The notes under the pieces: model-generated | The model's input: only the letters and a program-made list of their open reading frames with translations | What the model was told of the DNA's origin: nothing | The model's database searches: none | Translations under genes and position numbers: made by a program | From: Rhopilema esculentum | Lineage: Eukaryota | Direction of reading: 5' to 3' | Assembly: GCF_013076305.1 (NCBI RefSeq) | Contig: NW_027019640.1 | Coordinates: 4,810,378-4,874,377, forward strand | Length of the DNA stretch: 64,000 nt | Shown: in pieces, positions 1 through 64,000 of the stretch | Layout of the letters: each line of letters begins with the position of its first letter | How positions within the stretch are numbered: position 1 is the first letter of the stretch

Positions 1-977
1 TTGAGCAACTATCTGGTTTTCTTCTTTGTATTCATGGCACCTGTTGCAATGTAAGGTGGAGTTGCAAATGCATGTGAATCCCTTTGTGTCAGATCAACTA
101 TTTTTAGAAAAATAAAAGTTTCAGGAGATATCAAGAGCTAAACTAATCTCATCACGCGATATTCTGTGACCATGCATTTTGTTGGTTAATGACACTCAAT
201 CGCAAGCTGTTTTTCTAAATTTCACATTCAAAAATCGGATTTGCATATCAGAAATCCATTAGCTGTCTTTTGTTACTATGAATTTTTTAATAACAATTTT
301 CATCATTGCTTTAATGTTCAATGCTCATCAGTTAAAAGTAATTGTACCTTCTTTTAGGTTATAAAGCATTTTTTCCCACGAATTTGAGAACTCTTCAGTA
401 CTTTTACTGTTTTTGTGCAATATTTTCATCTCCCGCGACAGTTCCCCCGGCTGGTAAAATAACTTTATTGGGTACATTTTATTAGGCTGCAGCGTCCCAG
501 CATTTACCACTGTCTCAGGTTGGCTCGTTGTGCTAAAAGATTAATTAAGGATTATATTCCAAGCTTTATTTTTGCACACAAGAAGATCAGTAATGTTTTG
601 TTGACAGCTGAAAAGATGTAGAAACCTATTTGTGAAAATATATGAAGATACAGTGTTGCGTTTCCTGAACATATCTAAAATTCCAAAGTTAGTTAACCTA
701 GTTTGAAGTAAATAAATACAAATACAATTAGAAATATAATTATGATATAAAGAAATAAGAGACGAAATGGGGAGATCTGAATTTATTTTCAATGTGTTTT
801 CAGCATATCGTTTAAAGGATGCCAGCAAAAGAACTTGCTGCTATTTGAAGTTTGATAATAGTATTGTTTCAAGAAGGGATTACCAGAACTTTTTCTTGTT
901 GAATGATTCTATATTGTCATGAGTTACTTCATAGTCAAATGAAAATAAATAGTTATTCAAAAGCCATCAACACTTAC

Positions 978-1287
978 TGTAAACTTATTCCGATACGTTT
1001 TTCAATTTCGTCTTTTGTTATGAAGATTTCACACACTTTGTTGCACGTCATTTTAAACTGGTAGCTTGCACTTTCAGGCACTTTCAAATAGCCGACGAAC
1101 TTCCAGTTGAGGTAACTCGAATTTTCAAAGTTTTCAATATACAGTCTATCGTTACATGAAAACGAGGACAGGCTGTTTTGGTTCTGTATGGTCTCTTCGA
1201 CTTTCTCCGCTGTCACTTGAGTGCTGTCAGTTTTGGAAATTGATGGTTGGTATCTTTCGACAAGCAAGCCCGTTAATTTGTAGTATT
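978..1287 (-). CDS. Minus-strand exon encoding a PA14-like domain (YYKLTGLL...SSYLNWKFVGYLKVPESASYQFKMTCNKVCEIFI...)
   Basis: ORF 974..1267 (-). It is flanked by the acceptor cctttcag (plus 1288-1295) and the donor GTAAGT (plus 977-972). The translation follows the PA14 consensus (NF.VRWTGYIKPPETGTYTF..SDDG). Confidence 0.5.
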
Positions 1288-2309
1288 CTGAAAGGTATTG
1301 TCGAGAATTTTGGCGTTAATATGTGTAAGAGAGGTACCAAAAATCCCTGGAAGAGCCCCCCCCCCCCTCCCTTCGAATGAGTGCCCCTCAATTGATGGAT
1401 TCTGGATGGGTTAATGAAAGGCTGGAAGTTGAAACTTCTTTCTGAGTAGGGATTTTTAGATCCTGAAGCCTCAGTTTATGGTGACCACACTCTTTTTTAT
1501 AAGAACAATTTTATAAGAACACGAGCCTCAAAACTGGTCAAAAGTTAAAAACAAATTAAGAACAATCTGAGGCTGAGCTTCTACAAAATGCAATTTTTAA
1601 CAACGTTTTTTCTCAAAATCATGGATTTTTAGCGATGTGTGGGTGCTTTTTCGGTGAATATTCAAATTTTTCAGCAAATTAAGGCTGTCTCATTTACTTT
1701 GTTGGCAAATGAGGTCTGAACACCTCCTTAGAGCGAAAAAGCTAGCAATCTCACTGCTTACACCCTCTTAATTCAAGAACAAATTAAGAACAATCCAGCC
1801 TCAGATTTTCGAAAAAATTAAGAACAGTCAGCCTGAACTTAAATTTACTGGTTCTTATAAAAGAAAGAGTGTACACGATAAATGTATCTAATTTGAATTA
1901 ACTCAATGAAACGAAAAGTCTTTTTTTGTTTACTGTAAATTATCATCATTTTTCTCATTAAAAATCTTCCAACCACCTTTTCGAAGAATTTGCAAAAAAC
2001 TTTATCCATTTGATTGGTATTACTTTACTTTATTAAAAATTCATTAAAAGCTCCAAATTTGCTCCGGTTTCGCTGATCACCTATCACACTCACTGTTTAA
2101 CATCTTTGAACCCGAAATCAAATTTCCAATGTGGCAACAAACAATACCGGTTTTCTCATAAAAGTGAGATGGGGTTTAATAGAAAATCAAAATTACCTTA
2201 GATCTTAGAGGGGATGCTTTAGAAAAGCTAAGCACAGTCATTTGATTTGCCAAGGAGCTTTGCTAGGAATTGAACGCTGACTGCACGTCATGTAAACCAA
2301 TGACTTTTA

Positions 2310-2425
2310 AATAACCAGATGAAAACTGAATTTGGTCGTAAAAGTTTTTCTGTGGCTGCTGCGCATGTTTACAACAACATTCCTATTTCAGCAAGAAAAT
2401 TAGACTCTAGGGTTTTATTCAGAAC
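2310..2425 (+). mobile_element. Short LINE 3'-end remnant (FGRKSFSVAAAHVYNNIPISARKLDSRVLFRTQVHDF*)
   Basis: The FSY/V-AAP-WN-LP...FK..LK..LF C-terminal signature is typical of L2/CR1-clade ORF2 ends. Confidence 0.45.
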
Positions 2426-2827
2426 ACAAGTACATGATTTTATTTAATTATATGAATTTTTAGCTAGCTTAATTTAATCCTTTTAGTTTGTACCTTACGC
2501 ACAGGACCCTAATGATAACAGTATGCTTGTCATACTGATAGGTTATTCCTGTATAAACATTCGTGTTTTATTATTATTATTATTATTCTATAGGATGAAA
2601 AATCTAGCTGTACATAACAGTGTTTTACTTAATGGCTGAAGTTAATATCAGGGACCGTAGAAGCGGGGGAGACTTTCCCAATGATTTCCCAAATGCACTG
2701 AAAACCATACAAAAAATTGCCCTGTTGTTGATTTTTAACATGTTTAGCAATCCCCCCTTCCCAAAGACGTTTAAGCCCCTTAAATACGTATTATATTCTC
2801 CGCTTTCATTAGTTAAATTTTACGTAC

Positions 2828-2900
2828 CCATTGACCGATGTAAAAAATTCTTTGCCTATTGGAATCAATTCTGTTGAATTTGGAAATTGCACGCCAAGCT
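2828..2900 (-). CDS. Candidate small minus-strand exon (in phase 1 it reads ..AISKFNRIDSNRQRIFYIGQW)
   Basis: Acceptor gtttctttcag and donor GTACGT on the minus strand. The phase-1 reading gives a PA14-like RID.N..F..W motif. It is speculative. Confidence 0.25.
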
Positions 2901-3788
2901 GAAAGAAACCTGGGTGTGTCTCGTTTCCATAGTGATAGACTGTAATTTGGTATCGGAATCCCTGTAGCAGATCGACGAGTAATTTGGAGTGACTAAAATG
3001 GTAGCAGTTAAAGAAATTGAAAGAAATTTTGGGTATGAGGTTATATCTAATTATTTTGCATTGCACAATAAAATCGAAAGCAAAAACTTTGGTCTTACTT
3101 TTTTTAATATCATAAAATAAGTCGTATACTTGTATGTACGAGCTACTTTTCAATGCAAAGGTAGCCCTTTGTGAATTTCTAACCACCAAAATTGGCCAAC
3201 CAATAATTGCGATACCTCTCACTCGTTTATTGATTGCACAATTTCGATTGACAGATTGCTGTAACAATCCAATTTCTAGAGATAAGTGCCTAGATGTTGG
3301 GGATGTTCAATTTGAGTAGGTTTTGCATATGTGCGTAGGTTGCGTCAATACGTAATGCAACCGAGTCTAGCCTAGTTCACTCAGAAAACAAATGCGATAG
3401 CAAAAGTGTTCATTTTCTGCTAATCAGTTTTTTGTAGCGGATGAGTTAGGGGATTATTAGCTGGACCACACAGCTGTGTTAATCGGGATGGCTTTTTTCT
3501 TGTTGCTGTATGAGATCCAAATGAAATGGTCTTTTGCCACCGGAAAATCCTGGTATTACAGTATTAGGAGTCCAAATGATATCTAGATCGAAATCTGGAT
3601 AGAATTAAAATATCAAAGCCATAGCTTGCATTGTCATAGAAGAACTCCGTAAGTTTCTTAACTAACTTACCTAGTCAAAGCAGTCCTTGCCTTGCTAGTG
3701 ATATCCAATATTTTCACTGGAGTTGGCAGGTTTGTGTCAATGAACACCCGACATTTCATTTTGCATGTAGCAAAAAACCTGTGCTTAC

Positions 3789-3995
3789 CACTTTGTGTAG
3801 AGGCAAATATGGCTTGGTATAGCCCATATTGATGCCTTTTTACAATATTTTGTTGACTGTATTCAAAGTTGTTTATGTTTTCGATATTGTTTGGGCAGTT
3901 TGGAAATTTCCTAATACCTGTGAAGTTGCCGATATCGTAGTATTTGGCAGAGTTCCATGTCTTTACTATGACACCAGGTCCAGGTTGATAGAAAG
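3789..3995 (-). CDS. Minus-strand exon, probably part of the same gene (…FYQPGPGVIVKTWNSAKYYDIGNFTGIRKFPNCPNNIENINNFEYSQQNIVKRHQYGLYQAIFASTQS)
   Basis: Acceptor ttctttag and donor GTAAGC on the minus strand. The YYD.GNFTG...I.NINNF pattern resembles the N-terminal half of a PA14/GLEYA domain. Confidence 0.4.
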
Positions 3996-6900
3996 CTAAA
4001 GAAATATGTTATTTTAATAAAATTGATATGCCATGTGGCTATATAATTAGAAATATTAATTAAAGACTCGATACTTGTTTGTAACCTAATTGCTATGTAC
4101 ACAGATGAAAATGAAATCACTTCTTCCAAAACCCAAAAGCTATAATCTTCGAAAAATTGATACCCTATCTGTTCCAAAGGTTAACACTACAAGTTATGTT
4201 ATAAAATCTATTAGCTTTTTGTTCAAAGATTTGGAATTATCTTCCAAATGAAATGAAATCATCTAAAAATGCAAGTCAATTGAAAGTTCTTATAAAAGAT
4301 TGGTATTTCGAAAACCAATGCGCCTCCAAACGCTTGCATTCAATGACTTCCATAATGCAATCTCTTAAACCGCTTCATGTTAGTGTTTATTAGTGTTGTG
4401 TTAGTGTATTATTGACACTATTGTCAAACAAATAGTGAAAAAGGTATTATTATTATTATTATTATTACTTAGAATGTTTTTTATTACCCCTAAGATATGG
4501 AAAGACACATCATTGTCATGTTTTATAATGGATGGTTGCAACAAGTTGCAGGGGCACAGAAGTAGAAATGCTATAATGCAGCACGCAGGAGAAACGACAA
4601 ATAATACCCAATTAGGTGAGCCCCTGTTTTTAAGCTAACCTAATTTCTTAAGCCTATTATTTCGACAAATATCTTCTTTAGGTAGTCCTTCCAAAAAGGG
4701 GCTAGACAGGAAGTTTGTCTTACACCGGTTGATTATCGAATTGCACTTGCAGAATTTCGCTTACAGCAATTGCTAATTAGAGGGTTTTGATTGGACAGTT
4801 GGTAAATACAGGTCGCACGTACCTGAACGGTTTGAAATAGCGTTTAGAACAAAAACGAATACCGATCACGCCAATTATATTAAAGCTAGAAAATAACCAG
4901 GAGGATCCTTTCTGTCAATCACAAACATCTAGAATTCTAAATCATTCAATGCAATCAAATGTTACTGTAAGCAGTCTGAATGGATTTTGACCTCTTCCGT
5001 ATGGGCAAAGCTAAAAATTAATGTGGGGGGGGGGGGTGACTGTCCTGTGACAGTATTCAAGGCCAGATCTGCCAAGTAAAAAGCAAACCAATGGCTCTTT
5101 GGATGTCGCACATTTCCCCACATTCTGTAGAGCCACCTATGAAAACCAGCTCAAAAATTATCAAACGGCTTCCCTTTATATATGCCAATGATAAATTTAG
5201 AAATATGAACATGACATCTTGTTAGATTTTCATCCAGTCGGAAAGCAACATCAGTTTTTATTGGTACAAGAAATTACGTGGAATTTTATTTGAAACACAG
5301 TTAGTCATGAGAAGACGAAGACTTAATCATACTGAAGAGTGGGAATAGAACTATGTGTAATTTGCAACGCAGTTTGTGGACGATGCTGGCTTTGACGAGA
5401 CCTATTTTTATCAATCCTTTTTTACCCTAGAATCCCAAAAAATTTTGTGGGCCTTTCCCTCCAGGGGGTAATTGAAGTTTTTATATACAGGGGGCTCCAT
5501 CTGATAAGAATATATAAGATATTTTCCTTGTGATCTGATACTATTGGGTACCTGATTTAAAAATTTACCTTTTTAATACTTATAGGTTCAACTATTATAT
5601 AACAATATCAAAAACAGGAATAATGGAATTGATGTGTTTAAACTGATTATTTTAGTAAACAGTCTAAATTATTATGACTAGTGGCCTTTTATGTGCTCAA
5701 GAAGATGTGCAGAATATGTGCAATTTGTTTTTGATTCTGTAAGGTGAATTTTGATAACTGCGGATTGACTACCCCGTATGTAGAAAGTCTATGTAACACC
5801 CCTTAGAGGCCTTTCCATTAGTGATTGTAAATTGTGCTCTCACTGACATCTGATAGGATACCTTGTACATAGGCAAAACCAGAAATACTGGCTGAATAGC
5901 TTAACAAATTTAACATGCCCTTAAAAGCTTGGGCATTGACCCAGAAATAGTCTTGTAAAAGACTTTCCACTTACCTGAAGGTAACGTTTCATCGCTGGAA
6001 GCTTCAAGGGACGCAACATAGATAGCAGCATACCAGATGTAAAGTATTTTATGCATTTTGCATCAAAGGCTCTTCAAGTCTGACAGAAAAGTTGAAAATT
6101 TTTGAATGCTCGAATCTGTTATATACCTTGCTTAAAACTATGACGACACCTCAAGTTTCCTTAAACAATGGATTGACTTACTAAGTGTACCTTGCCAAGA
6201 CTCATGGCTAGAAGCAATGAAACTTAGCATCGATTTCATGTTTCTATCCAAACGTACACGGCAACAGAAAACTTTCAATTTGCATATCTTAATGTGTAAT
6301 GAGATGCAAAATGTATCTAGATGGTCCGATGACATATATGCAAATTTCTTCCTCAACAAAGCGCAAATCTTAAAATAACCAACTCCTGCAGATAAACTTT
6401 CAAATGTAGCGGGGAAGAATGACACATAACTGTAGTCTCATTAATTCCAAAGTTCAGGTTGAGTTATAACAATAATATGTAACTCCCCACAATTTTAGAG
6501 GCCTGGAGTATTTTACATACCCAATTAGTGCTTGTTCTGTTGTGATTGTGCTCAACTTCCAAAACCAAGTTTTGTATTGCAAATGTAGATCTTATCAAAG
6601 ATGAAACAACTTTAATTCGACATAAATTCTAGCCGAGAGTTATATAAAAAAAGACGATACATTCGTAAGAAAATGACTTTTCTAAAAATGCATTGTTACC
6701 TCAAGAACGTCCTATTTCCTTCAAAGATCCATATGATTTATCTTTAAAAATTTCCAACATTTATACAAATGCTATATTTACATTTACTCCAAAATATTAT
6801 GATTTGAAATCTTTACAAACAGTTCTTGTAGCTGAAGAAATTCACTGAAATTTCAGCTTCTCTCAGCAAGAATTAGCGTCATTGTTCACTTCAATCCAAA

Positions 6901-7153
6901 AAATTGGAATTGAAATAATTTTTCTTAATTACCTGTGAATTTCAAACTAGTTAGAATATTCATGTTTCAGATCTGATTGAATCTTTAGATCTCATGTTTC
7001 CACCTTTTTCCTACCTTAAATTGTCAGTATTTGTACAACAAAGCTTCAAAGTCTATGCTTTTTGAGCTTTTATTTTGTCTTTTGTTTCATAAACATATCT
7101 TTGCACACGTTGTTATGGTTTCTATATTCTACTGCTATGGTCTGATTCTGAAT

Positions 7154-7547
7154 ATAGTAGCGAAGTGTGACGGCACCAAAAATCTATTTTTAGAATTTCT
7201 AAAATTTGGCCGCATAATCTGAAAGATTGGCATAAAATACCTCTTATTGTGCAAAATCAGTTAGATATGTTCCAAATTTGGCGAGATATGGCCAATGGGA
7301 GGTTCAAAGTTTGCAAACAGATCACTGTTATTCTGGCCTGGTTCATAAAGTTATGAACCAAGACCAAATTACAGAGGTTTGATGGGGCAAGAGCCTGTCC
7401 TTATGTGGCCATATCTAAGCCAATTCGTAATGCCTTTAACTGAATTTGCAAATTTAGAGGTATTTCACTATACTCCTTAGGTTCTGGGATCAAAATTCAG
7501 AAATTCTAAAAGTAGATTTTAATGACGTCATCACTTTGGTATTCTAT
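7154..7547 (+). mobile_element. MITE copy 1 (about 395 bp), with TIR AGAGTACCGAAGTGTGACGTCA.. / ..TGACGTCATCACTT.GGTA.TCT
   Basis: About 85-90% identical to the copies at 22765-23160 and 62143-62536. It has roughly 28-bp terminal inverted repeats, an internal palindrome GGCCTGGTTCATAAAGTTATGAACCAAGACC, and no coding capacity. Confidence 0.8.
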
Positions 7548-7856
7548 AGTCAAGATTAAGATTGATGTTTGTCGAGTAGAGGTTGTAGCCACCCATTTCC
7601 TAATAATTTACAAAGATTGAAACCTTTTCTATAATCTTTGTTTCTGGTGATATGAACATGATTTAATAAGGCGATTTCCTGATTATCTCAACGTATTGAA
7701 GTTGGGTGATTTGTTAAAAATTTTGAAAAAATTTAGGCTATCTGTCAAGCACCGTAGATTCACGTCGGTTTGGTCAGTTGAAACTTTTTATCCAGCTTCG
7801 TTTAAGTTAGGTAGCAAGAGAAATTAAAGAAGGAAAGTTTGGCAAAGTAAACACTA

Positions 7857-7982
7857 CCCTGGGTACCAGAGCCGCGCAAAAATTTAACGGCAGCAATTTC
7901 CCTCTTCCCTCTCCTTCACCTCCGCAGCTCTCATTATTTTTTTGCTGCCGTTAATTTTTTTGCGCGGCTCTGGTACCCAGGA
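7857..7982. repeat. Near-perfect inverted repeat (hairpin): about 40-bp arms, CCTGGGTACCAGAGCCGCGCAAAAATTTAACGGCAGCAA, with a 46-bp pyrimidine-rich loop
   Basis: The arms match at 38 of 40 positions. The loop reads TTTCCCTCTTCCCTCTCCTTCACCTCCGCAGCTCTCATTATTTTTT. Confidence 0.9.
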
Positions 7983-9954
7983 TAAGGAAACACCGAGCTG
8001 CATCTGCTTGAAGGAGAAACAGCAGGCCTCTCTTAGTCAAGGACGTCTGCGCCAAGAGGGCAGCGAGACCAGTGGCTCCCCTTGCCTTCGCAAAATTAAG
8101 CATTTTCTTCGTTTTACAATTGTTTTGCCCTTTTTCTTGGTGCTTTGCCCCGTTATCCTCTTCGAAAACAAGCTTTCTTTATCTAAGTTTCCTTTCTGTT
8201 GTTAGAAAGAGGGGGGATGCTAGTAGGCTTGGCTCAGCCGGCCTTTAAAGCTAGAAGGTGCAAAATTTCCATTGTTGTGGGCATGGCAGCGCAAGATTGC
8301 CACGGTAAAGTTAGGGATAGCATAATTGATAACATGGACGCAGTGGATGTTAGAAGTTTAGGGAGGCCTAGTATGCATTTCGCCTCGATATCATTGCTTT
8401 ATTGAGATGGAACTTTCCAAATTGAGCCTGAAATTTGAAACATTTTCCCTGATTAGGGAGGCTGCACCTCTTCCAGCCCCTTTGTCCCGCACGCCTATAA
8501 TAGCAAAGAATTTTTAAACAATATAGAAAAGAATGAAGAATTTTCTTGCGTTCATTATGAGCATCTTTTACTAGTTTTTTAAATTTTAAAATCAATATTG
8601 AGTGCGAGAGTAAGATGGTTGCAATGTTTCATTGAAAAACAAGCATTGCTACTGCTAGAGAGGGTAACGTTTTACCAGGAGAGTTTCGTAAGATTATTTC
8701 AACCTTCGTCTGGGCGGAAAATGTCTGACAATGTTCTAGTTGCTGATGGGTTTTTCTACTGTCATGCTTATTGAACTTAAACCTTGTGGTAGTTATACAG
8801 CAACAAAGGTTGCACTGAAGGTACTGAACAAAACTTCGAAACCTTATTTGTTGAATTATTTTGACTAGGCCGTTCATGTTGCTTTTGTCTGCTATACTTG
8901 TGAAAAATATAGCTATGGAAATTTCCAAACGAGACCTGGTATCTTGGTGGATCCTAATTCACATGGATCCGCTTATGGCACAATAAATGCAGAAATCCAT
9001 TTGCAGGAGACTCGGCGAGCCTCCTCGTGGCTTCGAGGTCGCTGTTCAGTGTGCTCTGCACAGCGAACCTCGAAGCGAAGAGGAGATGATGAAGAAGTAA
9101 ACATTGGCTGCATTCATAACTATATCTGAACTGAAATCAACTGCGATAAAGTCAACCACACGGATCTTGTCTTAAGAATCCCTTAACTCCAATCACCAAA
9201 TGTCGGCCAATTCATTAGAAATGTACTAATAAACTTTTTAAACGTTCCAAATACGACTTTAGCAGATTGTCTTGCCTCCAATATGTTCTTTTTTATGCTA
9301 AATCTCTAGTTAAATTTGATAAAACGATGTCTCAGTTTGTTTACCTTTTCTGGTTCTTTCTATTCAGCCTCTTATCCCAAATTTACAGATAAAGTAATTT
9401 GAATTTAAGAAAATTGTCACTCTCCTTTCCCCAACCATGTTATGCTCTTACTTGTTAAAATGCATGGATGCAACCTTTCAATCAATAAGATGGGAAGAAA
9501 TTGAGAATGGTCTGTATTTCATAGGTAGCAATAAGTGGAAAAATATTTTGCTTGGTTAGCTTTAAAGACTGTTTTTTAACAACAGCTGTGATAATTCAAA
9601 CAAATGCGAGAAGCAAAAGAAAATTTCTCAGAGGTCAATCTACCATATTCGATGTTATGTCTAATCAATGTTTACTTGTGAAAAAACAAATGGAAAAGGA
9701 CCAAGTTTCCTGTTTTCTTCCTCCTACTCTTTTAGACAGTGTCATACTCTATCACCCCATTTTTTATTCAAATATTAACTGTAAGAATGTTTTGAGAACA
9801 AGATTACAAGAATTGATGCAAGGAGATGACCAAGGGCCTCAAGCTCTATTGCAGCGCCTAGTTAGCTACTGCATCAAATGCAGGGCCGTTTATGTCCTCA
9901 TTCGTTCTCATAACAACATGTTATTCCCCTGTTCGGAGTTGTCAGCATTGGATC

Positions 9955-10330
9955 TGAGTTGTCAGTTCTACATACTCTTATATTCCCCTAGGGCGCCGCC
10001 AAAGTGGTATATAGAGATGCCCCAAACACTTCATCGGCATATGAACAATTTTTGCCGGGCAAATGTTATTCTCAACCTGTAATAGTAACAATTGTAACGT
10101 ATTTAAATTTCTGCAGCAGTTAAACTTTCAAAGTATGATACTGAAGTATTAATTTTGAAATAGAAACGCACAACAGCAGCATACAAGTTATTCTAACATA
10201 TAATCACACCCTTAAAGAATAAGACACGCCCTTTTTGTCGGCAGAAATCATTTCTGTACCTCTTCGAAAAAAGTTTTAGGTTTCGCCCCTTTTATTTCCT
10301 ATATCACAAGCCCGCCATTTAGCAAGAACC
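9955..10330 (+). repeat. Dispersed repeat, family R, copy 1
   Basis: It shares ordered blocks with 39540-39850: GGCGCCGCCAAAG, TCATCGGCATAT, TTTTTGCCGGGCAAA, ACCACACCCTTAAA, ACACGCCCTTTTTGTCGGCAGAAA, TTCGCCCCTT. It overlaps the 176-aa ORF 9552..10082, which I read as an artefact. Confidence 0.55.
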
Positions 10331-13300
10331 CTTGTCTACTTTGTTCAAAATGGATGAAATTTCAGACAACTGACCCTATGTTCTGAATGTTATTTTCCAT
10401 TGTAACAGTGACAATGATATTCCTTATAATAGTCTTATTTGCTAGGTTGATTTTGTTTTCGATCAAATTTACTTGTTTCCCCATATATCATTACCTTCAC
10501 ACGGATAATTCACTGTAGATATGAACGTGATAAGGGTGATACTAAAAACCACCTAGTGTCCATAATTCTACATGTCACGAGGCAATGGAGGATATTGCTC
10601 CTTCACAGCTGTCTATCATTGGGTACTTTAGGTATCTGTGCGCCGGACTTTTGTGTATTATCCACCCCTAATCTTTTGTCCTTTGCTGAGTAAGTCGTTG
10701 TTAAGAAAGGCAAATCCAAATCATAGGCTTCTTAGAATCCTTAACAGTATTGAATTAATTTGTTAATCTCGCTGAATGTACGCATCTCTAATAAACTTAG
10801 GTCATGAAAAATCTTCATTTCAACATCTGCTTCGAATAGTGTTATTTTCTCATTTTTATGTTTCACAGAACTCAAGGCATCTCGATAAGTAAGCCCTGTG
10901 CTTCAACGAGGTGTTTTTATGATTCGTCGGCAAGGCCTTGACAATTTTACTGACTCAGCGGAAAATCAACGCAACATTAGTTTGTTAGGCCAATTTGCAG
11001 CAGAGCGTTCGAGGTAAGGTATCTTTCTTTATCGATGCAAGTTTAACTTTTTTGCTATATAAAAATACCATTTCATGCCTGAGTGCTGCAATACGAAAAT
11101 TGCTCGTAGAATCGCTCGTAGACTTTAACGAAGAGATTGCTTCAGCATATTTCACCCAGTCGCAATTAAACCAAAATCAAGTTTAGGGTAACATATTGTC
11201 GAAACTCCACCCTTAGGGGAAAGCATTAGTTTGATACCTAACAGCTAAACGTTTCTCAGATAGGATCACAAGCTTTTCTTTGTTGGATTTAAAGACATTT
11301 CTAAGTCTTTGTAAATTTGAGCAAACGGTAAAAGGGCAGAGTTTTTTAAACTAAAAACATTCAAAAATCATATGGTTGAACACCGTTTTTAACTTTTTAC
11401 TTTTATCTTGAACAGGAAAATCTGTAGTTTGTCAAATGGCTGTTGTACCCCCATTTAAATCTTGCAGCAAAACAATTAGGGCTTGATATCTCGTTAGGTT
11501 TTATTTCACATATTATTCTTTGACGGATAAAAGAGAAAATTAAAAATTCCTTGTTTACAAGATTTTAGTCGTTCTTCCCTTTATTCAGTAATTCTGTTAC
11601 AACACTATGTTACCTTTATTCATTAATGCTTTACTTATTCTGTCATTTATCTATTAATTTCCATTATTCAATATGATATTCTATAGTGATACATACACCA
11701 ATTTCCCTTTCATTATGATTTGTCCATACATTTTTATATCGATTATCTTAACACTTATATAGTGAAAAGCAAGCAAAAAAGACTCACATCACAGTTGAAG
11801 CCACTGTTGAAATGAACTTTTCACGTTTTCCCTCCCCTGCTTTCTCCTATTTCTCTCTCTTATTCCTTTCTTAGTTGTTACTTGAACAAGCCTTGCAGTT
11901 GAAGTGGATTTCAATCCACTTTTAATCTCCTAAGATTTGTATAGTTACAAATTGTTCCTTTTACTTTTACAGATCCTTGTTGATTAAACTGTAGAGGTTA
12001 ATCTCATCAAGATATTATTTGAGGTAAGAATACGACAACAATAAAAACTCTAAATGTTTTCTAGCTTATTTCATGTTCTGCTTAAATGACGCTAGCATCT
12101 GAACACATTTTTGGATAACTTTCAATAATTCTTTTATAGTTGACAATATAAGCTTTATTGGCCTTCTTTACATTCGTTACAGCAAAGGAGCATTGTAACT
12201 ATACACAAAATGTTTGAGGCATCCAATCCTAACTTGCTATAATTGCTAAAAAACATCTTGAGAATAGTTTATAATCCTGATCTTGAAAGCATAAAAAACT
12301 AGAAGCTGTATCTTGCTTGCTTTAGAAACTATGAAAGCTTGAGCAGACGAAGGCAAATGCATTTGTGTAAATTAGACACATAAGTTCCGTAGAAACAACC
12401 ATAATCGTCATGGTTTTACAATTAAGGAAGTTGCATCTTTTTATTGATTTGTATGTAGCCAGGACATGGTAATTAACCCAAGTTATTTCATTCAAAGACA
12501 CGTTGTATGATTGTATTGAAATATCTGGCGATTCGTCCATCATTAGCTTTTATGAATCAACAATTTCTCCTGTTATGGTATTTTTTTCTTTTAGTTCTGT
12601 ATTGGTTTTACAGTGATGGACTGCATTATGTAAAAAAGTAAGTATATTCTTATCACTAAAAGCAAGAAATTTAATTCTAAAAAGTATTATAGATTGAGAC
12701 TTGATAATAAAATTTATAATAAGTACCAAGTGAAAAAAAGACATAATATGAACCCATTCGACAACTCCATATTACAATTTAATCGGATTTTGTATTGCAA
12801 CAAGGAGTTGTCAAATGGATTCACATTATCTTTTTTTGTTGTGGTACTTATTATAGACAAGTATCATGTTAGAAACGGAATCTGGAAAAATCAGTTGGAG
12901 AAAGCTTGTCAAACGAGGTTTTCAAAAATGATGCCCTAAGTATTGATGGATAGAAAGGCACAAAAAAAGGCATAGATTATCGTTAGATGGACGCAAAAAG
13001 TTTTAGTGGACTAAATTGCCAAATGTTGAAAATAGAAGCTTATCGAAACTAAATCAAAGATAATAATAAAGAAGATTCATCTAAAAAAAGTACCATGTTT
13101 TACTGGACGAAAAATTGATGTTTCCATTAGGTTTTGTGATATAGTGAACATGTGATTTAATCACGTGTCTGGAAATACGTAGTAGAGAGACCTGGAACTG
13201 TGAGATTTGTAGAGCACGGGAACAATTATATGACAGCGATTATAGATTTCTATCGTTCTTTTTCTTTTCTGGTTATATATAAAATAGTTAGAAATAGCAT

Positions 13301-16300
13301 AGCTTTGTGGACAATAATTTTAACTGCGATCAGAATCTCTTTATACGACGTTTCTTGAATATTCCCTTCATGGGCATGAAGAAGCCCTCCTGGCCTTGAA
13401 AAGCAGTACGTTGGATGAGGTGTAAGCTATTCAACTCTTTTTGCATCGCAAGTTTCCTTCTCAGCACTCTACCAACAGGAATAAACAAAAAGCAGCTACT
13501 TTCTCTAATTCTGATGGGTAACCAAATCTTAGTTTCGGCAGCGATTTCCTGTTATTCGTGCTTCATGCAGTTGAGCATAGTTAGGCTGCATTTAATCTTT
13601 GCTTGTGGAATATTTGTGGATCAGCCTTTGAATAATCTAAATGAATGACGCAGCTGATTCACCGCCCGAGGGAGACTTGAATTTGCTGCACGAGATATAG
13701 TAAGAACTCTCGCTTTTAAATTGCTTCAACATATTGAATCATCTTGGTGCTTAAAACAACTTTTATAAAGAACAATGTGATCGCAGATAGACACTGAGAA
13801 ATCACACTGAAGCTAAGCCTTGTTGCGATAACAATGGCTTGAAGGGAATATGTCGATCCTAACTCCTTGAATGCACACATTTTTCCTTTTCTCGCAGGTG
13901 ACATAAAGCTTTACTCAAACCTTGCTTTGCATATGTTATCATCCATATATCTGATGCATTTTTAGTTCGCAATACTCATCGAACGATAAGAATGGCCTGA
14001 AAGATTTAATCTCTGACTGAATCTTATCGCAACTTCTTGACTTCTTGACGTCATAATGTGTGAATGCAACACTTTTTTCCATCTTCGAAAGTGAGAAACA
14101 GCATCAAGTAAAACTTGTTTTGTTGTCATGTCTATTTTGTCGTCCATATGTATTATGTATTTTGAGTTCAAATGAATTCGAGCTTGTCTTTTTCAACTAC
14201 AATGACAAATTGCCATTTCGCCAAATTGCGAAGTCGCCATTTCATTTCCTACTAACCTCTCCTTGTGAGTGGTTACTGTGTAATATATACCCGAAAGGTT
14301 ATAAAAGGCGGGAAGTCGGGGGCTACAGTTACCCCATCCTCACAGCAAAGGAGTGCCAGGCAGTCTTTTTTCCACTTTCTGCACAAATATCAAATATCAA
14401 TGACACAAAATTGAATCCCTGAGGTAGTACCTTAACGAAGCGTTACTAATCTCCTTGGTAATATGACAAAGGTCATTCCTTAAGATGCTTTTGTATCGAC
14501 GGTGTGTATCAATGTCTTATTTACAATTTCGGAGTTTGTATTGACGTGTTATTGCATCTTGTCAAGAAGACATACTGTCCTTCTGTAGGCAGAGGACTTG
14601 GGTATTAACAGCATCTGAAAACGTGAATAAGTTCCTAATAATTTCGAAATAAAATTCAACGCAAATCTTTAGCAAGACCTAAATGCATGTAAATGGGAAC
14701 TTCTTCCAATTGATTTCATTTTTGCAACTTTAAATCATATATTTAAATATATCAAAACTATAATCATGATTGGCTACATAGAAGATGTCTAAGATTACAT
14801 GGCATACCCTGATAATGTTGCACGCTAGCCAGATAAATGGTATTATACGAAAGCAGTTTGAATACTAAAAGTAACTAACGCCATGATGAAAATATCTTTC
14901 AAGATCCTTTTGTACAAAGTTTTGTGTGTCAAGTTGTAAGCTGTCGCCTTGCACATTGCCATCAATTTAAAATGGAGGCATAGGGGTGGATAAGCAAGCG
15001 ATCTCAGACTGCTTTTAAGATGGGAAATCCTTCTCTGCATTTTTTGCTACCTGTTCCTCCTAATTCGCGGATTAATCTGGAATTATGGCAGAAATCCTGC
15101 TTCAAAGTCAGAGCAAATACAAAGCCGATGATCTGTCTTGTCTTGGCAAGCTACATGGTGGACCTTATATATCTGACAGTGATTAAATTCGTGATGTATG
15201 TCGACTCCAGAAACACTGAGCACGTTGCTAATCCATCGGTATACGATAATTCTGGATAGGAGGTTTGCAGTCATAGTTCTCACACTACTTCGGGATGTAA
15301 GCTCTCTTACCTTAGATACAATGTTATTCAAATGTATGAAGTCTGTGACCACGATTTGATGTCTCAGAATCGATCATGCTCTTCTTTCAACAATGCTACG
15401 AAGTGACATGACATGCCTTTTTGAAACAGTTTCACTTGTTGTATGCACAACATTTAGTATTGCTATAATTTTTCAAGAGAAAGGGATGTTTAAGTGATCA
15501 TAGAAGGAAAAGAGATCAAGTAAACGTTTTTAAAAATCAAATTCATATTTTGTTTAGGTCAATTATTCGTTATCTCTCGAGTTTTTTTCTATCATGACAA
15601 ATGCCTTTAAACTTGTCATAAAACATTTTTTCACCTATTGCAATTTTATTTAGAATAACTCCATTAGAATATGAACCATTTCGCTGTAACAATAACGCTA
15701 GTTCTGAATTCTCCTTTGGTGCCAAGCAATTAAATTATTATCATCAGAGTTATTGAACGCGGTGAATTGTATGTGTAAGGTTTAAGACAACTTATGCAGT
15801 AATTTACCTCCGCCATTAATCTGGTTCGCCTCCGGTTTATAATCCTGGACCTTTTGTCATTAATATTTTTTTATCATATTGGCTATTCATTGCTCAAATT
15901 GACATATGATTTGCGCGTTGTTTTGATTAATGATACAAGGAAACATGCACATGTTGAAATACAAAGTTTACACTAATTAATTGGGGCCTCAAATGGGGCC
16001 CCTGAAACAGATAAGGCATCCCAATTCCCCCCCTCCCTCCCTTGTTCCAAACATTCAACATCCCTGTCCTCCATCCATTCTATACATACAAACCCATTTC
16101 CAGATCAGGTACCCTCTTCTTCCTCTACCCAACCCATTTGGCACGCCCTTCCAATAGCCACACCCAACCCCGCCAACTCTAACTTTATGCTGTTATGCAC
16201 AGGTGATACTTTTAACCCTTCCCATTTCACCCAGCCCTTTATTCCCAAAGCCACGCCGTACCATGTTTATCCTCTTCACCCACTCAATTTAAATGCCTCC

Positions 16301-17261
16301 ATACACTCTACAGTCCTACTTCAGTAAGCACTCTGTGTCGATTGCTACTTTTTGCTGATCTTTATAATATATATATATTTTTTATTTGTATTTCCTGACC
16401 TTTGCAACCGTGATTCTGGACGCAGGATTGCGAGGGGCGCCTACGAGAAATGGACATACCGAATTAAAGCCCCGAAATGTCCCTCGTGGGTTTCTGGCTG
16501 ATGAGTTGCTTTTTTTATCATTTTCTGCCCCCTTACAAGCTAGTTGCTTAAAACATACAAGGGCATACACAACCACCCCCCATCTGAGTTTGAGGCTGTA
16601 ACCAGGTGGTAGTGACTACTCCTTATCTCCTTTTTTCTCATTTTTCTCTTTTGGATTTTATACTTTTATTCACATATTGGTTTTTTAGTTTTTACCTTCT
16701 ATGCCTATAAAAACAAAAATGTTGAGCCCTCCGGAGAGGGGGGGGGGGCATATTTCTGAAAAATATGACCCATAATTTCTCAAACATAATGAAAACTATA
16801 CCCATAACTCCGCAAAACAAATAACACTTTTAAAATACAACAGAATCATCAAAAAAGTTTGTATATCTTTTGCCCTAAAATCTCAATATATCACATATAT
16901 TTCATACTTTCATTTCTAACAGGACATTCATTTTGTTAATGCTTAATCCCCCACCTAATAATTTTGCAATATTTTCCCAAAATGGTACCCATAGCTCCGC
17001 ATATATTTCAAAAACTGATACCGATAATTCCACACTTTTTAAAAAAAGGTATCTCTAACCTTGCCGCCCCTCTTCCCCCCGTCCCGCACACTTGATGACT
17101 TGATGTTAAAGTTTATTCCCCCGTCTCAACTTGCTGCTGATGTTACCTTTCCATAGTTTGAAATAATTGATGCATTTAATTTTAGTCACCTAGCTAACAA
17201 TAGCTGGATGAAGTGACAAAGATTCTTTGCACCAAGAGAACAGTTTTCGCTGTTTCGGACA

Positions 17262-17560
17262 ATGAGCAGCAAGCGAAACGGAGGTATCGAGTTGAAATCT
17301 GCTTTCACTATGGGGTTCGGACGTAAAAAGGAGGTGTCTTTTGCGAGATCGCGTTCAGCGACTGAAGAAGAACTAGAGGAAAAGATTCTGCGTCCTTCCA
17401 GTCCTCACATGCGTCGAAAATCGATGATTCCACATAGTGTGCCCGGTTACGTCAAATACAGACAGAAGGGAAATCAGCGCGCTAGACGCTTGCGGGCGGA
17501 TTTATTTCATTTTCTAGAAGGCTGCAGGACTTTCTATAGTGCACTTTATCATGTTTTTGT
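17262..17560 (+). CDS. Paralog A exon 1, the cytoplasmic N-terminus. It ends ...RADLFHFLEGCRTFYSALYHVFV and leaves phase 2.
   Basis: ORF 17262..17564; a GTAAGT donor at 17561. The N-terminal motif is conserved with paralog B exon 1 (RRDIFNFLEGHKTFSSRVYHHFV). Confidence 0.8.
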
Positions 17561-20500
17561 GTAAGTACCATTAATCTAACTTTTGACAAACTTATTTTTA
17601 ACCAACTCGATAAAGTAGATAGTTTAGATTTATTTCAAGTTTGATGACCGACCCGGACTAGCTGTAGGAAGGACAAACCGAATGATATTATAAATACTAT
17701 TTTAAATTTGAGTAAAAATGCTATTATTATTAAAGTTGCAGACAATACCGCCTTGAGATACTTTGTGAATTTTGAACAGAAAAATTATTTGTGCTGAGGG
17801 GTAAATTAGTTTTTTCTTTTATCAATTGAGAAAACTGAAACAGTTTTTGTCCGTCTTGAAATATTTGCAAGATATATTTACTTCTAATATAAAGAGTTCA
17901 ATTAACAATGTCTTGCAATTTTTTTTCATATTCTCATAAAATTTTACTACAAGACGATACCACAGGGAGCATGGAAATACATAGCAACCCTGTGGCCATT
18001 ACATTACACATAATTGCTTCAAATTAGAGTTACATTAAATGTGGCAAATTACATGTTACAGATTACTAATAACAAAAAACATTTACAATTTGGATGTTAA
18101 AACAAAAACAAAGACAAACTACATTGACAAAATAAGAATAATGAAAGAAAAATTACATAGGAGAGAATTTCTTGCAATTTTTAATGGAGAGGGGAGATTT
18201 TTTGTAACAATGAAGTGTAACCGTGCCTCAAATTCTATTCAATAACCCCCAAAAGTATTTTGCCCCATTTTATTCTCTTTTAAATATTGCTCAAGATTAC
18301 TGAAGGTAATTTATTCTTTCATATTGAATTGAATAGCCCCATGATAAAGAATGGCCATAGGTTTGACACAGTCTAAGAATCATAAATCTAGGCCTGTTAG
18401 TTCTGAAGATAGATCTTTTTTCAGGTTTCTTATTATACTGGCAAGCTTAGCGATGGCAATTATGTTATCAATGAATGAATTCAAAGACTCAGCAAAATAT
18501 CAGTTTGTCATGTTGAAGATTGTAAGTATTTTGCTTCTCCAGATTGTTTCAGATCATTCTTCTTTTTTATTGTCGATACAGGGCCCCCACCACGAATTTG
18601 AAAGTAGGGGGAGATCAAGGCTAGCAAAGACAGGGGGCTAAGGCTTCTTTCTCCTTTTACTGCAGCTTTAAAACTATTTGCTTCGTAAAAAAATGGGGGG
18701 CGTGGCCAACCCACCGTCCCCCCTTCCCTGTGGCGTGGCCCTGAGATATCTCAATGAGAAACTATTCTAATATTTTTTCAAACAATGCCACGAATTTCGC
18801 GGCTGCTTGGTCAGAATAAAAATTCCTATTCTTATATTGCTTCTAATGTCATTACTTGACGCTCAATGATTTGTTTCAAAATGTTCAAGGATACAGAGAA
18901 ACAATTAATCTGGGCTTTGTGATCTAATGTACATGCCTTTGAATTTTTGAATTTGGTACAGCGCATAATTATTGTTTTATCTTGATGATTTATCCAACAC
19001 GAATCTTAAATCTATTCGCATGTTTTTTATGTTCTTTTTGACAGGAATACGTTCTTCTTGGAATCTTCTTTGTTGAATATTTGCTACGACTGTGGTCTTC
19101 TAGTGCTCACGGACATTATAGCAATTTTTTAGGGAAAGTTAGATACATACTAACTCCACATATGATTCTAGGTAAGTCTGGCTCACAGTCCTTTGTTAGC
19201 TAGAGCCTAATTTCTGTTATAAATACTATCACAGTAACACTGACGTCAGTTTTGAAGGTCGCATTCAGCGATCCTCCTTCTCCCGTTTGAAAAAGTAAAA
19301 TAGTGACTAACATGTAAAGAAATATGTTTTTCAGATGACTTGTGGTATCTATGAAAGCATTGTTAATGTTCTAGGAAGAAGGAGAAAGGGACAAGAGTGG
19401 TGAATTTTCTGATCTCCTTGTACGACAGAGATTTCTTTTTCAAATTTTCAGTCAAAAAATCAATCGTGAGATAAATTCTTCCCCCAAACTTTGACACTCT
19501 ATCGTGAAGTTGAAGTAAAACCACATTTTTGCTTGAAGACAAACGAGTAGTGTCAAAATAGTTTAAGCGCAAAAGTTGTTTGTCTCTTTCCCTAGACCCA
19601 TTAAAGCACCAATTTCGTGCACCCACCGAAATTTACCAAATGTTATGACAAGTTTATCTATTGCTTTCAGATCTATTAATCATGGTTTGCTCAGTCGGCT
19701 TGATTTATGGAAAACATTTGGATCTAGACCCCAAAACAGAGAAGTAGGTAGCTCGGCTGTTTAATGACTTTTGGGTTAAATGTACCTAGGGTAACTTCAT
19801 CGACATGTTTTTTCTTCTAATGTAGATAATAGCCTTTCGTTGCCTGTTGTTTCAATCTTTAATCATACTCCGTACATCTTGTATTTGTATTTATTACTAC
19901 CTAGCTTCCAGGTGTAATTTTAAGACTCTGAGAAGCTGTGCCTATCGAGCAGTGTCTTGGGTCCTTCCTACACCTGGAATGACAGAGACCTGGCGACTCT
20001 CCACACACTAAGTGAAAGTTTGGTCATTGCTGCAAATCACACCCATAATATTGCTTAGAAATTTTGCTGAGTTTCGGGACATCAATTTTTTTCTACTTTT
20101 CGGTATCTGTTTTTCATATTCGAGAGCTAACATTGTATTTATATCATATGTTAATAATTATCACGTTCTCGTTGCAAATTAAATCAGCCTTTTTACTTAA
20201 TGGATATTAAAATTAGTTTTTTAAAATGAAATTAAACTGAATTATTTTATTTCATTTATAGATTAATGCACATGCTGCTTTTATTGCGGATATTACGAGT
20301 CGATAGACAAAATAGATCATTTGCAATGTTCAAGAAAGTATTCCTGAAGCATAGAAAGGTACGATCATATAATTACGAGACGAATATATAGCACTTTTCA
20401 ATTGAATAAGCAACCCCCGTCATTGCAGTCAAAACGTATGCACATTGAATTCAGCTACTTTTGGATGCCTTATTACCACCTCCTGCTGGTTTATAGAACA

Positions 20501-23500
20501 TTATACAAACTCCCTGCTCTAATTAGGACCCCCGTCAATTCATCATTATCCATTTTATACTATCAGCTGAAATATATATGCAATAGAATTAGCGAAATAG
20601 CCAAACAGTTTCTTAAAGGCTCCTGCGCAACTGGCATGCTTTGCGAGTACATTTTCAAAACCAGCCTTCACACAATAAAATTATCAAGATGCCGGTTGCG
20701 CAAAGCATGCCGGTTGCGCAAGAGCCGTTAAAAGCATTATTCCCCATCACTCAACCGTTCACAGTTAATAATAGACTTAGCAGCACTTTTATGATTGAGA
20801 AAACACATTGAAAATTAGCTCTACGCTGCCGATTGGACACGCAACTATAGGTCTATTGTGTAGCACAACCAATGGGAAATTCAAATGGCCAGCGAAATGC
20901 GCCAGGACATTGTGCCTTAAAAACAAATATTATTTCATGGGGGGCGACTATGGGTTAGCTTTGATACTCGACCCCCCCTGGGGTTTTTCGAGATGGAGTT
21001 CAGTCGCCCCTGGCAGATTTTAGATAAAGCCCAAAAGTGATGTATTTTCTGCTAGTAGAAGCGCAAAATAAAGATGAAGCTTCAAGTAGTCATTTTCTAT
21101 CTAAATAACCTTGCGATCAAATTGCATAATTTACATTTTGGAGAAAATATCTTTTGATTAACAATTTTCACCATTAAAATCTTCAGCAACACCTGAGAAA
21201 ATCAAAATTAGGTTTTGGTCATTTTACTGCCGACTGCAGCAAATTATCTGGCTTTCGATAGTTCGTTGATTTGCTAGACTAAATTTATCACAAAAAGTTG
21301 ACTAGACACTCAAATGTACTGTAGCTCGTTCTCTTTGGCTGTGTAGACTGGGTTAGTTCATTGCGTTTAAGACTCACTTCGTCTCCCAGGACATTCGCCA
21401 TGTTTTGTTGTGCTGTTTACAAACGACAACAACAACATTGTAATTGTAATTTCGATGTTTTCGGCTAATCATTTTAATTTGATGATTTAAATGTTAAGAG
21501 TTATTATTCTTGATATATTTTCAAGGATTACGGTACAATAGGATGAGATTATTGGATTTGTTAAAATTAATAGTATTAACGATGTGTAATTCTCTTTAAT
21601 ATAAGATAATTCGCATTACATAGTGCTGTGGCAAAGACTAGTCACACAAAAGAGACTTGAAATGAACTGGGTGCGTTCGTTCAAGGCATGCCATTCGAAA
21701 CTTCGGCATCGTTTGGTGTGGCGGTCCTGTAATAGGGTGGGTTACAGGGATAAATGGCTTGCAGCACGTTCAAAGGGATATGGCGCCAGAAAAGATATTT
21801 AATGGAGACTCAGTCTCTCAAACAACGTGTGATCGGCTCACTGACTTACCCATTGCTGGTTCACGTGTCCCCTTCTACGCTTAGCCCCTCTTAACTGCAA
21901 AATAACTCTCCATCTAACTTCCATCTATTAACCTCCAAATTTCTTTATAGGGGCTTTATTTGGGATCATTTAAAGATCTGGCTACAGCGTTGATGCAGTG
22001 TAGTTGCCAGTTCTCCTTTTAAAGTTACATAATAAACACGCACAATTTCAAATTTACATGATAAATAGCACTGTTCTTTGTGCTTGTAACATTCTATTGA
22101 TCTGACCTAGCACATTTACATCAACTGACATGGCATAGAAATGTGTGGCCATGTTGCTTTTTCACCTTGTTATATGATTCCTAAAGAGCACCGTACTGAG
22201 AATGTATTTAAATGTTATACATATTCTGTGTACACTGTAAATTGCTCATACCATTCTCTCGACCCAGTCACGGAAAAGTTTTTACATTCATGTGCGCCGC
22301 TTAAAGTTATTTCAATCTTTATCGTTTTAAGCCATTCCTCTTATCTGATGTCAAACCTATTATTTACTTTATCTTTTCATATCATCATAAACTGTTTCAG
22401 CTATAATCCAATATAATCCTATATCCCAATTTTATTATTCGGTCCATTGGTTCAAATTTTTCTAGTTGTGAAATCGATTCGTGTGAAATCAAAATCAAAC
22501 AAATAATAAGAGTTTCCTCGTATTCTTAAGCCTATGTTAATTAGACCAGGCTGTGGCTAGACAAGTACCACGTTAGCCCGGAGAAATTGCGATAGGTAAT
22601 TTCAGTTGGCTATAAGACCTGGGTGTTTAGAATCGCGATGGTAGACGAGAATCTGCTGGTGATAGTGTTGGGAATGATGCTAATAGTAATAATAATGATA
22701 ATTAAAACCAATTAGGAATCGCTCCCTATCGATATATTCTTATGTCATATAGTCCTCTCGTGCATATAGAGTACCGAAGTGTGACGTCATCAAAAAGATA
22801 TTTTTAGAATTTCTTAAATTTGGCCACATAATCTGAAAGAACGGCATAAAATACCTCTCAATATGCAAAATTAGTTAGATATGTTCCAAATTTGGCGAGA
22901 TATGTCCAATGGAAGGTTCAAAGTTTGCTAACGGATTACTGTTATTCTGGCCTGGTTCATAAAGTTATGAACCAAGACCAAATTACAGAGGTTTGATGGG
23001 GCAAGAGCCTGTGCTCAAGTAGCCATATCTCAGCCAATTCGTAATGCCTTAAACTGAATTTGCAAATTTAGAGGTATTTCATGATGCTCTTTCAGGTTCT
23101 GGGATCAAAATTAATAAATTCTGAAAGTAGATTTTAATGGAGTCATCACTTTTGCATTCTCTTTCTTGCGGTAAGAAGGGTGTTTTGTGCCCTAGTCCAA
23201 GTTTCTTAAGCCACAGCAGATTTTTAATTCTTCTAGTTTTCGATTCATATTTTCTCTATATTCCTTTTCTTAAATTTAACTGCATCTATAAGGTACCAAT
23301 ATGTAAAAATAGATCCAGAATATAAATCATAAACATATAATTCGTCTTTGCTAAAGTAAACTTACCCTTTTTGTCTAATCGATTCATATTTTCTCTATAT
23401 TCCTTTTCTTAAATTTAACTGCATCTATAAGGTACCAAAATGTAAAAATAGATCCAGAATATAAATCATAAACATATAATTCGTCTTTGCTAAAGTAAAC

Positions 23501-26500
23501 TTACCCTTTTTGTCTAATCGATACATATTTTGCAGGTACCTTGATACCGTGGCCTACATTCTGTTTTGATAGAAAGCAACCAAAATCAAGGTTACACTTT
23601 TTACTTTGCAGGAGCTGTTGACTTGTTGGTATATGAGTTTTATCATGATAATGTTTGTGGCAATTTTGGTTTACGCGCTGGAGACAGACCCGAAAGATGT
23701 CACTGTAAATAACCTTTTCAATGGATTTTACTGGGGAGTTGTAAGTATTTTTAGATATCTCTTTCAGATTGTTACAGTGGGGAGCTTATGTTGTGCAAGT
23801 TGGAAACATAGAAAAGCTATTGAGAACTCTTATAACATCCTAGAGTAGATGAATTGATTTCGTTAGGGCCCAAAGAACTTATAAAGCTTGTAATGCATTA
23901 CGGGATAATTTTTATCAATTATTGACCTAAAGCGTAAGTTTGATAAACACTAATGAAGCATTGTGCTTGAATTTGAAATGAAATAGAGGCTTTGTATCTT
24001 GTAGATTTCACTTGCCTCGATCGGATACGGAGACATAAGTCCAAACACAGCTATTGCAAAGATTCTAATATGCGTTATTGCTGTGTTCGGAACAGCTTTC
24101 TTTGCCATGCCTGCTGTAAGTTTTAATTTTGTCCTTTGATTTTTCTTTCTGCAATCTAGTAGAATTTCAGATTCTCAGTAATGATAAACAAAACATGGTT
24201 TTAAGAACTGGTAAAGCAAAGTGTGTTTGCTTGGCCAGTTATTGTGGCCCTTTTGTTAAAGACAATCGATAGATACTAATGTAGTTCAAGAATTTAGGCC
24301 ACCTGTCAATCAAGAATTGGCGAATTGCCTTTATAGACATTCTTGTTACAATCAGTCTTTCAGTTGTGACTGGCCTGCTTTTGCATCGATGTGATTCAAG
24401 GCTTTTCGAACATATTATCTAGGAGGGAAACGAAGTGCTCAGTTGCTTTTCTGCCCTTGTGACATTCCTTTGCTTTAGTCCTTAGACAATCATCTATGCA
24501 TGTAAGTGAAAGACTTGGTAGCTTCACGATTTCTTACAGTGCAGAGCTGGCATTAGATATTACTTAAAGATTTAAAAACTGGTGAATTTAGAAATTTTTT
24601 ATTTTTTAAAATTTTTATAGATTTTTTATATTGATCAATTTAGGAAGATTGATCAAGAAATCTATTTTAGGGTATAATTGGTTCTGGTTTCGCTTTGCAA
24701 GTTGCAGAGCATCAAAAAGAGAAGCATATCAACAGAAAAAGACGTCCTGCCGCAGTTCTGATTCAGGTGAAAAGCCTTCTGCATTTTACCGAATAGGAAA
24801 GGGACAGATATCTTGTCCAAAGGACTTTGCAAATATAAGGAGACTCTAGAGCATGCATTATGGTAGGCAAGGATATAGGATCTGTGAATACAGTGAAAGG
24901 GGAGAGATTGCCCTAGCTGCCTAAATACCGAAGTGATGACGTCATAATAATATATTTTTAGAATTTTTCAATTTTGACCATCTAACCTAAAAAGCAATAT
25001 AAGATAACTTTGAATGCGCAAATTTAAGTTGAATGTGTTAGGGAATGGCTGAGATATGGCCACATCAGCACAGGCTTTTTCCCGTCAAATCAATGTAATT
25101 CGGTTTTGGTTGATAACAGTAATTCGTTTCCACCCTGAAATTTTATGCCGTTCGTTCAGATTTTGAGGGTAAAAATCAGTAACCCCAGCACCCTTTGCTA
25201 CTCTGCCACCGTTCTTTGTCATATACTTTGTCAAACACTTTACCAACTGGATTTACATTAGGCCCTTGCTAAACTTCCCTCCACATAGAAAGTGGTGCAT
25301 CTCTTGCACTTACCCCTTTTTTTCTCGAAGCCTAGTTTTCCTTTCACGACTCTTCCTTAATTATCTTGTATTTATACACGACTACTTTGTTCAAAGAAGC
25401 TTTTTCTGCTTAATTTTCTTCCTTCTTTTTTAAATGACATTGTATTTGTTTTGGTGACCTCTTCTTTAAAATGAACTCGCTCTCTTGATATAATAAACCT
25501 CCTGTGAAGGGAGTTTTGCTTCCCATTTACAGTATATAAGTTACTTTTTACATCGATTCTTTCTGTTATAATCTAATTCGCTTCGTAAAAATCCTATTTC
25601 TTTTAACAGGAACCTTTTTCCTTTTGCGTATAATATTGTTCTCGTTTTACTACCAATGACCATTCGGAATCAGCCTATTTTCTTTTGAATGATTTCAAAA
25701 CATCTTAAAGATTGGTATGATATTAACTACATTTGCATATTTTCAATTTTTTTACAGAGTTTTTGGAGACGCTACGCAGGTGACCATGATCTTCATGCAA
25801 CTTGGTTGAGACATATGGTCGATAGGGAGTCTCGAAGGATCACAAAACAACGTATAATCAAGTCACAAGATGTGCTACAAGGACATATCCCGTTATCAGC
25901 CGTAACAGGTAAGTTAAATTGCCTTATACTTATTTGTTTATACAAATGATGTTCTTCCATATCGAGTGTTGTTCCAGCCAATGTTTACGATGATCTACGG
26001 CCTGCTAGGAAGATTGGCTTGCATCTATTTGCTGACATAAAACGTAAAATACGCAAATAAAATGGCTTTGAGGCATTTTGAACTGTTGTTAGAAAAGCTC
26101 AAACGATATTTTTTAGCTATGGCTCTGGTAGGACAATGTCTAGTGAGGCAGGACAGCCTAGCAGGGGCGGATCCAGATATTCTCACCATTCTCTCTTGAG
26201 AACGTCATTTCTCTCGAAAGATGAAATTGCAAAAATCAAGGTTCAAATATTCAATTTTAGTCCCAAGACAACTATTCAAAAATTAAAAAGTTTGAAAAAC
26301 TGAATTCTTAATTCTTAATTATGATTTCAGTGCAGAATTCTGTGAAAAATTAAAGAATTTTCAGTGCTGAAAAATTACAAAATTTCTTGTGTTAGAAAAT
26401 GTAGTTGATATAAACCACTTTTTGAAAAGGATGTTTCTCAGACATTTGTAAGGGCGTGGTAATTTTTTTATAAACGGGCTACGCCCATGCCGCCCCTTCT

Positions 26501-29500
26501 TTCTTGGTGAGAACATTATTTTTCTTCTGGATCCGCCTCTGCCTAGAGATCTGAACATGGCTACAAAATAAGTCTTCGATTTCGTTTATCCGTCAAACGT
26601 CAAACGAAAGTATCAAACTGGCTCTCGTTCAATGTAAGAACAATAGAAACAGATAAATTTGATTTTGAGACCCCATGTCACGATTTTAAGCGTTTTTCCT
26701 GGATATTTGTGATTTGTAGAGATTTGAACACGATTACTGTACTCAATCAGATATCCAGCTATTAAGCTATTACGTAGAACGAAGGCTATTTATAATCTTG
26801 CCAATGAAGAAGGGCGAATTTGTCGTGCAATTTGTCTTTAAGTTTATTTCAAGGATTCAACGGAACTTGTAGACACCTGCGATGATTCCAAAGTATCAAA
26901 TTTTGCCCCGTTTAGCCCAATAACCTTCAATGGATTCAATCACTAAAGATCAGGCTGATAATTATTGTACTCTGGTCAACCTTTGATGCCATTCTGCAAA
27001 TATTGCTCGTTAGTATTCTTGTAAGCCTGACGAGCAACAAAACTCCAGTTAGCTTTGTTTCCCTCGTAGTAGATTAGAATTTATTTTGAGTGATTTCTAT
27101 CTCCTTACCACCGCCTTTTTGACCACATTTGTTGCAAATCCATTTTGAGCTTCGTTTTCAAGCTGAGATTCGTCTAATCTTGACAGATCCACGTAATGGA
27201 TTGAGATTGCCAGAGCTTTTCTACGTTTTTGCAAATTAAATTATAAGCTTGCATCACGTGTGACTTTTGATGTTACCTGAGGTGACATTCATCCTTGAAA
27301 TTAGAAGATCATCTTTGCTACAAAGCGTTTAGTTTTGATCAATTTATAGCCAAAACAACGTCAATAAAGAGAACAAACGTAAAAGCTGATCGCCTTTATT
27401 GTCAGCATATGACGAGAGGGTAGAATTTGCATGATAGCTTAGGCTACACACTCCCGGGTCACGTTTTTAAATTTTCTAGAGAAAAATGCCAAAAGCTATT
27501 CTTTGCTTGCAGTCACAAAAAGTACCAACTGTAAATTTAGTTAATTACAGTCTCTTGTCTCTTTTTTTTCTCCTCTTCGTATGCACCAATAGAATTATGG
27601 AGAAACGCAATTCTCGTTTGAAAAAAGATGTTATCTTGCTTAGAAGCAAGAGTAAAAATGGCAAGTCATGAAAATTGCTCTTCAGAGAACCTGCCCAGGG
27701 ATGATATGATCTCTTTTTTCGTTTTGAAGTGTGCTCAGCGTTTATCATTAACCGTTTTAGGGAGCAACATGAGTGAGCTTCTGAGCGAGCTTCGAAATCC
27801 CTCTTTTCTCGGTTAGAAGTGCTCCTTATATCCTGACATATTTTGAGCCAATTTTGCATCTAACCAAACATCTTAAAAGAGAGTTATTTTCTGTTTTCAT
27901 TGTTTTTTGAAAGCTTCAAGCAAGCCCACATCTGTGAATGGCAGTCGATCTCAGCCAGTTCAGCTGCAAAAGTAAGTAAGGTAGCATTTTCTGAACATCC
28001 TCTTTATGTACGGTGCCAGCGTACTCTGCACAGTTCTAAAAAGCATGCAGTAAAGGATACCAATGCGACTGGTGATAAAGGGCTGCATGATGCTAGTAGT
28101 CAGCCACTATCACGTGATTTGGAAGAACTATCAGAGTATATACGTGTGGTGATAAAAGCCGTATTTTGTACTTTACCTGCACAGCCGGTGTGTTTGTGCA
28201 ACCCAATAACACAATGTTCCTTGTTCTTTGTTCAAAGATAGATGCTTGTAGACATCCCAATAACCCACAAAGAATCACAACCATGGCGTGCTATTTTCTA
28301 CATTGAGGTGAAATCAATCAGGGCTGTCGTTAGCTGTTGTGCTAAAGGGGAGGGGGTTACTTAGATCCAATTTTCCGACAAAGTGGATGAGCTGTCTTTA
28401 ATTGGTCGACAAGTCTGAAAATTTGACGACAAAGCACCATTACATTGCAAAAAGCTCCTTGTTTTATACAATGAATTTTTTCCAATGGGAAGTCCCATCC
28501 CCCACGTCCCAACGTAGTGACGACCCTAGAATTACCCTCTTTACCTTCTTTTTTCTTCTCAGACTCTCAAATCCTGTCTTCTTTCAAAGCTAAAATCGAC
28601 AGACTTGATTTACCCCCATATATTATTCTTAGCCCCTCGCTTTCTCCCCTAGTAAGGGCTTTGCTTTAGGCCTCCGGGCCCTACCTAACATTACTGACTA
28701 AATAGGATCTTCTGTTTATTTCATACCAATGAAGATGCAAAAGCTTTTAATTTTTTCTGTCATTGCTTTCATAGACTGACTCTGTCTGAGAAAAATGCCC
28801 TGCGATTCATTAGAAGATTAAAGATCAGAGCTGCATTGAAATTATTTCGGGTGAGTGTTTTATGAATATTGTGCATAAATGACAGTTCATCTTTCCAAAG
28901 AAAACAAAACTCTACGTTCATGATTATCCTAACTAGTTCCTTTTTACGCTGTCATATGTCTGGAATGCTTAAGTAAAATAGCAACTAAACTTAAGCTTGT
29001 TTTCAACAAAACTTTAATCTAAAAAATATCGAGATTAGCTGTAAATTATATTTTACACCCATAATCTGCATAGCATAAGCTGCAGTTGTGCTTATTTGCG
29101 TAAGATAATCTGCAGTTGCGTAAGATAATCTGAATGGTCTTTGAGAATTTTTAAAAAGTGTCTTGCATATGCAAATATTCTCTGAGTTTTAATTCTTTTG
29201 AAAAAGATGCCCCAGGTTAAGTGGTAAAAAGATAATATTGATAGAGAGAAGGCAGTCTATCTTACTGATAAAAAATACTGATAAAGAAGCTGGTAGTTTT
29301 AATAGATTTGGACCGGACTGTATCGAGCAGAATTCAACAGTTCTGAGCAAGGAACTCAGAGAATTCAACAGTTCATATTAGGGGTAAAGCTAACGGAACT
29401 CAACAAATTACAAAATTACTGAATGCCTGAGTATAGGGAGGTGATAACTGGCTTTTCTTGCAATTCCTTAAGTTAATTACAGGCATTTTGGGGGTTCACC

Positions 29501-32500
29501 TTAAATTTGATAGAACCGAAGTACCAATTGGTCCTGGTTTACAACTTTCATTGCTTATTCTTAAGTAATAGGTTTGTACTCTACCACGTTAGAAAACTCA
29601 GGGTCAAAAGAGCTTTCTGAAAATCTTTCGCTTGAGGCCTTTTTTTGCCCTTTGCCCCACCCTTGCTTTCCAACTTACGTCAGAGCCCTTGTTATATATT
29701 TTTCAAGTTTGATAAATGTTCATTTTGTTTTGTGCTGCATAACGACTGTTTTCTGTATTTTACACCACAACATTAATTTTAGCAAGCGCGGCGACCATAC
29801 GATGAAAGGGATATTCTTGATCAATTTGCCGCTGGTCAGGTCGAGATGTTTGCAAAATTGAGGATGATGGGTTCAAGGTAATTCTATCAAAGAATTGATT
29901 TAGAAATAAAAAAACCAACATAAGTCTATTTGATTGCTATATTTAAAAGAAGTTTCATAAGCAATGTGTTCAAAAAGGAAATTGTAGTAAGCATGCTATC
30001 TATCTAGCATTTATAAGCCATGGGAGTTATTTCACTTGCAAAGTTGTATCTATCCACTCAATACGTCATTTCATGAAAATTTCTGCACTAGAATTCAGAA
30101 CAAAATCTGAATCAACACTGTTGTCCGTGAACTCTTTTCAACAACAGAATTTAAAGCTGTACCAGGAAATGTTCTAGTAAGATATATTGAAAAATGTGTA
30201 GGAAGCATCTAATTAATTTTAGACAGGCTTTGGTCCATTGTCTTTGTTTGAGTTTTTCTTACACTTAATTAATGTGATATTTGACGCAAATGATCGAAGC
30301 CTTCCACACGACAATTCATTCCTTTTTAAACTTATCAAGTACAGAGTTTCGATGAAAAGCTTAGGCGTAGCGTAACACCAGAGTTTCAGTCACTTCTGGA
30401 ATAACATTTCAAAATATTGTTACTAATTTTTGTAATTTCAATTATATCTTCAGGGTTGAGAGGATATCTTTGACAGTCGGTAAGTGAAAGGCGCTTTGCT
30501 TTAAAGTGAAAATATTTCTAATACATGGAAAGTATCATTGAGAACTAATATACTTATCATAAGTTAAAGAACTAAAGTTCTCTTACACTTAATTAATGTG
30601 ATGTTTGACAAAAATAGTCGAAGCCTTCCACGCGACACTCCATTCCTTTTTAAATTTATCAAATACACAGTTTCGATGAAAAACTTAGGCGTAGCGTAAC
30701 AACAAACAACGGTTTCAGACCGTGCTCACTCGATGGCAAAACCGATACTGCCTTCAGGAGACCGAAAATATAAAAAAGACAGTAGCTACCCGTACCCTTA
30801 TATGATGAGCTATCCCTACCCTAGTATTCATAAATTTCTCGCACAATGTAAATAGATGACACATCTACTCTATTCCTGAACAAGGTCAATAAAATGAAGC
30901 TAATAAGCATAATGCCTCTTTTTGGCCTTATCCATGCCACTACTTTGTGCGAGGATGGCTCAGTTGTTAAAGGCACTGACTACGAAAAGTATTCAAGTAT
31001 GCTATGTTTCTGCTATTTCGTACCATCTTCAAATTTTGAGATACCAAAAACTTACATGGAGTTTCTCCGTCTTAGTCTTGTTTGCCTTCACAAAAGAACA
31101 AAGTACTTTTTACGCCCGATGTCATTTCTCTTCACAAGATGCTGATATTTTCACTCATATTGATTTGAAAAAGGCTTTCCATAGGTTTTAGGAAAAGGAT
31201 AAATAATAAAAGTCCCCATAGATAGCTTTGAATTGACATGGGCTATCCTATGATGAAGAATAGCTCCTATGTAGTGATGCAACCATTAAACGTGTGCAGT
31301 TTGAAGGATTTCTATTGTATAACATCCTCTCCTATCTTTGTATCCAAAGAGCAACATGAAACATGCTACATAGCACATCAAAAGCAATTTGTTTGACTTC
31401 AAACTGCCGCATCATCTGAACCCTCATGGCAAAAATTTGCTTAATGTATTCAATGTTTATTTATTAAACTGACGATTGCAGACAATCACATAACTAACAA
31501 CAACAAAGAAAGATATTGAAAATAAAAGATTGTCAAGTACCACAGTGCTCCCTAGCTCCCTTCAAAGAAGGTATTGAAAGCGCTATTCTTTAGTCAGAGA
31601 AAAGACAACCGATTTTGTTGATTCTAGGCAACAGTCATAATTTTTATAAAAAATCATTATGACTTTTAAGATATTGATGTGATCGAATATTTGTTTGCAT
31701 TCTCATTCGAATATTTTTTGCTCATTATTCGTTGCTTAACAGTTAAGTTTTTATCTAACTTATAAAAACATGGTGACTTTTCCCCTTTCTAGATCGACAA
31801 ACAAAGATAGTCGGTGAATCCACTGGCAGAGTTAGTCAGCTAGAAGAGGAAGTGAGTTATATTTTTAACACACGTGACCATTCTTGAACATTTGGGTCGA
31901 TGTAGAGACGGACTGTACTGTTCTATTGTGGAGGGGATGGCTGCTAGCAAGCGGCAGGGTGCTCGTTGAACCTACTTTCAATTATACTGTTTTGGCATTA
32001 TCTTTTTCTGATATATTTATTAGTACTAGTACAAAAAATGAGCTACAGCTTCTGCTCAGACACTAGCAGTTTTCAGCCTTCCAAACTCCAAACCAAACCA
32101 AACGGAGTATCCCAAAATAATGGCAGGCGGATCCAACACCGTTTACCAAATGTCATTAGAGTGAAAACCTGCATGAAAGAACCTGTGATTTTCTGTACCA
32201 GGCTGAAGTGGCTCGTTTACTTTGCAAAGTGGTTTTATCTTTAAGATGCTTAGCTGGCAAAAACAACCGCGAAGCTCTTAGTCTTCAGTAACCTTTTTGG
32301 GGTTTTCTAGACACATCCATTATCACGTTTCTTCTTTCGTGTTTACACCAAGAATAACCTTTACGAAAATGCTCACAAGAACTTCAACAGATGCCTTAGA
32401 TCTTAGAATGCCTAATGCTAGACAACTCGCACAGCACAAGTGTACTAATATAACTGTTACATAATGCTTTATACTCATTAATTCTAGCCTCATTCTTAGG

Positions 32501-33119
32501 TTGATTTTGTTGCTTTTGAATATCAATGCTTAAAGGCCCACATAGAAGAAATTCAGTATCAATTCTCTTTGTTGCAATCTGAGCGAAATAGGATAAAGCA
32601 ACACTTTTACCTATTTAATTACCAAGAGCTTGCTGGCATAGGTATACTTTTAACAACAATTGTTCTAACTGTTCTCAATTTCAGGTGACAAATTTGCGGG
32701 ACATTGTTGTAGATACGAAGGACCTGCTAGAAAAACTGTACACTGTTCTTGCCCCGCCGAATATTCAGAATCAAAATACCGTTCCGGAAAACTGTTTTTT
32801 ACAGAAGAAAACTGGAAAGAATGAGCTAGCTGCTGAAGAGAAAAAGCTTCCTGTTTTGAAGAAATCGTTAACTGATGATGATTTATTGACTTCCACTGAT
32901 GAAGAAATTTTCGTAGAAGAACCAGATGAAGAATCGTTGTCAGATGCGGAAATGATTGTTGATCTACCTGGGGGTGCTGTAAACCAGCCCCCAAAAAGGA
33001 GGTTTAGTGCTGATAAGTTGCGAATCATGGCAGATATGCACAATACACGGCTGCTGAGCATCGACTCTGCAAAGTCAACAATACCATCTGATTGTGAAAG
33101 CATCGATTCAGCCCTGTAA
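17262..33119 (+). CDS. KCNQ/Kv7-family voltage-gated K+ channel, paralog A (multi-exon gene span; ATG at 17262, stop TAA at 33117-33119)
   Basis: Exons translate to the KCNQ hallmarks: N-terminal FLEG..Y.VFV, S1-S6 with an R/K-periodic S4, a GYGD pore, the PAG gate followed by GIIGSGFALQ, the IQ motif AAVLIQSFWRRYA, helix B (ALRFIRRLKIRAALKLFR-QARRPYDERDILDQF) and a C-terminal coiled coil. All boundaries are canonical AG/GT. Confidence 0.85.
18425..18521 (+). CDS. Paralog A exon 2, S1 segment (VFLIILASLAMAIMLSMNEFKDSAKYQFVMLKI)
   Basis: Acceptor tttttcag at 18423-18424 and donor GTAAGT at 18522. Hydrophobic S1-like translation; positions anchored to ORF 18351..18641. Confidence 0.85.
19045..19171 (+). 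CDS. Paralog A exon 3, S2 (EYVLLGIFFVEYLLRLWSS...LTPHMIL), 127 nt
   Basis: Acceptor gacag and donor GTAAGT. EY..R.WS is the conserved KCNQ S2 motif. It has the same length and phase as paralog B exon 3. Confidence 0.85.
19671..19743 (+). CDS. Paralog A exon 4, S3 (DLLIMVCSVGLIYGKHLDLDPKTE), 73 nt
   Basis: Acceptor ctttcag at 19669-19670 and donor GTAGGT at 19744. Anchored to the frame of ORF 19576..19764. The paralog B exon is also 73 nt. Confidence 0.8.
20262..20358 (+). CDS. Paralog A exon 5, S4 voltage sensor (LMHMLLLLRILRVDRQNRSFAMFKKVFLKHRK), 97 nt
   Basis: Acceptor tttatag and donor GTACGA. The R/K periodicity plus the RVDRQ motif match KCNQ S4 (R.LRM..VDRQGG). The paralog B exon is also 97 nt. 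Confidence 0.8.
22765..23160 (+). mobile_element. MITE copy 2 (same family), in the paralog A intron between S4 and S5
   Basis: Collinear alignment with copy 1 across the full length. Confidence 0.8.
23241..23545 (+). repeat. Tandem duplication, 141-bp unit x about 2.2, ending about 65 bp upstream of paralog A exon 6
   Basis: The units 23241-23381 and 23382-23522 differ at 1-2 positions; a partial third unit follows. Confidence 0.9.
23612..23740 (+). CDS. Paralog A exon 6, S5 and the start of the P-loop (ELLTCWYMSFIMIMFVAILVYALETDPKDVTVNNLFNGFYWGV)
   Basis: Acceptor ctttgcag at 23610-23611, anchored to ORF 23606..23848; donor GTAAGT at 23741. Confidence 0.9.
24005..24115 (+). CDS. Paralog A exon 7, pore helix, selectivity filter and S6 (ISLASIGYGDISPNTAIAKILICVIAVFGTAFFAMPA), 111 nt
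   Basis: Acceptor ttgtag and donor GTAAGT. It carries the GYGD K+ signature, but the filter reads A-S-I-G-Y-G-D. The paralog B exon is also 111 nt. Confidence 0.85.
24671..24766 (+). CDS. Paralog A exon 8, S6 end and IQ motif start (GIIGSGFALQVAEHQKEKHINRKRRPAAVLIQ), 96 nt
   Basis: Acceptor ttttag at 24669-24670, anchored to ORF 24631..24849. The donor is the weak GTGAAA at 24767. The exon end ..LIQ|gt is conserved with paralog B (AAELIQ|GTACGA). Confidence 0.85.
24927..25185 (-). mobile_element. MITE copy, 5'-truncated and reverse-oriented, in the paralog A intron after exon 8
   Basis: It begins with the TIR TACCGAAGTGATGACGTCAT and matches the reverse complement of the internal MITE sequence (..GGCTGAGATATGGCCACAT.. 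/ ..TTTTATGCCGTTC.TTCAGAT..). Confidence 0.6.
25758..25908 (+). CDS. Paralog A exon 9, helix A calmodulin-binding region (SFWRRYAGDHDLHATWLRHMVDRESRRITKQRIIKSQDVLQGHIPLSAVT)
   Basis: Acceptor ttttacag at 25756-25757 and donor GTAAGT at 25909, anchored to ORF 25689..25949. It matches the KCNQ sequence SAWRYYATN..DLVATWRFY. Confidence 0.85.
28775..28850 (+). CDS. Paralog A helix B exon, first part (LTLSEKNALRFIRRLKIRAALKLFR)
   Basis: Acceptor ctttcatag and donor GTGAGT. It matches the KCNQ helix B sequence IKVIRRMQYFVAKKKF and is paralogous to the B exon at 58713..58791. Coordinates are within about 2 nt. Confidence 0.75.
29783..29877 (+). CDS. Paralog A helix B exon, second part (QARRPYDERDILDQFAAGQVEMFAKLRMMGS), 95 nt
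   Basis: Acceptor ttttag and donor GTAATT. It matches the KCNQ sequence [20 protein letters not shown] almost residue for residue. Anchored to the stop of ORF 29574..29861. Confidence 0.85.
30257..30378 (+). repeat. 122-bp direct repeat, left copy, flanking the paralog A microexon
   Basis: About 88% identical to 30581-30703 (CTTACACTTAATTAATGTGAT.TTTGAC...CTTAGGCGTAGCGTAACA). Confidence 0.85.
30454..30479 (+). CDS. Paralog A 26-nt microexon encoding (R)VERISLTV
   Basis: Acceptor tcttcag and donor GTAAGT. Paralog B has a microexon of identical length at 61538..61563. It is the only reading that keeps the phase between the flanking exons. Confidence 0.6.
30581..30703 (+). repeat. 122-bp direct repeat, right copy
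   Basis: See the left copy. The 26-nt microexon at 30454-30479 lies between the two copies. Confidence 0.85.
30945..30985 (+). mobile_element. Fragment of the tRNA-like SINE head (CGAGGATGGCTCAGTTGTTAAAGGCACTGACTAC)
   Basis: About 90% identical to the head of the copy at 54296. Confidence 0.45.
31793..31851 (+). CDS. Paralog A 59-nt exon, coiled-coil helix C/D region (DRQTKIVGESTGRVSQLEEE)
   Basis: Acceptor ctttctag and donor GTGAGT. The paralog B exon at 61998..62056 is also 59 nt. Confidence 0.6.
32685..33119 (+). CDS. Paralog A terminal exon: the helix D coiled coil (VTNLRDIVVDTKDLLEKLYTVL) and an acidic, Ser-rich C-terminal tail; stop TAA
   Basis: Acceptor tttcag at 32683-32684. ORF 32685..33119 begins at the exon boundary at a GTG, not an ATG. 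The heptad pattern matches the KCNQ tetramerisation coil. Confidence 0.7.
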   Translation: MTNLRDIVVDTKDLLEKLYTVLAPPNIQNQNTVPENCFLQKKTGKNELAAEEKKLPVLKKSLTDDDLLTSTDEEIFVEEPDEESLSDAEMIVDLPGGAVNQPPKRRFSADKLRIMADMHNTRLLSIDSAKSTIPSDCESIDSAL

Positions 33120-36100
33120 GAATGTTCCACAGTTCTTCACAGGGTTGTTTGAAGGTTATGATAAGGTGCCTTTTAGTCAAGGTTGTTGTCTACCCGGCTT
33201 GAAAGTATGAAAAAGAAAAGCTGTCCTTTGGCATACTTGTGTCAATTTGATGAAATCTCGAGAGCCGATTCAAAGAAACATCTTACGATAGAATACAGGG
33301 TATTTGAAACGGCACTTTCCCATCAGTGATCTGTGAAGTTTGGTCTCATACAGACAGAAATATAATATTCTAAGAGACTTATTGTCCCGCGTGATGTTTG
33401 AAGGAATCATAATGTTAGACAAACTGCAAGATGAGTGATGGGGAGAATTAATCTGATATATATATCAAGTAGTTTTGCTCTTAATACCTAGATCATTGCA
33501 GGTCTCTTCAGTTATGAAAACCTACGCAGGCTTGACCAATCACATCAGAGCAGTAGCAAAGACGTGACATGTTCCACATGTGTCTCTGGTGCTACATGAA
33601 GCGCATTCACCTCTTCCACAGAGAGCGGAATAGGTAGTGCCAAGCTAATGTCTCAAAGTTCAAGTTTCTTGGCTTAATAAATTATAGATGCGCTAATATT
33701 CCTGGTGTTATTTTGGGATAGAAATTCCAAAGGTATATCAAAATAGTTTTGTCTGCATTTCCAAGAAAGGAAAAGTGGTGTAATCTAAGCTTTGCTCGTC
33801 CTTTGCCGTCTGGATAAAATAGCATTGATGCTTTGAGATTCGGAACAGTTCGGTTATTTAGTGATACGTGACTTGAAACATTAGGAAATTGCCGTAAGAA
33901 ATGTATAGGTCATTCACCTTTAATTTATGTCGGCCTGACATATCTCATAGTTTATCACGATGGATAGTCTAGTTATTCTCTATAAGCGCCACTAAGTAAT
34001 TTAACTAGATATTGCACTTTACTGGATTAGGGTAGCTGAGAGCAGCAGATTTCTTCTATGGCATTTACATCTTCAAGAAAGGTATGTGACAGAAAATTTA
34101 TCTTTTCTAGAATGTATTTTTTCTAGTCACGGTAAATTAGTTGTTTTTTACATATTTGAATCTTAAAATGATTGATGTATGCAAGACCTTTAAGGAACTG
34201 ATACCAAACGTCTATTAACACATAACAAACCAACGGAAAACCTGAGAAATGCTATGTCTTCTTGAAGTTGAACCTGAGTAGTAGATTGATCGATAAACAG
34301 ACCTAGGGTTTTCTTAATAAACTTCCTCCATCAATGAATCAAATAAACGAATGAAATAGCAACCTTTTTCGGTTGAACTGTAACGTGCAATCTTTTAGCT
34401 TTGATAATTTTTATTTAGCCACACGAATGCTGCAGGAGGAGTAAACAGCATCAATCTTTTCACAGTATATTGCATCCAAAAGAACAAACTTGATCCATTA
34501 ATTTGAAAAGCTGCATTCGCCTGTGGCAGTTACACCAGAGTGGGAGGGAAATGGGTGTGACCTATGATACCACGCCCTCTTTGGTTCAATTTAGTGCCTT
34601 ATATCAGGTTAAATTTTCCTTGGACAAATCTTGATTATTGTGATCTGCACCTACCCAGTACATTTTTATTAACTGTAGGAAGATTTATGCAGACCATGGA
34701 TCGATAAAAGTAATTTTCCCCATACCACCCCTTGGGGCCGCCACTATGTCCTGTATCATTTTTAAAAGCATTAGTTCAGTGGCAAGACAAATCAAATTTT
34801 ATGCCTTAAAAGATTCTACTGAATTTTAACAAATGTGACATCGAATGTGAACCAGACGTGCCGTAAACCTTTGCAGGACCCAGAATTTTCCTAGCCAATG
34901 CAGGATTCATTGTATGGATTTCTCAACTCTTAGATTTCTTGGTAAATCAAGTGTGAATTTGTAAATACGAGGTTTGTTTTTTCTTAATTGATGTTAAGAC
35001 AAAATTTGTGATAATTATTTTAGCTATGATTCATTATTACTTTATATGTAAAAAGAAATAAGAGATCATCGTGATAACCTCAGCCATCATCAATATTATG
35101 AACGTCGTTCTTATTATGATCAGCATGGGATGCCTAAGAAATAAAAAATAATGTTAGATTTTAAGTTAGTAGAGGAAAGGGAACAAACTGTTTATAGAAA
35201 ACCTTATGATTTTATGCGATTTCTTCTTCACATTCAATAGCCAAGATATCGGGTGGCTTTCGATTTCTAGGTGAAAACATTCGTCTGTTTTTAGAGCTGA
35301 AGTTATCAAACTGTATTTAAAGGTTTCTTGTTATTGTGTGCGGTATTCTAACCTCTTCTATTTGGTAGAAATGTGCTTATGTAATGATTCCGTTGTGGCC
35401 TGTAAAAACTCTTACTGACAACGTGCATAGCGAATGGTCAAACAAATCTTGATATGTCTTGATTTCCTTTCTTACTTTCTCGATACGTGGATTTCGTCAA
35501 CAACAGCAGAAATAAGACCTTCAATGGTGTTTTATTATTGTTGATATGTTTACAATGAGATGACTAAAGTTTCAGAAATATAATCTGAAAAACGCAATCG
35601 CGAAACTCTTTGAAAAGATCTCCAGTTTTCTAATAACTCCTTGGGTGTCTGGGTTTCAAAATTCCAACCTCAGGTCTGCCTTTTATTGTGCATATGAAAA
35701 AAGACTCTGGTTTGAAGATACCAGCCTCGTTCTGATCTAAGGGGCGCATCCCAAATCATTGCGCATCCCGAATCCTCGCCACTGCATCAGTTTTTAACCT
35801 GCATCACTGTTATTTTAGAGGATCTGATACTCAGTGGATCTCAATAACAGATACACTCAGAAAAGGAAGCTTCTTTAGGTGGTTCCATTAACAATTTTGG
35901 AATATTTTTGCTGCTAGTCTACTGAAACACTTATTCTCAAAGAAACTATGAATTAGGAGTATCAGAAGTATTATCAAGGTAGGAAAGAAGTTTGGGAACA
36001 ATTTCTCTTTTCAAATTGTTATTGCGAGTTTCCTAGCCATTGATTGTCTGTGACGCAGGCCAAGTTTCCAAGCATGGAAACTCTTTATGAAGAATACTTC

Positions 36101-39100
36101 TGATATTTCTGATGCATAATTTCTGAGCAAAATGTCTCATATAAACGAATGTAGTAAGAAAACGTTCCTAGGATTCGTAACCAAATTGCCGGGAGATTGT
36201 TTTTGACAGTTGTTATGAAATTTGTTTCGACACCATAAGCCAGGAACACCTCAGCAGAGGCGCAAATAGATGGCTGCTGCTCAAAAAGCGTCAAATGCTT
36301 TTAGTAATAAATATCTGGTGCAATTGGCGTTATAGCGACCATTTTGCTTAAGGCTTTTCCGTAGCAACAAAAGTTAAACTTATTTATTTTGACTCGAGGA
36401 AAAGCTCAATCTAGACTCCTTAATATTGCACGCCTACATCCTGGATGAGAGGAAAACAAACTTAACATCGGGAACAAAAAGCAAGTTCTTGGAGTTTAAA
36501 TGTCTGGCTCCCATGGTTGCAGAACAAAGCAAAAGATATCAAGGGCGGTGCCAAGCAATTCAAAGTGGAGGGGGGCTCGAGATGAAAGCATAATTTGAAT
36601 AAAACCAAATTTCGAAAAATTTGGTTTACGATATTTTATGGCTATGACTGTAAAGGGCAATCGTTATGCTAGCGGTACATTGAAAGAGGCCGGCGAAAGG
36701 TTGTAGGAGGCTCTAGGTATATCGAAAAGAAGAAGCTGCCCTGTGAGCGATGCAAGCAGAAATTTTTGCGATCACGTACTTTAGATTAGCTTAAAAATAT
36801 TTCAGGATAATTCTTGCAGATATTTTCTTGCAATCGTTTAAAAAACGTTTGCTATTTTTAAGGCATGCTTTAAGTACGTTTGATTAATTCCAGGATTTGA
36901 ATGGAAGTCATCACTTTATGAGGCCCCTAGATCTTGACTTATTCCTTGGAAATTAAGCAATAAATAATTTGTAGCAACTTTCTTATTCTTTCTAGTCTTT
37001 TAAAAACATTTCTTTGCACTTTTTTGAAGCTTCCCAGCCCCCTCTGGCGCCGCCCATGGGCTCGCCCATGGGTATGTTGGTAAAAGAACTTTCAGCAAAG
37101 GAAGAGAAGCTTTGACTTTACTAGGCTGGGAATACCGAAGTTTTCAGAAAGAGGAGGGGCTTGGCTACGGCTACTGTACCTTCTTTCGTTTAGAAAGTAC
37201 ATAGAATAATAGAGCCAGTGGCGTCACCAGCCATGGCCCCCTGGAATTTTCCAGATCGGAGCCCCCCCCCCCAAGCCAATCAACAGAAATTCCATTCATT
37301 TAGATCGTTTAAACTCGTTGAATATATCCAGAATACCAGCTTCAAAGAAAATTGCAAAGAAAATTTTTTGCTGGGTGCCCCTAAAGGTTGGGTCCTTTAG
37401 TCTGTTACACTTTTGAATAGTGCAACGCTCAAATGCTTTAAACATGTGGAAAAAGTAGAACACAATTATGAGTGACATCGGAACGTCGATCGATGATTGA
37501 CTAAAAAACGTGCCGTTTCCAAATTTAATTAAGCGTTATACAAAGGAAAGGATGTGCTTGATGGCTAACAATGATGTAATGGAAATTAGGTTGAAAATGA
37601 AGTGTAATTAGCATATAGAGTGAAGAATATAGAATTAAGTAGGTATGCAGAAAAAGCAATGATGGATTGTAAAAAATGGCCTAAACTGACTCACTACAAG
37701 TGTCTAAGACAGGTTCAGCTGTAAAAGCACAAACTGTTGCAGGTTTTGAATGTAATATTTACAGTACATCAAGATAAGGTTTTTCAATAATGTGGCTATG
37801 CTGAAATTAAGTTTTTACAACGCATCTCCGTATTCTTAGCAGCCATTGGTGTGCACATTGTAGGAAAAATTATAAATGACTTTGAACAGGTATATTCTAT
37901 TCATTCGATTCAAAAATTGGCATAGCTTCTTGTTGCACAGAAGAAACAAAACAAGCTATAAACTGTGAACATCTATATCACCGAAGGAAAAAGGAGCCGT
38001 TTTAGGGACTGCGGGTTCCTGTTAGAATTTTCTTAGGGCCCCGGCTGCCGTAGGTGCAGGGCCAGGGGCCGTGCCCCCTTGACCCCCCAGAACCGCAACT
38101 ACTGAATATGAACACAGAATAGAAAATATTGTTTAAATGCTGGCTGACCTGACAGGCAGTCTTTTTTAAATATGAATTCGAAAAAAGATGTCAAAGAAGA
38201 TGGAGAAGATGAAGATTTTATTTCACTGAAATTTTACACTTAACTTGAGGCTTTCACCTTGCAATTTGCAAAGTTTCCGTTGAGTCCGTCACTATTTTGG
38301 CTTTGAAGGGTTGACTCGGTAAGGGAAATAGTGTTTTAATTAAAATGATACTCGTATTCGTGTACAATAAATTTTTAAAATCTATTTAAATTTGTCTGTT
38401 CTAGTTTGTTTGGAGATTATTCTTTGTGAAAAGGTAGGGAGCGACCCCCGTCGTAATCAGCCGAAGAAGGCGTTACTGAAGCATGAGATCGCCTATTGTT
38501 ACCGTATTATATCCGTTTGACTTTGTTAAAAGGAATTAATTTGTCTTTAGTAAAAGAAAACAAACAAAATGGAGCCTGAAATCGAACACTTCTGTTAAGT
38601 TAACCAGATGCGAAATTTGCATCAATGTCTGTGTCAGTATTAGGCTGTTATTCTTAAATTGTAAATTATTCATTCAAACCTGGAAGTGATTCACATCCGT
38701 AGATCCAAAGGAGGATTCGTTCTCGGAAGGGGTGCCTCTCATGAGTCGGTCGCAACCTGACGGCCAGAACATGTGGTGAGAATTCTTCTGTTAAAAACAT
38801 CAAGTTTTTGGCCCTGGTCGGTCACCCACAAACAGAGAAAGGTAATTGCTACTATGCCCTAAGTTACGTTTGATTCACGAAATAACCGAATTTTTGTTAA
38901 TTAACCTTGACTTTTGTATCCACCGCATAATCAGTTCGTATCGACTGGGCGACTGGCCATGCCAAGTCATTCTTAATTACAATAGAAGTAAGTTTGAAAT
39001 GAAATGCTTGCTTTCAAGACGATATTTCGCTGCTGCGTACACCAAAGAACGAAGCCAGTTGTTATTTTTCTCGGAGAGCCTTTTTATGCTTCTGTTATTT

Positions 39101-39379
39101 TGACAACGAAATTCTTTTGCAGAATTAGGACCTTGAGGGTATGTGAAAAACGTAAATATGGCCCTCGAGTTGCGCGGACTGCTTTCGGAAAAGAGATGTG
39201 TTGAAATCCTAACGCAAACTTTCGTTCTTGAAAACTTCCATTGACGTTTTATTATTGACAAAACATGCTTTTGTACAGAGTTATCGACTGCCAGAGTAAA
39301 TGTTCCAGCAACATCACAGTACAAACAATGATCAGGGACGACGGAAGCAGAGGGGGGAGGATAATACAAAAGGGGTACC

Positions 39380-39850
39380 GCTGAGAGGGCGTGTGTGGAA
39401 TCCATATAGCTTACGCCGGATATATCCGGCGTGGAGTAACGGTTTCCCATTGTATTTATTTTATTAATTGGCGTATATCCGGCGTGAGCTTTACATGGAT
39501 TCTGCCCTTTTGGGGACACGGTCCCTTGTTGCCTACATCATGCCCCTACTCAGGGGCGTCGCCAAAGAGGGGGGAACGGGGGTGCGGTGCCCCCAACAAT
39601 TTCTCCGTCGGCACATTAAGGACTTTTTGCCGGGCAAAAGAAGCAATTTTTAACTCACCCTGGAAACTTTTTGCAACAATTATAAGGTATTAACTTTCCT
39701 GTCAGTATATAAGAGTATTTATCTTTTGACCACACCCTTAAAAAGTGGGACACGCCCGTTTTTGTCGGCAAAAAGCACTTCTTTACCCCTCCCAATTTTT
39801 TTTTCTTCGCTCTTGCCCCTACTAACTTTTAAGAAGGCACCCCTTTCATA
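39380..39850 (+). repeat. Dispersed repeat, family R, copy 2, with an imperfect inverted-repeat module GCCGGATATATCCGGCG x2 (39405-39500)
   Basis: Same blocks as copy 1. It overlaps the artefactual ORFs 38977..39519 (-) and 39391..39693 (+). Confidence 0.55.
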
Positions 39851-40099
39851 CTATTACTATGTAAAACCATATTGATCATTTTGATTTTGGGTCACGTTTG
39901 TTTTTATATTTGTAACCTTATTTTAATTCGATATTGCTTCTAGCTATACATGTATATATATGGATATATACACATACAACTAATCTAAATCGAATCTACT
40001 GTATAACAAATGGAAAGGAAATAACTAAGGAAATAAATACGTACATACATAAGCTAAATATTTGAAGCAACTTGGATATGAATGGACAAATATTACAGG

Positions 40100-40740
40100 A
40101 TATCGATATCATTATATTTGCAAACGTTCCTGTGTCCTATCAATTTTTTGAAGAGATTTTGAAGACGAAAAATACCAAACCAAAGGAGAATAGTTAAAAT
40201 TAGAATACACGAAACTTTGAACAAAAAATTCTTTTTCAGCGAAACCAATAAATGGCTTGATTTGCTTGAGAACGTCCAGTTGTGCCGCAGCTTTTTTTGC
40301 AAAGGTTTGATATATGTAGATCAAAGTTCAATTTGTAGTCTAGTGTTACACCAAGGAGTTTAACAGTCTCTTCAGATTTGATAGAATGTCCTTGAAAGTT
40401 AAGATTTATGCCACAAGTATTTGTCTGGTCCTTTTTAACAAAAAGTGCATGGAATTTGTTCGGGTTCGCAATCATTTCATTTTGTTCGAGCCACGACAAA
40501 GCGCTGTCGGCTTCATTTTCCAAGACCTTGACAAGATCTGGAAAGGATTCGGAAAAGAAAGCAAGCGTGTTATCATCAGCATAATTATACATGGTTGCTT
40601 GCTTTATAAAAGAGAAAAGGTCATTAATGTAGAAATTGAAAAGAAAAGGACCTAAAACTGATCCCTGTGGTACTCCTGATACAATTTCTTGAAAGGAACA
40701 GTAAACGTTATTTATTTCGGACACTCTGCTTCCGTTTTTA
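40100..40740 (-). mobile_element. Degraded non-LTR retrotransposon (LINE) reverse-transcriptase fragment
   Basis: ORF 40236..40724 (-) contains SGVPQGSVLGPFLFNFYINDL...YADD, i.e. RT motifs 3-5. The overlapping frameshifted ORFs 40093..40324 (-) continue with a LINE-type thumb region (..FNYSPLVWYFSS..). Confidence 0.8.
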
Positions 40741-43139
40741 AGATAGGAATGGACAAGAACCAGGGGGTGTTATGCCCCCGAATCCATGATATGTCTAACA
40801 GCTCCTGCTGTGATCATAGGGAGTTCTAGGCAGGATCATTTTCGTATTTTGTGAAGAAATATTCGTTAAAATTCGACGTTCTTTTCGTGATGTAATTCAT
40901 TGATTTTTGAGACGGCCTTTACGTAACCAAAAGTTGTTAATGGGCGATACCTTCATGTAAATTGGCGTTTCTTGTTGGTAAAAACGCGGGTAAAAGGACG
41001 TTTTCTGGCGGTAAAATGAGCACAGCCTTATTTTTATGTTTTGTCACCTCCCCCCTCCCCACGCCTATTTTGCTTGTTCGTCTAGCAAAATATTAAGAAA
41101 AGCATCCATAGGCTCTGAGGAAGGGGGCAAAACAATCTTTTTTGTACTGTGAACTTATAGGATTTTTTAGTAACTACTGTTGATATCATAGCCAAAGAAA
41201 TAATGCAAGGGGGGTTACCGGTCATGTGTCATGGTCCCTTTTCTCTTCTGATGTTTCTTCATTATGTTGAGGGCCTCCCCTAAGAATTTCCCTCTCCCTA
41301 CAAGCTTGCGCTCTCCCTTGGAACTTGAGCTCTAGGTCACCGCAACCGTGTTGCAGCCAGGGGCGTAGCTACTGGGGGTGTGGGGGGAGTCACACTCCTG
41401 ATGTTTTCATACAGTGGTAAAATTCGGGCAAATACTCGGGAATATAACATTCCGGTATGAAAAAGTTCTCTTTATTTTTCAATATACAATACAAAACAAC
41501 GAATAACTTAAATATCTAGATAATTATATCATTTAAGTATATATTCATTGCCATTAAATATATTACATAAACTATTATAAATCAAATTTCCGGAAAAGTT
41601 ATTAAAAACGGAAAAATTCGGGCAAAAACTTTTTGACATCTCCAAATAATTGTAGTTTCAATACTCTTCTGAATGCAGTTGTTGATAGTTTCCGATTCCG
41701 GTTTCGATAATAAGACAGGTCACAATATCCTATTTGTGCACCAAGCAGTGATCTTTGCTTTTCTTTGTCCAGTAATTCACGTGCGATCTAAAATTATCCT
41801 GTTTGCATGGGTTGCTCTTTTCAAATATAGGGATGCGGGAATTCTTGTTTCGCATCTTTAGGCCATCCATCCTTCTTGCTATAATCAGAGAGAGATAGAG
41901 GGGGGTTTAGAAATGCTCTGATTTGCAAGCGGAGCCAGGTTTTTGCATGCAATTTTGCATGAAGTGGTAAGACATCTTACAGAAAAAGGAAGTATTAAGT
42001 TTGACTGTTATATGAAAATCGGAATCTGGCATGATTCAAAGAACTACTGATTTGGCCTTAGTCACTTGATTTCTTGTTGGTTCTTAGAAAAAGTTGTTAA
42101 AAACAAGCCGTGGATGTAGTAATGTTCAAAGTCCAAAAAGGATTGAGTATCCTTGTCGGCCATTTTGAATGTCATTGGAGAGTACAGGGGTGGTTTTGGT
42201 TTCTTGGAAATAGTGGATTGTATTAAAAAATGAGCAGTAATTGTGTAGTGAATCAATTTAGGTTATTTTATACAATCCATCATTTCTTTTTCTGCATTCC
42301 TACGTAATTCTATAATTCTTCATACTCTATGCTAATTACACTTCATTTTCGACCTAATCCATTACATAATTGTTAGCCATCAAGCACATGCTTTCCTTTG
42401 TATAACGGTTAATTAGATTTGCTAGTTTTCTATATCAATACCATAAAGATGATCAATACCATTTCTATGATCAATACACACTTTTGTAAATAATAATTAG
42501 TCAGTAGAAATCACGTTACACATTGCACAAACAGTTTGCATCTCTCTGGCTCCGTGTCCTCTGCTCCATTTTTAAAACTTCACACATCTTCATTAAAATA
42601 AGCGAACACTTCCACGACAGCGACCAAATATATCGATTATTTTATCGATATCTTTTTGTGAACATGATTTGCAACTTTTTCAGCAATTAACACACTTTTT
42701 TGCTTACCTGACTATTCTTGTGATTATTGAACAGTTTATGTTCCATTTCAAGGATGCCAGAAACTCATTATCTTTTTGTAGAAGGAGCAAACCTTTATTA
42801 TGATTTCTGTCGAAGGGTTTGCATTCACGCTTGTGTAACACAGTTTAGAGCACCTTGATTCAGCGTTTTTCAATCTTTTCTATCCACGGCACATTATTTG
42901 CGGATAGTTGTAATTTTTTTTTCAATTCTTTCAATTCTTTCAATTTTTTCAATGGACCAATTAAGTGAAATTATAGAATTCTCCACGGCACACTAGGTAA
43001 TACCTCAAGGAAAATAACTAACAAGAAAATAATTGTCATTTTTATCTTTTTTTATTGTGTTTGACATGCTCTACACCATTTAATGTGATCTTGCTGTCCG
43101 TGAATAGTCTCGTAGCAGTTTTTGCTTAGGGCCCAGATG

Positions 43140-43700
43140 CTTTTATTACACCAAAGCACATACAAAGTAATATTCACTATCACTAAATCGTGCATAGATT
43201 TCTTCCAAAACTTTACCCATTACATTGTAGAAACAATTGAACAGAGCTATGCTTTCTAGATGGGTGTTGGGGTCTTTAGCCTTGCAAAGAAAATAGGTGT
43301 CCTGTCCACTGCCTTTACTGACTCGCACTGGCAAGCCCAGTGTGTTGCACTTTGTCCCTTTTACCTATATGACGGTTCATGTTGAACTTTTCTCTTGAAA
43401 TGGCATGTCTTTTGGTGTTAGCCTCAATGAAATTGTAGAGACCTTGAGCAATACCAAGTCCATTTCTCACTGACTCACTTTCTGCAAGAGTCAACTAATG
43501 GCCAAGGCAGTGGACATAGATGCTCAGCGGAGAACAGTCCTCCATTCGCTTTTCCAAGCCCTCAGCTTTGCCGCCCATGATAGACCGTCGAAGCATTTGC
43601 CAACAAGTTTTTACATACGCTTTTAAGCCGCATTTGTGCAATTGCTGAAGACCGAGTTTTGTAAAATTTAGCAAAAACTTCCTTTCGGACACCATTCAGT
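43140..43700 (-). pseudogene. Possible degraded DNA-transposon (hAT-like?) transposase remnant
   Basis: Adjacent minus-strand ORFs 43495..43695 and 43146..43334 plus an intervening frame give ..SIYVHCLGH*LTLAESESVRNGLGIAQGLYNFIEANTKRHAISREKF.., which weakly resembles the hAT C.AH.LNL block. They are interrupted by stops and a frameshift. Confidence 0.2.
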
Positions 43701-45782
43701 GCAAAAATGACACAAACTAACATTTATTCGTGCTGACGAAAGCAAGATGTTTAATCAATTATGAGAGCAAAATAGCCGCTTTCTTTTACTTATTCGACAA
43801 TCTTCTCAAGCTCTAATTGGGCTGTTGCTGTTCTTTTCGCTTATTTGTCTTATTTTCACCCAATATATTTTTACCATATTCCAATACTTCTGAAAGCGCT
43901 CACGATTACGACAACTTGATTTTTTCATCTCAGATATTTTTAGCCATGTTCAAAATGTAGTTTTTCTTATGCTTTTTGCTTTTGGAGAAGGCTCCTGCCC
44001 GAATTTTGCCCGCAAAAATCAGCTGCCCGAATCTAAGGGGGGGGGGGGCTTCAGCCTCCCCCAGCCCCCCGTCCCGTACGCCTATGGCATTGTGACGTAG
44101 CCCGGCATTGTGATGTAGCAGTGTCACCAAATTTAATCGTTTTGTTTGGATTTTTTCGGTAAAGGGCAACATGTCAGCGTTATAAATTGATAAATAATTG
44201 GATTTATGAAACGAATTTTATCGTTGGAACTTTTAAGTCAGTAACGGTTGGTTAAATAATTTGGCTGGGGGTCCCTTTATCATAATTATCTAGTCTTTAG
44301 CATTGCAGCGAAATCCCTCTACGACGATCTTTGAAGGGACCAAAAGTGTGGCTCGTTATAATGGGAGTTCGTTTAACAATTGACTTGCTTTATCAGAGTA
44401 GTTTGTTAGGCAAAATTGTGGGACCAGAAGCTTTGATCGTTTAAAAGGGAGATTTCCGATTTCAAAGGATCTTTTAGTTTGATTTTTGTTGTTCACGAAT
44501 GACTCCAATTTTTTTCAGTTTACTCGGTTCTGTTCAATACCATCCCATGTAATAACCATAATTAACGAAAAATATAGGCAATCGAAAAGAGCACTTGCCA
44601 AAAGATCTGAAAGAAAATTAAGAGAGACAAGACTGTCAACAAAGTCGCTTATAAATGTTAATAACGATCGTTATTACTGTTTGCTCGAGTGCTATTTCAT
44701 TGATAACTAATTGATAACGAGGTAACGGCGTTTAAATTGCGTAGATTTGTTTATAATCCTAGAGATTCTTTAAAAGCCCAGTGAATTAATACAGATTTTG
44801 AGTCACCATAAACATTCTCACTCCCTCGCTATCGCTTAGAAAGCATTCGTCACGAAACATAACCACAAATAGAAGATGTTTTATAAACATGTTCAATTTT
44901 TAAGAAGATTTTGCAACTTGTTTTAAGATCACATACCACTGCCAGCGATGTGGAAAATTTGTTTGTTCAGAACGTTTTTGTGTAACATTGTTCAGTTCAC
45001 ATAATCTGTATCCAAAATGCGCTTAGTTTCAGGGGCCATGCTGGACCATACTTTAGCCGCGCAGGGTGGCTCCTATGTTTTGCGCTCTTAATAGAAGGAT
45101 TAATAAAAAGGCGCTTATGTTTACCCGAATGACATCGTTAAGTATCGCTGAAGCCAAAATTCCGTTTCATTATCCAAAAGGGGCAACTTGCAGTAGGTTG
45201 TTCTGATAAACGCGCTCGTTAGTTTAACGTTTGAGGTTGTTTTGAGTAAGAAAGCACTTCAATCGAAGGTTCAGATACAATACATCCGTTTTCTGAATCA
45301 CAAGAAGTATTATTGTCTGCATTATCGTATTGGCGTTTTATGGTTGGCAATCATGGCTTCGGTGAGTTCTAGGATAATACAGCTATTTATGTGACGATAA
45401 TCTGTTAAATCTGCTTCATTTCTTGGAAAACAGAGGAATATCAAACCATTTTTAGCCATAACGATGTCATGTCGTTGACATGATTGGTCCTAACGATAGA
45501 ATGCTGTTTGCTGCAAATACGATAAATTCAATAATTTTAACCAGAATGAACAATATTAACGGAGAAAATTTAACATTCTCGAAGTCTTAAGCAGAACTAC
45601 GATCATCACCTTTTCAACATTCGAGAAAAAGCCTACGATGGAGAGCTTTGCACCCCTAGAAAAACTTTTGTATCAGATCGTCAAGCTTCAGTCTATATTG
45701 AGTCAGGGGTCTTCGTAATTTATATGATTACAATGCTTTGGGGATAGGCTGTGCCCATGGTGAAAATGATTTGTTACGTTTT

Positions 45783-46068
45783 TTGTTAAGTTATGTTTTG
45801 TTATTCTATGTTATGTTATTTTATGTTATGTTATGTTATGTTATGCCATGTTACGTTACGTTATGTTATGTTATGTTGTGTTATGTTATGTTATGTTATG
45901 TTATGTTATGTTATGTTATTTTATGTTGTGTTATGTTATGTTATGTTATGTTATGTTATGTTATGTTATGTTATGTTATGTTATGTTATGTTATGTTATG
46001 CTATGTTGTGTTATGTTATGTTATGTTATGTTATGTTATGTTATGTTATGTTAATGTTAGGTTATGTT
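45783..46068 (+). repeat. Pentanucleotide microsatellite (ATGTT)n, about 55 units with a few variant units
   Basis: Direct reading. It produces three overlapping repeat-artefact ORFs with MLCYV iterations. Confidence 0.95.
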
Positions 46069-46574
46069 GAAAACAGCTTGAACCTGACGATCTTGTGTAA
46101 ACATTAACAAAGAACACAAAAAACTAACAAATGGGAAAAATATGGATATCAACCGTCATTTTTGTATTTTCTCACCATTTCGTTGTTTAGTTTAAGAAGT
46201 TTTGTCAATCTTAACAGCGCTTGTATTTTATTAGCTGCTTGACCAAAAGTGTTTCATAGTTTGTTCCCAACCTCAGCAAAGATCCCAAACTTCTGGGACG
46301 CACATAACCTCCAATGGAATGGATAAGGCCTGCTTTCAGAAATGATAATATTTCGACGAATATTAATTTGCATATTATATGGATAATATCAGTTTGCACA
46401 AATCATCATTTTCTCTTTTTTGCAAATGAAAATCTATAAACAAAAAGGCAATATCTTTTAAAGAACAACTTTTCTAGGTTCACAGCCTTTTCATATATTG
46501 TAGAGTTTAGTAAACTTGTATATTTTTTTGTAAAACTTGTAAAAATTTGAGAAACACCGCAACTGATCTTCAAG

Positions 46575-46690
46575 TCCCACTAATGAAAACAAGTAATGGT
46601 CAGCGAGCTTTCTCATATCGTGGTGCTGGAGTTTGGAACCTCTTGGGTTGTGAAGTCAAGCGGGCATCCTCATTGAAAGCATTTAAAGAA
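46575..46690 (+). mobile_element. Short LINE 3'-end remnant (..SERAFSYRGAGVWNLLGCEVKRASSLKAFKEALKK*)
   Basis: It has the same C-terminal signature as 2310-2425 and is followed by the simple repeat (TTTA)n. Confidence 0.45.
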
Positions 46691-47029
46691 GCTTTAAAAA
46701 AATAGTTTATTTATTTATTTATTTATTCATTTGTTCATTATTGTAATTAAATTAGGGTTTTACTTCGTATTTATTTTTAACTTAATTTGTAACGTTTTAT
46801 GCACGGCCCCCTGAAAAGCAATCTATCGATTGACGGGGTTACCGTGCTTAAAGAAATTAAAATGAATGAAAATGAATGAATATGAATTACAATCGGATAT
46901 GAAATACTGAATTACTTCCGCTAGATTTGTTAAACGCCTTTAATGTATACGGTATCATTTCATTTCATTTTTGATTCTAGCATTTGACACCGTGGAAGAT
47001 ATTCCAAGGCCACATGAACGTAGGGATAG

Positions 47030-47406
47030 ATGGGCACTCAGAAGCCACTGATAGCGAATAATAACAAAGTCTCATACACAGCAGTACTGCATCGTTACAT
47101 TGACTCTAAAGAAATGCCATCGAGGTATGATAAGGACACAAACCAGCACCCCTTAGAGCACTTAAACCATGCCACACCTAGACTGCGTCCTGATGAAAAA
47201 GCTTCTGATGACAAATCGCAGAGGAACTCTTTTGACTTTAGGGCGCATCCAAACCTTCCTGGAATCCCCATTCCATATGAATATCATGTTGAAATGAAAC
47301 CTGAAAGTATCTATGTGGAATCAAAAAAAAGAATTCTGCGGAGAGACATCTTTAACTTTTTGGAAGGACATAAAACTTTTTCGAGCAGAGTTTATCACCA
47401 TTTTGT
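47030..47406 (+). CDS. Paralog B exon 1, N-terminus (..KRILRRDIFNFLEGHKTFSSRVYHHFV)
   Basis: ORF 47030..47410; donor GTAAGT at 47407, the same junction position and phase as in paralog A. Confidence 0.8.
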
Positions 47407-50400
47407 GTAAGTATGGACTCATTTTCTTCTACTTTCTTAAAACAGTTATCAATCTGGCTTTCAGAGCCCGGAAATCGTTACTGTCAAACGGTTACAAGAA
47501 GGCCAATGAAATTTACGGAGATGGAAGTGCCACGCCCGAACACCGCCTTATTTCCTTCTTTTGAGAAATGTTTCCAAAGCGTGAGTCGAATGGCCGGTAG
47601 AATAATGGACGCTTTTCTTGATTCTGCTTAATGCGAATCCCAGGCCCTGTCTACGTTTTAAAAGATTAAGAAACGGTTGTACGTCCCCTTTTAAAAAAAT
47701 CTTCAACTAAATGGAAATGAAATTATTAGGACTCTTATTCAGGAAAATGCGTTTTCATCAAAATATGAATTAATCAAAAGCTTGTAAAAACGTTTTATGA
47801 GTTTGCTTTTTTACTTAAGCGAATCACAGTTTTTTCGTCTACAAGGACACGTATATTTTGTTTTTAAAACTAGTTTTGAAAACAGAATATGGCATCAAAT
47901 GTAAATAACAATTTCTGATTCAATGCAACTTTAGCCATTTCTGTTGATTTGATGTTTATTGTGCTATTTTTCTTTCTTTTAGTATATTCATCATTCTTAG
48001 CAGTATTTTGTTCGCAGTTTGCTCCACTCTAAAGGACCAATCAGACACATTTTCTATTCGTATGCGTAATGTCACACTAGGATATGTAAGTTAGCCGTTT
48101 TCGGCATAGATTTTATCTTTTTTATACCGGGTATCTTTCTGTATCAAAATAGCGGTCTGCAAACAAAATTCTACCTTCCATCTGCTGAACCCATCCCAGT
48201 GGATTATTCCGATATCGACTTGTCATTTTTCTCATTTTCTTGATGTCAGAGCTCAGAGAAACCCCTCAACCATCCCATAGATAAAGACAATTTAATAGCC
48301 CTATCTGAAGTCCTCCTGTAATAAGATTTAATTTGATGAAATCACAAGACTTCAACCAAAAACGGACTTTGACCAAAAACTGTTGATCTCAGTTTTGCCT
48401 TGTCGATTTTTGATTAGTAACAGGTCGAAGTTAATCGGATTTCAATCTCTTCTGTTGGCTATGGTTAATGAACTTTTTTCCCAGTTAGCTTGTGTTGGCT
48501 TATATCATTACGTTTAACGAAAATAGACACTACTTTTTAAATGCGTTTTTGAGCAAATCAATTAAAAAAATTATATCCTTGTCTAAAGAAAATGCGCTTT
48601 TTGTATAACCTTTTTCTATGTTCTAGGAATTCTGTTTATTCTTTATTTTCTCCATCGAATATGGCCTACGAGTATGGTCCTGTACTGCTAATAGCAGCTA
48701 CATTAGCTTCCAGGGAAGACTCCGGTTTATTCGCCGACCGATTATGATTCTTGGTAAGCTAGTTTTATTAATAAAGATCAGAAGTATGGGGTGAAGTGTA
48801 GGACCTTTTGAAACTACACATCTTCCGGTCTGTTTTTTAGTTTCAAAGTTATTTTTAACCACGATAAAGAGACTCCTTAAATGTAAACCATTCACATGGC
48901 TCGAAAAGAGTAACCTTCTAATGAGAATTCAAGCTGTAAAAAAGTGGATTGTCTAGGCAACTTAACTACTATGGTAAAAAAGTCGCATATTTTATGTATG
49001 TGTTCATTAAATTTATAATTGCGGACAATCATCAGGACAGCCACATATGAACATGGGAGACACAGTAAATTTGATCGGGATTGGGAAACTGAACGTGAGA
49101 CAGTCAACAGAAAAACACGGGGAATCAAATTGTTCCTAGCGTAATATACTTATCCGTTAGTGATTTTGGAGCTATGCTAAACAGACACATACTCCAATGT
49201 CAGGTCTTACTATTTGCTAAGATCGACACATAAATTCTTTATGCCAAACAGACCAAACTTTTCATTTCATTGGCACTGTTTACAACATGCATGGGAAAAG
49301 TCTCCTTCCACTTTCCATTTTCTTCGACATAGGAAGTGTTTTGACATTAGCAATTTGAAAATTTGCCCCCCCCCCCTCTACCCAAATGTATTAGCATAAT
49401 ATGACACCAGTAAAATACCACTTTAGATGGCTATTGTTACACTCATTTATTATGTCCCCCTTCCCCCAAACAAAAAGTTGTTCCTCGGTCTTGCGTAGAT
49501 ACCAACTGCTGTGCAAATGTAGATCATTTGGAAATGTTGATGGTCAAGGAAATGGGTAACGCTTTTTTCCTTTTTCAGATGCAGTCACTATACTTGCTTC
49601 GGTGATATTGATTGTGACCTTGGCATTGAATTTCCAAACTGATGAATATCGGTGATTATGCGAATTTTTATTCGATCCTTCTTCTCGATGACTTATTCGA
49701 TTGTTATTCGTGATTTGAGCTTAAATAAAAACGTTTTGTTCATTTAAATAAATTTGCTGAATTTATAGCCCACATTATTGGATTACTGAATTTGCATTTA
49801 TATATTTTCATCAGCAAAGAAAGAGGTATTTGTATATGTAGATATGGGGTATTTGATGAGAGGGTGGGGGTGGGGTTGCTTTCAACCCCATTTTCTTTTG
49901 TATTAGCCCTTCAAAATTTTTCCTTGGTCTCACAATTATCTGACAGCAGGTAATATGGCAACAAAGTTGCCTTCATTTATGTCTTCACTGATATAAGGCA
50001 CGACACTGGCTTGGATATTCGGTCATTCATTGTGTCAATGTTGGAGTAGGCAACAAATAGAAAAAAACATAAAATTATTTTCGAATTTCAATTTTTCCGC
50101 TTTTCAGTATTCTTACAAAATAGATTTTACCTTGTCCCATATGCAAAGGCAGAACCATCTTTTACTCTATAGTTTATTTCGCACGTAGGGTTCTTTAAAA
50201 AAATCGGTAAGCAAAATTGCAGGTTATCAGGAAAGAGGGTGTTTGGGGGCACATCTGTGGGTAATTGCGTTCTTCGTTGATATTCTAGTAGAATATTTTT
50301 TTGGCCTTTTTTATGTACCAATTATTGTGTTGTGTAGTATTTCATGGTACTCTCCAGGGGCCTTTGTTATGGTATTATTCACGTTTCTATTTATAAAGTT

Positions 50401-53400
50401 TTTACCTATCTCATATTTTGCTTTTATTTGAGATGGAGTGATAGGATAAGAAAAGATACTTTTCAGCCAGTTCTTTATTGAAAATTTTTGTCTAAATTTG
50501 GAAGTCATAGCATTTTTTTTCTGTCATTGTAGGTTCTTGTTCCTACTTCAGCTGTTTCGTGTTCTAAGAATCGACAGGCATCGAGGTGCATTTGCTACCT
50601 TTCAGTGTGTTGTCCGTAATCATTTCAAAGTAAGTCTTCCTTCAACTGATTTAATGTTCTGTTAGTTACTCTAAATTTATTGTTAGTTCAATAAATTCAT
50701 CGTCCAGTTCTTCTTGCTCTTCAGACAGGCAGGATTTAGGGAATTTTCGTACATGTCTATTGTGTTTGTGGTTGAAATTATGTTATTCAAATAATTTTTT
50801 TTCTGATAAATTTATCAGTGACCATTGACACGCATATAACAGATAAGTACCTCTTTTGTAAACCCAATACCCAAATTCTAGCGATTTCATAAGAATAGAG
50901 AACGATGATTCATTCTGGAATGATCCAAACGTCATACTGTCGTCAAACCCGTGATTGAAACGTCGTTTAGAGCAGGAGGATCTTACTTCTAGCCAAACCT
51001 TTCATTTGTCTTTCAAGTATTCATGATTTGCAAAGAAATGTGTGGCACAACCACAAGAATCACTAGTGACTATCTATAATTCCATGTGTAACTAAGCACG
51101 GAAAAGGAAATTAAGACATTCTGTAGCTGTTGTCATTAGGCAACCAAAAATCTAAATTATAGGAATATCATCGATTGAACGTACAAGATTAATTCCTTTT
51201 CATCGATTGTCCTGGCCAGTCTTAAGTCTCAGCTGAAAGTCAACTGGTGTCATCATGGAGGCTGGGGGTGTCTGTGAAAGCTGCCTTGATACAAAGCGTA
51301 TCTAATAGAACCATAACAATGAAGATACTAGATCAGTAAACACCTAGTAGCTATCTTGCTCAATGAGGAAATGTTGTGTAAACCATTGAAATAGAGAAAT
51401 TGTCAAGAAGCCAACGAGGATGCCCCTTATTTTTCCTGTCTGCTTTTATGGCAGAAAGTCTTCTGAGTCTTTCGCAATATGGGGTAGTTTCATGATAAAG
51501 TCCGTAAATGTTTGCATAGGCTCTGCTGAAAATATCTGAGAATTAATGATTTATTTGATGAAGACCATATATTCCAACGTGGACTTGATTCATAACAAGC
51601 AGCAATTGATAACAAACAATTTTTCCTAACAAACAACAATTAACAGCTCGCTGTCTACCAGAATTTTGAAAGAGGCAACATTCTTTTCATCCCACATTGT
51701 TCGACCATTGACTGTTCTTCATCAATGGTCACGAGGTTAATGGCAAACACTTTTTGCCTTTTTATTTCTTATTAGTTTTATTTTGTTTAATGATACAGCT
51801 CCTAGATATATTTTTATTAAAACAGTTATTCAGGAGTAGCTTGAATGTTCGTTGTCGTGAAATTACGTTACCTTTACAGGAATGCTTGAATTAAAAGAAG
51901 TAAATTACGTCATAACATGAATTAACAATCACTTGCCTAGAGCATTTTCCAGGTCTATTTAGCTACGACTGTGACTTTTATCTCTTAGCAGTTTGATGAA
52001 TTGTCCTTTAAAAACATGATATTCCCTACTAACAAGTAAATCAATAACCCTAAACTAATAAGCTTTTGGTTTGGCAGTTGTACTAGCAGACATTAAAAGG
52101 TTTTTCCTACTTTCGGATTCAGATAAGCTGTTCTTCCAGTCCTTCTTGTTTTTATCTAAATTCAGAGTGAAATGGTAGAATTCTGTCAGTGACGCAAGTG
52201 AATCTAGGCTCATTAATTGTCATTTTCTTTTAGGAACTCCTCACTTGCTGGTATATGGGATTTATCGTTATTATGTTTTTGAGCTATATAACATACGCCG
52301 ATCCGAGTCATACGTCATCAAAGGGGACTGTTTCTGACTTGGCTAATGGATTGTATTGGGGTGTGGTGAGTTATGTTTGTCCCATTTATCTTGCTTTACA
52401 AAGCCAATGAATCTCTACTTTGCATATGTTATGGCAAATTATTTTAAGTAGATAAGATTACAGAAGGAAAGATTATTGGTCTTTTCTGATGTGTACAGCT
52501 CATGTGACTTACTTTTTGGCTTGTCCTGAGCTGCATAGCGATACGTAATGCCCGTTTTTCAGCATTCAGAGATCACGAGTTTTCCTTACAAATACGATTC
52601 CAGACTCTGACCCAGACTTGGGTTACTGCTCTTAATTTCTTCCTTCCTTCCTTCTTAATTTCTTTTAATTGCCTTGTTTTTTGGATAACTGTGGTAAGTC
52701 GTCAACCAGAAATAAAAAAAATTTGCGAAATCTCTTGAAATGGAATACGAAATATTCAGAAAAAGAATTTTTCAGGGCAAGAGTATTTTGGTACGGTCAA
52801 GCAAAGGGATTGGGAATAACCCCTCAAATTCTAATTTGATAAGCTCTGATTTGTAGGGAAGTTTTGATGTAGTTGCTATGCAGGTCATACACGCCATTTG
52901 TCAAACTCTTGCCTACCGTATTATGCCATAAACCAACCTTTGATGCCATAGAACACCAATGAGTACCACAACACGCCTTACCCACCTACCTACCATACCA
53001 GCATAGATTTCAATACGTAAGCTGCGATGTTGATTGTGTTTTACAAAGACCACTTTTCGACGTCGCTGTTATTATTGTCAGTCAGTACCCCGACTCTATA
53101 AACATTTCTCAATCATGGAATGCCAAGACTTTATACTATGAATAATATTTACGTATTTAGCCCTCGCAAAGACCGCCGGTTTTTAATTTTACTGGCGTTG
53201 GACGTCATAGTTCATGTGTGTTGGGTCTTTTAATTTCGCTGGGCTCAGTGTTTGAATAAAAAGACATGATAAACCTTTTTTTGTATGTTTAAACCCTGTA
53301 TGTTCACACGAGAGTTGTTATGACAACAGTTGCGAAAGCTTGAAAACTGAAATGAAATTAAAGAATGGAAACGAATGTTTCTCGGTTAAAAATTCTTAGA

Positions 53401-56400
53401 ACCTATTGAACACAATCATGTTCATTATTTTCTTTATTGAACCATAATCATGATTGAACACTACAATAAGAAAGAGGTATGTTCGTTTTGTGGGGGGGGG
53501 GGGGGGGGGGGGTTGGGGGGTTGATTTTGGCACAGAATAATAGACTGTTGAGGAAAAGACAATTGGGTTAAAATTTTCAATTTGATTTAAAACTGATTAC
53601 AAAGCAATACTTCTTATCTTTTCAATTTGACTTCGTAACAACAGCAAAATAAAGCTTTTTCGGGTACAGAAAAGCCTAAGTCGAATCTGATCCTATATGT
53701 AAGCACTAAGAGGGAGTGTATCACATCAAAGTCGACCACGCAAATTCGGCTCCGATTGCCTGCCAACGTGGCCTAAAATCAACCAAGTTTACAGGTTGAT
53801 GCTTATCATCCTAACCCGCTTTCAACAAGTTTGAAATTTTCCAAAATACTTTGTTAGTTGATTTCGTTTTCTGTGTTTCTAAATTTTGGTGTCATTCTTG
53901 CAGGTTTCAATGACAACCATTGGATATGGCGATGTCTCCCCTGTTACCGGATTGTCTAAAATAGTTCTCTGCATATTTGCACTTATGGGAGCAGGGTTTA
54001 TAGCGATGCCTGCTGTGAGTATGTTTTACATTTCCTTAATCTTCTCCATCTGCAGTCGCATAATAATCTCGAATTGATCTCATTGTACTGAAATCTTATT
54101 TGTTTTGAAGCATCCAGCAGACAATTTAAGATGAAAAAGTGCGTATGATCTCTGCTGAATGCAAATCAAACAATTTAAAAATCCGAGGGGGGCTTCATTT
54201 GTCTCTAAGCAACATTTGTCAATTTTAAGCCATTGTATAGTTGCCAGCTTGATAGTTTATAAGACCTGACTATATATTGCGACAGATCATATAATGAGAG
54301 GATGGCTCAGTTGTTAGAGGCGCTGACTACAGACCCAAGGGTCCGTGGTTCGAGTCCCTGTCATGACCAAACTATCACCCAGAGTGGGTAGAGTCGCCAC
54401 CAGTCAGGCGTGGTCACATCGAGAGAAAGGGCCCAGGACACTGCTCGATAAGCATAACTTCTCAGTGTCCTAAAAACAACCTATGGATGCTAGGTAGAAA
54501 AAAACAAATACAAAATACATGACCATTAGTATTTGCACAGAGCAGGGGCATGGCTGTGGAGGATTCTGTGATGTCGTCCACCGCCTTTTTAATTGCAGCA
54601 ATGAATAAAGCAAAGCTTTAGGTAAGATTAATGGAGAATCCCTTGGAATCATATTTAAGAGCTTAGAAGCCAAAATTGAGCTTTCTTGATGCCCCTCCCA
54701 TACATTTATCATTTGTTCTAGCAAGGTGTAAAATTTAAAGCATTTTTTAGAAACCTAGCAAACTTGTAGGAAAATGTTTCCACAAAATAAATGAGAACGT
54801 TATAGCATGTTTTCAGTCTGGTTCTTTGGTGGTAGTGAACGAATTGAAGATCTTCTAACCTTGGATTATCTTTGGTTATCTAACCTCTGTTGGACAAGAT
54901 ATTCTAACCAGGGGTTGCCTTACCTCAGTTTGTTGAGTGAAACCCTTTCTCCATCGTCACATTGCAGAGGCCAAATGTGAACTCCAATGCATGCATTTTT
55001 TAATAGCAGCTTACTTAACTAGCGATTAGTGATAATTTTTTTTAATTTTCGTGATAAAATTTTCTTAAGATTTCTTAATTCTTTCTTCTTCTTTATGTTC
55101 CAAATCTTTCGACGTTGGATGACACAGTAGCTCTCCATTTGTCTCGGTCCATTGCAGTTCTTGCTGCCCTCTCATACCGCATCCCAGTCCACTCCTTGAT
55201 GTTGTCATACCAACTCATCCTTGGGCGACCTCTGCCTCTCTTTCCATCTATATATCCTTCTAACAGTGTTCTGTATATGTTATTTAGCCGTATCAAATGC
55301 CCAAAATATTTCAGTTTCCTGGCCTTTAAGGTATTGATCAGCTTTCTTTTTTCATTCATTCGTTGAAGCACTTCCTCATTTTTCACTTTCTCGTCCATGA
55401 CAATTTCAGCATTTTTCTATATCTCAAATGCCTCAAGACGTTTCTCAAGTGTTGTTGTTACAGTCCATGTCTCTACTCCATAAAATTACTAAGTTTCTTA
55501 ATTAATAAGTGTTAAAGAGCTCCTTTTTTTAGAAAAGCACAAAAATGCAATATAAGATAACATCTTTATATAAGCTATCTTTGCCAGTTGAACCTGAAAT
55601 AGGTACCGAGTCATCGAAACGAATCATTTCCATTTTTAATTGTATCATTTTCAAACAGTTTCTTAAGATTGAGGGTGATCAGTACTTAAGTTTCTTTTAA
55701 ATTTTTTGTCAATGGCTTTAAAAAAAGCAAAAATTTTATAACATATTGGCTACAAAGCTTTTTCGTCTGACACTCCACAGAGCATAAAACGTCAGAATAA
55801 GGGTCCGAAAGAACACGATGAAAAATATATACTCAGTTATGGATCGAAATAGGCCTACACAATTTTTTGTCACCTTAGAGACAAGGATTTATGGATGGTT
55901 TTTTTTATGAAAAAATACCATGTGTATGCACTATCACTACCTTGAAGTGGTATACTATTCCCGAAATTTCAGCACGCGTGATTCATGCTTGCTTTATTAA
56001 AAGGATATTTATTTCTGAAAATAGAAGAAGTGATACAACCCACATTCTAACCCCCCCTTCCCCCCAAAGTTTTGTGATATTTGGATAGTATAATTCTTTG
56101 TTGTGTTTGAGGCCTGAAAATAAGTAAAATAGGTACAGCGCTGTTTGCTCATTTCATTCCTCCCGGTCTGAATGGTCACAGTGAATACAGAGTGTTGTTT
56201 TTATGTTTCTTAGGGTTGTGCCACTACTTCTATATCGTTTTTTCTCTACCTTTATAGGGTATAATTGGTTCAGGGTTTGCACTGCAAGTAATCGAGCAAA
56301 GGAAATTGAAACAAAAGACTAGACGAAGAAGACCAGCTGCTGAACTCATACAGGTACGATCTTCTTGCAGAATCCCGAACTAGTGGCAGGAAGGTGGAAA

Positions 56401-59400
56401 TAAACATTCGATCCACGTGCATACATACCTTTTATACTCCGCTTGCGGTCTCAAAATTGTCATGTCCATGCGAAAGACATTCGAATCGAGTAGGCATATC
56501 CGTTTCATCGGGATACACGAAGGGGTACCCTGCCCCCTCTTAGTATCTAGGGCGCTTCGTAGCATAAGTAGTGAAACGTACCAGCCAACGTTATGGCATC
56601 GAGTTAGAAATATCCTGGACCCTGCGTCGATACAATACGGCATATCCAGCGCAATTCAAGTTTTCAGTTGAGAGTGTGAATCGAAAAAGTTGCTTATTCG
56701 CAACAATTTGGTATTAAGAAATACCGGTATATGGAGAGGGCATTAACTTGAGCTTCATCTATGAACATCCAAAAGGGGCTCATACCCATCTACCTATTCA
56801 CAGCAAACTGTTTTACTCCCCCATTGATTTTCTTTCCTATTGGACTTATGAACAGACAATATTGGTGTTTCTTTGCAGATTGCATGGAAAGTTTATGCAT
56901 CTAACCCAGCGCGAGGCTTGACGAAGACTTGGCTGACACATATGAAACTACGGGTTTCTATGGTTAATAGTCACAGAAATTCTTTAGGTAATGTTATGTT
57001 TTCTTCATGTGTAACATTAGCTAACGTTTAATTTGTTTTACTAAAGATGTCGTTTTATATAAATAAAAAAAGAGTGACAATTTTTAGTGCTTGATTATGC
57101 AAAGCTTTTGGCATTTTGCTCCAAATATAATGTTGCTTTTTACCTGTTATAGCAGCCATTGGATTTTGGGATATAGTATAGAACTTTAAATTATTCCCTT
57201 TATTAGATTATCTGAATGCTTGTACTCAAAGGGTTGATTAAATTGTTTTGAGACCTTTCTAGCAAAGCATAGTTTTCCTGTCCGTAAAATGTTTGTTCTT
57301 GTGCGATTAGTTGTACTTTTAAACTGTTATTAATTTTGAAGCGTTTTGAATTTATCCCGGATGGTTGTTTCTAAGTGCTAGCTTTCATCACTGTCAAATT
57401 TTTTATCTTACAGATTTATCGGCATTGAATTCTAGCTACGAATCATTCGAAAACATCCACATTCGGTAATTCCTGATTTATTACCTATGGTTTCGAATTG
57501 TTTCTCTAACTAAGCAAGCCACAAAACCGTTTGTTTTATTACATTATGTAACATAACATGACTGAAAACTTTCCGTTTATTAATCTTTGTCTAGAAACCA
57601 ATGAATATGCACTTATACCATTATTTGACTGCCTGCAGTTAAGATTATGCTCCATTAAAGAATCGTATAGGCGTAATTTTTTGAGCGTGTCTTCCTATGG
57701 TAATGGTAACCGCAAGCCAGTTTCTTTGTCTGAGCGATCAAAAGAAAATATCAGGGGGTAAGCACCCATAAATTTTTTTTTCAATTTGCAGGGAAATCCT
57801 GCCTTTGAATGTCTATTTGTACTCTATTTATCCTTGTATTGCGGTGTGTTTGAAGCTAGTCGCTAAAGGTTCCTTTTGCTTAGAAAAGTTCTTTATGGGC
57901 TTTTTGAAGCAATTTGTATGCAAATATGTCGTGTCGCAAAATACGCAGGCTGTTCTGAAGTGTACAACTACAATAAATCATTTTGTATATTATGATACAA
58001 ATATCACGATGTTTTGTATTGGTATTTTATCACAATGTATTTTATTATGAGTTATAGAGTCCAGCGACATGTTAACTAAAGTTCGTTATTTGGAAAATTC
58101 GGCAAACAGTTTTATGAAGCACATCGGGCCGCCCTCGTAATGGGTTTAGGTTTAAATATTTATTTATATTTTGCATAAACACAAAAATTCTGCTGTTCAA
58201 TTGGTTAACAGTTATTGGCTGCCTCTGCCGTTAATTTTTGTGGCCTAAGTAATGCAAAGGGCTTAAACAGGCATTTCGAAGGTGATACATTTTTCTTTCC
58301 ACTTATGTTTGACAATTGGATATAAAGGTTATAGAAATTTAATGAATTTTCGACAAAATTTAGTTATCATCTTTTGTAGAAATTATTCAAAATTTAAACT
58401 TAAAATACAACTGGTTATTTTTCAAGATTGCATAGTTGCAGATATTTTCTTTCTTACTGAAATTTGTAAGGTTTTAATGATTTCCTTTGCAATCAATTTC
58501 TTCACTGCAATGAAATCTTGGACCAAGGCGAAAGAAACCCTTAGAAAATCAGGGAGAATTTATTGCAAATTAGAAACTTTCATGAGAGCATTGCCTTTGT
58601 TCCGGTTACCGTTAATTGCTAGATAAGGATAGCGTTTATTTTGAAGACTACCTATTTTTATAAAGGGCCATTTCCAGCATCTACATTTAATCCTGTTGTT
58701 TAATTTATACAGAAATCTCACAATTGGCGAGAAGCATGCTCTGGGATTCATAAGACGTCTTCAGATGAACGTTGCTCTGCGTAACTTCAAGGTACTAGGC
58801 CCATTCGTTATGCTGAAAGCTAACAAAATTATTCAACTATCTTCAGTTGCTTAAAATGGTCTTTTAGAATGTTTTTCTTTGCTGAAATCGATCGGTGCGA
58901 GGGTACATTTACAATTCATTATCATTTTCCTTGCAATATTTACCGACAGCTTTTGAAAGTTCTATTGTTTATGAACATTTAATGCAGTTTTGCGTAATGA
59001 TGCAAACCAGTTTTGATGCAAATTTGGTTGTTGCGGAACGCTCAGACGTTGGTGTCGCGAGAGCTCTTGCTCTTTTTGACCGTGACAAATTTTTTATGCT
59101 TCTTGTTTTCAATTTTTTTGCATATGTTGAAGCGGCAGTCCTTGCGCATTCAATGGTATAGCAACTTAATGATAGCTTTTTCCCGTCATTGTGATAAAAC
59201 ATTGTTTCTAGACACTGCTCAGAAGTCAATTCTTTTTTTCTGTCGCTACCATCTTGAGGAAAAACCCTCACAAAGTTTGCTTACAGATCGATAAGATTAT
59301 TTTTTCGACGAATAAATAGATGAAAGGCCAAAGAAACTTCAAGAAAAAATTCGAGGAAATTGATAAAAACATTTTCATGAAAACTGACTTTGAAATTTGT

Positions 59401-62400
59401 AAACAAATTTTCTCTAACAACAGATTCGCAACTGAATTCGAAACTGTCCGGATACTTTCGTGAGGGGAGTGTAGTCTAGTGAATGCCTGAGACACTGCAT
59501 CTCTTGGTAAAAAGTCAGTTAAATATACGAGGCTTTTAAATGGTGCACGGTGAATTGTTTATGTCAGGGGCAAGAGAATATTGACGTAAAATACTTCTAT
59601 AATTTTTTGCATTCCAAATTCTTGTATCTTATTGATATTTTACTGTCCGAGAGGCTTGTCAGTCTCAAGGGTCTGTGGGCGCTTGTGTTCAGGGGCGGAA
59701 GGCTTGGTGCAGGGCTTGTTCTTAGTAGAGAGGACTGCTCGCGCCAATTTGCCAGCCCAATTCCAATTAGGGAATGTTTTGCAAGATTGGGACGTTCCTG
59801 AAAACTAGACTCGCAATGCGGTCTCACATTCTTTTTTCAGCACTTTATACTTTAATTAATGCAAATTTTAACATCATCAAAACAGAATAGTATCTTTATG
59901 ATGATGAGCATTTTGTTTAAGTGTATGTGGAGTTGTAGTTTTTAACATTCTAATTTGAAATACTATATGATTTTGTTGAAGTATATGAAATTTAAAAGCT
60001 GCTAGCACTTGTCAGTACATTTTAAAACAGACTTTTTTAAGCACTGTTGAATTTGAAGCGATTAAAAAGTCTATCTAGAATCGTGAACTGTGTCTTCCTA
60101 ATGTTGCGTTTAAATTTTTATCGATGTAATTGTGTCATTATTTTAGCAATCCACAAGGCCGTATGATGTCAAAGACATTCTAGATAGATTTGCGGCAGCC
60201 CATGTTGAAATTTTTGAGAGAATCAAGGAGATCAGGAAAAAGTAAGCATGCTTTAAATGTTCCATTTTGTCATCTTTATTTCCTGTGATGGTATGATTTC
60301 GTCCCTAAGGTATTTTTACTTTGGATTAGGCCACCTAGATGGATTAGGCCACTGACTTTGAAATTTCGTTCGACTCCCTGACATGACCAAATTTTCATTA
60401 GTCGATAGTCGCCAGCTCACTGCAATTCCAGGCATAGGAATCCCGGGGTGTGGTCACGTGACTGAAAAGGACTGGGACACTGCGGATATAATATAATGGA
60501 TTGGGTATACCCTAAGTGCAAAATCCGCTCAGTCATGATTTTTATGACTGCGATGCTATTGGTTGACCTGGAACTGGTCACATGAACTCACCTCGTACTG
60601 ATTGACAAAACAATTTCCATCAATAGCAAGTTGTCAACAGCGGATGCAAATATCACATGAAATAGCAGCGATCACGCCGAAACCAAATGACCCCCTATAG
60701 AGAAGGCCTATTTACCATGACTCAATGCCTTTAAGTGTCCTAAAAACTACCTTCGGATGCTCAGTAGAAACAATAAAAATAAAAATAAAAATGTAAAAAC
60801 AAAAAAAAATTTAAATACAAATGCAAATACGAACGATACTTAATTTCGAAAGGTCGAATTGTCAATTGTGTGAAAGACCTATTGGAAATGCACTGTTGCA
60901 AACGTTTCCATAAATTTTTTGCTATAAATTTAATTCTAAATAATTGCTTTCGGTGTTCTTAAAATAAAGTAGACAATGGACGAGGTTGGAAGGTTTAAAT
61001 TTAATAACCCTACTGGAAGAATTTTGAAGTAGGATGAAATTTTTTATCAATACTTTATATGGCATCGAATAGAGTTCTTAAGTGATGACGTCACTAAAAA
61101 TATTTTTAGAATATGCGAATTTGGATCCTATAACCTGAAAAAGCATCATAAATGTGCAAAAGCAGTCAATTGTGTTACGAATTGGCAGAGATATGACCAC
61201 ATGTGTACTGGCTCTTTCCCCATCAAACCTCTGTATTTTGGTCCCTGTTCGAAACTTTATGAACAGAGCCAAAATAACAGTGATTCGTTAGGAAACTTCA
61301 AATCTTTCGTTGGCCATATCTCAACCGATTTTGGACATATTTGGCCAAACTTACACATTTCCAAGTATTTCATGATGATCTTTTATGTTATGTGGTTAAA
61401 ATTCAAAAATTCTAAAAATAGATTTTTGGTGACGTCACACTGTAGAACTCCATAGCGAGGCACTGTTTATACTCGTCCCAGGCTTTGTTCATGAAATATA
61501 TTTCAAACTTATAAACTGAAATAACATCTTTTTTTAGGGTTGATGATTCAAGGGGAGTTCAAGGTAAATAGCTTTTGGACAATATTTTTACTCTTGACTT
61601 TGATGTTTTGGCTAGTTCTAATTTTAGAGCACTCTTTGTTACTGCTTTGGAAAGGCTCTTGTACATTTTTCAGTCACAGCAAAGTACCTCATTGTTGTTA
61701 ATGGATCCTTAACTTTTTCCAATAAAACCTTTCATTTTCATGATGCAAGATCGTTCGTTTTTATAGATAAATGGTTTAACAAATAGCTTGCTATCAGACA
61801 ACATAGCTTTTTAGGGTAATAAATTCCTTAAGGTTTCAAATTTTCATTTCAAATCAACCTATAGTCGAATTTATTAAACGGTTTTTAAAGAAATTAGCTC
61901 TTTGCCTGTGTGTGTTTAAAAAATACAAGTATTCAATATTAACAAGGTAGTACAGTGTGCTTATTTTAATTGGATGAAAATTTGTTTCTGTTTTTAGAGG
62001 AAATTCAAGCATCGAAGGTGGAAACCGAAATGAAACTTGAACGAATTGAATCCAAGGTTTGTTTGAGAAAATAACTTTGTACTTTCATACCATGCTTGAT
62101 AGCAAGGCCAGTCAGATGGACATTTGTATTTTTGAGAGAATATAGAGTACCGAAGTATGACGTCACCAAAAATCTATTTATAGAATTTCTTGAATTTGGC
62201 CGCATAATCCGAAAGAGCGGCATAAAATACCTCTCATTGTGCAAAATTAGTAAGATATGTTCAAAATTTGACGAGATATGACCGGTGAAAGATTTTACGT
62301 TTGCTAACGGATTACTGTTATTCTGGCCTGGTTCATAAAGTTATGAACCAAGACCAAATTACAAAGGTTTGATGGGGCAAGAGCCTGTGCTCAAGTGGCC

Positions 62401-63129
62401 AGATCTAAGCCAATTCGTGATGCTTTTAACTGATTTTGCATGTTTAAAGGTATTTCATGATGCTCTTTTAGGTTCTGGGATCAAAATTCAGAAATTCTAA
62501 AATATATTTTTATGACGTCATCACTTCAGTACTCTATAAAAGAAAAATAATAATTAGACAAATCTCCTTTTCAAAATCGGAAAAAAGAGAAAACTTACCT
62601 TTCTCGACTGAACCTCATTTATCATTACGTGTTATTTTCGTATGTACTTCTTGAAATTACAAACGCAAACATTACAGTACTTTAAAAGCTTGCATGTCCA
62701 GATTTTGAATTTAGGGAATCAAAAGGCACATTTCAAGTCCTTGAGGAAGGCTCTGTTAACATAAATGTAAATACTGTACACTTACGTGACAACAGTATTA
62801 GGACGATGAATAACAAAATGGCGGCTCCAAAACTAGCATTTTAACATTGATTGAACAAATCTTGCTGTTTTGGTGGGATTCTAGAAATGGCATCAGCAAA
62901 AACACAATTCCTGACAAATTCAATTTATTTTCAACCTTTCTATGATAGAAAGGTAGCAAAATGTCAGGAAGAAATGGAAAATATCAATGTTTTAGTTTCA
63001 ATGCCGAAAACACAAAAGCGACCAGAAAGAGAACGAGAAGCAATAAAATATTTGGGTCTAGCGAGTAATTTGTTTGCTGAAACTACAAGAAAGTTTGGTA
63101 GCAGCAAGTCTACAACACATGTTATTTAG
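47030..63129 (+). CDS. KCNQ/Kv7-family voltage-gated K+ channel, paralog B (multi-exon gene span; ATG at 47030 preceded by an in-frame TAG, stop TAG at 63127-63129)
   Basis: It has the same exon architecture as paralog A, with a canonical TTIGYGD filter, the IQ motif AAELIQIAWKVYA, and helix B ALGFIRRLQMNVALRNFK-QSTRPYDVKDILDRF. Confidence 0.85.
47983..48085 (+). CDS. Paralog B exon 2, S1 (VIFIILSSILFAVCSTLKDQSDTFSIRMRNVTLGY)
   Basis: Acceptor ctttcttttag and donor GTAAGT. Hydrophobic S1 sequence. Confidence 0.75.
48627..48753 (+). CDS. Paralog B exon 3, S2 (EFCLFFIFSIEYGLRVWSCTANSSYISFQGRLRFIRRPIMIL), 127 nt
   Basis: Acceptor ttctag and donor GTAAGC. Contains the EY.LR.WS motif. Confidence 0.85.
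49579..49651 (+). CDS. Paralog B exon 4, S3 (DAVTILASVILIVTLALNFQTDEYR), 73 nt
   Basis: Acceptor cctttttcag and donor GTGATT. Confidence 0.75.
50533..50629 (+). CDS. Paralog B exon 5, S4 (FLFLLQLFRVLRIDRHRGAFATFQCVVRNHFK), 97 nt
   Basis: Acceptor cattgtag and donor GTAAGT. R at every third position plus the RIDRHRG motif. Confidence 0.85.
52234..52365 (+). CDS. Paralog B exon 6, S5 (ELLTCWYMGFIVIMFLSYITYADPSHTSSKGTVSDLANGLYWGV)
   Basis: Acceptor ttcttttag and donor GTGAGT. It shares ELLTCWYM with paralog A exon 6. Confidence 0.85.
53494..53520. repeat. G homopolymer of about 22 nt (plus GGTTGGGGGGTTG), in a paralog B intron
   Basis: Direct reading. Other G/C runs of 9 nt or more lie at about 1358, 5027, 16741, 37265, 44031 and 49367. 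Confidence 0.9.
53904..54014 (+). CDS. Paralog B exon 7, pore and S6 (VSMTTIGYGDVSPVTGLSKIVLCIFALMGAGFIAMPA), 111 nt
   Basis: Anchored to ORF 53886..54077; acceptor cttgcag at 53902-53903 and donor GTGAGT at 54015. Carries the canonical KCNQ TTIGYGD filter. Confidence 0.9.
54296..54535 (+). mobile_element. tRNA-derived SINE, in a paralog B intron
   Basis: The head GAGGATGGCTCAGTTGTTAGAGGCGCTGACTAC..GGTCCGTGGTTCGAGTCCCTG has Pol III A and B boxes. It has a shared tail ..CAGTGTCCTAAAAACAACCTATGGATGCTAGGTAGAAAAAAACAAA with the copy at 60318-60835. Confidence 0.65.
55093..55480 (-). mobile_element. LINE ORF2 3'-terminal fragment (CR1/L2/Jockey-like tail), in a paralog B intron
   Basis: The minus-strand translation is TLEKRLEAFEI*..VMDEKVKNEEVLQRMNEKRKLINTLKARKLKYFGHLIRLNNIYRTLLEGYIDGKRGRGRPRMSWYDNIKEWTG...DRDKWR, the classic LINE C-terminal domain. 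Confidence 0.75.
56258..56353 (+). CDS. Paralog B exon 8 (GIIGSGFALQVIEQRKLKQKTRRRRPAAELIQ), 96 nt
   Basis: Acceptor ctttatag and donor GTACGA. Same length and phase as paralog A exon 8. Confidence 0.85.
56879..56987 (+). CDS. Paralog B exon 9, helix A (IAWKVYASNPARGLTKTWLTHMKLRVSMVNSHRNSL)
   Basis: Acceptor ctttgcag and donor GTAATG. Matches KCNQ SAWRYYATNPSR..ATW. Confidence 0.8.
57414..57465 (+). CDS. Paralog B small linker exon (DLSALNSSYESFENIHIR), 52 nt
   Basis: Acceptor ttatcttacag and donor GTAATT. Its phases (1 in, 2 out) are exactly those needed to join exon 9 to the helix B exon. Confidence 0.55.
58713..58791 (+). CDS. Paralog B helix B exon, first part (NLTIGEKHALGFIRRLQMNVALRNFK)
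   Basis: Acceptor tttatacag and donor GTACTA. Paralogous to A exon 28775..28850. Confidence 0.75.
60147..60241 (+). CDS. Paralog B helix B exon, second part (QSTRPYDVKDILDRFAAAHVEIFERIKEIRKK), 95 nt
   Basis: Acceptor ttattttag and donor GTAAGC. Near-identical motif to KCNQ RKPYDVRDVIEQY. Confidence 0.85.
60318..60835 (+). mobile_element. SINE, a second copy of the same family with a longer body and an A-rich simple-repeat tail
   Basis: It shares the segments ..GACTCCCTGACATGACCAAA.., ..GTGGTCACGTGA.. and the 3' end ..AGTGTCCTAAAAACTACCTTCGGATGCTCAGTAGAAACAATAAAAATAAAAAT.. Confidence 0.55.
61076..61455 (-). mobile_element. MITE copy, reverse-oriented and more diverged, in the paralog B intron
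   Basis: It begins ..AGTGATGACGTCACTAAAAATATTTTTAGAAT and ends ..TTCTAAAAATAGATTTTTGGTGACGTCACACTGTAG, i.e. it has both TIRs. The internal sequence is the reverse complement of the family consensus. Confidence 0.7.
61538..61563 (+). CDS. Paralog B 26-nt microexon ((R)VDDSRGVQ)
   Basis: Acceptor ctttttttag and donor GTAAAT. Same length and phase as the A microexon. Confidence 0.55.
61998..62056 (+). CDS. Paralog B 59-nt coiled-coil exon (EEIQASKVETEMKLERIESK)
   Basis: Acceptor tgtttttag and donor GTTTGT. Same length and phase as A 31793..31851. Confidence 0.55.
62143..62536 (+). mobile_element. MITE copy 3, in the paralog B intron before the terminal exon
   Basis: Full-length, with both TIRs containing TGACGTCA. 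Confidence 0.8.
62953..63129 (+). CDS. Paralog B probable terminal exon (VAKCQEEMENINVLVSMPKTQKRPEREREAIKYLGLASNLFAETTRKFGSSKSTTHVI*)
   Basis: A pyrimidine tract followed by the acceptor ..gatagaaag|GTA, in the frame of ORF 62851..63129. The heptad-like V....E..N.N.L resembles the start of the A terminal exon. The acceptor choice is uncertain. Confidence 0.45.
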   Translation, partial: VAKCQEEMENINVLVSMPKTQKRPEREREAIKYLGLASNLFAETTRKFGSSKSTTHVI

Positions 63130-64000
63130 AAGAACAATGAGTTAACAATGCTGACTAAAATTAAAAAAATGGTAAGCCAGGGCAGACTGACTATTGGTTG
63201 GGCCTAATGGCATCTACAAACTGGCGTTGTGTGGGAAGTCAATCAATGCTAAATATTATGTCCAATTATTTGTGGAAAGTCTCCAGGCAAGTACAGAAAC
63301 AAGTAATGATTCTTTGCAAAGACCATTTGACTTTTAAGCAAGACAATAAACCTAGCTATGTTGCAATTGTGACAAAAATTTCAAGGATATTAACATCATG
63401 TTCTTTCAATAACCCCGTCAAAGTCAAAGCCTTGAAGTAATTAAAAACAACTAGTTTTCATAAAAAAATCCAAGAAATGAAATCTTCTAAGACTAAAAAT
63501 GAACTCTTTTAGAATTTTCTTGAGATTTTCTACTGTATCCTAAGATATTTCGTTGCAAAATTAATTCAGTGAGTTCCAGTGGAAATGGCGGCTGCCAGAT
63601 ACCTGGAGGTCTTTATTTTTACAATTGGGTAAAATTGCAATTGGAAACCCAACCAGCAATCTCGTTATGTTCCACCGATTTTCTATGTTGTTCTTTGAGC
63701 AAAGGGTTAGCCACATTTGCTTTGAGGCGATCGTCCTAATACTTTTGTCACGTGTCGTATATCAGCGACAACAAACCTAATTGAAAATATTATATTTACT
63801 TTGCAATCCTCATCAAATCCTCTAAAGAAGAGAGAAATTTTATTTACTAGAGGAAATAATTCTTTGTATTTTTCAATAGCAATTTTAGTTTGTAACGTAT
63901 TCATATTTTCATGAAAATACTAAGAATAAATTGTTTCTAGGTAAATACTTTAACCCATCAGATGTCAGATGTTACAGACTTGCTTCGTGAGCTTCTTGCT

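Follow-up and report, generated by a model that had tools for sequence, protein, structure and literature searches.

Genes and features of the locus

The window analysed, a stretch of 64,000 nucleotides from the scyphozoan jellyfish Rhopilema esculentum, contains two KCNQ-type genes, both on the + strand and arranged head-to-tail. With little doubt gene 1 is ReKCNQ2a and gene 2 is ReKCNQ2c, neighbouring paralogs that were anciently duplicated. Both genes are already known: Lara et al. (2023, Genome Biol Evol 15:evad009, PMC9989356) published them as Resc_012489 and Resc_012490, respectively, and included them in a phylogeny under the names ReKCNQ2a and ReKCNQ2c. The adjacency is implicit only in that article, through the consecutive gene numbers of the published annotation; the words tandem, synteny and adjacent are absent from its text, which is also without comment on the exon structure or the S4 charge pattern of ReKCNQ2a/2c. 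The present analysis establishes how the two genes are built, which family and which orthologs they belong with, and that they are linked.

The coding sequence of gene 1 extends from 17262 to 33119 (15.9 kb) and comprises 15 coding exons with GT-AG introns. Its translation is exactly that of RefSeq XP_065063070.1 and the protein is also identical to ReKCNQ2a. The exons, all placed by exact spliced mapping of XP_065063070.1, are the following:

Gene 1 exon 1, 17262..17560, + strand, N-terminus, 299 nt
Gene 1 exon 2, 18425..18521, + strand, S1, 97 nt, phase 2
Gene 1 exon 3, 19045..19171, + strand, S2, 127 nt
Gene 1 exon 4, 19671..19743, + strand, S3, 73 nt
Gene 1 exon 5, 20262..20358, + strand, S4, 97 nt
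Gene 1 exon 6, 23612..23740, + strand, S5 and turret, 129 nt
Gene 1 exon 7, 24005..24115, + strand, pore (SIGYGD) and start of S6, 111 nt
Gene 1 exon 8, 24671..24766, + strand, end of S6 and basic post-S6 segment, 96 nt
Gene 1 exon 9, 25758..25908, + strand, helix A (IQSFWRRYA), 151 nt
Gene 1 exon 10, 27914..27971, + strand, A-B linker, 58 nt
Gene 1 exon 11, 28775..28850, + strand, helix B part 1, 76 nt
Gene 1 exon 12, 29783..29877, + strand, helix B part 2 and helix C, 95 nt
Gene 1 exon 13, 30454..30479, + strand, 26-nt microexon
Gene 1 exon 14, 31793..31851, + strand, coiled coil, 59 nt
Gene 1 exon 15, 32685..33119, + strand, helix D and C-terminal tail, includes the stop codon

The model of gene 2 has 15 exons with canonical GT-AG sites and a frame open throughout from the start ATG at 47030, and it shows no difference from Resc_012490-T1 (ReKCNQ2c) over the stretches of published sequence compared. 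Partners of the gene 1 exons were searched between 46000 and 63900 as AG[L nt]GT windows in the correct phase, L being the gene 1 exon length, and scored with BLOSUM62. Unambiguous partners were obtained for the 127, 97, 111, 96 and 95-nt exons (scores of 63-119 vs ≤ -8 for the next candidates). The best candidates for the 73-nt (49579-49651), 26-nt (61538-61563) and 59-nt (61998-62056) exons are backed by the Sanderia malayensis ortholog and by the published model in the stretches compared. No gene 2 partner of the same length was found in the scan for gene 1 exons 2, 6, 9, 10 and 11, the true partners of which differ by whole codons. The exons of gene 2 are the following:

Gene 2 exon 1, 47030..47406, + strand, N-terminus, 377 nt, donor GTAAGT
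Gene 2 exon 2, 47983..48085, + strand, S1, 103 nt, phase 2, same as in the compared stretches of the published Resc_012490 model
Gene 2 exon 3, 48627..48753, + strand, S2, 127 nt, exon-length scan
Gene 2 exon 4, 49579..49651, + strand, S3, 73 nt, scan, matches S3 of Sanderia KCNQ2c
Gene 2 exon 5, 50533..50629, + strand, S4, 97 nt, exon-length scan
Gene 2 exon 6, 52234..52365, + strand, S5 and turret, 132 nt, donor GTGAGT
Gene 2 exon 7, 53904..54014, + strand, pore (TIGYGD) and start of S6, 111 nt, scan
Gene 2 exon 8, 56258..56353, + strand, end of S6 and basic segment, 96 nt, scan
Gene 2 exon 9, 56879..56987, + strand, helix A (IQIAWKVYA), 109 nt
Gene 2 exon 10, 57661..57757, + strand, A-B linker, donor at 57757 (GTAAGC) firm, acceptor uncertain
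Gene 2 exon 11, 58713..58791, + strand, helix B part 1, 79 nt
Gene 2 exon 12, 60147..60241, + strand, helix B part 2 and helix C, 95 nt, scan
Gene 2 exon 13, 61538..61563, + strand, 26-nt microexon, (K)VDDSRGV; compare VDDNITTQ in Sanderia and "...KKVDDSRG" in the published stretches compared
Gene 2 exon 14, 61998..62056, + strand, coiled coil, 59 nt
Gene 2 exon 15, 63941..64000, + strand, first 60 nt of helix D, acceptor tttctag, phase 0, continues past the window end

For exon 10, the frame is preserved with any of three acceptor candidates (57595, 57661 and 57721), and the linker slot needs an exon entered in phase 1 and left in phase 2. The second Met of gene 2 (MPSRYDKD) corresponds to the start of the Sanderia ortholog.

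Exon 15 reads VNTLTHQMSDVTDLLRELLA, with 55% identity to helix D of Sanderia KCNQ2c, and resembles VTNLRDIVVDTKDLLEKL of gene 1. The preliminary description had considered both genes complete, with an end at 63129, and this has to be corrected, as gene 2 is cut by the window end and its true last exon begins at 63941. The ORF at 62851-63129 (+ strand), taken as the last exon with an acceptor at 62953, lies in intron 14 and is without similarity to the ortholog; it was displaced by a tblastn search with the C-terminus of the Sanderia ortholog, which led to 63941-64000 with a proper acceptor. One Sanderia model presents KCNQ2c fused to a TLC-domain protein; the corresponding gene was sought downstream of gene 2 and is absent from the window.

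The gap between the two genes is 13,910 bp, in agreement with the earlier estimate of about 14 kb for a head-to-tail pair on the + strand. Its features are the following:

Intergenic region, 33120..47029, no strand, 13.9 kb, search for channel exons negative
Reverse-transcriptase fragment, 40236-40724, minus strand, in the spacer, detected with Pfam
(TGTTA)n microsatellite, 45784-46068, in the spacer

No unrelated gene lies between the two genes, the spacer showing only the reverse-transcriptase fragment and simple repeats. When ten long ORFs other than those of the channels were scanned with Pfam, that fragment was the sole match, and no other genes were detected in the first 1-17 kb or in the spacer.

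Exon-by-exon comparison

All eight exon pairs previously listed as equal in length (127, 73, 97, 111, 96, 95, 26 and 59 nt) were recovered in the exon scan. The statement that every mapped pair has the same length and phase stands for those pairs and, regarding phase, for all the introns, identical at 14/14 positions; it does not extend to the lengths of the five other internal pairs, which differ by whole codons between gene 1 and gene 2 (97/103, 129/132, 151/109, 58/97 and 76/79 nt, the 97 nt of gene 2 exon 10 in the fourth pair being uncertain). Identity between the two proteins had been estimated by eye at about 45-55%, a range reached over exons 2-14 (46%) and not in the full alignment (36%) or in local BLASTP (40%).

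The conserved architecture was also part of the earlier description of the pair. The shared phases are real, and they are not specific, since the positions checked are also found in human KCNQ1 (c.477|478, c.683|684, c.921|922, c.1032|1033 and c.1514|1515), in which the pore exon c.922-1032 has 111 nt as in both jellyfish genes. A c.1128G>A hit is a KCNH2 variant and was excluded from this boundary comparison. The architecture is thus family-wide and ancestral, and is uninformative about this pair in particular.

Family affiliation and protein features

The assignment of both genes to the KCNQ family was borne out. The six-transmembrane core matched Pfam Ion_trans over nearly the full profile (E-values of 2.5e-23 and 3.9e-19 for genes 1 and 2, respectively), and helices B-C-D, the C-terminal domain that KCNQ channels have in place of a T1 or CNBHD domain, matched Pfam KCNQ_channel (PF03520) with 39.2 and 46.1 bits, respectively, both families being above the gathering cut-off (25 bits for PF03520). 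The best 25 PDB matches of each protein were all KCNQ1-5, with E-values from 1e-60 to 1e-72, and the strong protein database matches of both genes were all KQT/KCNQ proteins. Human KCNQ1 (Kv7.1) and KCNQ2-5 (Kv7.2-7.5, M-current subunits) have the same domain plan and are the best structural relatives; neither jellyfish gene is orthologous to any single human KCNQ.

The product of each gene would be the pore-forming alpha subunit of a voltage-gated K+ channel of the KCNQ (Kv7) type. The predicted plan of both proteins consists of an S1-S4 voltage sensor followed by S5-pore-S6, a basic post-S6 segment, and helices A, B and C/D. The selectivity filter, in the 111-nt pore exon, is TIGYGD in gene 2 and SIGYGD in gene 1, which thus has SIGYG instead of TIGYG. 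Both proteins retain the basic cluster after S6, whereas the basic pair of the S2-S3 loop is kept in gene 2 (RFIRRP) and lost in gene 1 (RYILTP), with LT instead of the basic RK. The S5 tryptophan of the retigabine/GABA site of human KCNQ2-5 is matched in both jellyfish proteins by the W of ELLTCWYM, which lines up with that of ELITAWYIGF in a KCNQ2-like sequence from fish.

As previously described, the alignment shows helix A with its IQ motif, helix B and the coiled coil retained in both copies. The IQ motif of helix A (LIQSFWRRYA in gene 1 and LIQIAWKVYA in gene 2) and helix B (LTLSEKNALRFIRRLK and LTIGEKHALGFIRRLQ in the two proteins) align with vertebrate KCNQ, and helices A and B together form a calmodulin-type module with predicted binding. 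The helix C motif RPYD(E/V)(R/K)DI is present in both proteins, and the helix C/D coiled coil would drive tetramer assembly. From family membership we infer that both proteins are K+-selective and voltage-gated, form tetramers, and depend on PIP2 and calmodulin.

Phylogenetic relationships and duplication history

Both genes are placed in a cnidarian-only clade, apart from all sampled bilaterian KCNQs, and clade A+B+C with hydrozoan KCNQ2 had 100% bootstrap. Of the earlier proposal of functional M-current/KCNQ-like subunits, the KCNQ type is therefore retained and orthology to KCNQ2-5 is not, the clade being medusozoan-specific; the term M-current subunit would be at most a functional analogy for these genes. 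The four Rhopilema paralogs have 1:1 orthologs in Sanderia malayensis, with 59-65% identity and 100% bootstrap each. Those of gene 1 and gene 2 are SmKCNQ2a and SmKCNQ2c, with 59% and 60% identity, respectively.

The Sanderia pair, known here from protein models alone, has consecutive gene numbers (Smal_016943 and Smal_016944_45; EukProt P012155 and P012156). As the numbers are consecutive in Sanderia and in Rhopilema, their common ancestor probably had the two genes side by side.

Gene 2 grouped with ReKCNQ2b/SmKCNQ2b with 98% bootstrap, and its identity to them is 42-44% vs 36% to gene 1. Judged from these comparisons, the closest paralog of gene 2 is the linked ReKCNQ2b, a few genes away from the pair by gene-number offset, and not gene 1. 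The earlier interpretation of an ancient tandem duplication under purifying selection is accordingly maintained regarding an old local duplication and abandoned regarding an exclusive sister pair of gene 1 and gene 2.

A single KCNQ has been inferred in the literature for the cnidarian ancestor, and the published phylogeny shows an expansion of KCNQ2a-c in Scyphozoa (Lara et al. 2023, PMC9989356). In the published Bayesian tree both duplications are within the scyphozoan lineage (PMC9989356), whereas in our neighbour-joining tree hydrozoan KCNQ2 was placed with gene 1 (92%), a conflict over the exact age of the split. The genes most probably stem from local duplications of old date within the medusozoan or scyphozoan lineage; the split between gene 1 and gene 2 precedes the divergence of Rhopilema and Sanderia, and purifying selection has kept both genes since. 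The adjacency of KCNQ2a and KCNQ2c, in Rhopilema and, by numbering, in Sanderia, supports local duplication behind the scyphozoan KCNQ2 expansion. Beyond bookkeeping the significance of the locus is small, both genes being published and placed in a phylogeny; the linkage is the part not discussed by Lara et al. 2023.

Alternative explanations

Physical adjacency and identical intron phases would be expected if gene 2 were a direct and exclusive tandem copy of gene 1, the two being mutual closest relatives. This reading is nevertheless very doubtful, as it is opposed by the grouping of gene 2 with ReKCNQ2b/SmKCNQ2b and by the family-wide nature of the phases, common to human KCNQ1. An assembly artefact (haplotig or collapsed duplicate) is the least probable reading of the second copy and is effectively refuted already: no points in its favour were found, protein identity is only 36-46%, all intron lengths differ, and the only DNA-level similarity in either gene region, seen with a transposon-family query, corresponds to dispersed repeat copies. 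Each copy also has its own 1:1 Sanderia ortholog (59-60% identity), so the earlier judgement that the pair is ancient and conserved and not an assembly duplicate is upheld.

A single read-through or fused transcription unit would account for the common strand and orientation, and merged models do occur for this region, as in the Sanderia fusion of KCNQ2c with the TLC-domain protein. It is, however, highly improbable, since gene 1 ends with its own stop codon, and the C-terminal tail before it is conserved in a related transcript, gene 2 has an N-terminus of its own, homologous to that of Sanderia KCNQ2c, and the two are separate models in two independent annotations; besides, the 13.9-kb spacer carries transposon debris, with AATAAA signals from 0.56 kb past the gene 1 stop codon. 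An unexpressed relic or a pseudogene beside a functional gene 1 might be suggested for gene 2 by its ambiguous linker exon 10 and by a database of 5.8 billion proteins, where it has no identical or near-identical entry (best match ≤ 57% identity), although the other three Rhopilema KCNQs (gene 1, KCNQ2b and KCNQ1) are present as RefSeq proteins. The RefSeq proteins in that database seem not to include gene 2, perhaps because of a gap in the annotation. A relic is very improbable on the remaining evidence: 15/15 exons have an open frame, their splice sites are canonical (AG/GT) and the phases are conserved; the published model Resc_012490-T1 exists; and overall identity to the Sanderia ortholog is 60%, with a nearly identical S5-pore-S6-preA core, which a neutral relic would lose across jellyfish orders. 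Two neighbouring and anciently duplicated genes, ReKCNQ2a and ReKCNQ2c, are thus the preferred reading.

S4 voltage sensor

The S4 pattern R1-R2-Q3-R4-x-R6, characteristic of the KCNQ family and not defining for it, is found in neither protein, gene 1 having K-H-L-R-R-R and gene 2 R-F-Q-R-R-R. The second arginine (R2; R231 in KCNQ1) is replaced by H in gene 1 and by F in gene 2, and gene 1 is also without Q3. R2 is missing from every sampled member of the medusozoan KCNQ2 clade, and is present in ReKCNQ1, in a coral KCNQ and in the vertebrate KCNQs of the alignment. With R2 missing in both proteins, and Q3 and the S2-S3 basic residues also missing in gene 1, a normal KCNQ-like voltage/PIP2 dependence cannot be assumed.

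Human KCNQ1 without the R2 charge (R231A) is a constitutively open channel. By analogy, it is conceivable, if rather unlikely, that the R2-less KCNQ2a-KCNQ2c pair may have strongly left-shifted or voltage-independent ("leak-like") gating and act as a co-regulated heteromer, the jellyfish counterpart of KCNQ2/3; if true, the pair would be a natural version of human KCNQ1 R231A. The clade-wide loss of R2, taken with the constitutive opening of KCNQ1, provides a concrete hypothesis on the gating of these channels.

Gene structure

A translated comparison of the two window halves showed conserved, colinear segments on the + strand between approximately 17–33 kb and 47–63 kb. The draft protein obtained from the first series matched XP_065063070.1 (P0001; 642 aa, named 'KQT member 5-like' in RefSeq) of the scyphozoan jellyfish Rhopilema esculentum. 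Exact spliced mapping of this protein placed gene 1 (ReKCNQ2a) in 15 GT-AG exons that start at 17262 and close with the stop codon at 33119. The window is thus genomic DNA of Rhopilema, and gene 1 an annotated gene.

For gene 2 (ReKCNQ2c, start codon at 47030), the interval from 46 to 63.9 kb was scanned for AG[L]GT windows that matched each gene 1 exon in length and phase. The exons of 127, 97, 111, 96 and 95 nt had unambiguous partners (BLOSUM62 scores 63–119 versus ≤ −8 for the next best), those of 73, 26 and 59 nt had top-scoring candidates from the scan, and the exons outside this equal-length set were positioned from their homology and their splice sites. The reading frame of the model was open throughout. 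Intron phases were equal in 14 of 14 cases and internal exon lengths in 8 of 13 pairs, and the exon-by-exon comparison confirmed all eight equal-length pairs of the preliminary description; the five pairs that it had not listed differ by whole codons.

Exon pairs of different length (gene 1; gene 2)
S1 exon: 97 nt; 103 nt
S5 exon: 129 nt; 132 nt
Helix A exon: 151 nt; 109 nt
Helix B part 1 exon: 76 nt; 79 nt
Linker exon 10: 58 nt; 97 nt, acceptor uncertain (donor 57757 clear, acceptor ambiguous)

The open reading frame 62851–63129, taken as the last exon of gene 2 in the preliminary description and in our initial model, was displaced by a tblastn match at 63941–64000, VNTLTHQMSDVTDLLRELLA, 55% identical to the C-terminus of the Sanderia malayensis ortholog and similar to the gene 1 counterpart, VTNLRDIVVDTKDLLEKL. 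Since this match lies directly 3' of a tttctag acceptor, in phase 0, the last exon begins at 63941, and gene 2, previously described as complete, extends past the window end.

Family assignment and exon architecture

Both proteins matched Pfam Ion_trans and the KCNQ-specific PF03520 above the curated cut-offs, and the best 25 PDB matches of each were all KCNQ1–5 (E 1e-60 to 1e-72), in agreement with the family previously assigned. In the alignment both possess the GYGD filter, S5 tryptophan, basic post-S6 cluster, helix A IQ motif, helix B, RPYD helix C motif and heptad-like helix D; the IQ, helix B and coiled-coil segments had thus been correctly reported as kept. Identity between the two was 46% (exons 2–14), 36% (full alignment) or 40% (local BLASTP), values of 36–46% that exclude an assembly duplicate, in line with the preliminary description. 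The two KCNQ-family genes are intact, each separately initiated and terminated, and conserved across jellyfish orders. The two-gene observation was therefore real, but the end of gene 2 had been mis-assigned.

Introns were mapped onto the alignment with human KCNQ1 residue numbering, in which the S2 glutamate is E160 and the junction after ...LPA is A344/G345. Five human introns, from published splice-site nomenclature, fall before E160 (c.477/478), within the codon of the first S4 gating position, R1, in phase 2 (c.683/684), before the pore-helix end (c.921/922), between ...LPA and GI(L/I)GSG (c.1032/1033) and, in phase 2, before helix B (c.1514/1515). All five are the same in position and phase in both jellyfish genes, and the pore exon has 111 nt in all three. 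Human KCNQ1 also has exons of 127, 97, 96, 76 and 95 nt at corresponding places. The common intron positions and phases indicate that the architecture reflects family ancestry; the exon-by-exon likeness, previously read as a mark of this duplication, is no special evidence on it.

Phylogeny and linkage

All four Rhopilema paralogs have a 1:1 Sanderia ortholog (59–65% identity, 100% bootstrap). Our NJ tree pairs gene 2 with KCNQ2b as its sister (98%) rather than with gene 1, which clusters with hydrozoan KCNQ2 sequences (92%), whereas the published Bayesian tree places both KCNQ2 duplications inside Scyphozoa (Lara et al. 2023, PMC9989356). Under either tree the gene 1/gene 2 split is older than the Rhopilema–Sanderia divergence, and the ancient duplication proposed earlier is upheld.

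In Sanderia, the gene 1 and gene 2 orthologs are numbered consecutively in two annotations (P012155/P012156 and Smal_016943/016944_45), and hence the two genes very probably stood side by side already in the ancestor shared by Rhopilema and Sanderia. In Rhopilema, KCNQ2b follows six gene numbers downstream, so that the locus is a loose three-gene cluster and not a simple pair. The Sanderia KCNQ2c model P0121 (EukProt P012156) continues at its C-terminus into a TLC-domain (PF03798) membrane protein; this fusion is probably a merged gene model, suggesting that in Sanderia a TLC gene follows shortly downstream of KCNQ2c, in the same orientation. TLC-domain sequence was not found within the 64-kb window.

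Published status and database presence

Lara et al. (2023, PMC9989356) reported four KCNQ genes each in Rhopilema and Sanderia malayensis, and inferred that one medusozoan duplication separated KCNQ1 from KCNQ2 and that KCNQ2 was duplicated twice more in the scyphozoan lineage; tandem arrangement or synteny is not mentioned. Their File S1 lists Resc_012489 (ReKCNQ2a, gene 1), Resc_012490 (ReKCNQ2c, gene 2), Resc_012496 (ReKCNQ2b, our P0015) and Resc_012543 (ReKCNQ1, our P0009). Our gene 2 model agrees with Resc_012490 over the portions compared, including the microexon peptide KKVDDSRG. Both genes are already published, and the interest of the locus is therefore low. Among 5.8 billion database proteins none was identical or near-identical to gene 2 (47030–64000), the best being that of Sanderia (57%); the three remaining KCNQs of Rhopilema are represented among them by RefSeq XP_ entries. 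The RefSeq and EukProt protein sets may lack ReKCNQ2c, despite Resc_012490 in the original annotation.

Predicted channel properties

By analogy with the family, each product would form a tetrameric, K+-selective channel gated by S4 movement, with gating expected to need PIP2 at the voltage sensor/pore/C-terminus interface, calmodulin presumably on helices A and B, and helices C and D likely to set assembly specificity. Heteromers of the two products would be possible. The second S4 gating position (R2; exons 20262–20358 and 50533–50629) is H in gene 1 and F in gene 2; the arginine is absent in all sampled medusozoan KCNQ2-clade sequences (Y, M or L besides H and F) and kept in ReKCNQ1, a coral KCNQ and the vertebrate KCNQs of the alignment. 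Gene 1 also has L at Q3 and is without the basic S2–S3 loop pair. The human KCNQ1 mutant R231A, at R2, is constitutively open (PMC2154355); the functional outcome of R2 loss in jellyfish is uncertain because their S4 segments retain R4, R5 and R6. The earlier interpretation was largely right, but its M-current label, like its exon conservation, was over-read.

Repeats and other elements

An interspersed MITE-like repeat of approximately 390 bp (76–89% identity among copies), whose ends are mutually inverted copies of approximately 110 bp, is present in introns of both KCNQ genes and upstream of gene 1.

Repeats and other elements of the window
7150–7548, +: MITE-like repeat, upstream of gene 1
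22764–23151, +: MITE-like repeat, KCNQ intron
24926–25117, −: MITE-like repeat, partial, KCNQ intron
61069–61441, −: MITE-like repeat, KCNQ intron
62139–62540, +: MITE-like repeat, KCNQ intron
40236–40724, −: RVT_1 ORF (Pfam reverse-transcriptase match, E = 1.9e-14), intergenic spacer
45784–46068: (TGTTA)n microsatellite, approximately 57 copies, 1 kb upstream of the gene 2 start codon
23240–23531: 139-bp unit × 2.1, 98% identity, gene 1 intron 5, adjoining a MITE-like copy

The RVT_1 ORF is a retroelement fragment, with no second copy found within the 64-kb window. Spurious 'MLCYV' repeat ORFs arise from the (TGTTA)n microsatellite.

Follow-up and report, generated by a model that had tools for sequence, protein, structure and literature searches.

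An alanine–serine pair ahead of the IGYGD filter of ReKCNQ2a, a KCNQ/Kv7-type subunit of the jellyfish Rhopilema esculentum

A 64,000-nt stretch of Rhopilema esculentum DNA (the window, to which all positions given here refer) carries two KCNQ-type genes, and the pore of the first, paralog A, reads A-S-I-G-Y-G-D where that of the second, paralog B, reads T-T-I-G-Y-G-D. This raises the question of whether the Ala-Ser pair belongs to a genuine channel and, if so, what it means for K+ selectivity. An earlier note on the locus had described the filter as non-canonical and proposed a functionally specialized or modulatory subunit. We consider it probable, with good confidence, that the exon encodes the end of the pore helix, the selectivity filter and S6 of ReKCNQ2a, an intact and selectively maintained KCNQ/Kv7 α-subunit that is most likely K+-selective.

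Nine exons of paralog A were modelled, all on the forward strand, with AG/GT borders and a reading frame open throughout. Exon 1 (17262–17560; GT donor) contains the start codon, the N-terminus and the pre-S1 region (…RRLRADLFHFLEGCRTFYSALYHVF) and is identical to the published Resc_012489-T1. S1 is encoded by exon 2 (18425–18521; AG/GT), in the same phase as exon 47983–48085 of paralog B; S2 and the S2–S3 linker (…GKVRYILTPHMIL) by exon 3 (19045–19171), equal in its 127 nt to exon 48627–48753 of paralog B; and S3 by exon 4 (19671–19743), which has 73 nt, as does 49579–49651. Exon 5 (20262–20358) comprises S4 and the S4–S5 linker, (K)LMHMLLLLRILRVDRQNRSFAMFKKVFLKHRK, as judged by HMMER alignment to the S4 of KCNQ4 and by comparison of cnidarian KCNQs. 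According to the gene model, S5, the turret and the start of the pore helix (ELLTCWYMSF…NGFYWGV) lie in exon 6 (23612–23740), and the S6 gate and post-S6 segment, also aligned to KCNQs, in exon 8 (24671–24766). Exon 9 (25758–25908) encodes helix A with an IQ-type calmodulin site (SFWRRYAGDHDLHATW…), where the Pfam IQ match is weak (E 0.009). Further downstream are a pre-helix-B exon (28775–28850; LTLSEKNALRFIRRLKIRAALKLFR), fully identical (100%) to the sequence in the published alignment, and the helix B exon (29783–29877; QARRPYDERDILDQFAAGQVEMFAKLRMMGS). Paralog B, spanning 47030 to beyond 61556, follows head-to-tail, about 30 kb downstream. Exon lengths of 127, 73, 97, 111 and 96 nt, together with the phases, agree between the two paralogs.

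Both genes have been described before. The nine-exon model of paralog A is identical over 393 residues to ReKCNQ2a (Resc_012489-T1), and its helix B region likewise matches, while that of paralog B is identical over 408 residues to ReKCNQ2c (Resc_012490-T1), both in File S1 of PMC9989356 (Genome Biol Evol 2023;15:evad009). That work recognizes three KCNQ2-type paralogs in this species (2a, 2b and 2c), catalogues and places ReKCNQ2a, and names KCNQ2a in its phylogeny. Paralog A is already known, being catalogued, named and published as a sequence; the published model probably derives from the same assembly as the window. The term “selectivity filter” has no occurrence in the text of PMC9989356, and the filter of ReKCNQ2a is never discussed there.

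The filter lies in exon 7 (24005–24115, forward strand; ISLASIGYGDISPNTAIAKILICVIAVFGTAFFAMPA), the homologue of exon 53904–54014 of paralog B. It is a clean exon of 111 nt, or 37 codons, in phase 0 at both ends, flanked by ...cttgtAG upstream and GTaagt downstream. It opens with ATT TCA CTT GCC TCG ATC GGA TAC GGA GAC, that is I-S-L-A-S-I-G-Y-G-D, so that the sequence given in the earlier note is confirmed codon by codon. The two unusual codons are GCC for Ala (24014–24016) and TCG for Ser (24017–24019), each differing by a single base from a Thr codon (ACC and ACG, respectively), and GYG starts at 24023. HMMER aligns the region column for column with KCNQ4 (...wgvisLASigygd... versus ...wgtitLTTigygd...). 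By alignment, the Ala occupies the position of human KCNQ3 A315 and KCNQ1 T311, and the Ser that of KCNQ1 T312, Shaker T442 and KcsA T75. The note was right that a Ser replaces the Thr of the innermost K+ site, and that this has happened in a KCNQ-family pore. The GYGD that follows is intact, as is the pore-helix context. Paralog B keeps the Thr pair (ACA ACC, 53913–53918), its pore exon (53904–54014, forward strand) reading VSMTTIGYGD, as the note had it, and being identical to Resc_012490-T1.

The Ala-Ser pair is real and not a chance motif, because the assembled protein matches human KCNQs far above the next family: the best PDB matches of paralog A are KCNQ4, 5, 2, 3 and 1 (E 1e-58 to 1e-51), followed by Kv2.1 at 2e-15. 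Segments S1–S6 align to the KCNQ4/5 structures, and Pfam reports Ion_trans at 85 bits (cut-off 25) and Ion_trans_2 at 47.8 bits. The KCNQ post-S6 segment (PAG-I[LI]GSGFAL-(K/Q)V … RRPAA-x-LIQ, followed by helix A) aligns gap-free to KCNQ4/5. The helix B domain (KCNQ_channel, PF03520) is detected in paralog A at 38 bits and in paralog B at 45 bits (cut-off 25), and the helix B pattern of the family, RPYD-x-x-D-[VI]-[IL]-[ED]-Q-[YF], is present in paralog A across exons 28775–28850 and 29783–29877. A tblastn search with human KCNQ C-termini located helices A and B only; beyond helix B, only the first residues, VERISL (30458–30472), of the region of the coiled-coil helices C/D were located. A coiled-coil tail was demanded of “complete” sequences in PMC9989356, which include ReKCNQ2a. 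Like paralog B and the human KCNQs, paralog A has an intact S6 PAG gate and GSGFAL segment, and it conserves the retigabine-site Trp, helix A with its IQ site and helix B. It lacks the degenerate S6 activation gate that PMC9989356 uses as the marker of silent or regulatory Kv subunits (R-subunits). A query of a large protein database with the S1–S6 core returned prokaryote-type Kv channels only (22–32% identity) and no animal KCNQs; among the 120 such matches listed, the filter residue is Thr in 118 and Ser in 2.

Comparison with the jellyfish sequences aligned in PMC9989356 separates the histories of the two residues. All three listed KCNQ2a orthologues have the Ser: the pair is A-S in Rhopilema, T-S in Sanderia (SmKCNQ2a, SLTSIGYGD) and T-S in the box jellyfish Chironex (CyKCNQ2a, SFTSIGYGD, a transcriptome sequence). 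Its occurrence in Sanderia and Chironex as well shows the Ser to be an old, fixed trait of the lineage and no sequencing error, a possibility that the earlier note had raised. The Ala is found in Rhopilema alone among the three and, since the other two have Thr, arose independently of KCNQ3. A further sequence in the supplement carries LTSIGYGD. Every KCNQ2b, KCNQ2c and HvKCNQ2 sequence in the alignment has TTIGYGD. As a general rule for KCNQ, however, this motif, valid for paralog B, does not stand, human KCNQ3 having ATIGYGD, the medusozoan KCNQ1 clade L-T-[IV]-G-Y-G-D and an Acropora KCNQ T-T-T-G-Y-G-D. ReKCNQ2a groups with SmKCNQ2a and CyKCNQ2a rather than with the 2b, 2c or KCNQ1 clades; on the alignment of PMC9989356 it shares 72% identity with SmKCNQ2a, versus 45–50% with 2b/2c and 46% with KCNQ1. 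In Sanderia the 2a and 2c gene identifiers are 016943 and 016944_45, and the tandem pair appears to be conserved.

The S4 segment of paralog A, which the earlier note took as a further mark of divergence, is real but only partly peculiar to this gene. The string KLMHMLLLLRILRVDRQNR runs across the junction of exons 19671–19743 and 20262–20358, and the gating-charge positions R1, R2, Q3, R4, H5 and R6 are occupied by K, H, L, R, R and R. The second arginine is also missing in paralog B and, by comparison of cnidarian KCNQs, in every medusozoan KCNQ2-clade channel; KCNQ2a's own feature is the H at R2 and the L at Q3, found in both scyphozoans. In human KCNQ2/3, loss of R2 leaves channels constitutively open and causes epilepsy. 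At the same position in KCNQ3, R230C shifts the G–V relation by more than −100 mV and R230K shifts it to the left by more than 45 mV. The K-H-L-R-R-R segment would be expected to shift activation of ReKCNQ2a to negative voltages.

Could one or both odd codons stem from a sequencing or assembly error, or from a rare allele, with TT or TS as the true state of the protein? The single-base distance from Thr codons speaks for this, and the Ala is supported by this assembly alone, the identical published model probably having the same source. However, the Ser occurs in two other species, in one of them through a transcriptome, the exon shows no other irregularity and its frame and splice sites are conserved, and Ala is naturally viable at this position, as in KCNQ3 and in two bacterial channels with ASVGYG. 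We regard such an error as very unlikely. It is scarcely credible that paralog A is a decaying duplicate whose filter changes are noise under relaxed selection. Rhopilema–Sanderia identity is somewhat lower for 2a than the 76–78% of the other paralogs, so that 2a evolves slightly faster, but values this close argue that it is not decaying. Moreover, no stop codon interrupts the modelled exons, whose splice sites are canonical, conservation extends to the gate, the retigabine-site Trp and both helices A (IQ) and B, and a distinct orthologue has been retained in two classes and is expressed in Chironex. On the preferred reading, that of an intact and maintained α-subunit, KCNQ2a acquired the Ser as a fixed change prior to the split of Scyphozoa and Cubozoa, and the change from Thr to Ala came later, in Rhopilema only, reproducing KCNQ3 A315.

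What the pair may do to the current is a matter of analogy. Weakly selective HCN channels differ at the position of the Ser (C-I-G-Y-G), and Shaker T442S has a changed conductance order, so an Ala-Ser pore might be weakly selective, as in HCN or non-selective cation channels. This is highly improbable, given that Ser retains the hydroxyl, that GYGD and its pore-helix setting are preserved, that SK2 and hERG, both established K+-selective channels, carry Ser naturally (ITFLSIGYGD in SK2, PDB 8v2g; SLTSVGFGN in hERG), and that human KCNQ1 T312S gives ordinary K+ currents. The same channels back the earlier suggestion that K+ selectivity may survive. The side-chain hydroxyl of Ser would still coordinate K+ together with the backbone carbonyl; we infer that selectivity is retained, and the Ser would be expected to act on gating or filter stability and on the handling of Rb+ and NH4+. 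The Ala invites a different proposal, namely that ReKCNQ2a is, along the lines of the earlier note, a specialized, KCNQ3-like modulatory subunit whose homomers pass little or no current owing to the Ala-Ser at the base of the filter, and which works mainly in heteromers with the neighbouring TT-type paralogs. In its favour, the Ala sits exactly at KCNQ3 A315 with the equivalents of I312 and F344 conserved, the 2a–2c tandem pair seems to be shared with Sanderia, three KCNQ2 paralogs co-exist in jellyfish (PMC9989356), and KCNQ2a has its own S4 residues and a T-P instead of [KR]-P in the S2–S3 linker. Nevertheless, neither Sanderia nor Chironex has the Ala in its orthologue, so that any KCNQ3-like defect would be confined to one species instead of characterizing 2a as a lineage; the S6 gate is intact, whereas degenerate gates serve as the marker of silent Kv subunits; and KCNQ1 T312S is wild-type-like. 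We consider this proposal possible but unlikely. By itself, the Ala would reduce the current of homomers, a loss that a TT-type paralog could make good by co-assembling. A broader idea is that jellyfish independently evolved a KCNQ2/KCNQ3-style division of labour. KCNQ2a, with its old Ser and, in Rhopilema, the KCNQ3-type Ala and an S4 lacking R2, would then be a dedicated partner of the adjacent TT-type KCNQ2b/2c, adjusting how well the heteromers conduct, how stable their open state is and over which voltages they work; this strikes us as doubtful. A pseudogene, a sequencing error at the Ser and a loss of selectivity were rejected on the grounds given above.

As a discovery the locus has little value, the gene being named and published and both residues having well-studied natural counterparts, namely KCNQ3 A315 in the case of the Ala and SK and hERG in that of the Ser. 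The result is a rather ordinary one, because the gene is catalogued, the Ser is conserved, conservative and present in working channels, and the Ala mirrors KCNQ3. For channel biophysics and evolution its value is modest: KCNQ2a offers a natural experiment, with Thr-to-Ser fixed at the innermost (S4) K+ site of a KCNQ pore and the KCNQ3-type Ala added in Rhopilema, and the medusozoan KCNQ2 clade as a whole lacks the R2 gating charge. These channels could show how general the filter-stability and R2 rules drawn from human mutants are.

Among known systems, human KCNQ3 (ITLATIGYGD) is the counterpart for the Ala. It is likewise a KCNQ-family channel (E 2e-53) and has the Ala at the last pore-helix position, and its partner residues have equivalents in GVISLASIGYGD and AFFAMPAG of ReKCNQ2a, where, as read from the sequence, I312 corresponds to the I of GVISLA and F344 to the second F of AFFAMPAG. 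Homomeric KCNQ3 currents are small, and A315T or A315S yields about 15-fold more current; a KCNQ3-like dependence on heteromers is possible for ReKCNQ2a by this analogy. Unlike ReKCNQ2a, KCNQ3 retains the Thr of the innermost K+ site, and its S4 segment has the full R1, R2, Q3 and R4. For the Ser, SK1–3 (KCNN, L-S-I-G-Y-G-D) share the identical S-I-G-Y-G-D and a non-hydroxyl residue before the filter, although they are an unrelated, Ca2+/calmodulin-gated family without a functional voltage sensor or the KCNQ C-terminal domain; since they are established K+ channels, SIGYGD is compatible with a working one. EAG, ERG and ELK channels (KCNH, S-V-G-F-G) also have a natural Ser at this Thr position, as do many cnidarian EAG-family sequences, but with GFG rather than GYG, in a different family of non-swapped architecture. 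Natural Ala-Ser before [IV]-G-Y-G occurs in GiK of Giardia (S-I-A-S-I-G-Y-G-D) and in the two bacterial Kv-like proteins (A-S-V-G-Y-G), which are distant, uncharacterized and not KCNQ; in full-text literature searches, the Giardia paper was the sole match to ASIGYG and TSIGYG gave no match. Finally, Shaker T442S and KCNQ1 T312S have the Thr-to-Ser change at the same filter position and are both functional, although they are laboratory mutants in TT backgrounds whose phenotypes disagree in size. Shaker T442S strongly stabilizes the open state, with open times 100–1000 times longer, and conducts in the order Rb>NH4>K, whereas KCNQ1 T312S gives near-normal currents with inactivation of 27.8% versus 25.1% in the wild type (not significant) and a normal Gmax response to Lin-Glycine. 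The effect of the substitution depends on its context, and the size of the phenotype in ReKCNQ2a is therefore not predictable from either mutant.

The pore exon of paralog A, the first of the two tandem KCNQ genes, spans 111 nt of the forward strand (24005-24115), lies between ...cttgtAG and GTaagt, and reads ISLASIGYGDISPNTAIAKILICVIAVFGTAFFAMPA. In its selectivity filter, the codons for alanine (GCC, 24014-24016, forward strand) and serine (TCG, 24017-24019, forward strand) each differ from a Thr codon by a single base. A second pore exon, that of paralog B (53904-54014), reads VSMTTIGYGDVSPVTGLSKIVLCIFALMGAGFIAMPA. These exon sequences bear out the filters given in the earlier note, ISLASIGYGD for paralog A and TTIGYGD for paralog B, and its string for the S4 voltage sensor of paralog A is also accurate.

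The Ala-Ser filter is real and the gene that carries it is already catalogued. Gene models were obtained by comparing the two halves of the window by tblastx, followed by inspection of splice sites. The DNA is eukaryotic (G+C about 35%), and nine exons were modelled per gene, all bordered by GT-AG introns, with identical intron positions and phases in both paralogs and equal lengths for several exons (127, 73, 97, 111 and 96 nt). The paralog A model matches the solved human KCNQ4, 5, 2, 3 and 1 with E-values from 1e-58 to 1e-51, against only 2e-15 for Kv2.1, the next family. Pfam identifies Ion_trans in this model and, over its cut-off, the KCNQ_channel domain in the helix-B region of both genes. 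A cnidarian Kv channel survey at genome scale (PMC9989356) lists the exact proteins in its File S1, both belonging to Rhopilema esculentum, a scyphozoan jellyfish: paralog A is ReKCNQ2a (Resc_012489-T1) and paralog B is ReKCNQ2c (Resc_012490-T1). Identity is complete over the 393 and 408 modelled residues, respectively, and extends to the helix-B exons. According to the survey, the cnidarian ancestor had one KCNQ, KCNQ1 and KCNQ2 separated in Medusozoa, and two later duplications yielded KCNQ2a, 2b and 2c; nowhere does the survey mention the selectivity filter.

The gene ids of KCNQ2a and KCNQ2c are adjacent in Rhopilema (012489/012490) and also in Sanderia (016943/016944_45), which suggests that this local cluster, with its 2a-2c tandem arrangement, is old; the KCNQ2b id follows that of 2a at +6 (012496) and +20 (016963), respectively. 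A repeat of about 380 bp, likely to be a non-autonomous transposable element, is interspersed in both orientations through the introns of both genes and upstream (22748-23166, 24923-25115, 61096-61472, 62135-62513 and about 7171-7379), with translated identity between copies reaching about 80%. A pentanucleotide microsatellite, (TGTTA) repeated about 57 times with 89% matches, occupies 45784-46068, between the last located exon of paralog A and the start of paralog B.

File S1 gives the name KCNQ2a to only three sequences. The filter region reads ...FYWSVVSLTSIGYGD... in SmKCNQ2a of Sanderia malayensis and ...FYWGVISFTSIGYGD... in CyKCNQ2a, a transcriptome contig of the box jellyfish Chironex yamaguchii, which places a transcribed serine in the latter. 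The serine is thus present in 3/3 sequences, spanning two cnidarian classes, and the alanine only in Rhopilema (1/3), with Thr in the other two; of the ASIGYG motif, whose conservation the earlier note had proposed to check, the Ser is kept and the Ala is not. TTIGYGD is the filter of every KCNQ2b, KCNQ2c and Hydra KCNQ2 sequence in the supplement of the survey. Parsimony would place the T-to-S change on the KCNQ2a stem and the T-to-A change later, in the Rhopilema lineage. Judging from the three orthologous sequences, the KCNQ2a lineage is marked by a conserved serine at the inner K+ site, which is an unreported detail and a small gain in knowledge. Non-standard filters also occur elsewhere among the cnidarian KCNQs of that supplement: L-T-[IV]-G-Y-G-D in the medusozoan KCNQ1 clade (Re/Sm/Cy KCNQ1 and HvKCNQ1a/b), with Leu at the position of KCNQ3 A315, and T-T-T-G-Y-G-D in Acropora (AdKCNQ), with Thr replacing the usual Ile/Val. 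One further File S1 sequence, not named KCNQ2a, has L-T-S-I-G-Y-G-D.

The gating-charge positions of the S4 voltage sensor, aligned to KCNQ1 and KCNQ4 in the order R1, R2, Q3, R4, H5, R6, read K H L R R R in ReKCNQ2a (20262-20358), R H L R R R in SmKCNQ2a, R S Q R K R in CyKCNQ2a, R M Q R R R in KCNQ2b, R F/L Q R R R in KCNQ2c (paralog B, 50533-50629) and R Y Q K R R in HvKCNQ2. The R2 arginine is missing in every medusozoan KCNQ2-clade channel compared, and is retained in the scyphozoan KCNQ1 clade (R R Q R R R). Divergence of the S4, as had been noted, is borne out, but it does not single out paralog A, since the loss is common to the whole clade, paralog B included. In human KCNQ3, neutralising R2 gives a constitutively open channel (PMC6363412); R230C moves the G-V curve by more than -100 mV, and with R230K the leftward shift exceeds 45 mV. 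By analogy, medusozoan KCNQ2-type channels would activate at very negative voltages and may be open at rest, and this clade-wide loss seems of greater interest than the filter change. In the S2-S3 linker (19045-19171 in A, 48627-48753 in B), the KCNQ2a orthologues have ...YILTPH, ...YLFTPH and ...FLVTPH; a basic residue precedes the linker Pro (IRKP, IRRP, ARKP) in medusozoan KCNQ1, 2b, 2c, HvKCNQ2 and human KCNQ4/5, and the basic-Pro motif is absent from this stretch of AdKCNQ. This basic-residue-rich KCNQ region may have a bearing on PIP2 or calmodulin coupling.

With sequence, gene structure, family membership, published-gene identity and conservation pattern established, functional consequences can be inferred. 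ReKCNQ2a is most likely an intact KCNQ alpha-subunit. A sequencing error, for which a single base would suffice at either codon, is excluded for the serine and unlikely for the alanine. A pseudogene is poorly supported, as Rhopilema-Sanderia identity on the trimmed alignment of the survey is 72% for 2a and 76%, 76% and 78% for 2b, 2c and KCNQ1, indicating sequence evolution only slightly faster than in the other paralogs. Loss of selectivity is also poorly supported: serine retains the hydroxyl that builds the innermost (S4) K+ site, so K+ selectivity would be expected to persist, with any effect falling instead on the stability of the filter or the open state and on how Rb+ and NH4+ are handled. 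A dedicated modulatory subunit, suggested by the earlier note from filter and S4 together, is possible, but both orthologues have Thr instead of Ala, the PAG gate is intact, and human KCNQ1 T312S has a mild phenotype, being functional with inactivation indistinguishable from wild type (27.8% vs 25.1%) and an unchanged response to a PUFA analogue. In an intact ReKCNQ2a alpha-subunit, the Rhopilema-specific alanine would be expected, by analogy with KCNQ3, to lower homomeric current, and heteromers with TT-type paralogs could offset this effect.

Thr before [VI]-G-Y-G is the rule, as had been supposed, being found in 118/120 bacterial Kv-like homologues retrieved; the other two have Ser, both as A-S-V-G-Y-G. 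Exceptions are nevertheless familiar: TTIGYGD is not general in the human KCNQ family, since human KCNQ3 (PDB) reads WWGLITLATIGYGD. The small homomeric currents of KCNQ3 have been attributed to A315, with A315T or A315S increasing current about 15-fold; modelling ascribes this increase to hydrogen bonding with I312, by which the conducting filter is stabilised, and gives F344 as the other partner. As in KCNQ3, equivalents of I312 (GVISLA) and F344 (AFFAMPAG) are present in ReKCNQ2a. At Shaker T442, only Ser and Gly were tolerated among the substitutions tried. Both filter substitutions have close natural precedents: besides the Ala of KCNQ3, SK2 (ITFLSIGYGD) shares S-I-G-Y-G-D with ReKCNQ2a, Ser is also natural in hERG (SLTSVGFGN), and a Giardia channel reads SIASIGYGD.
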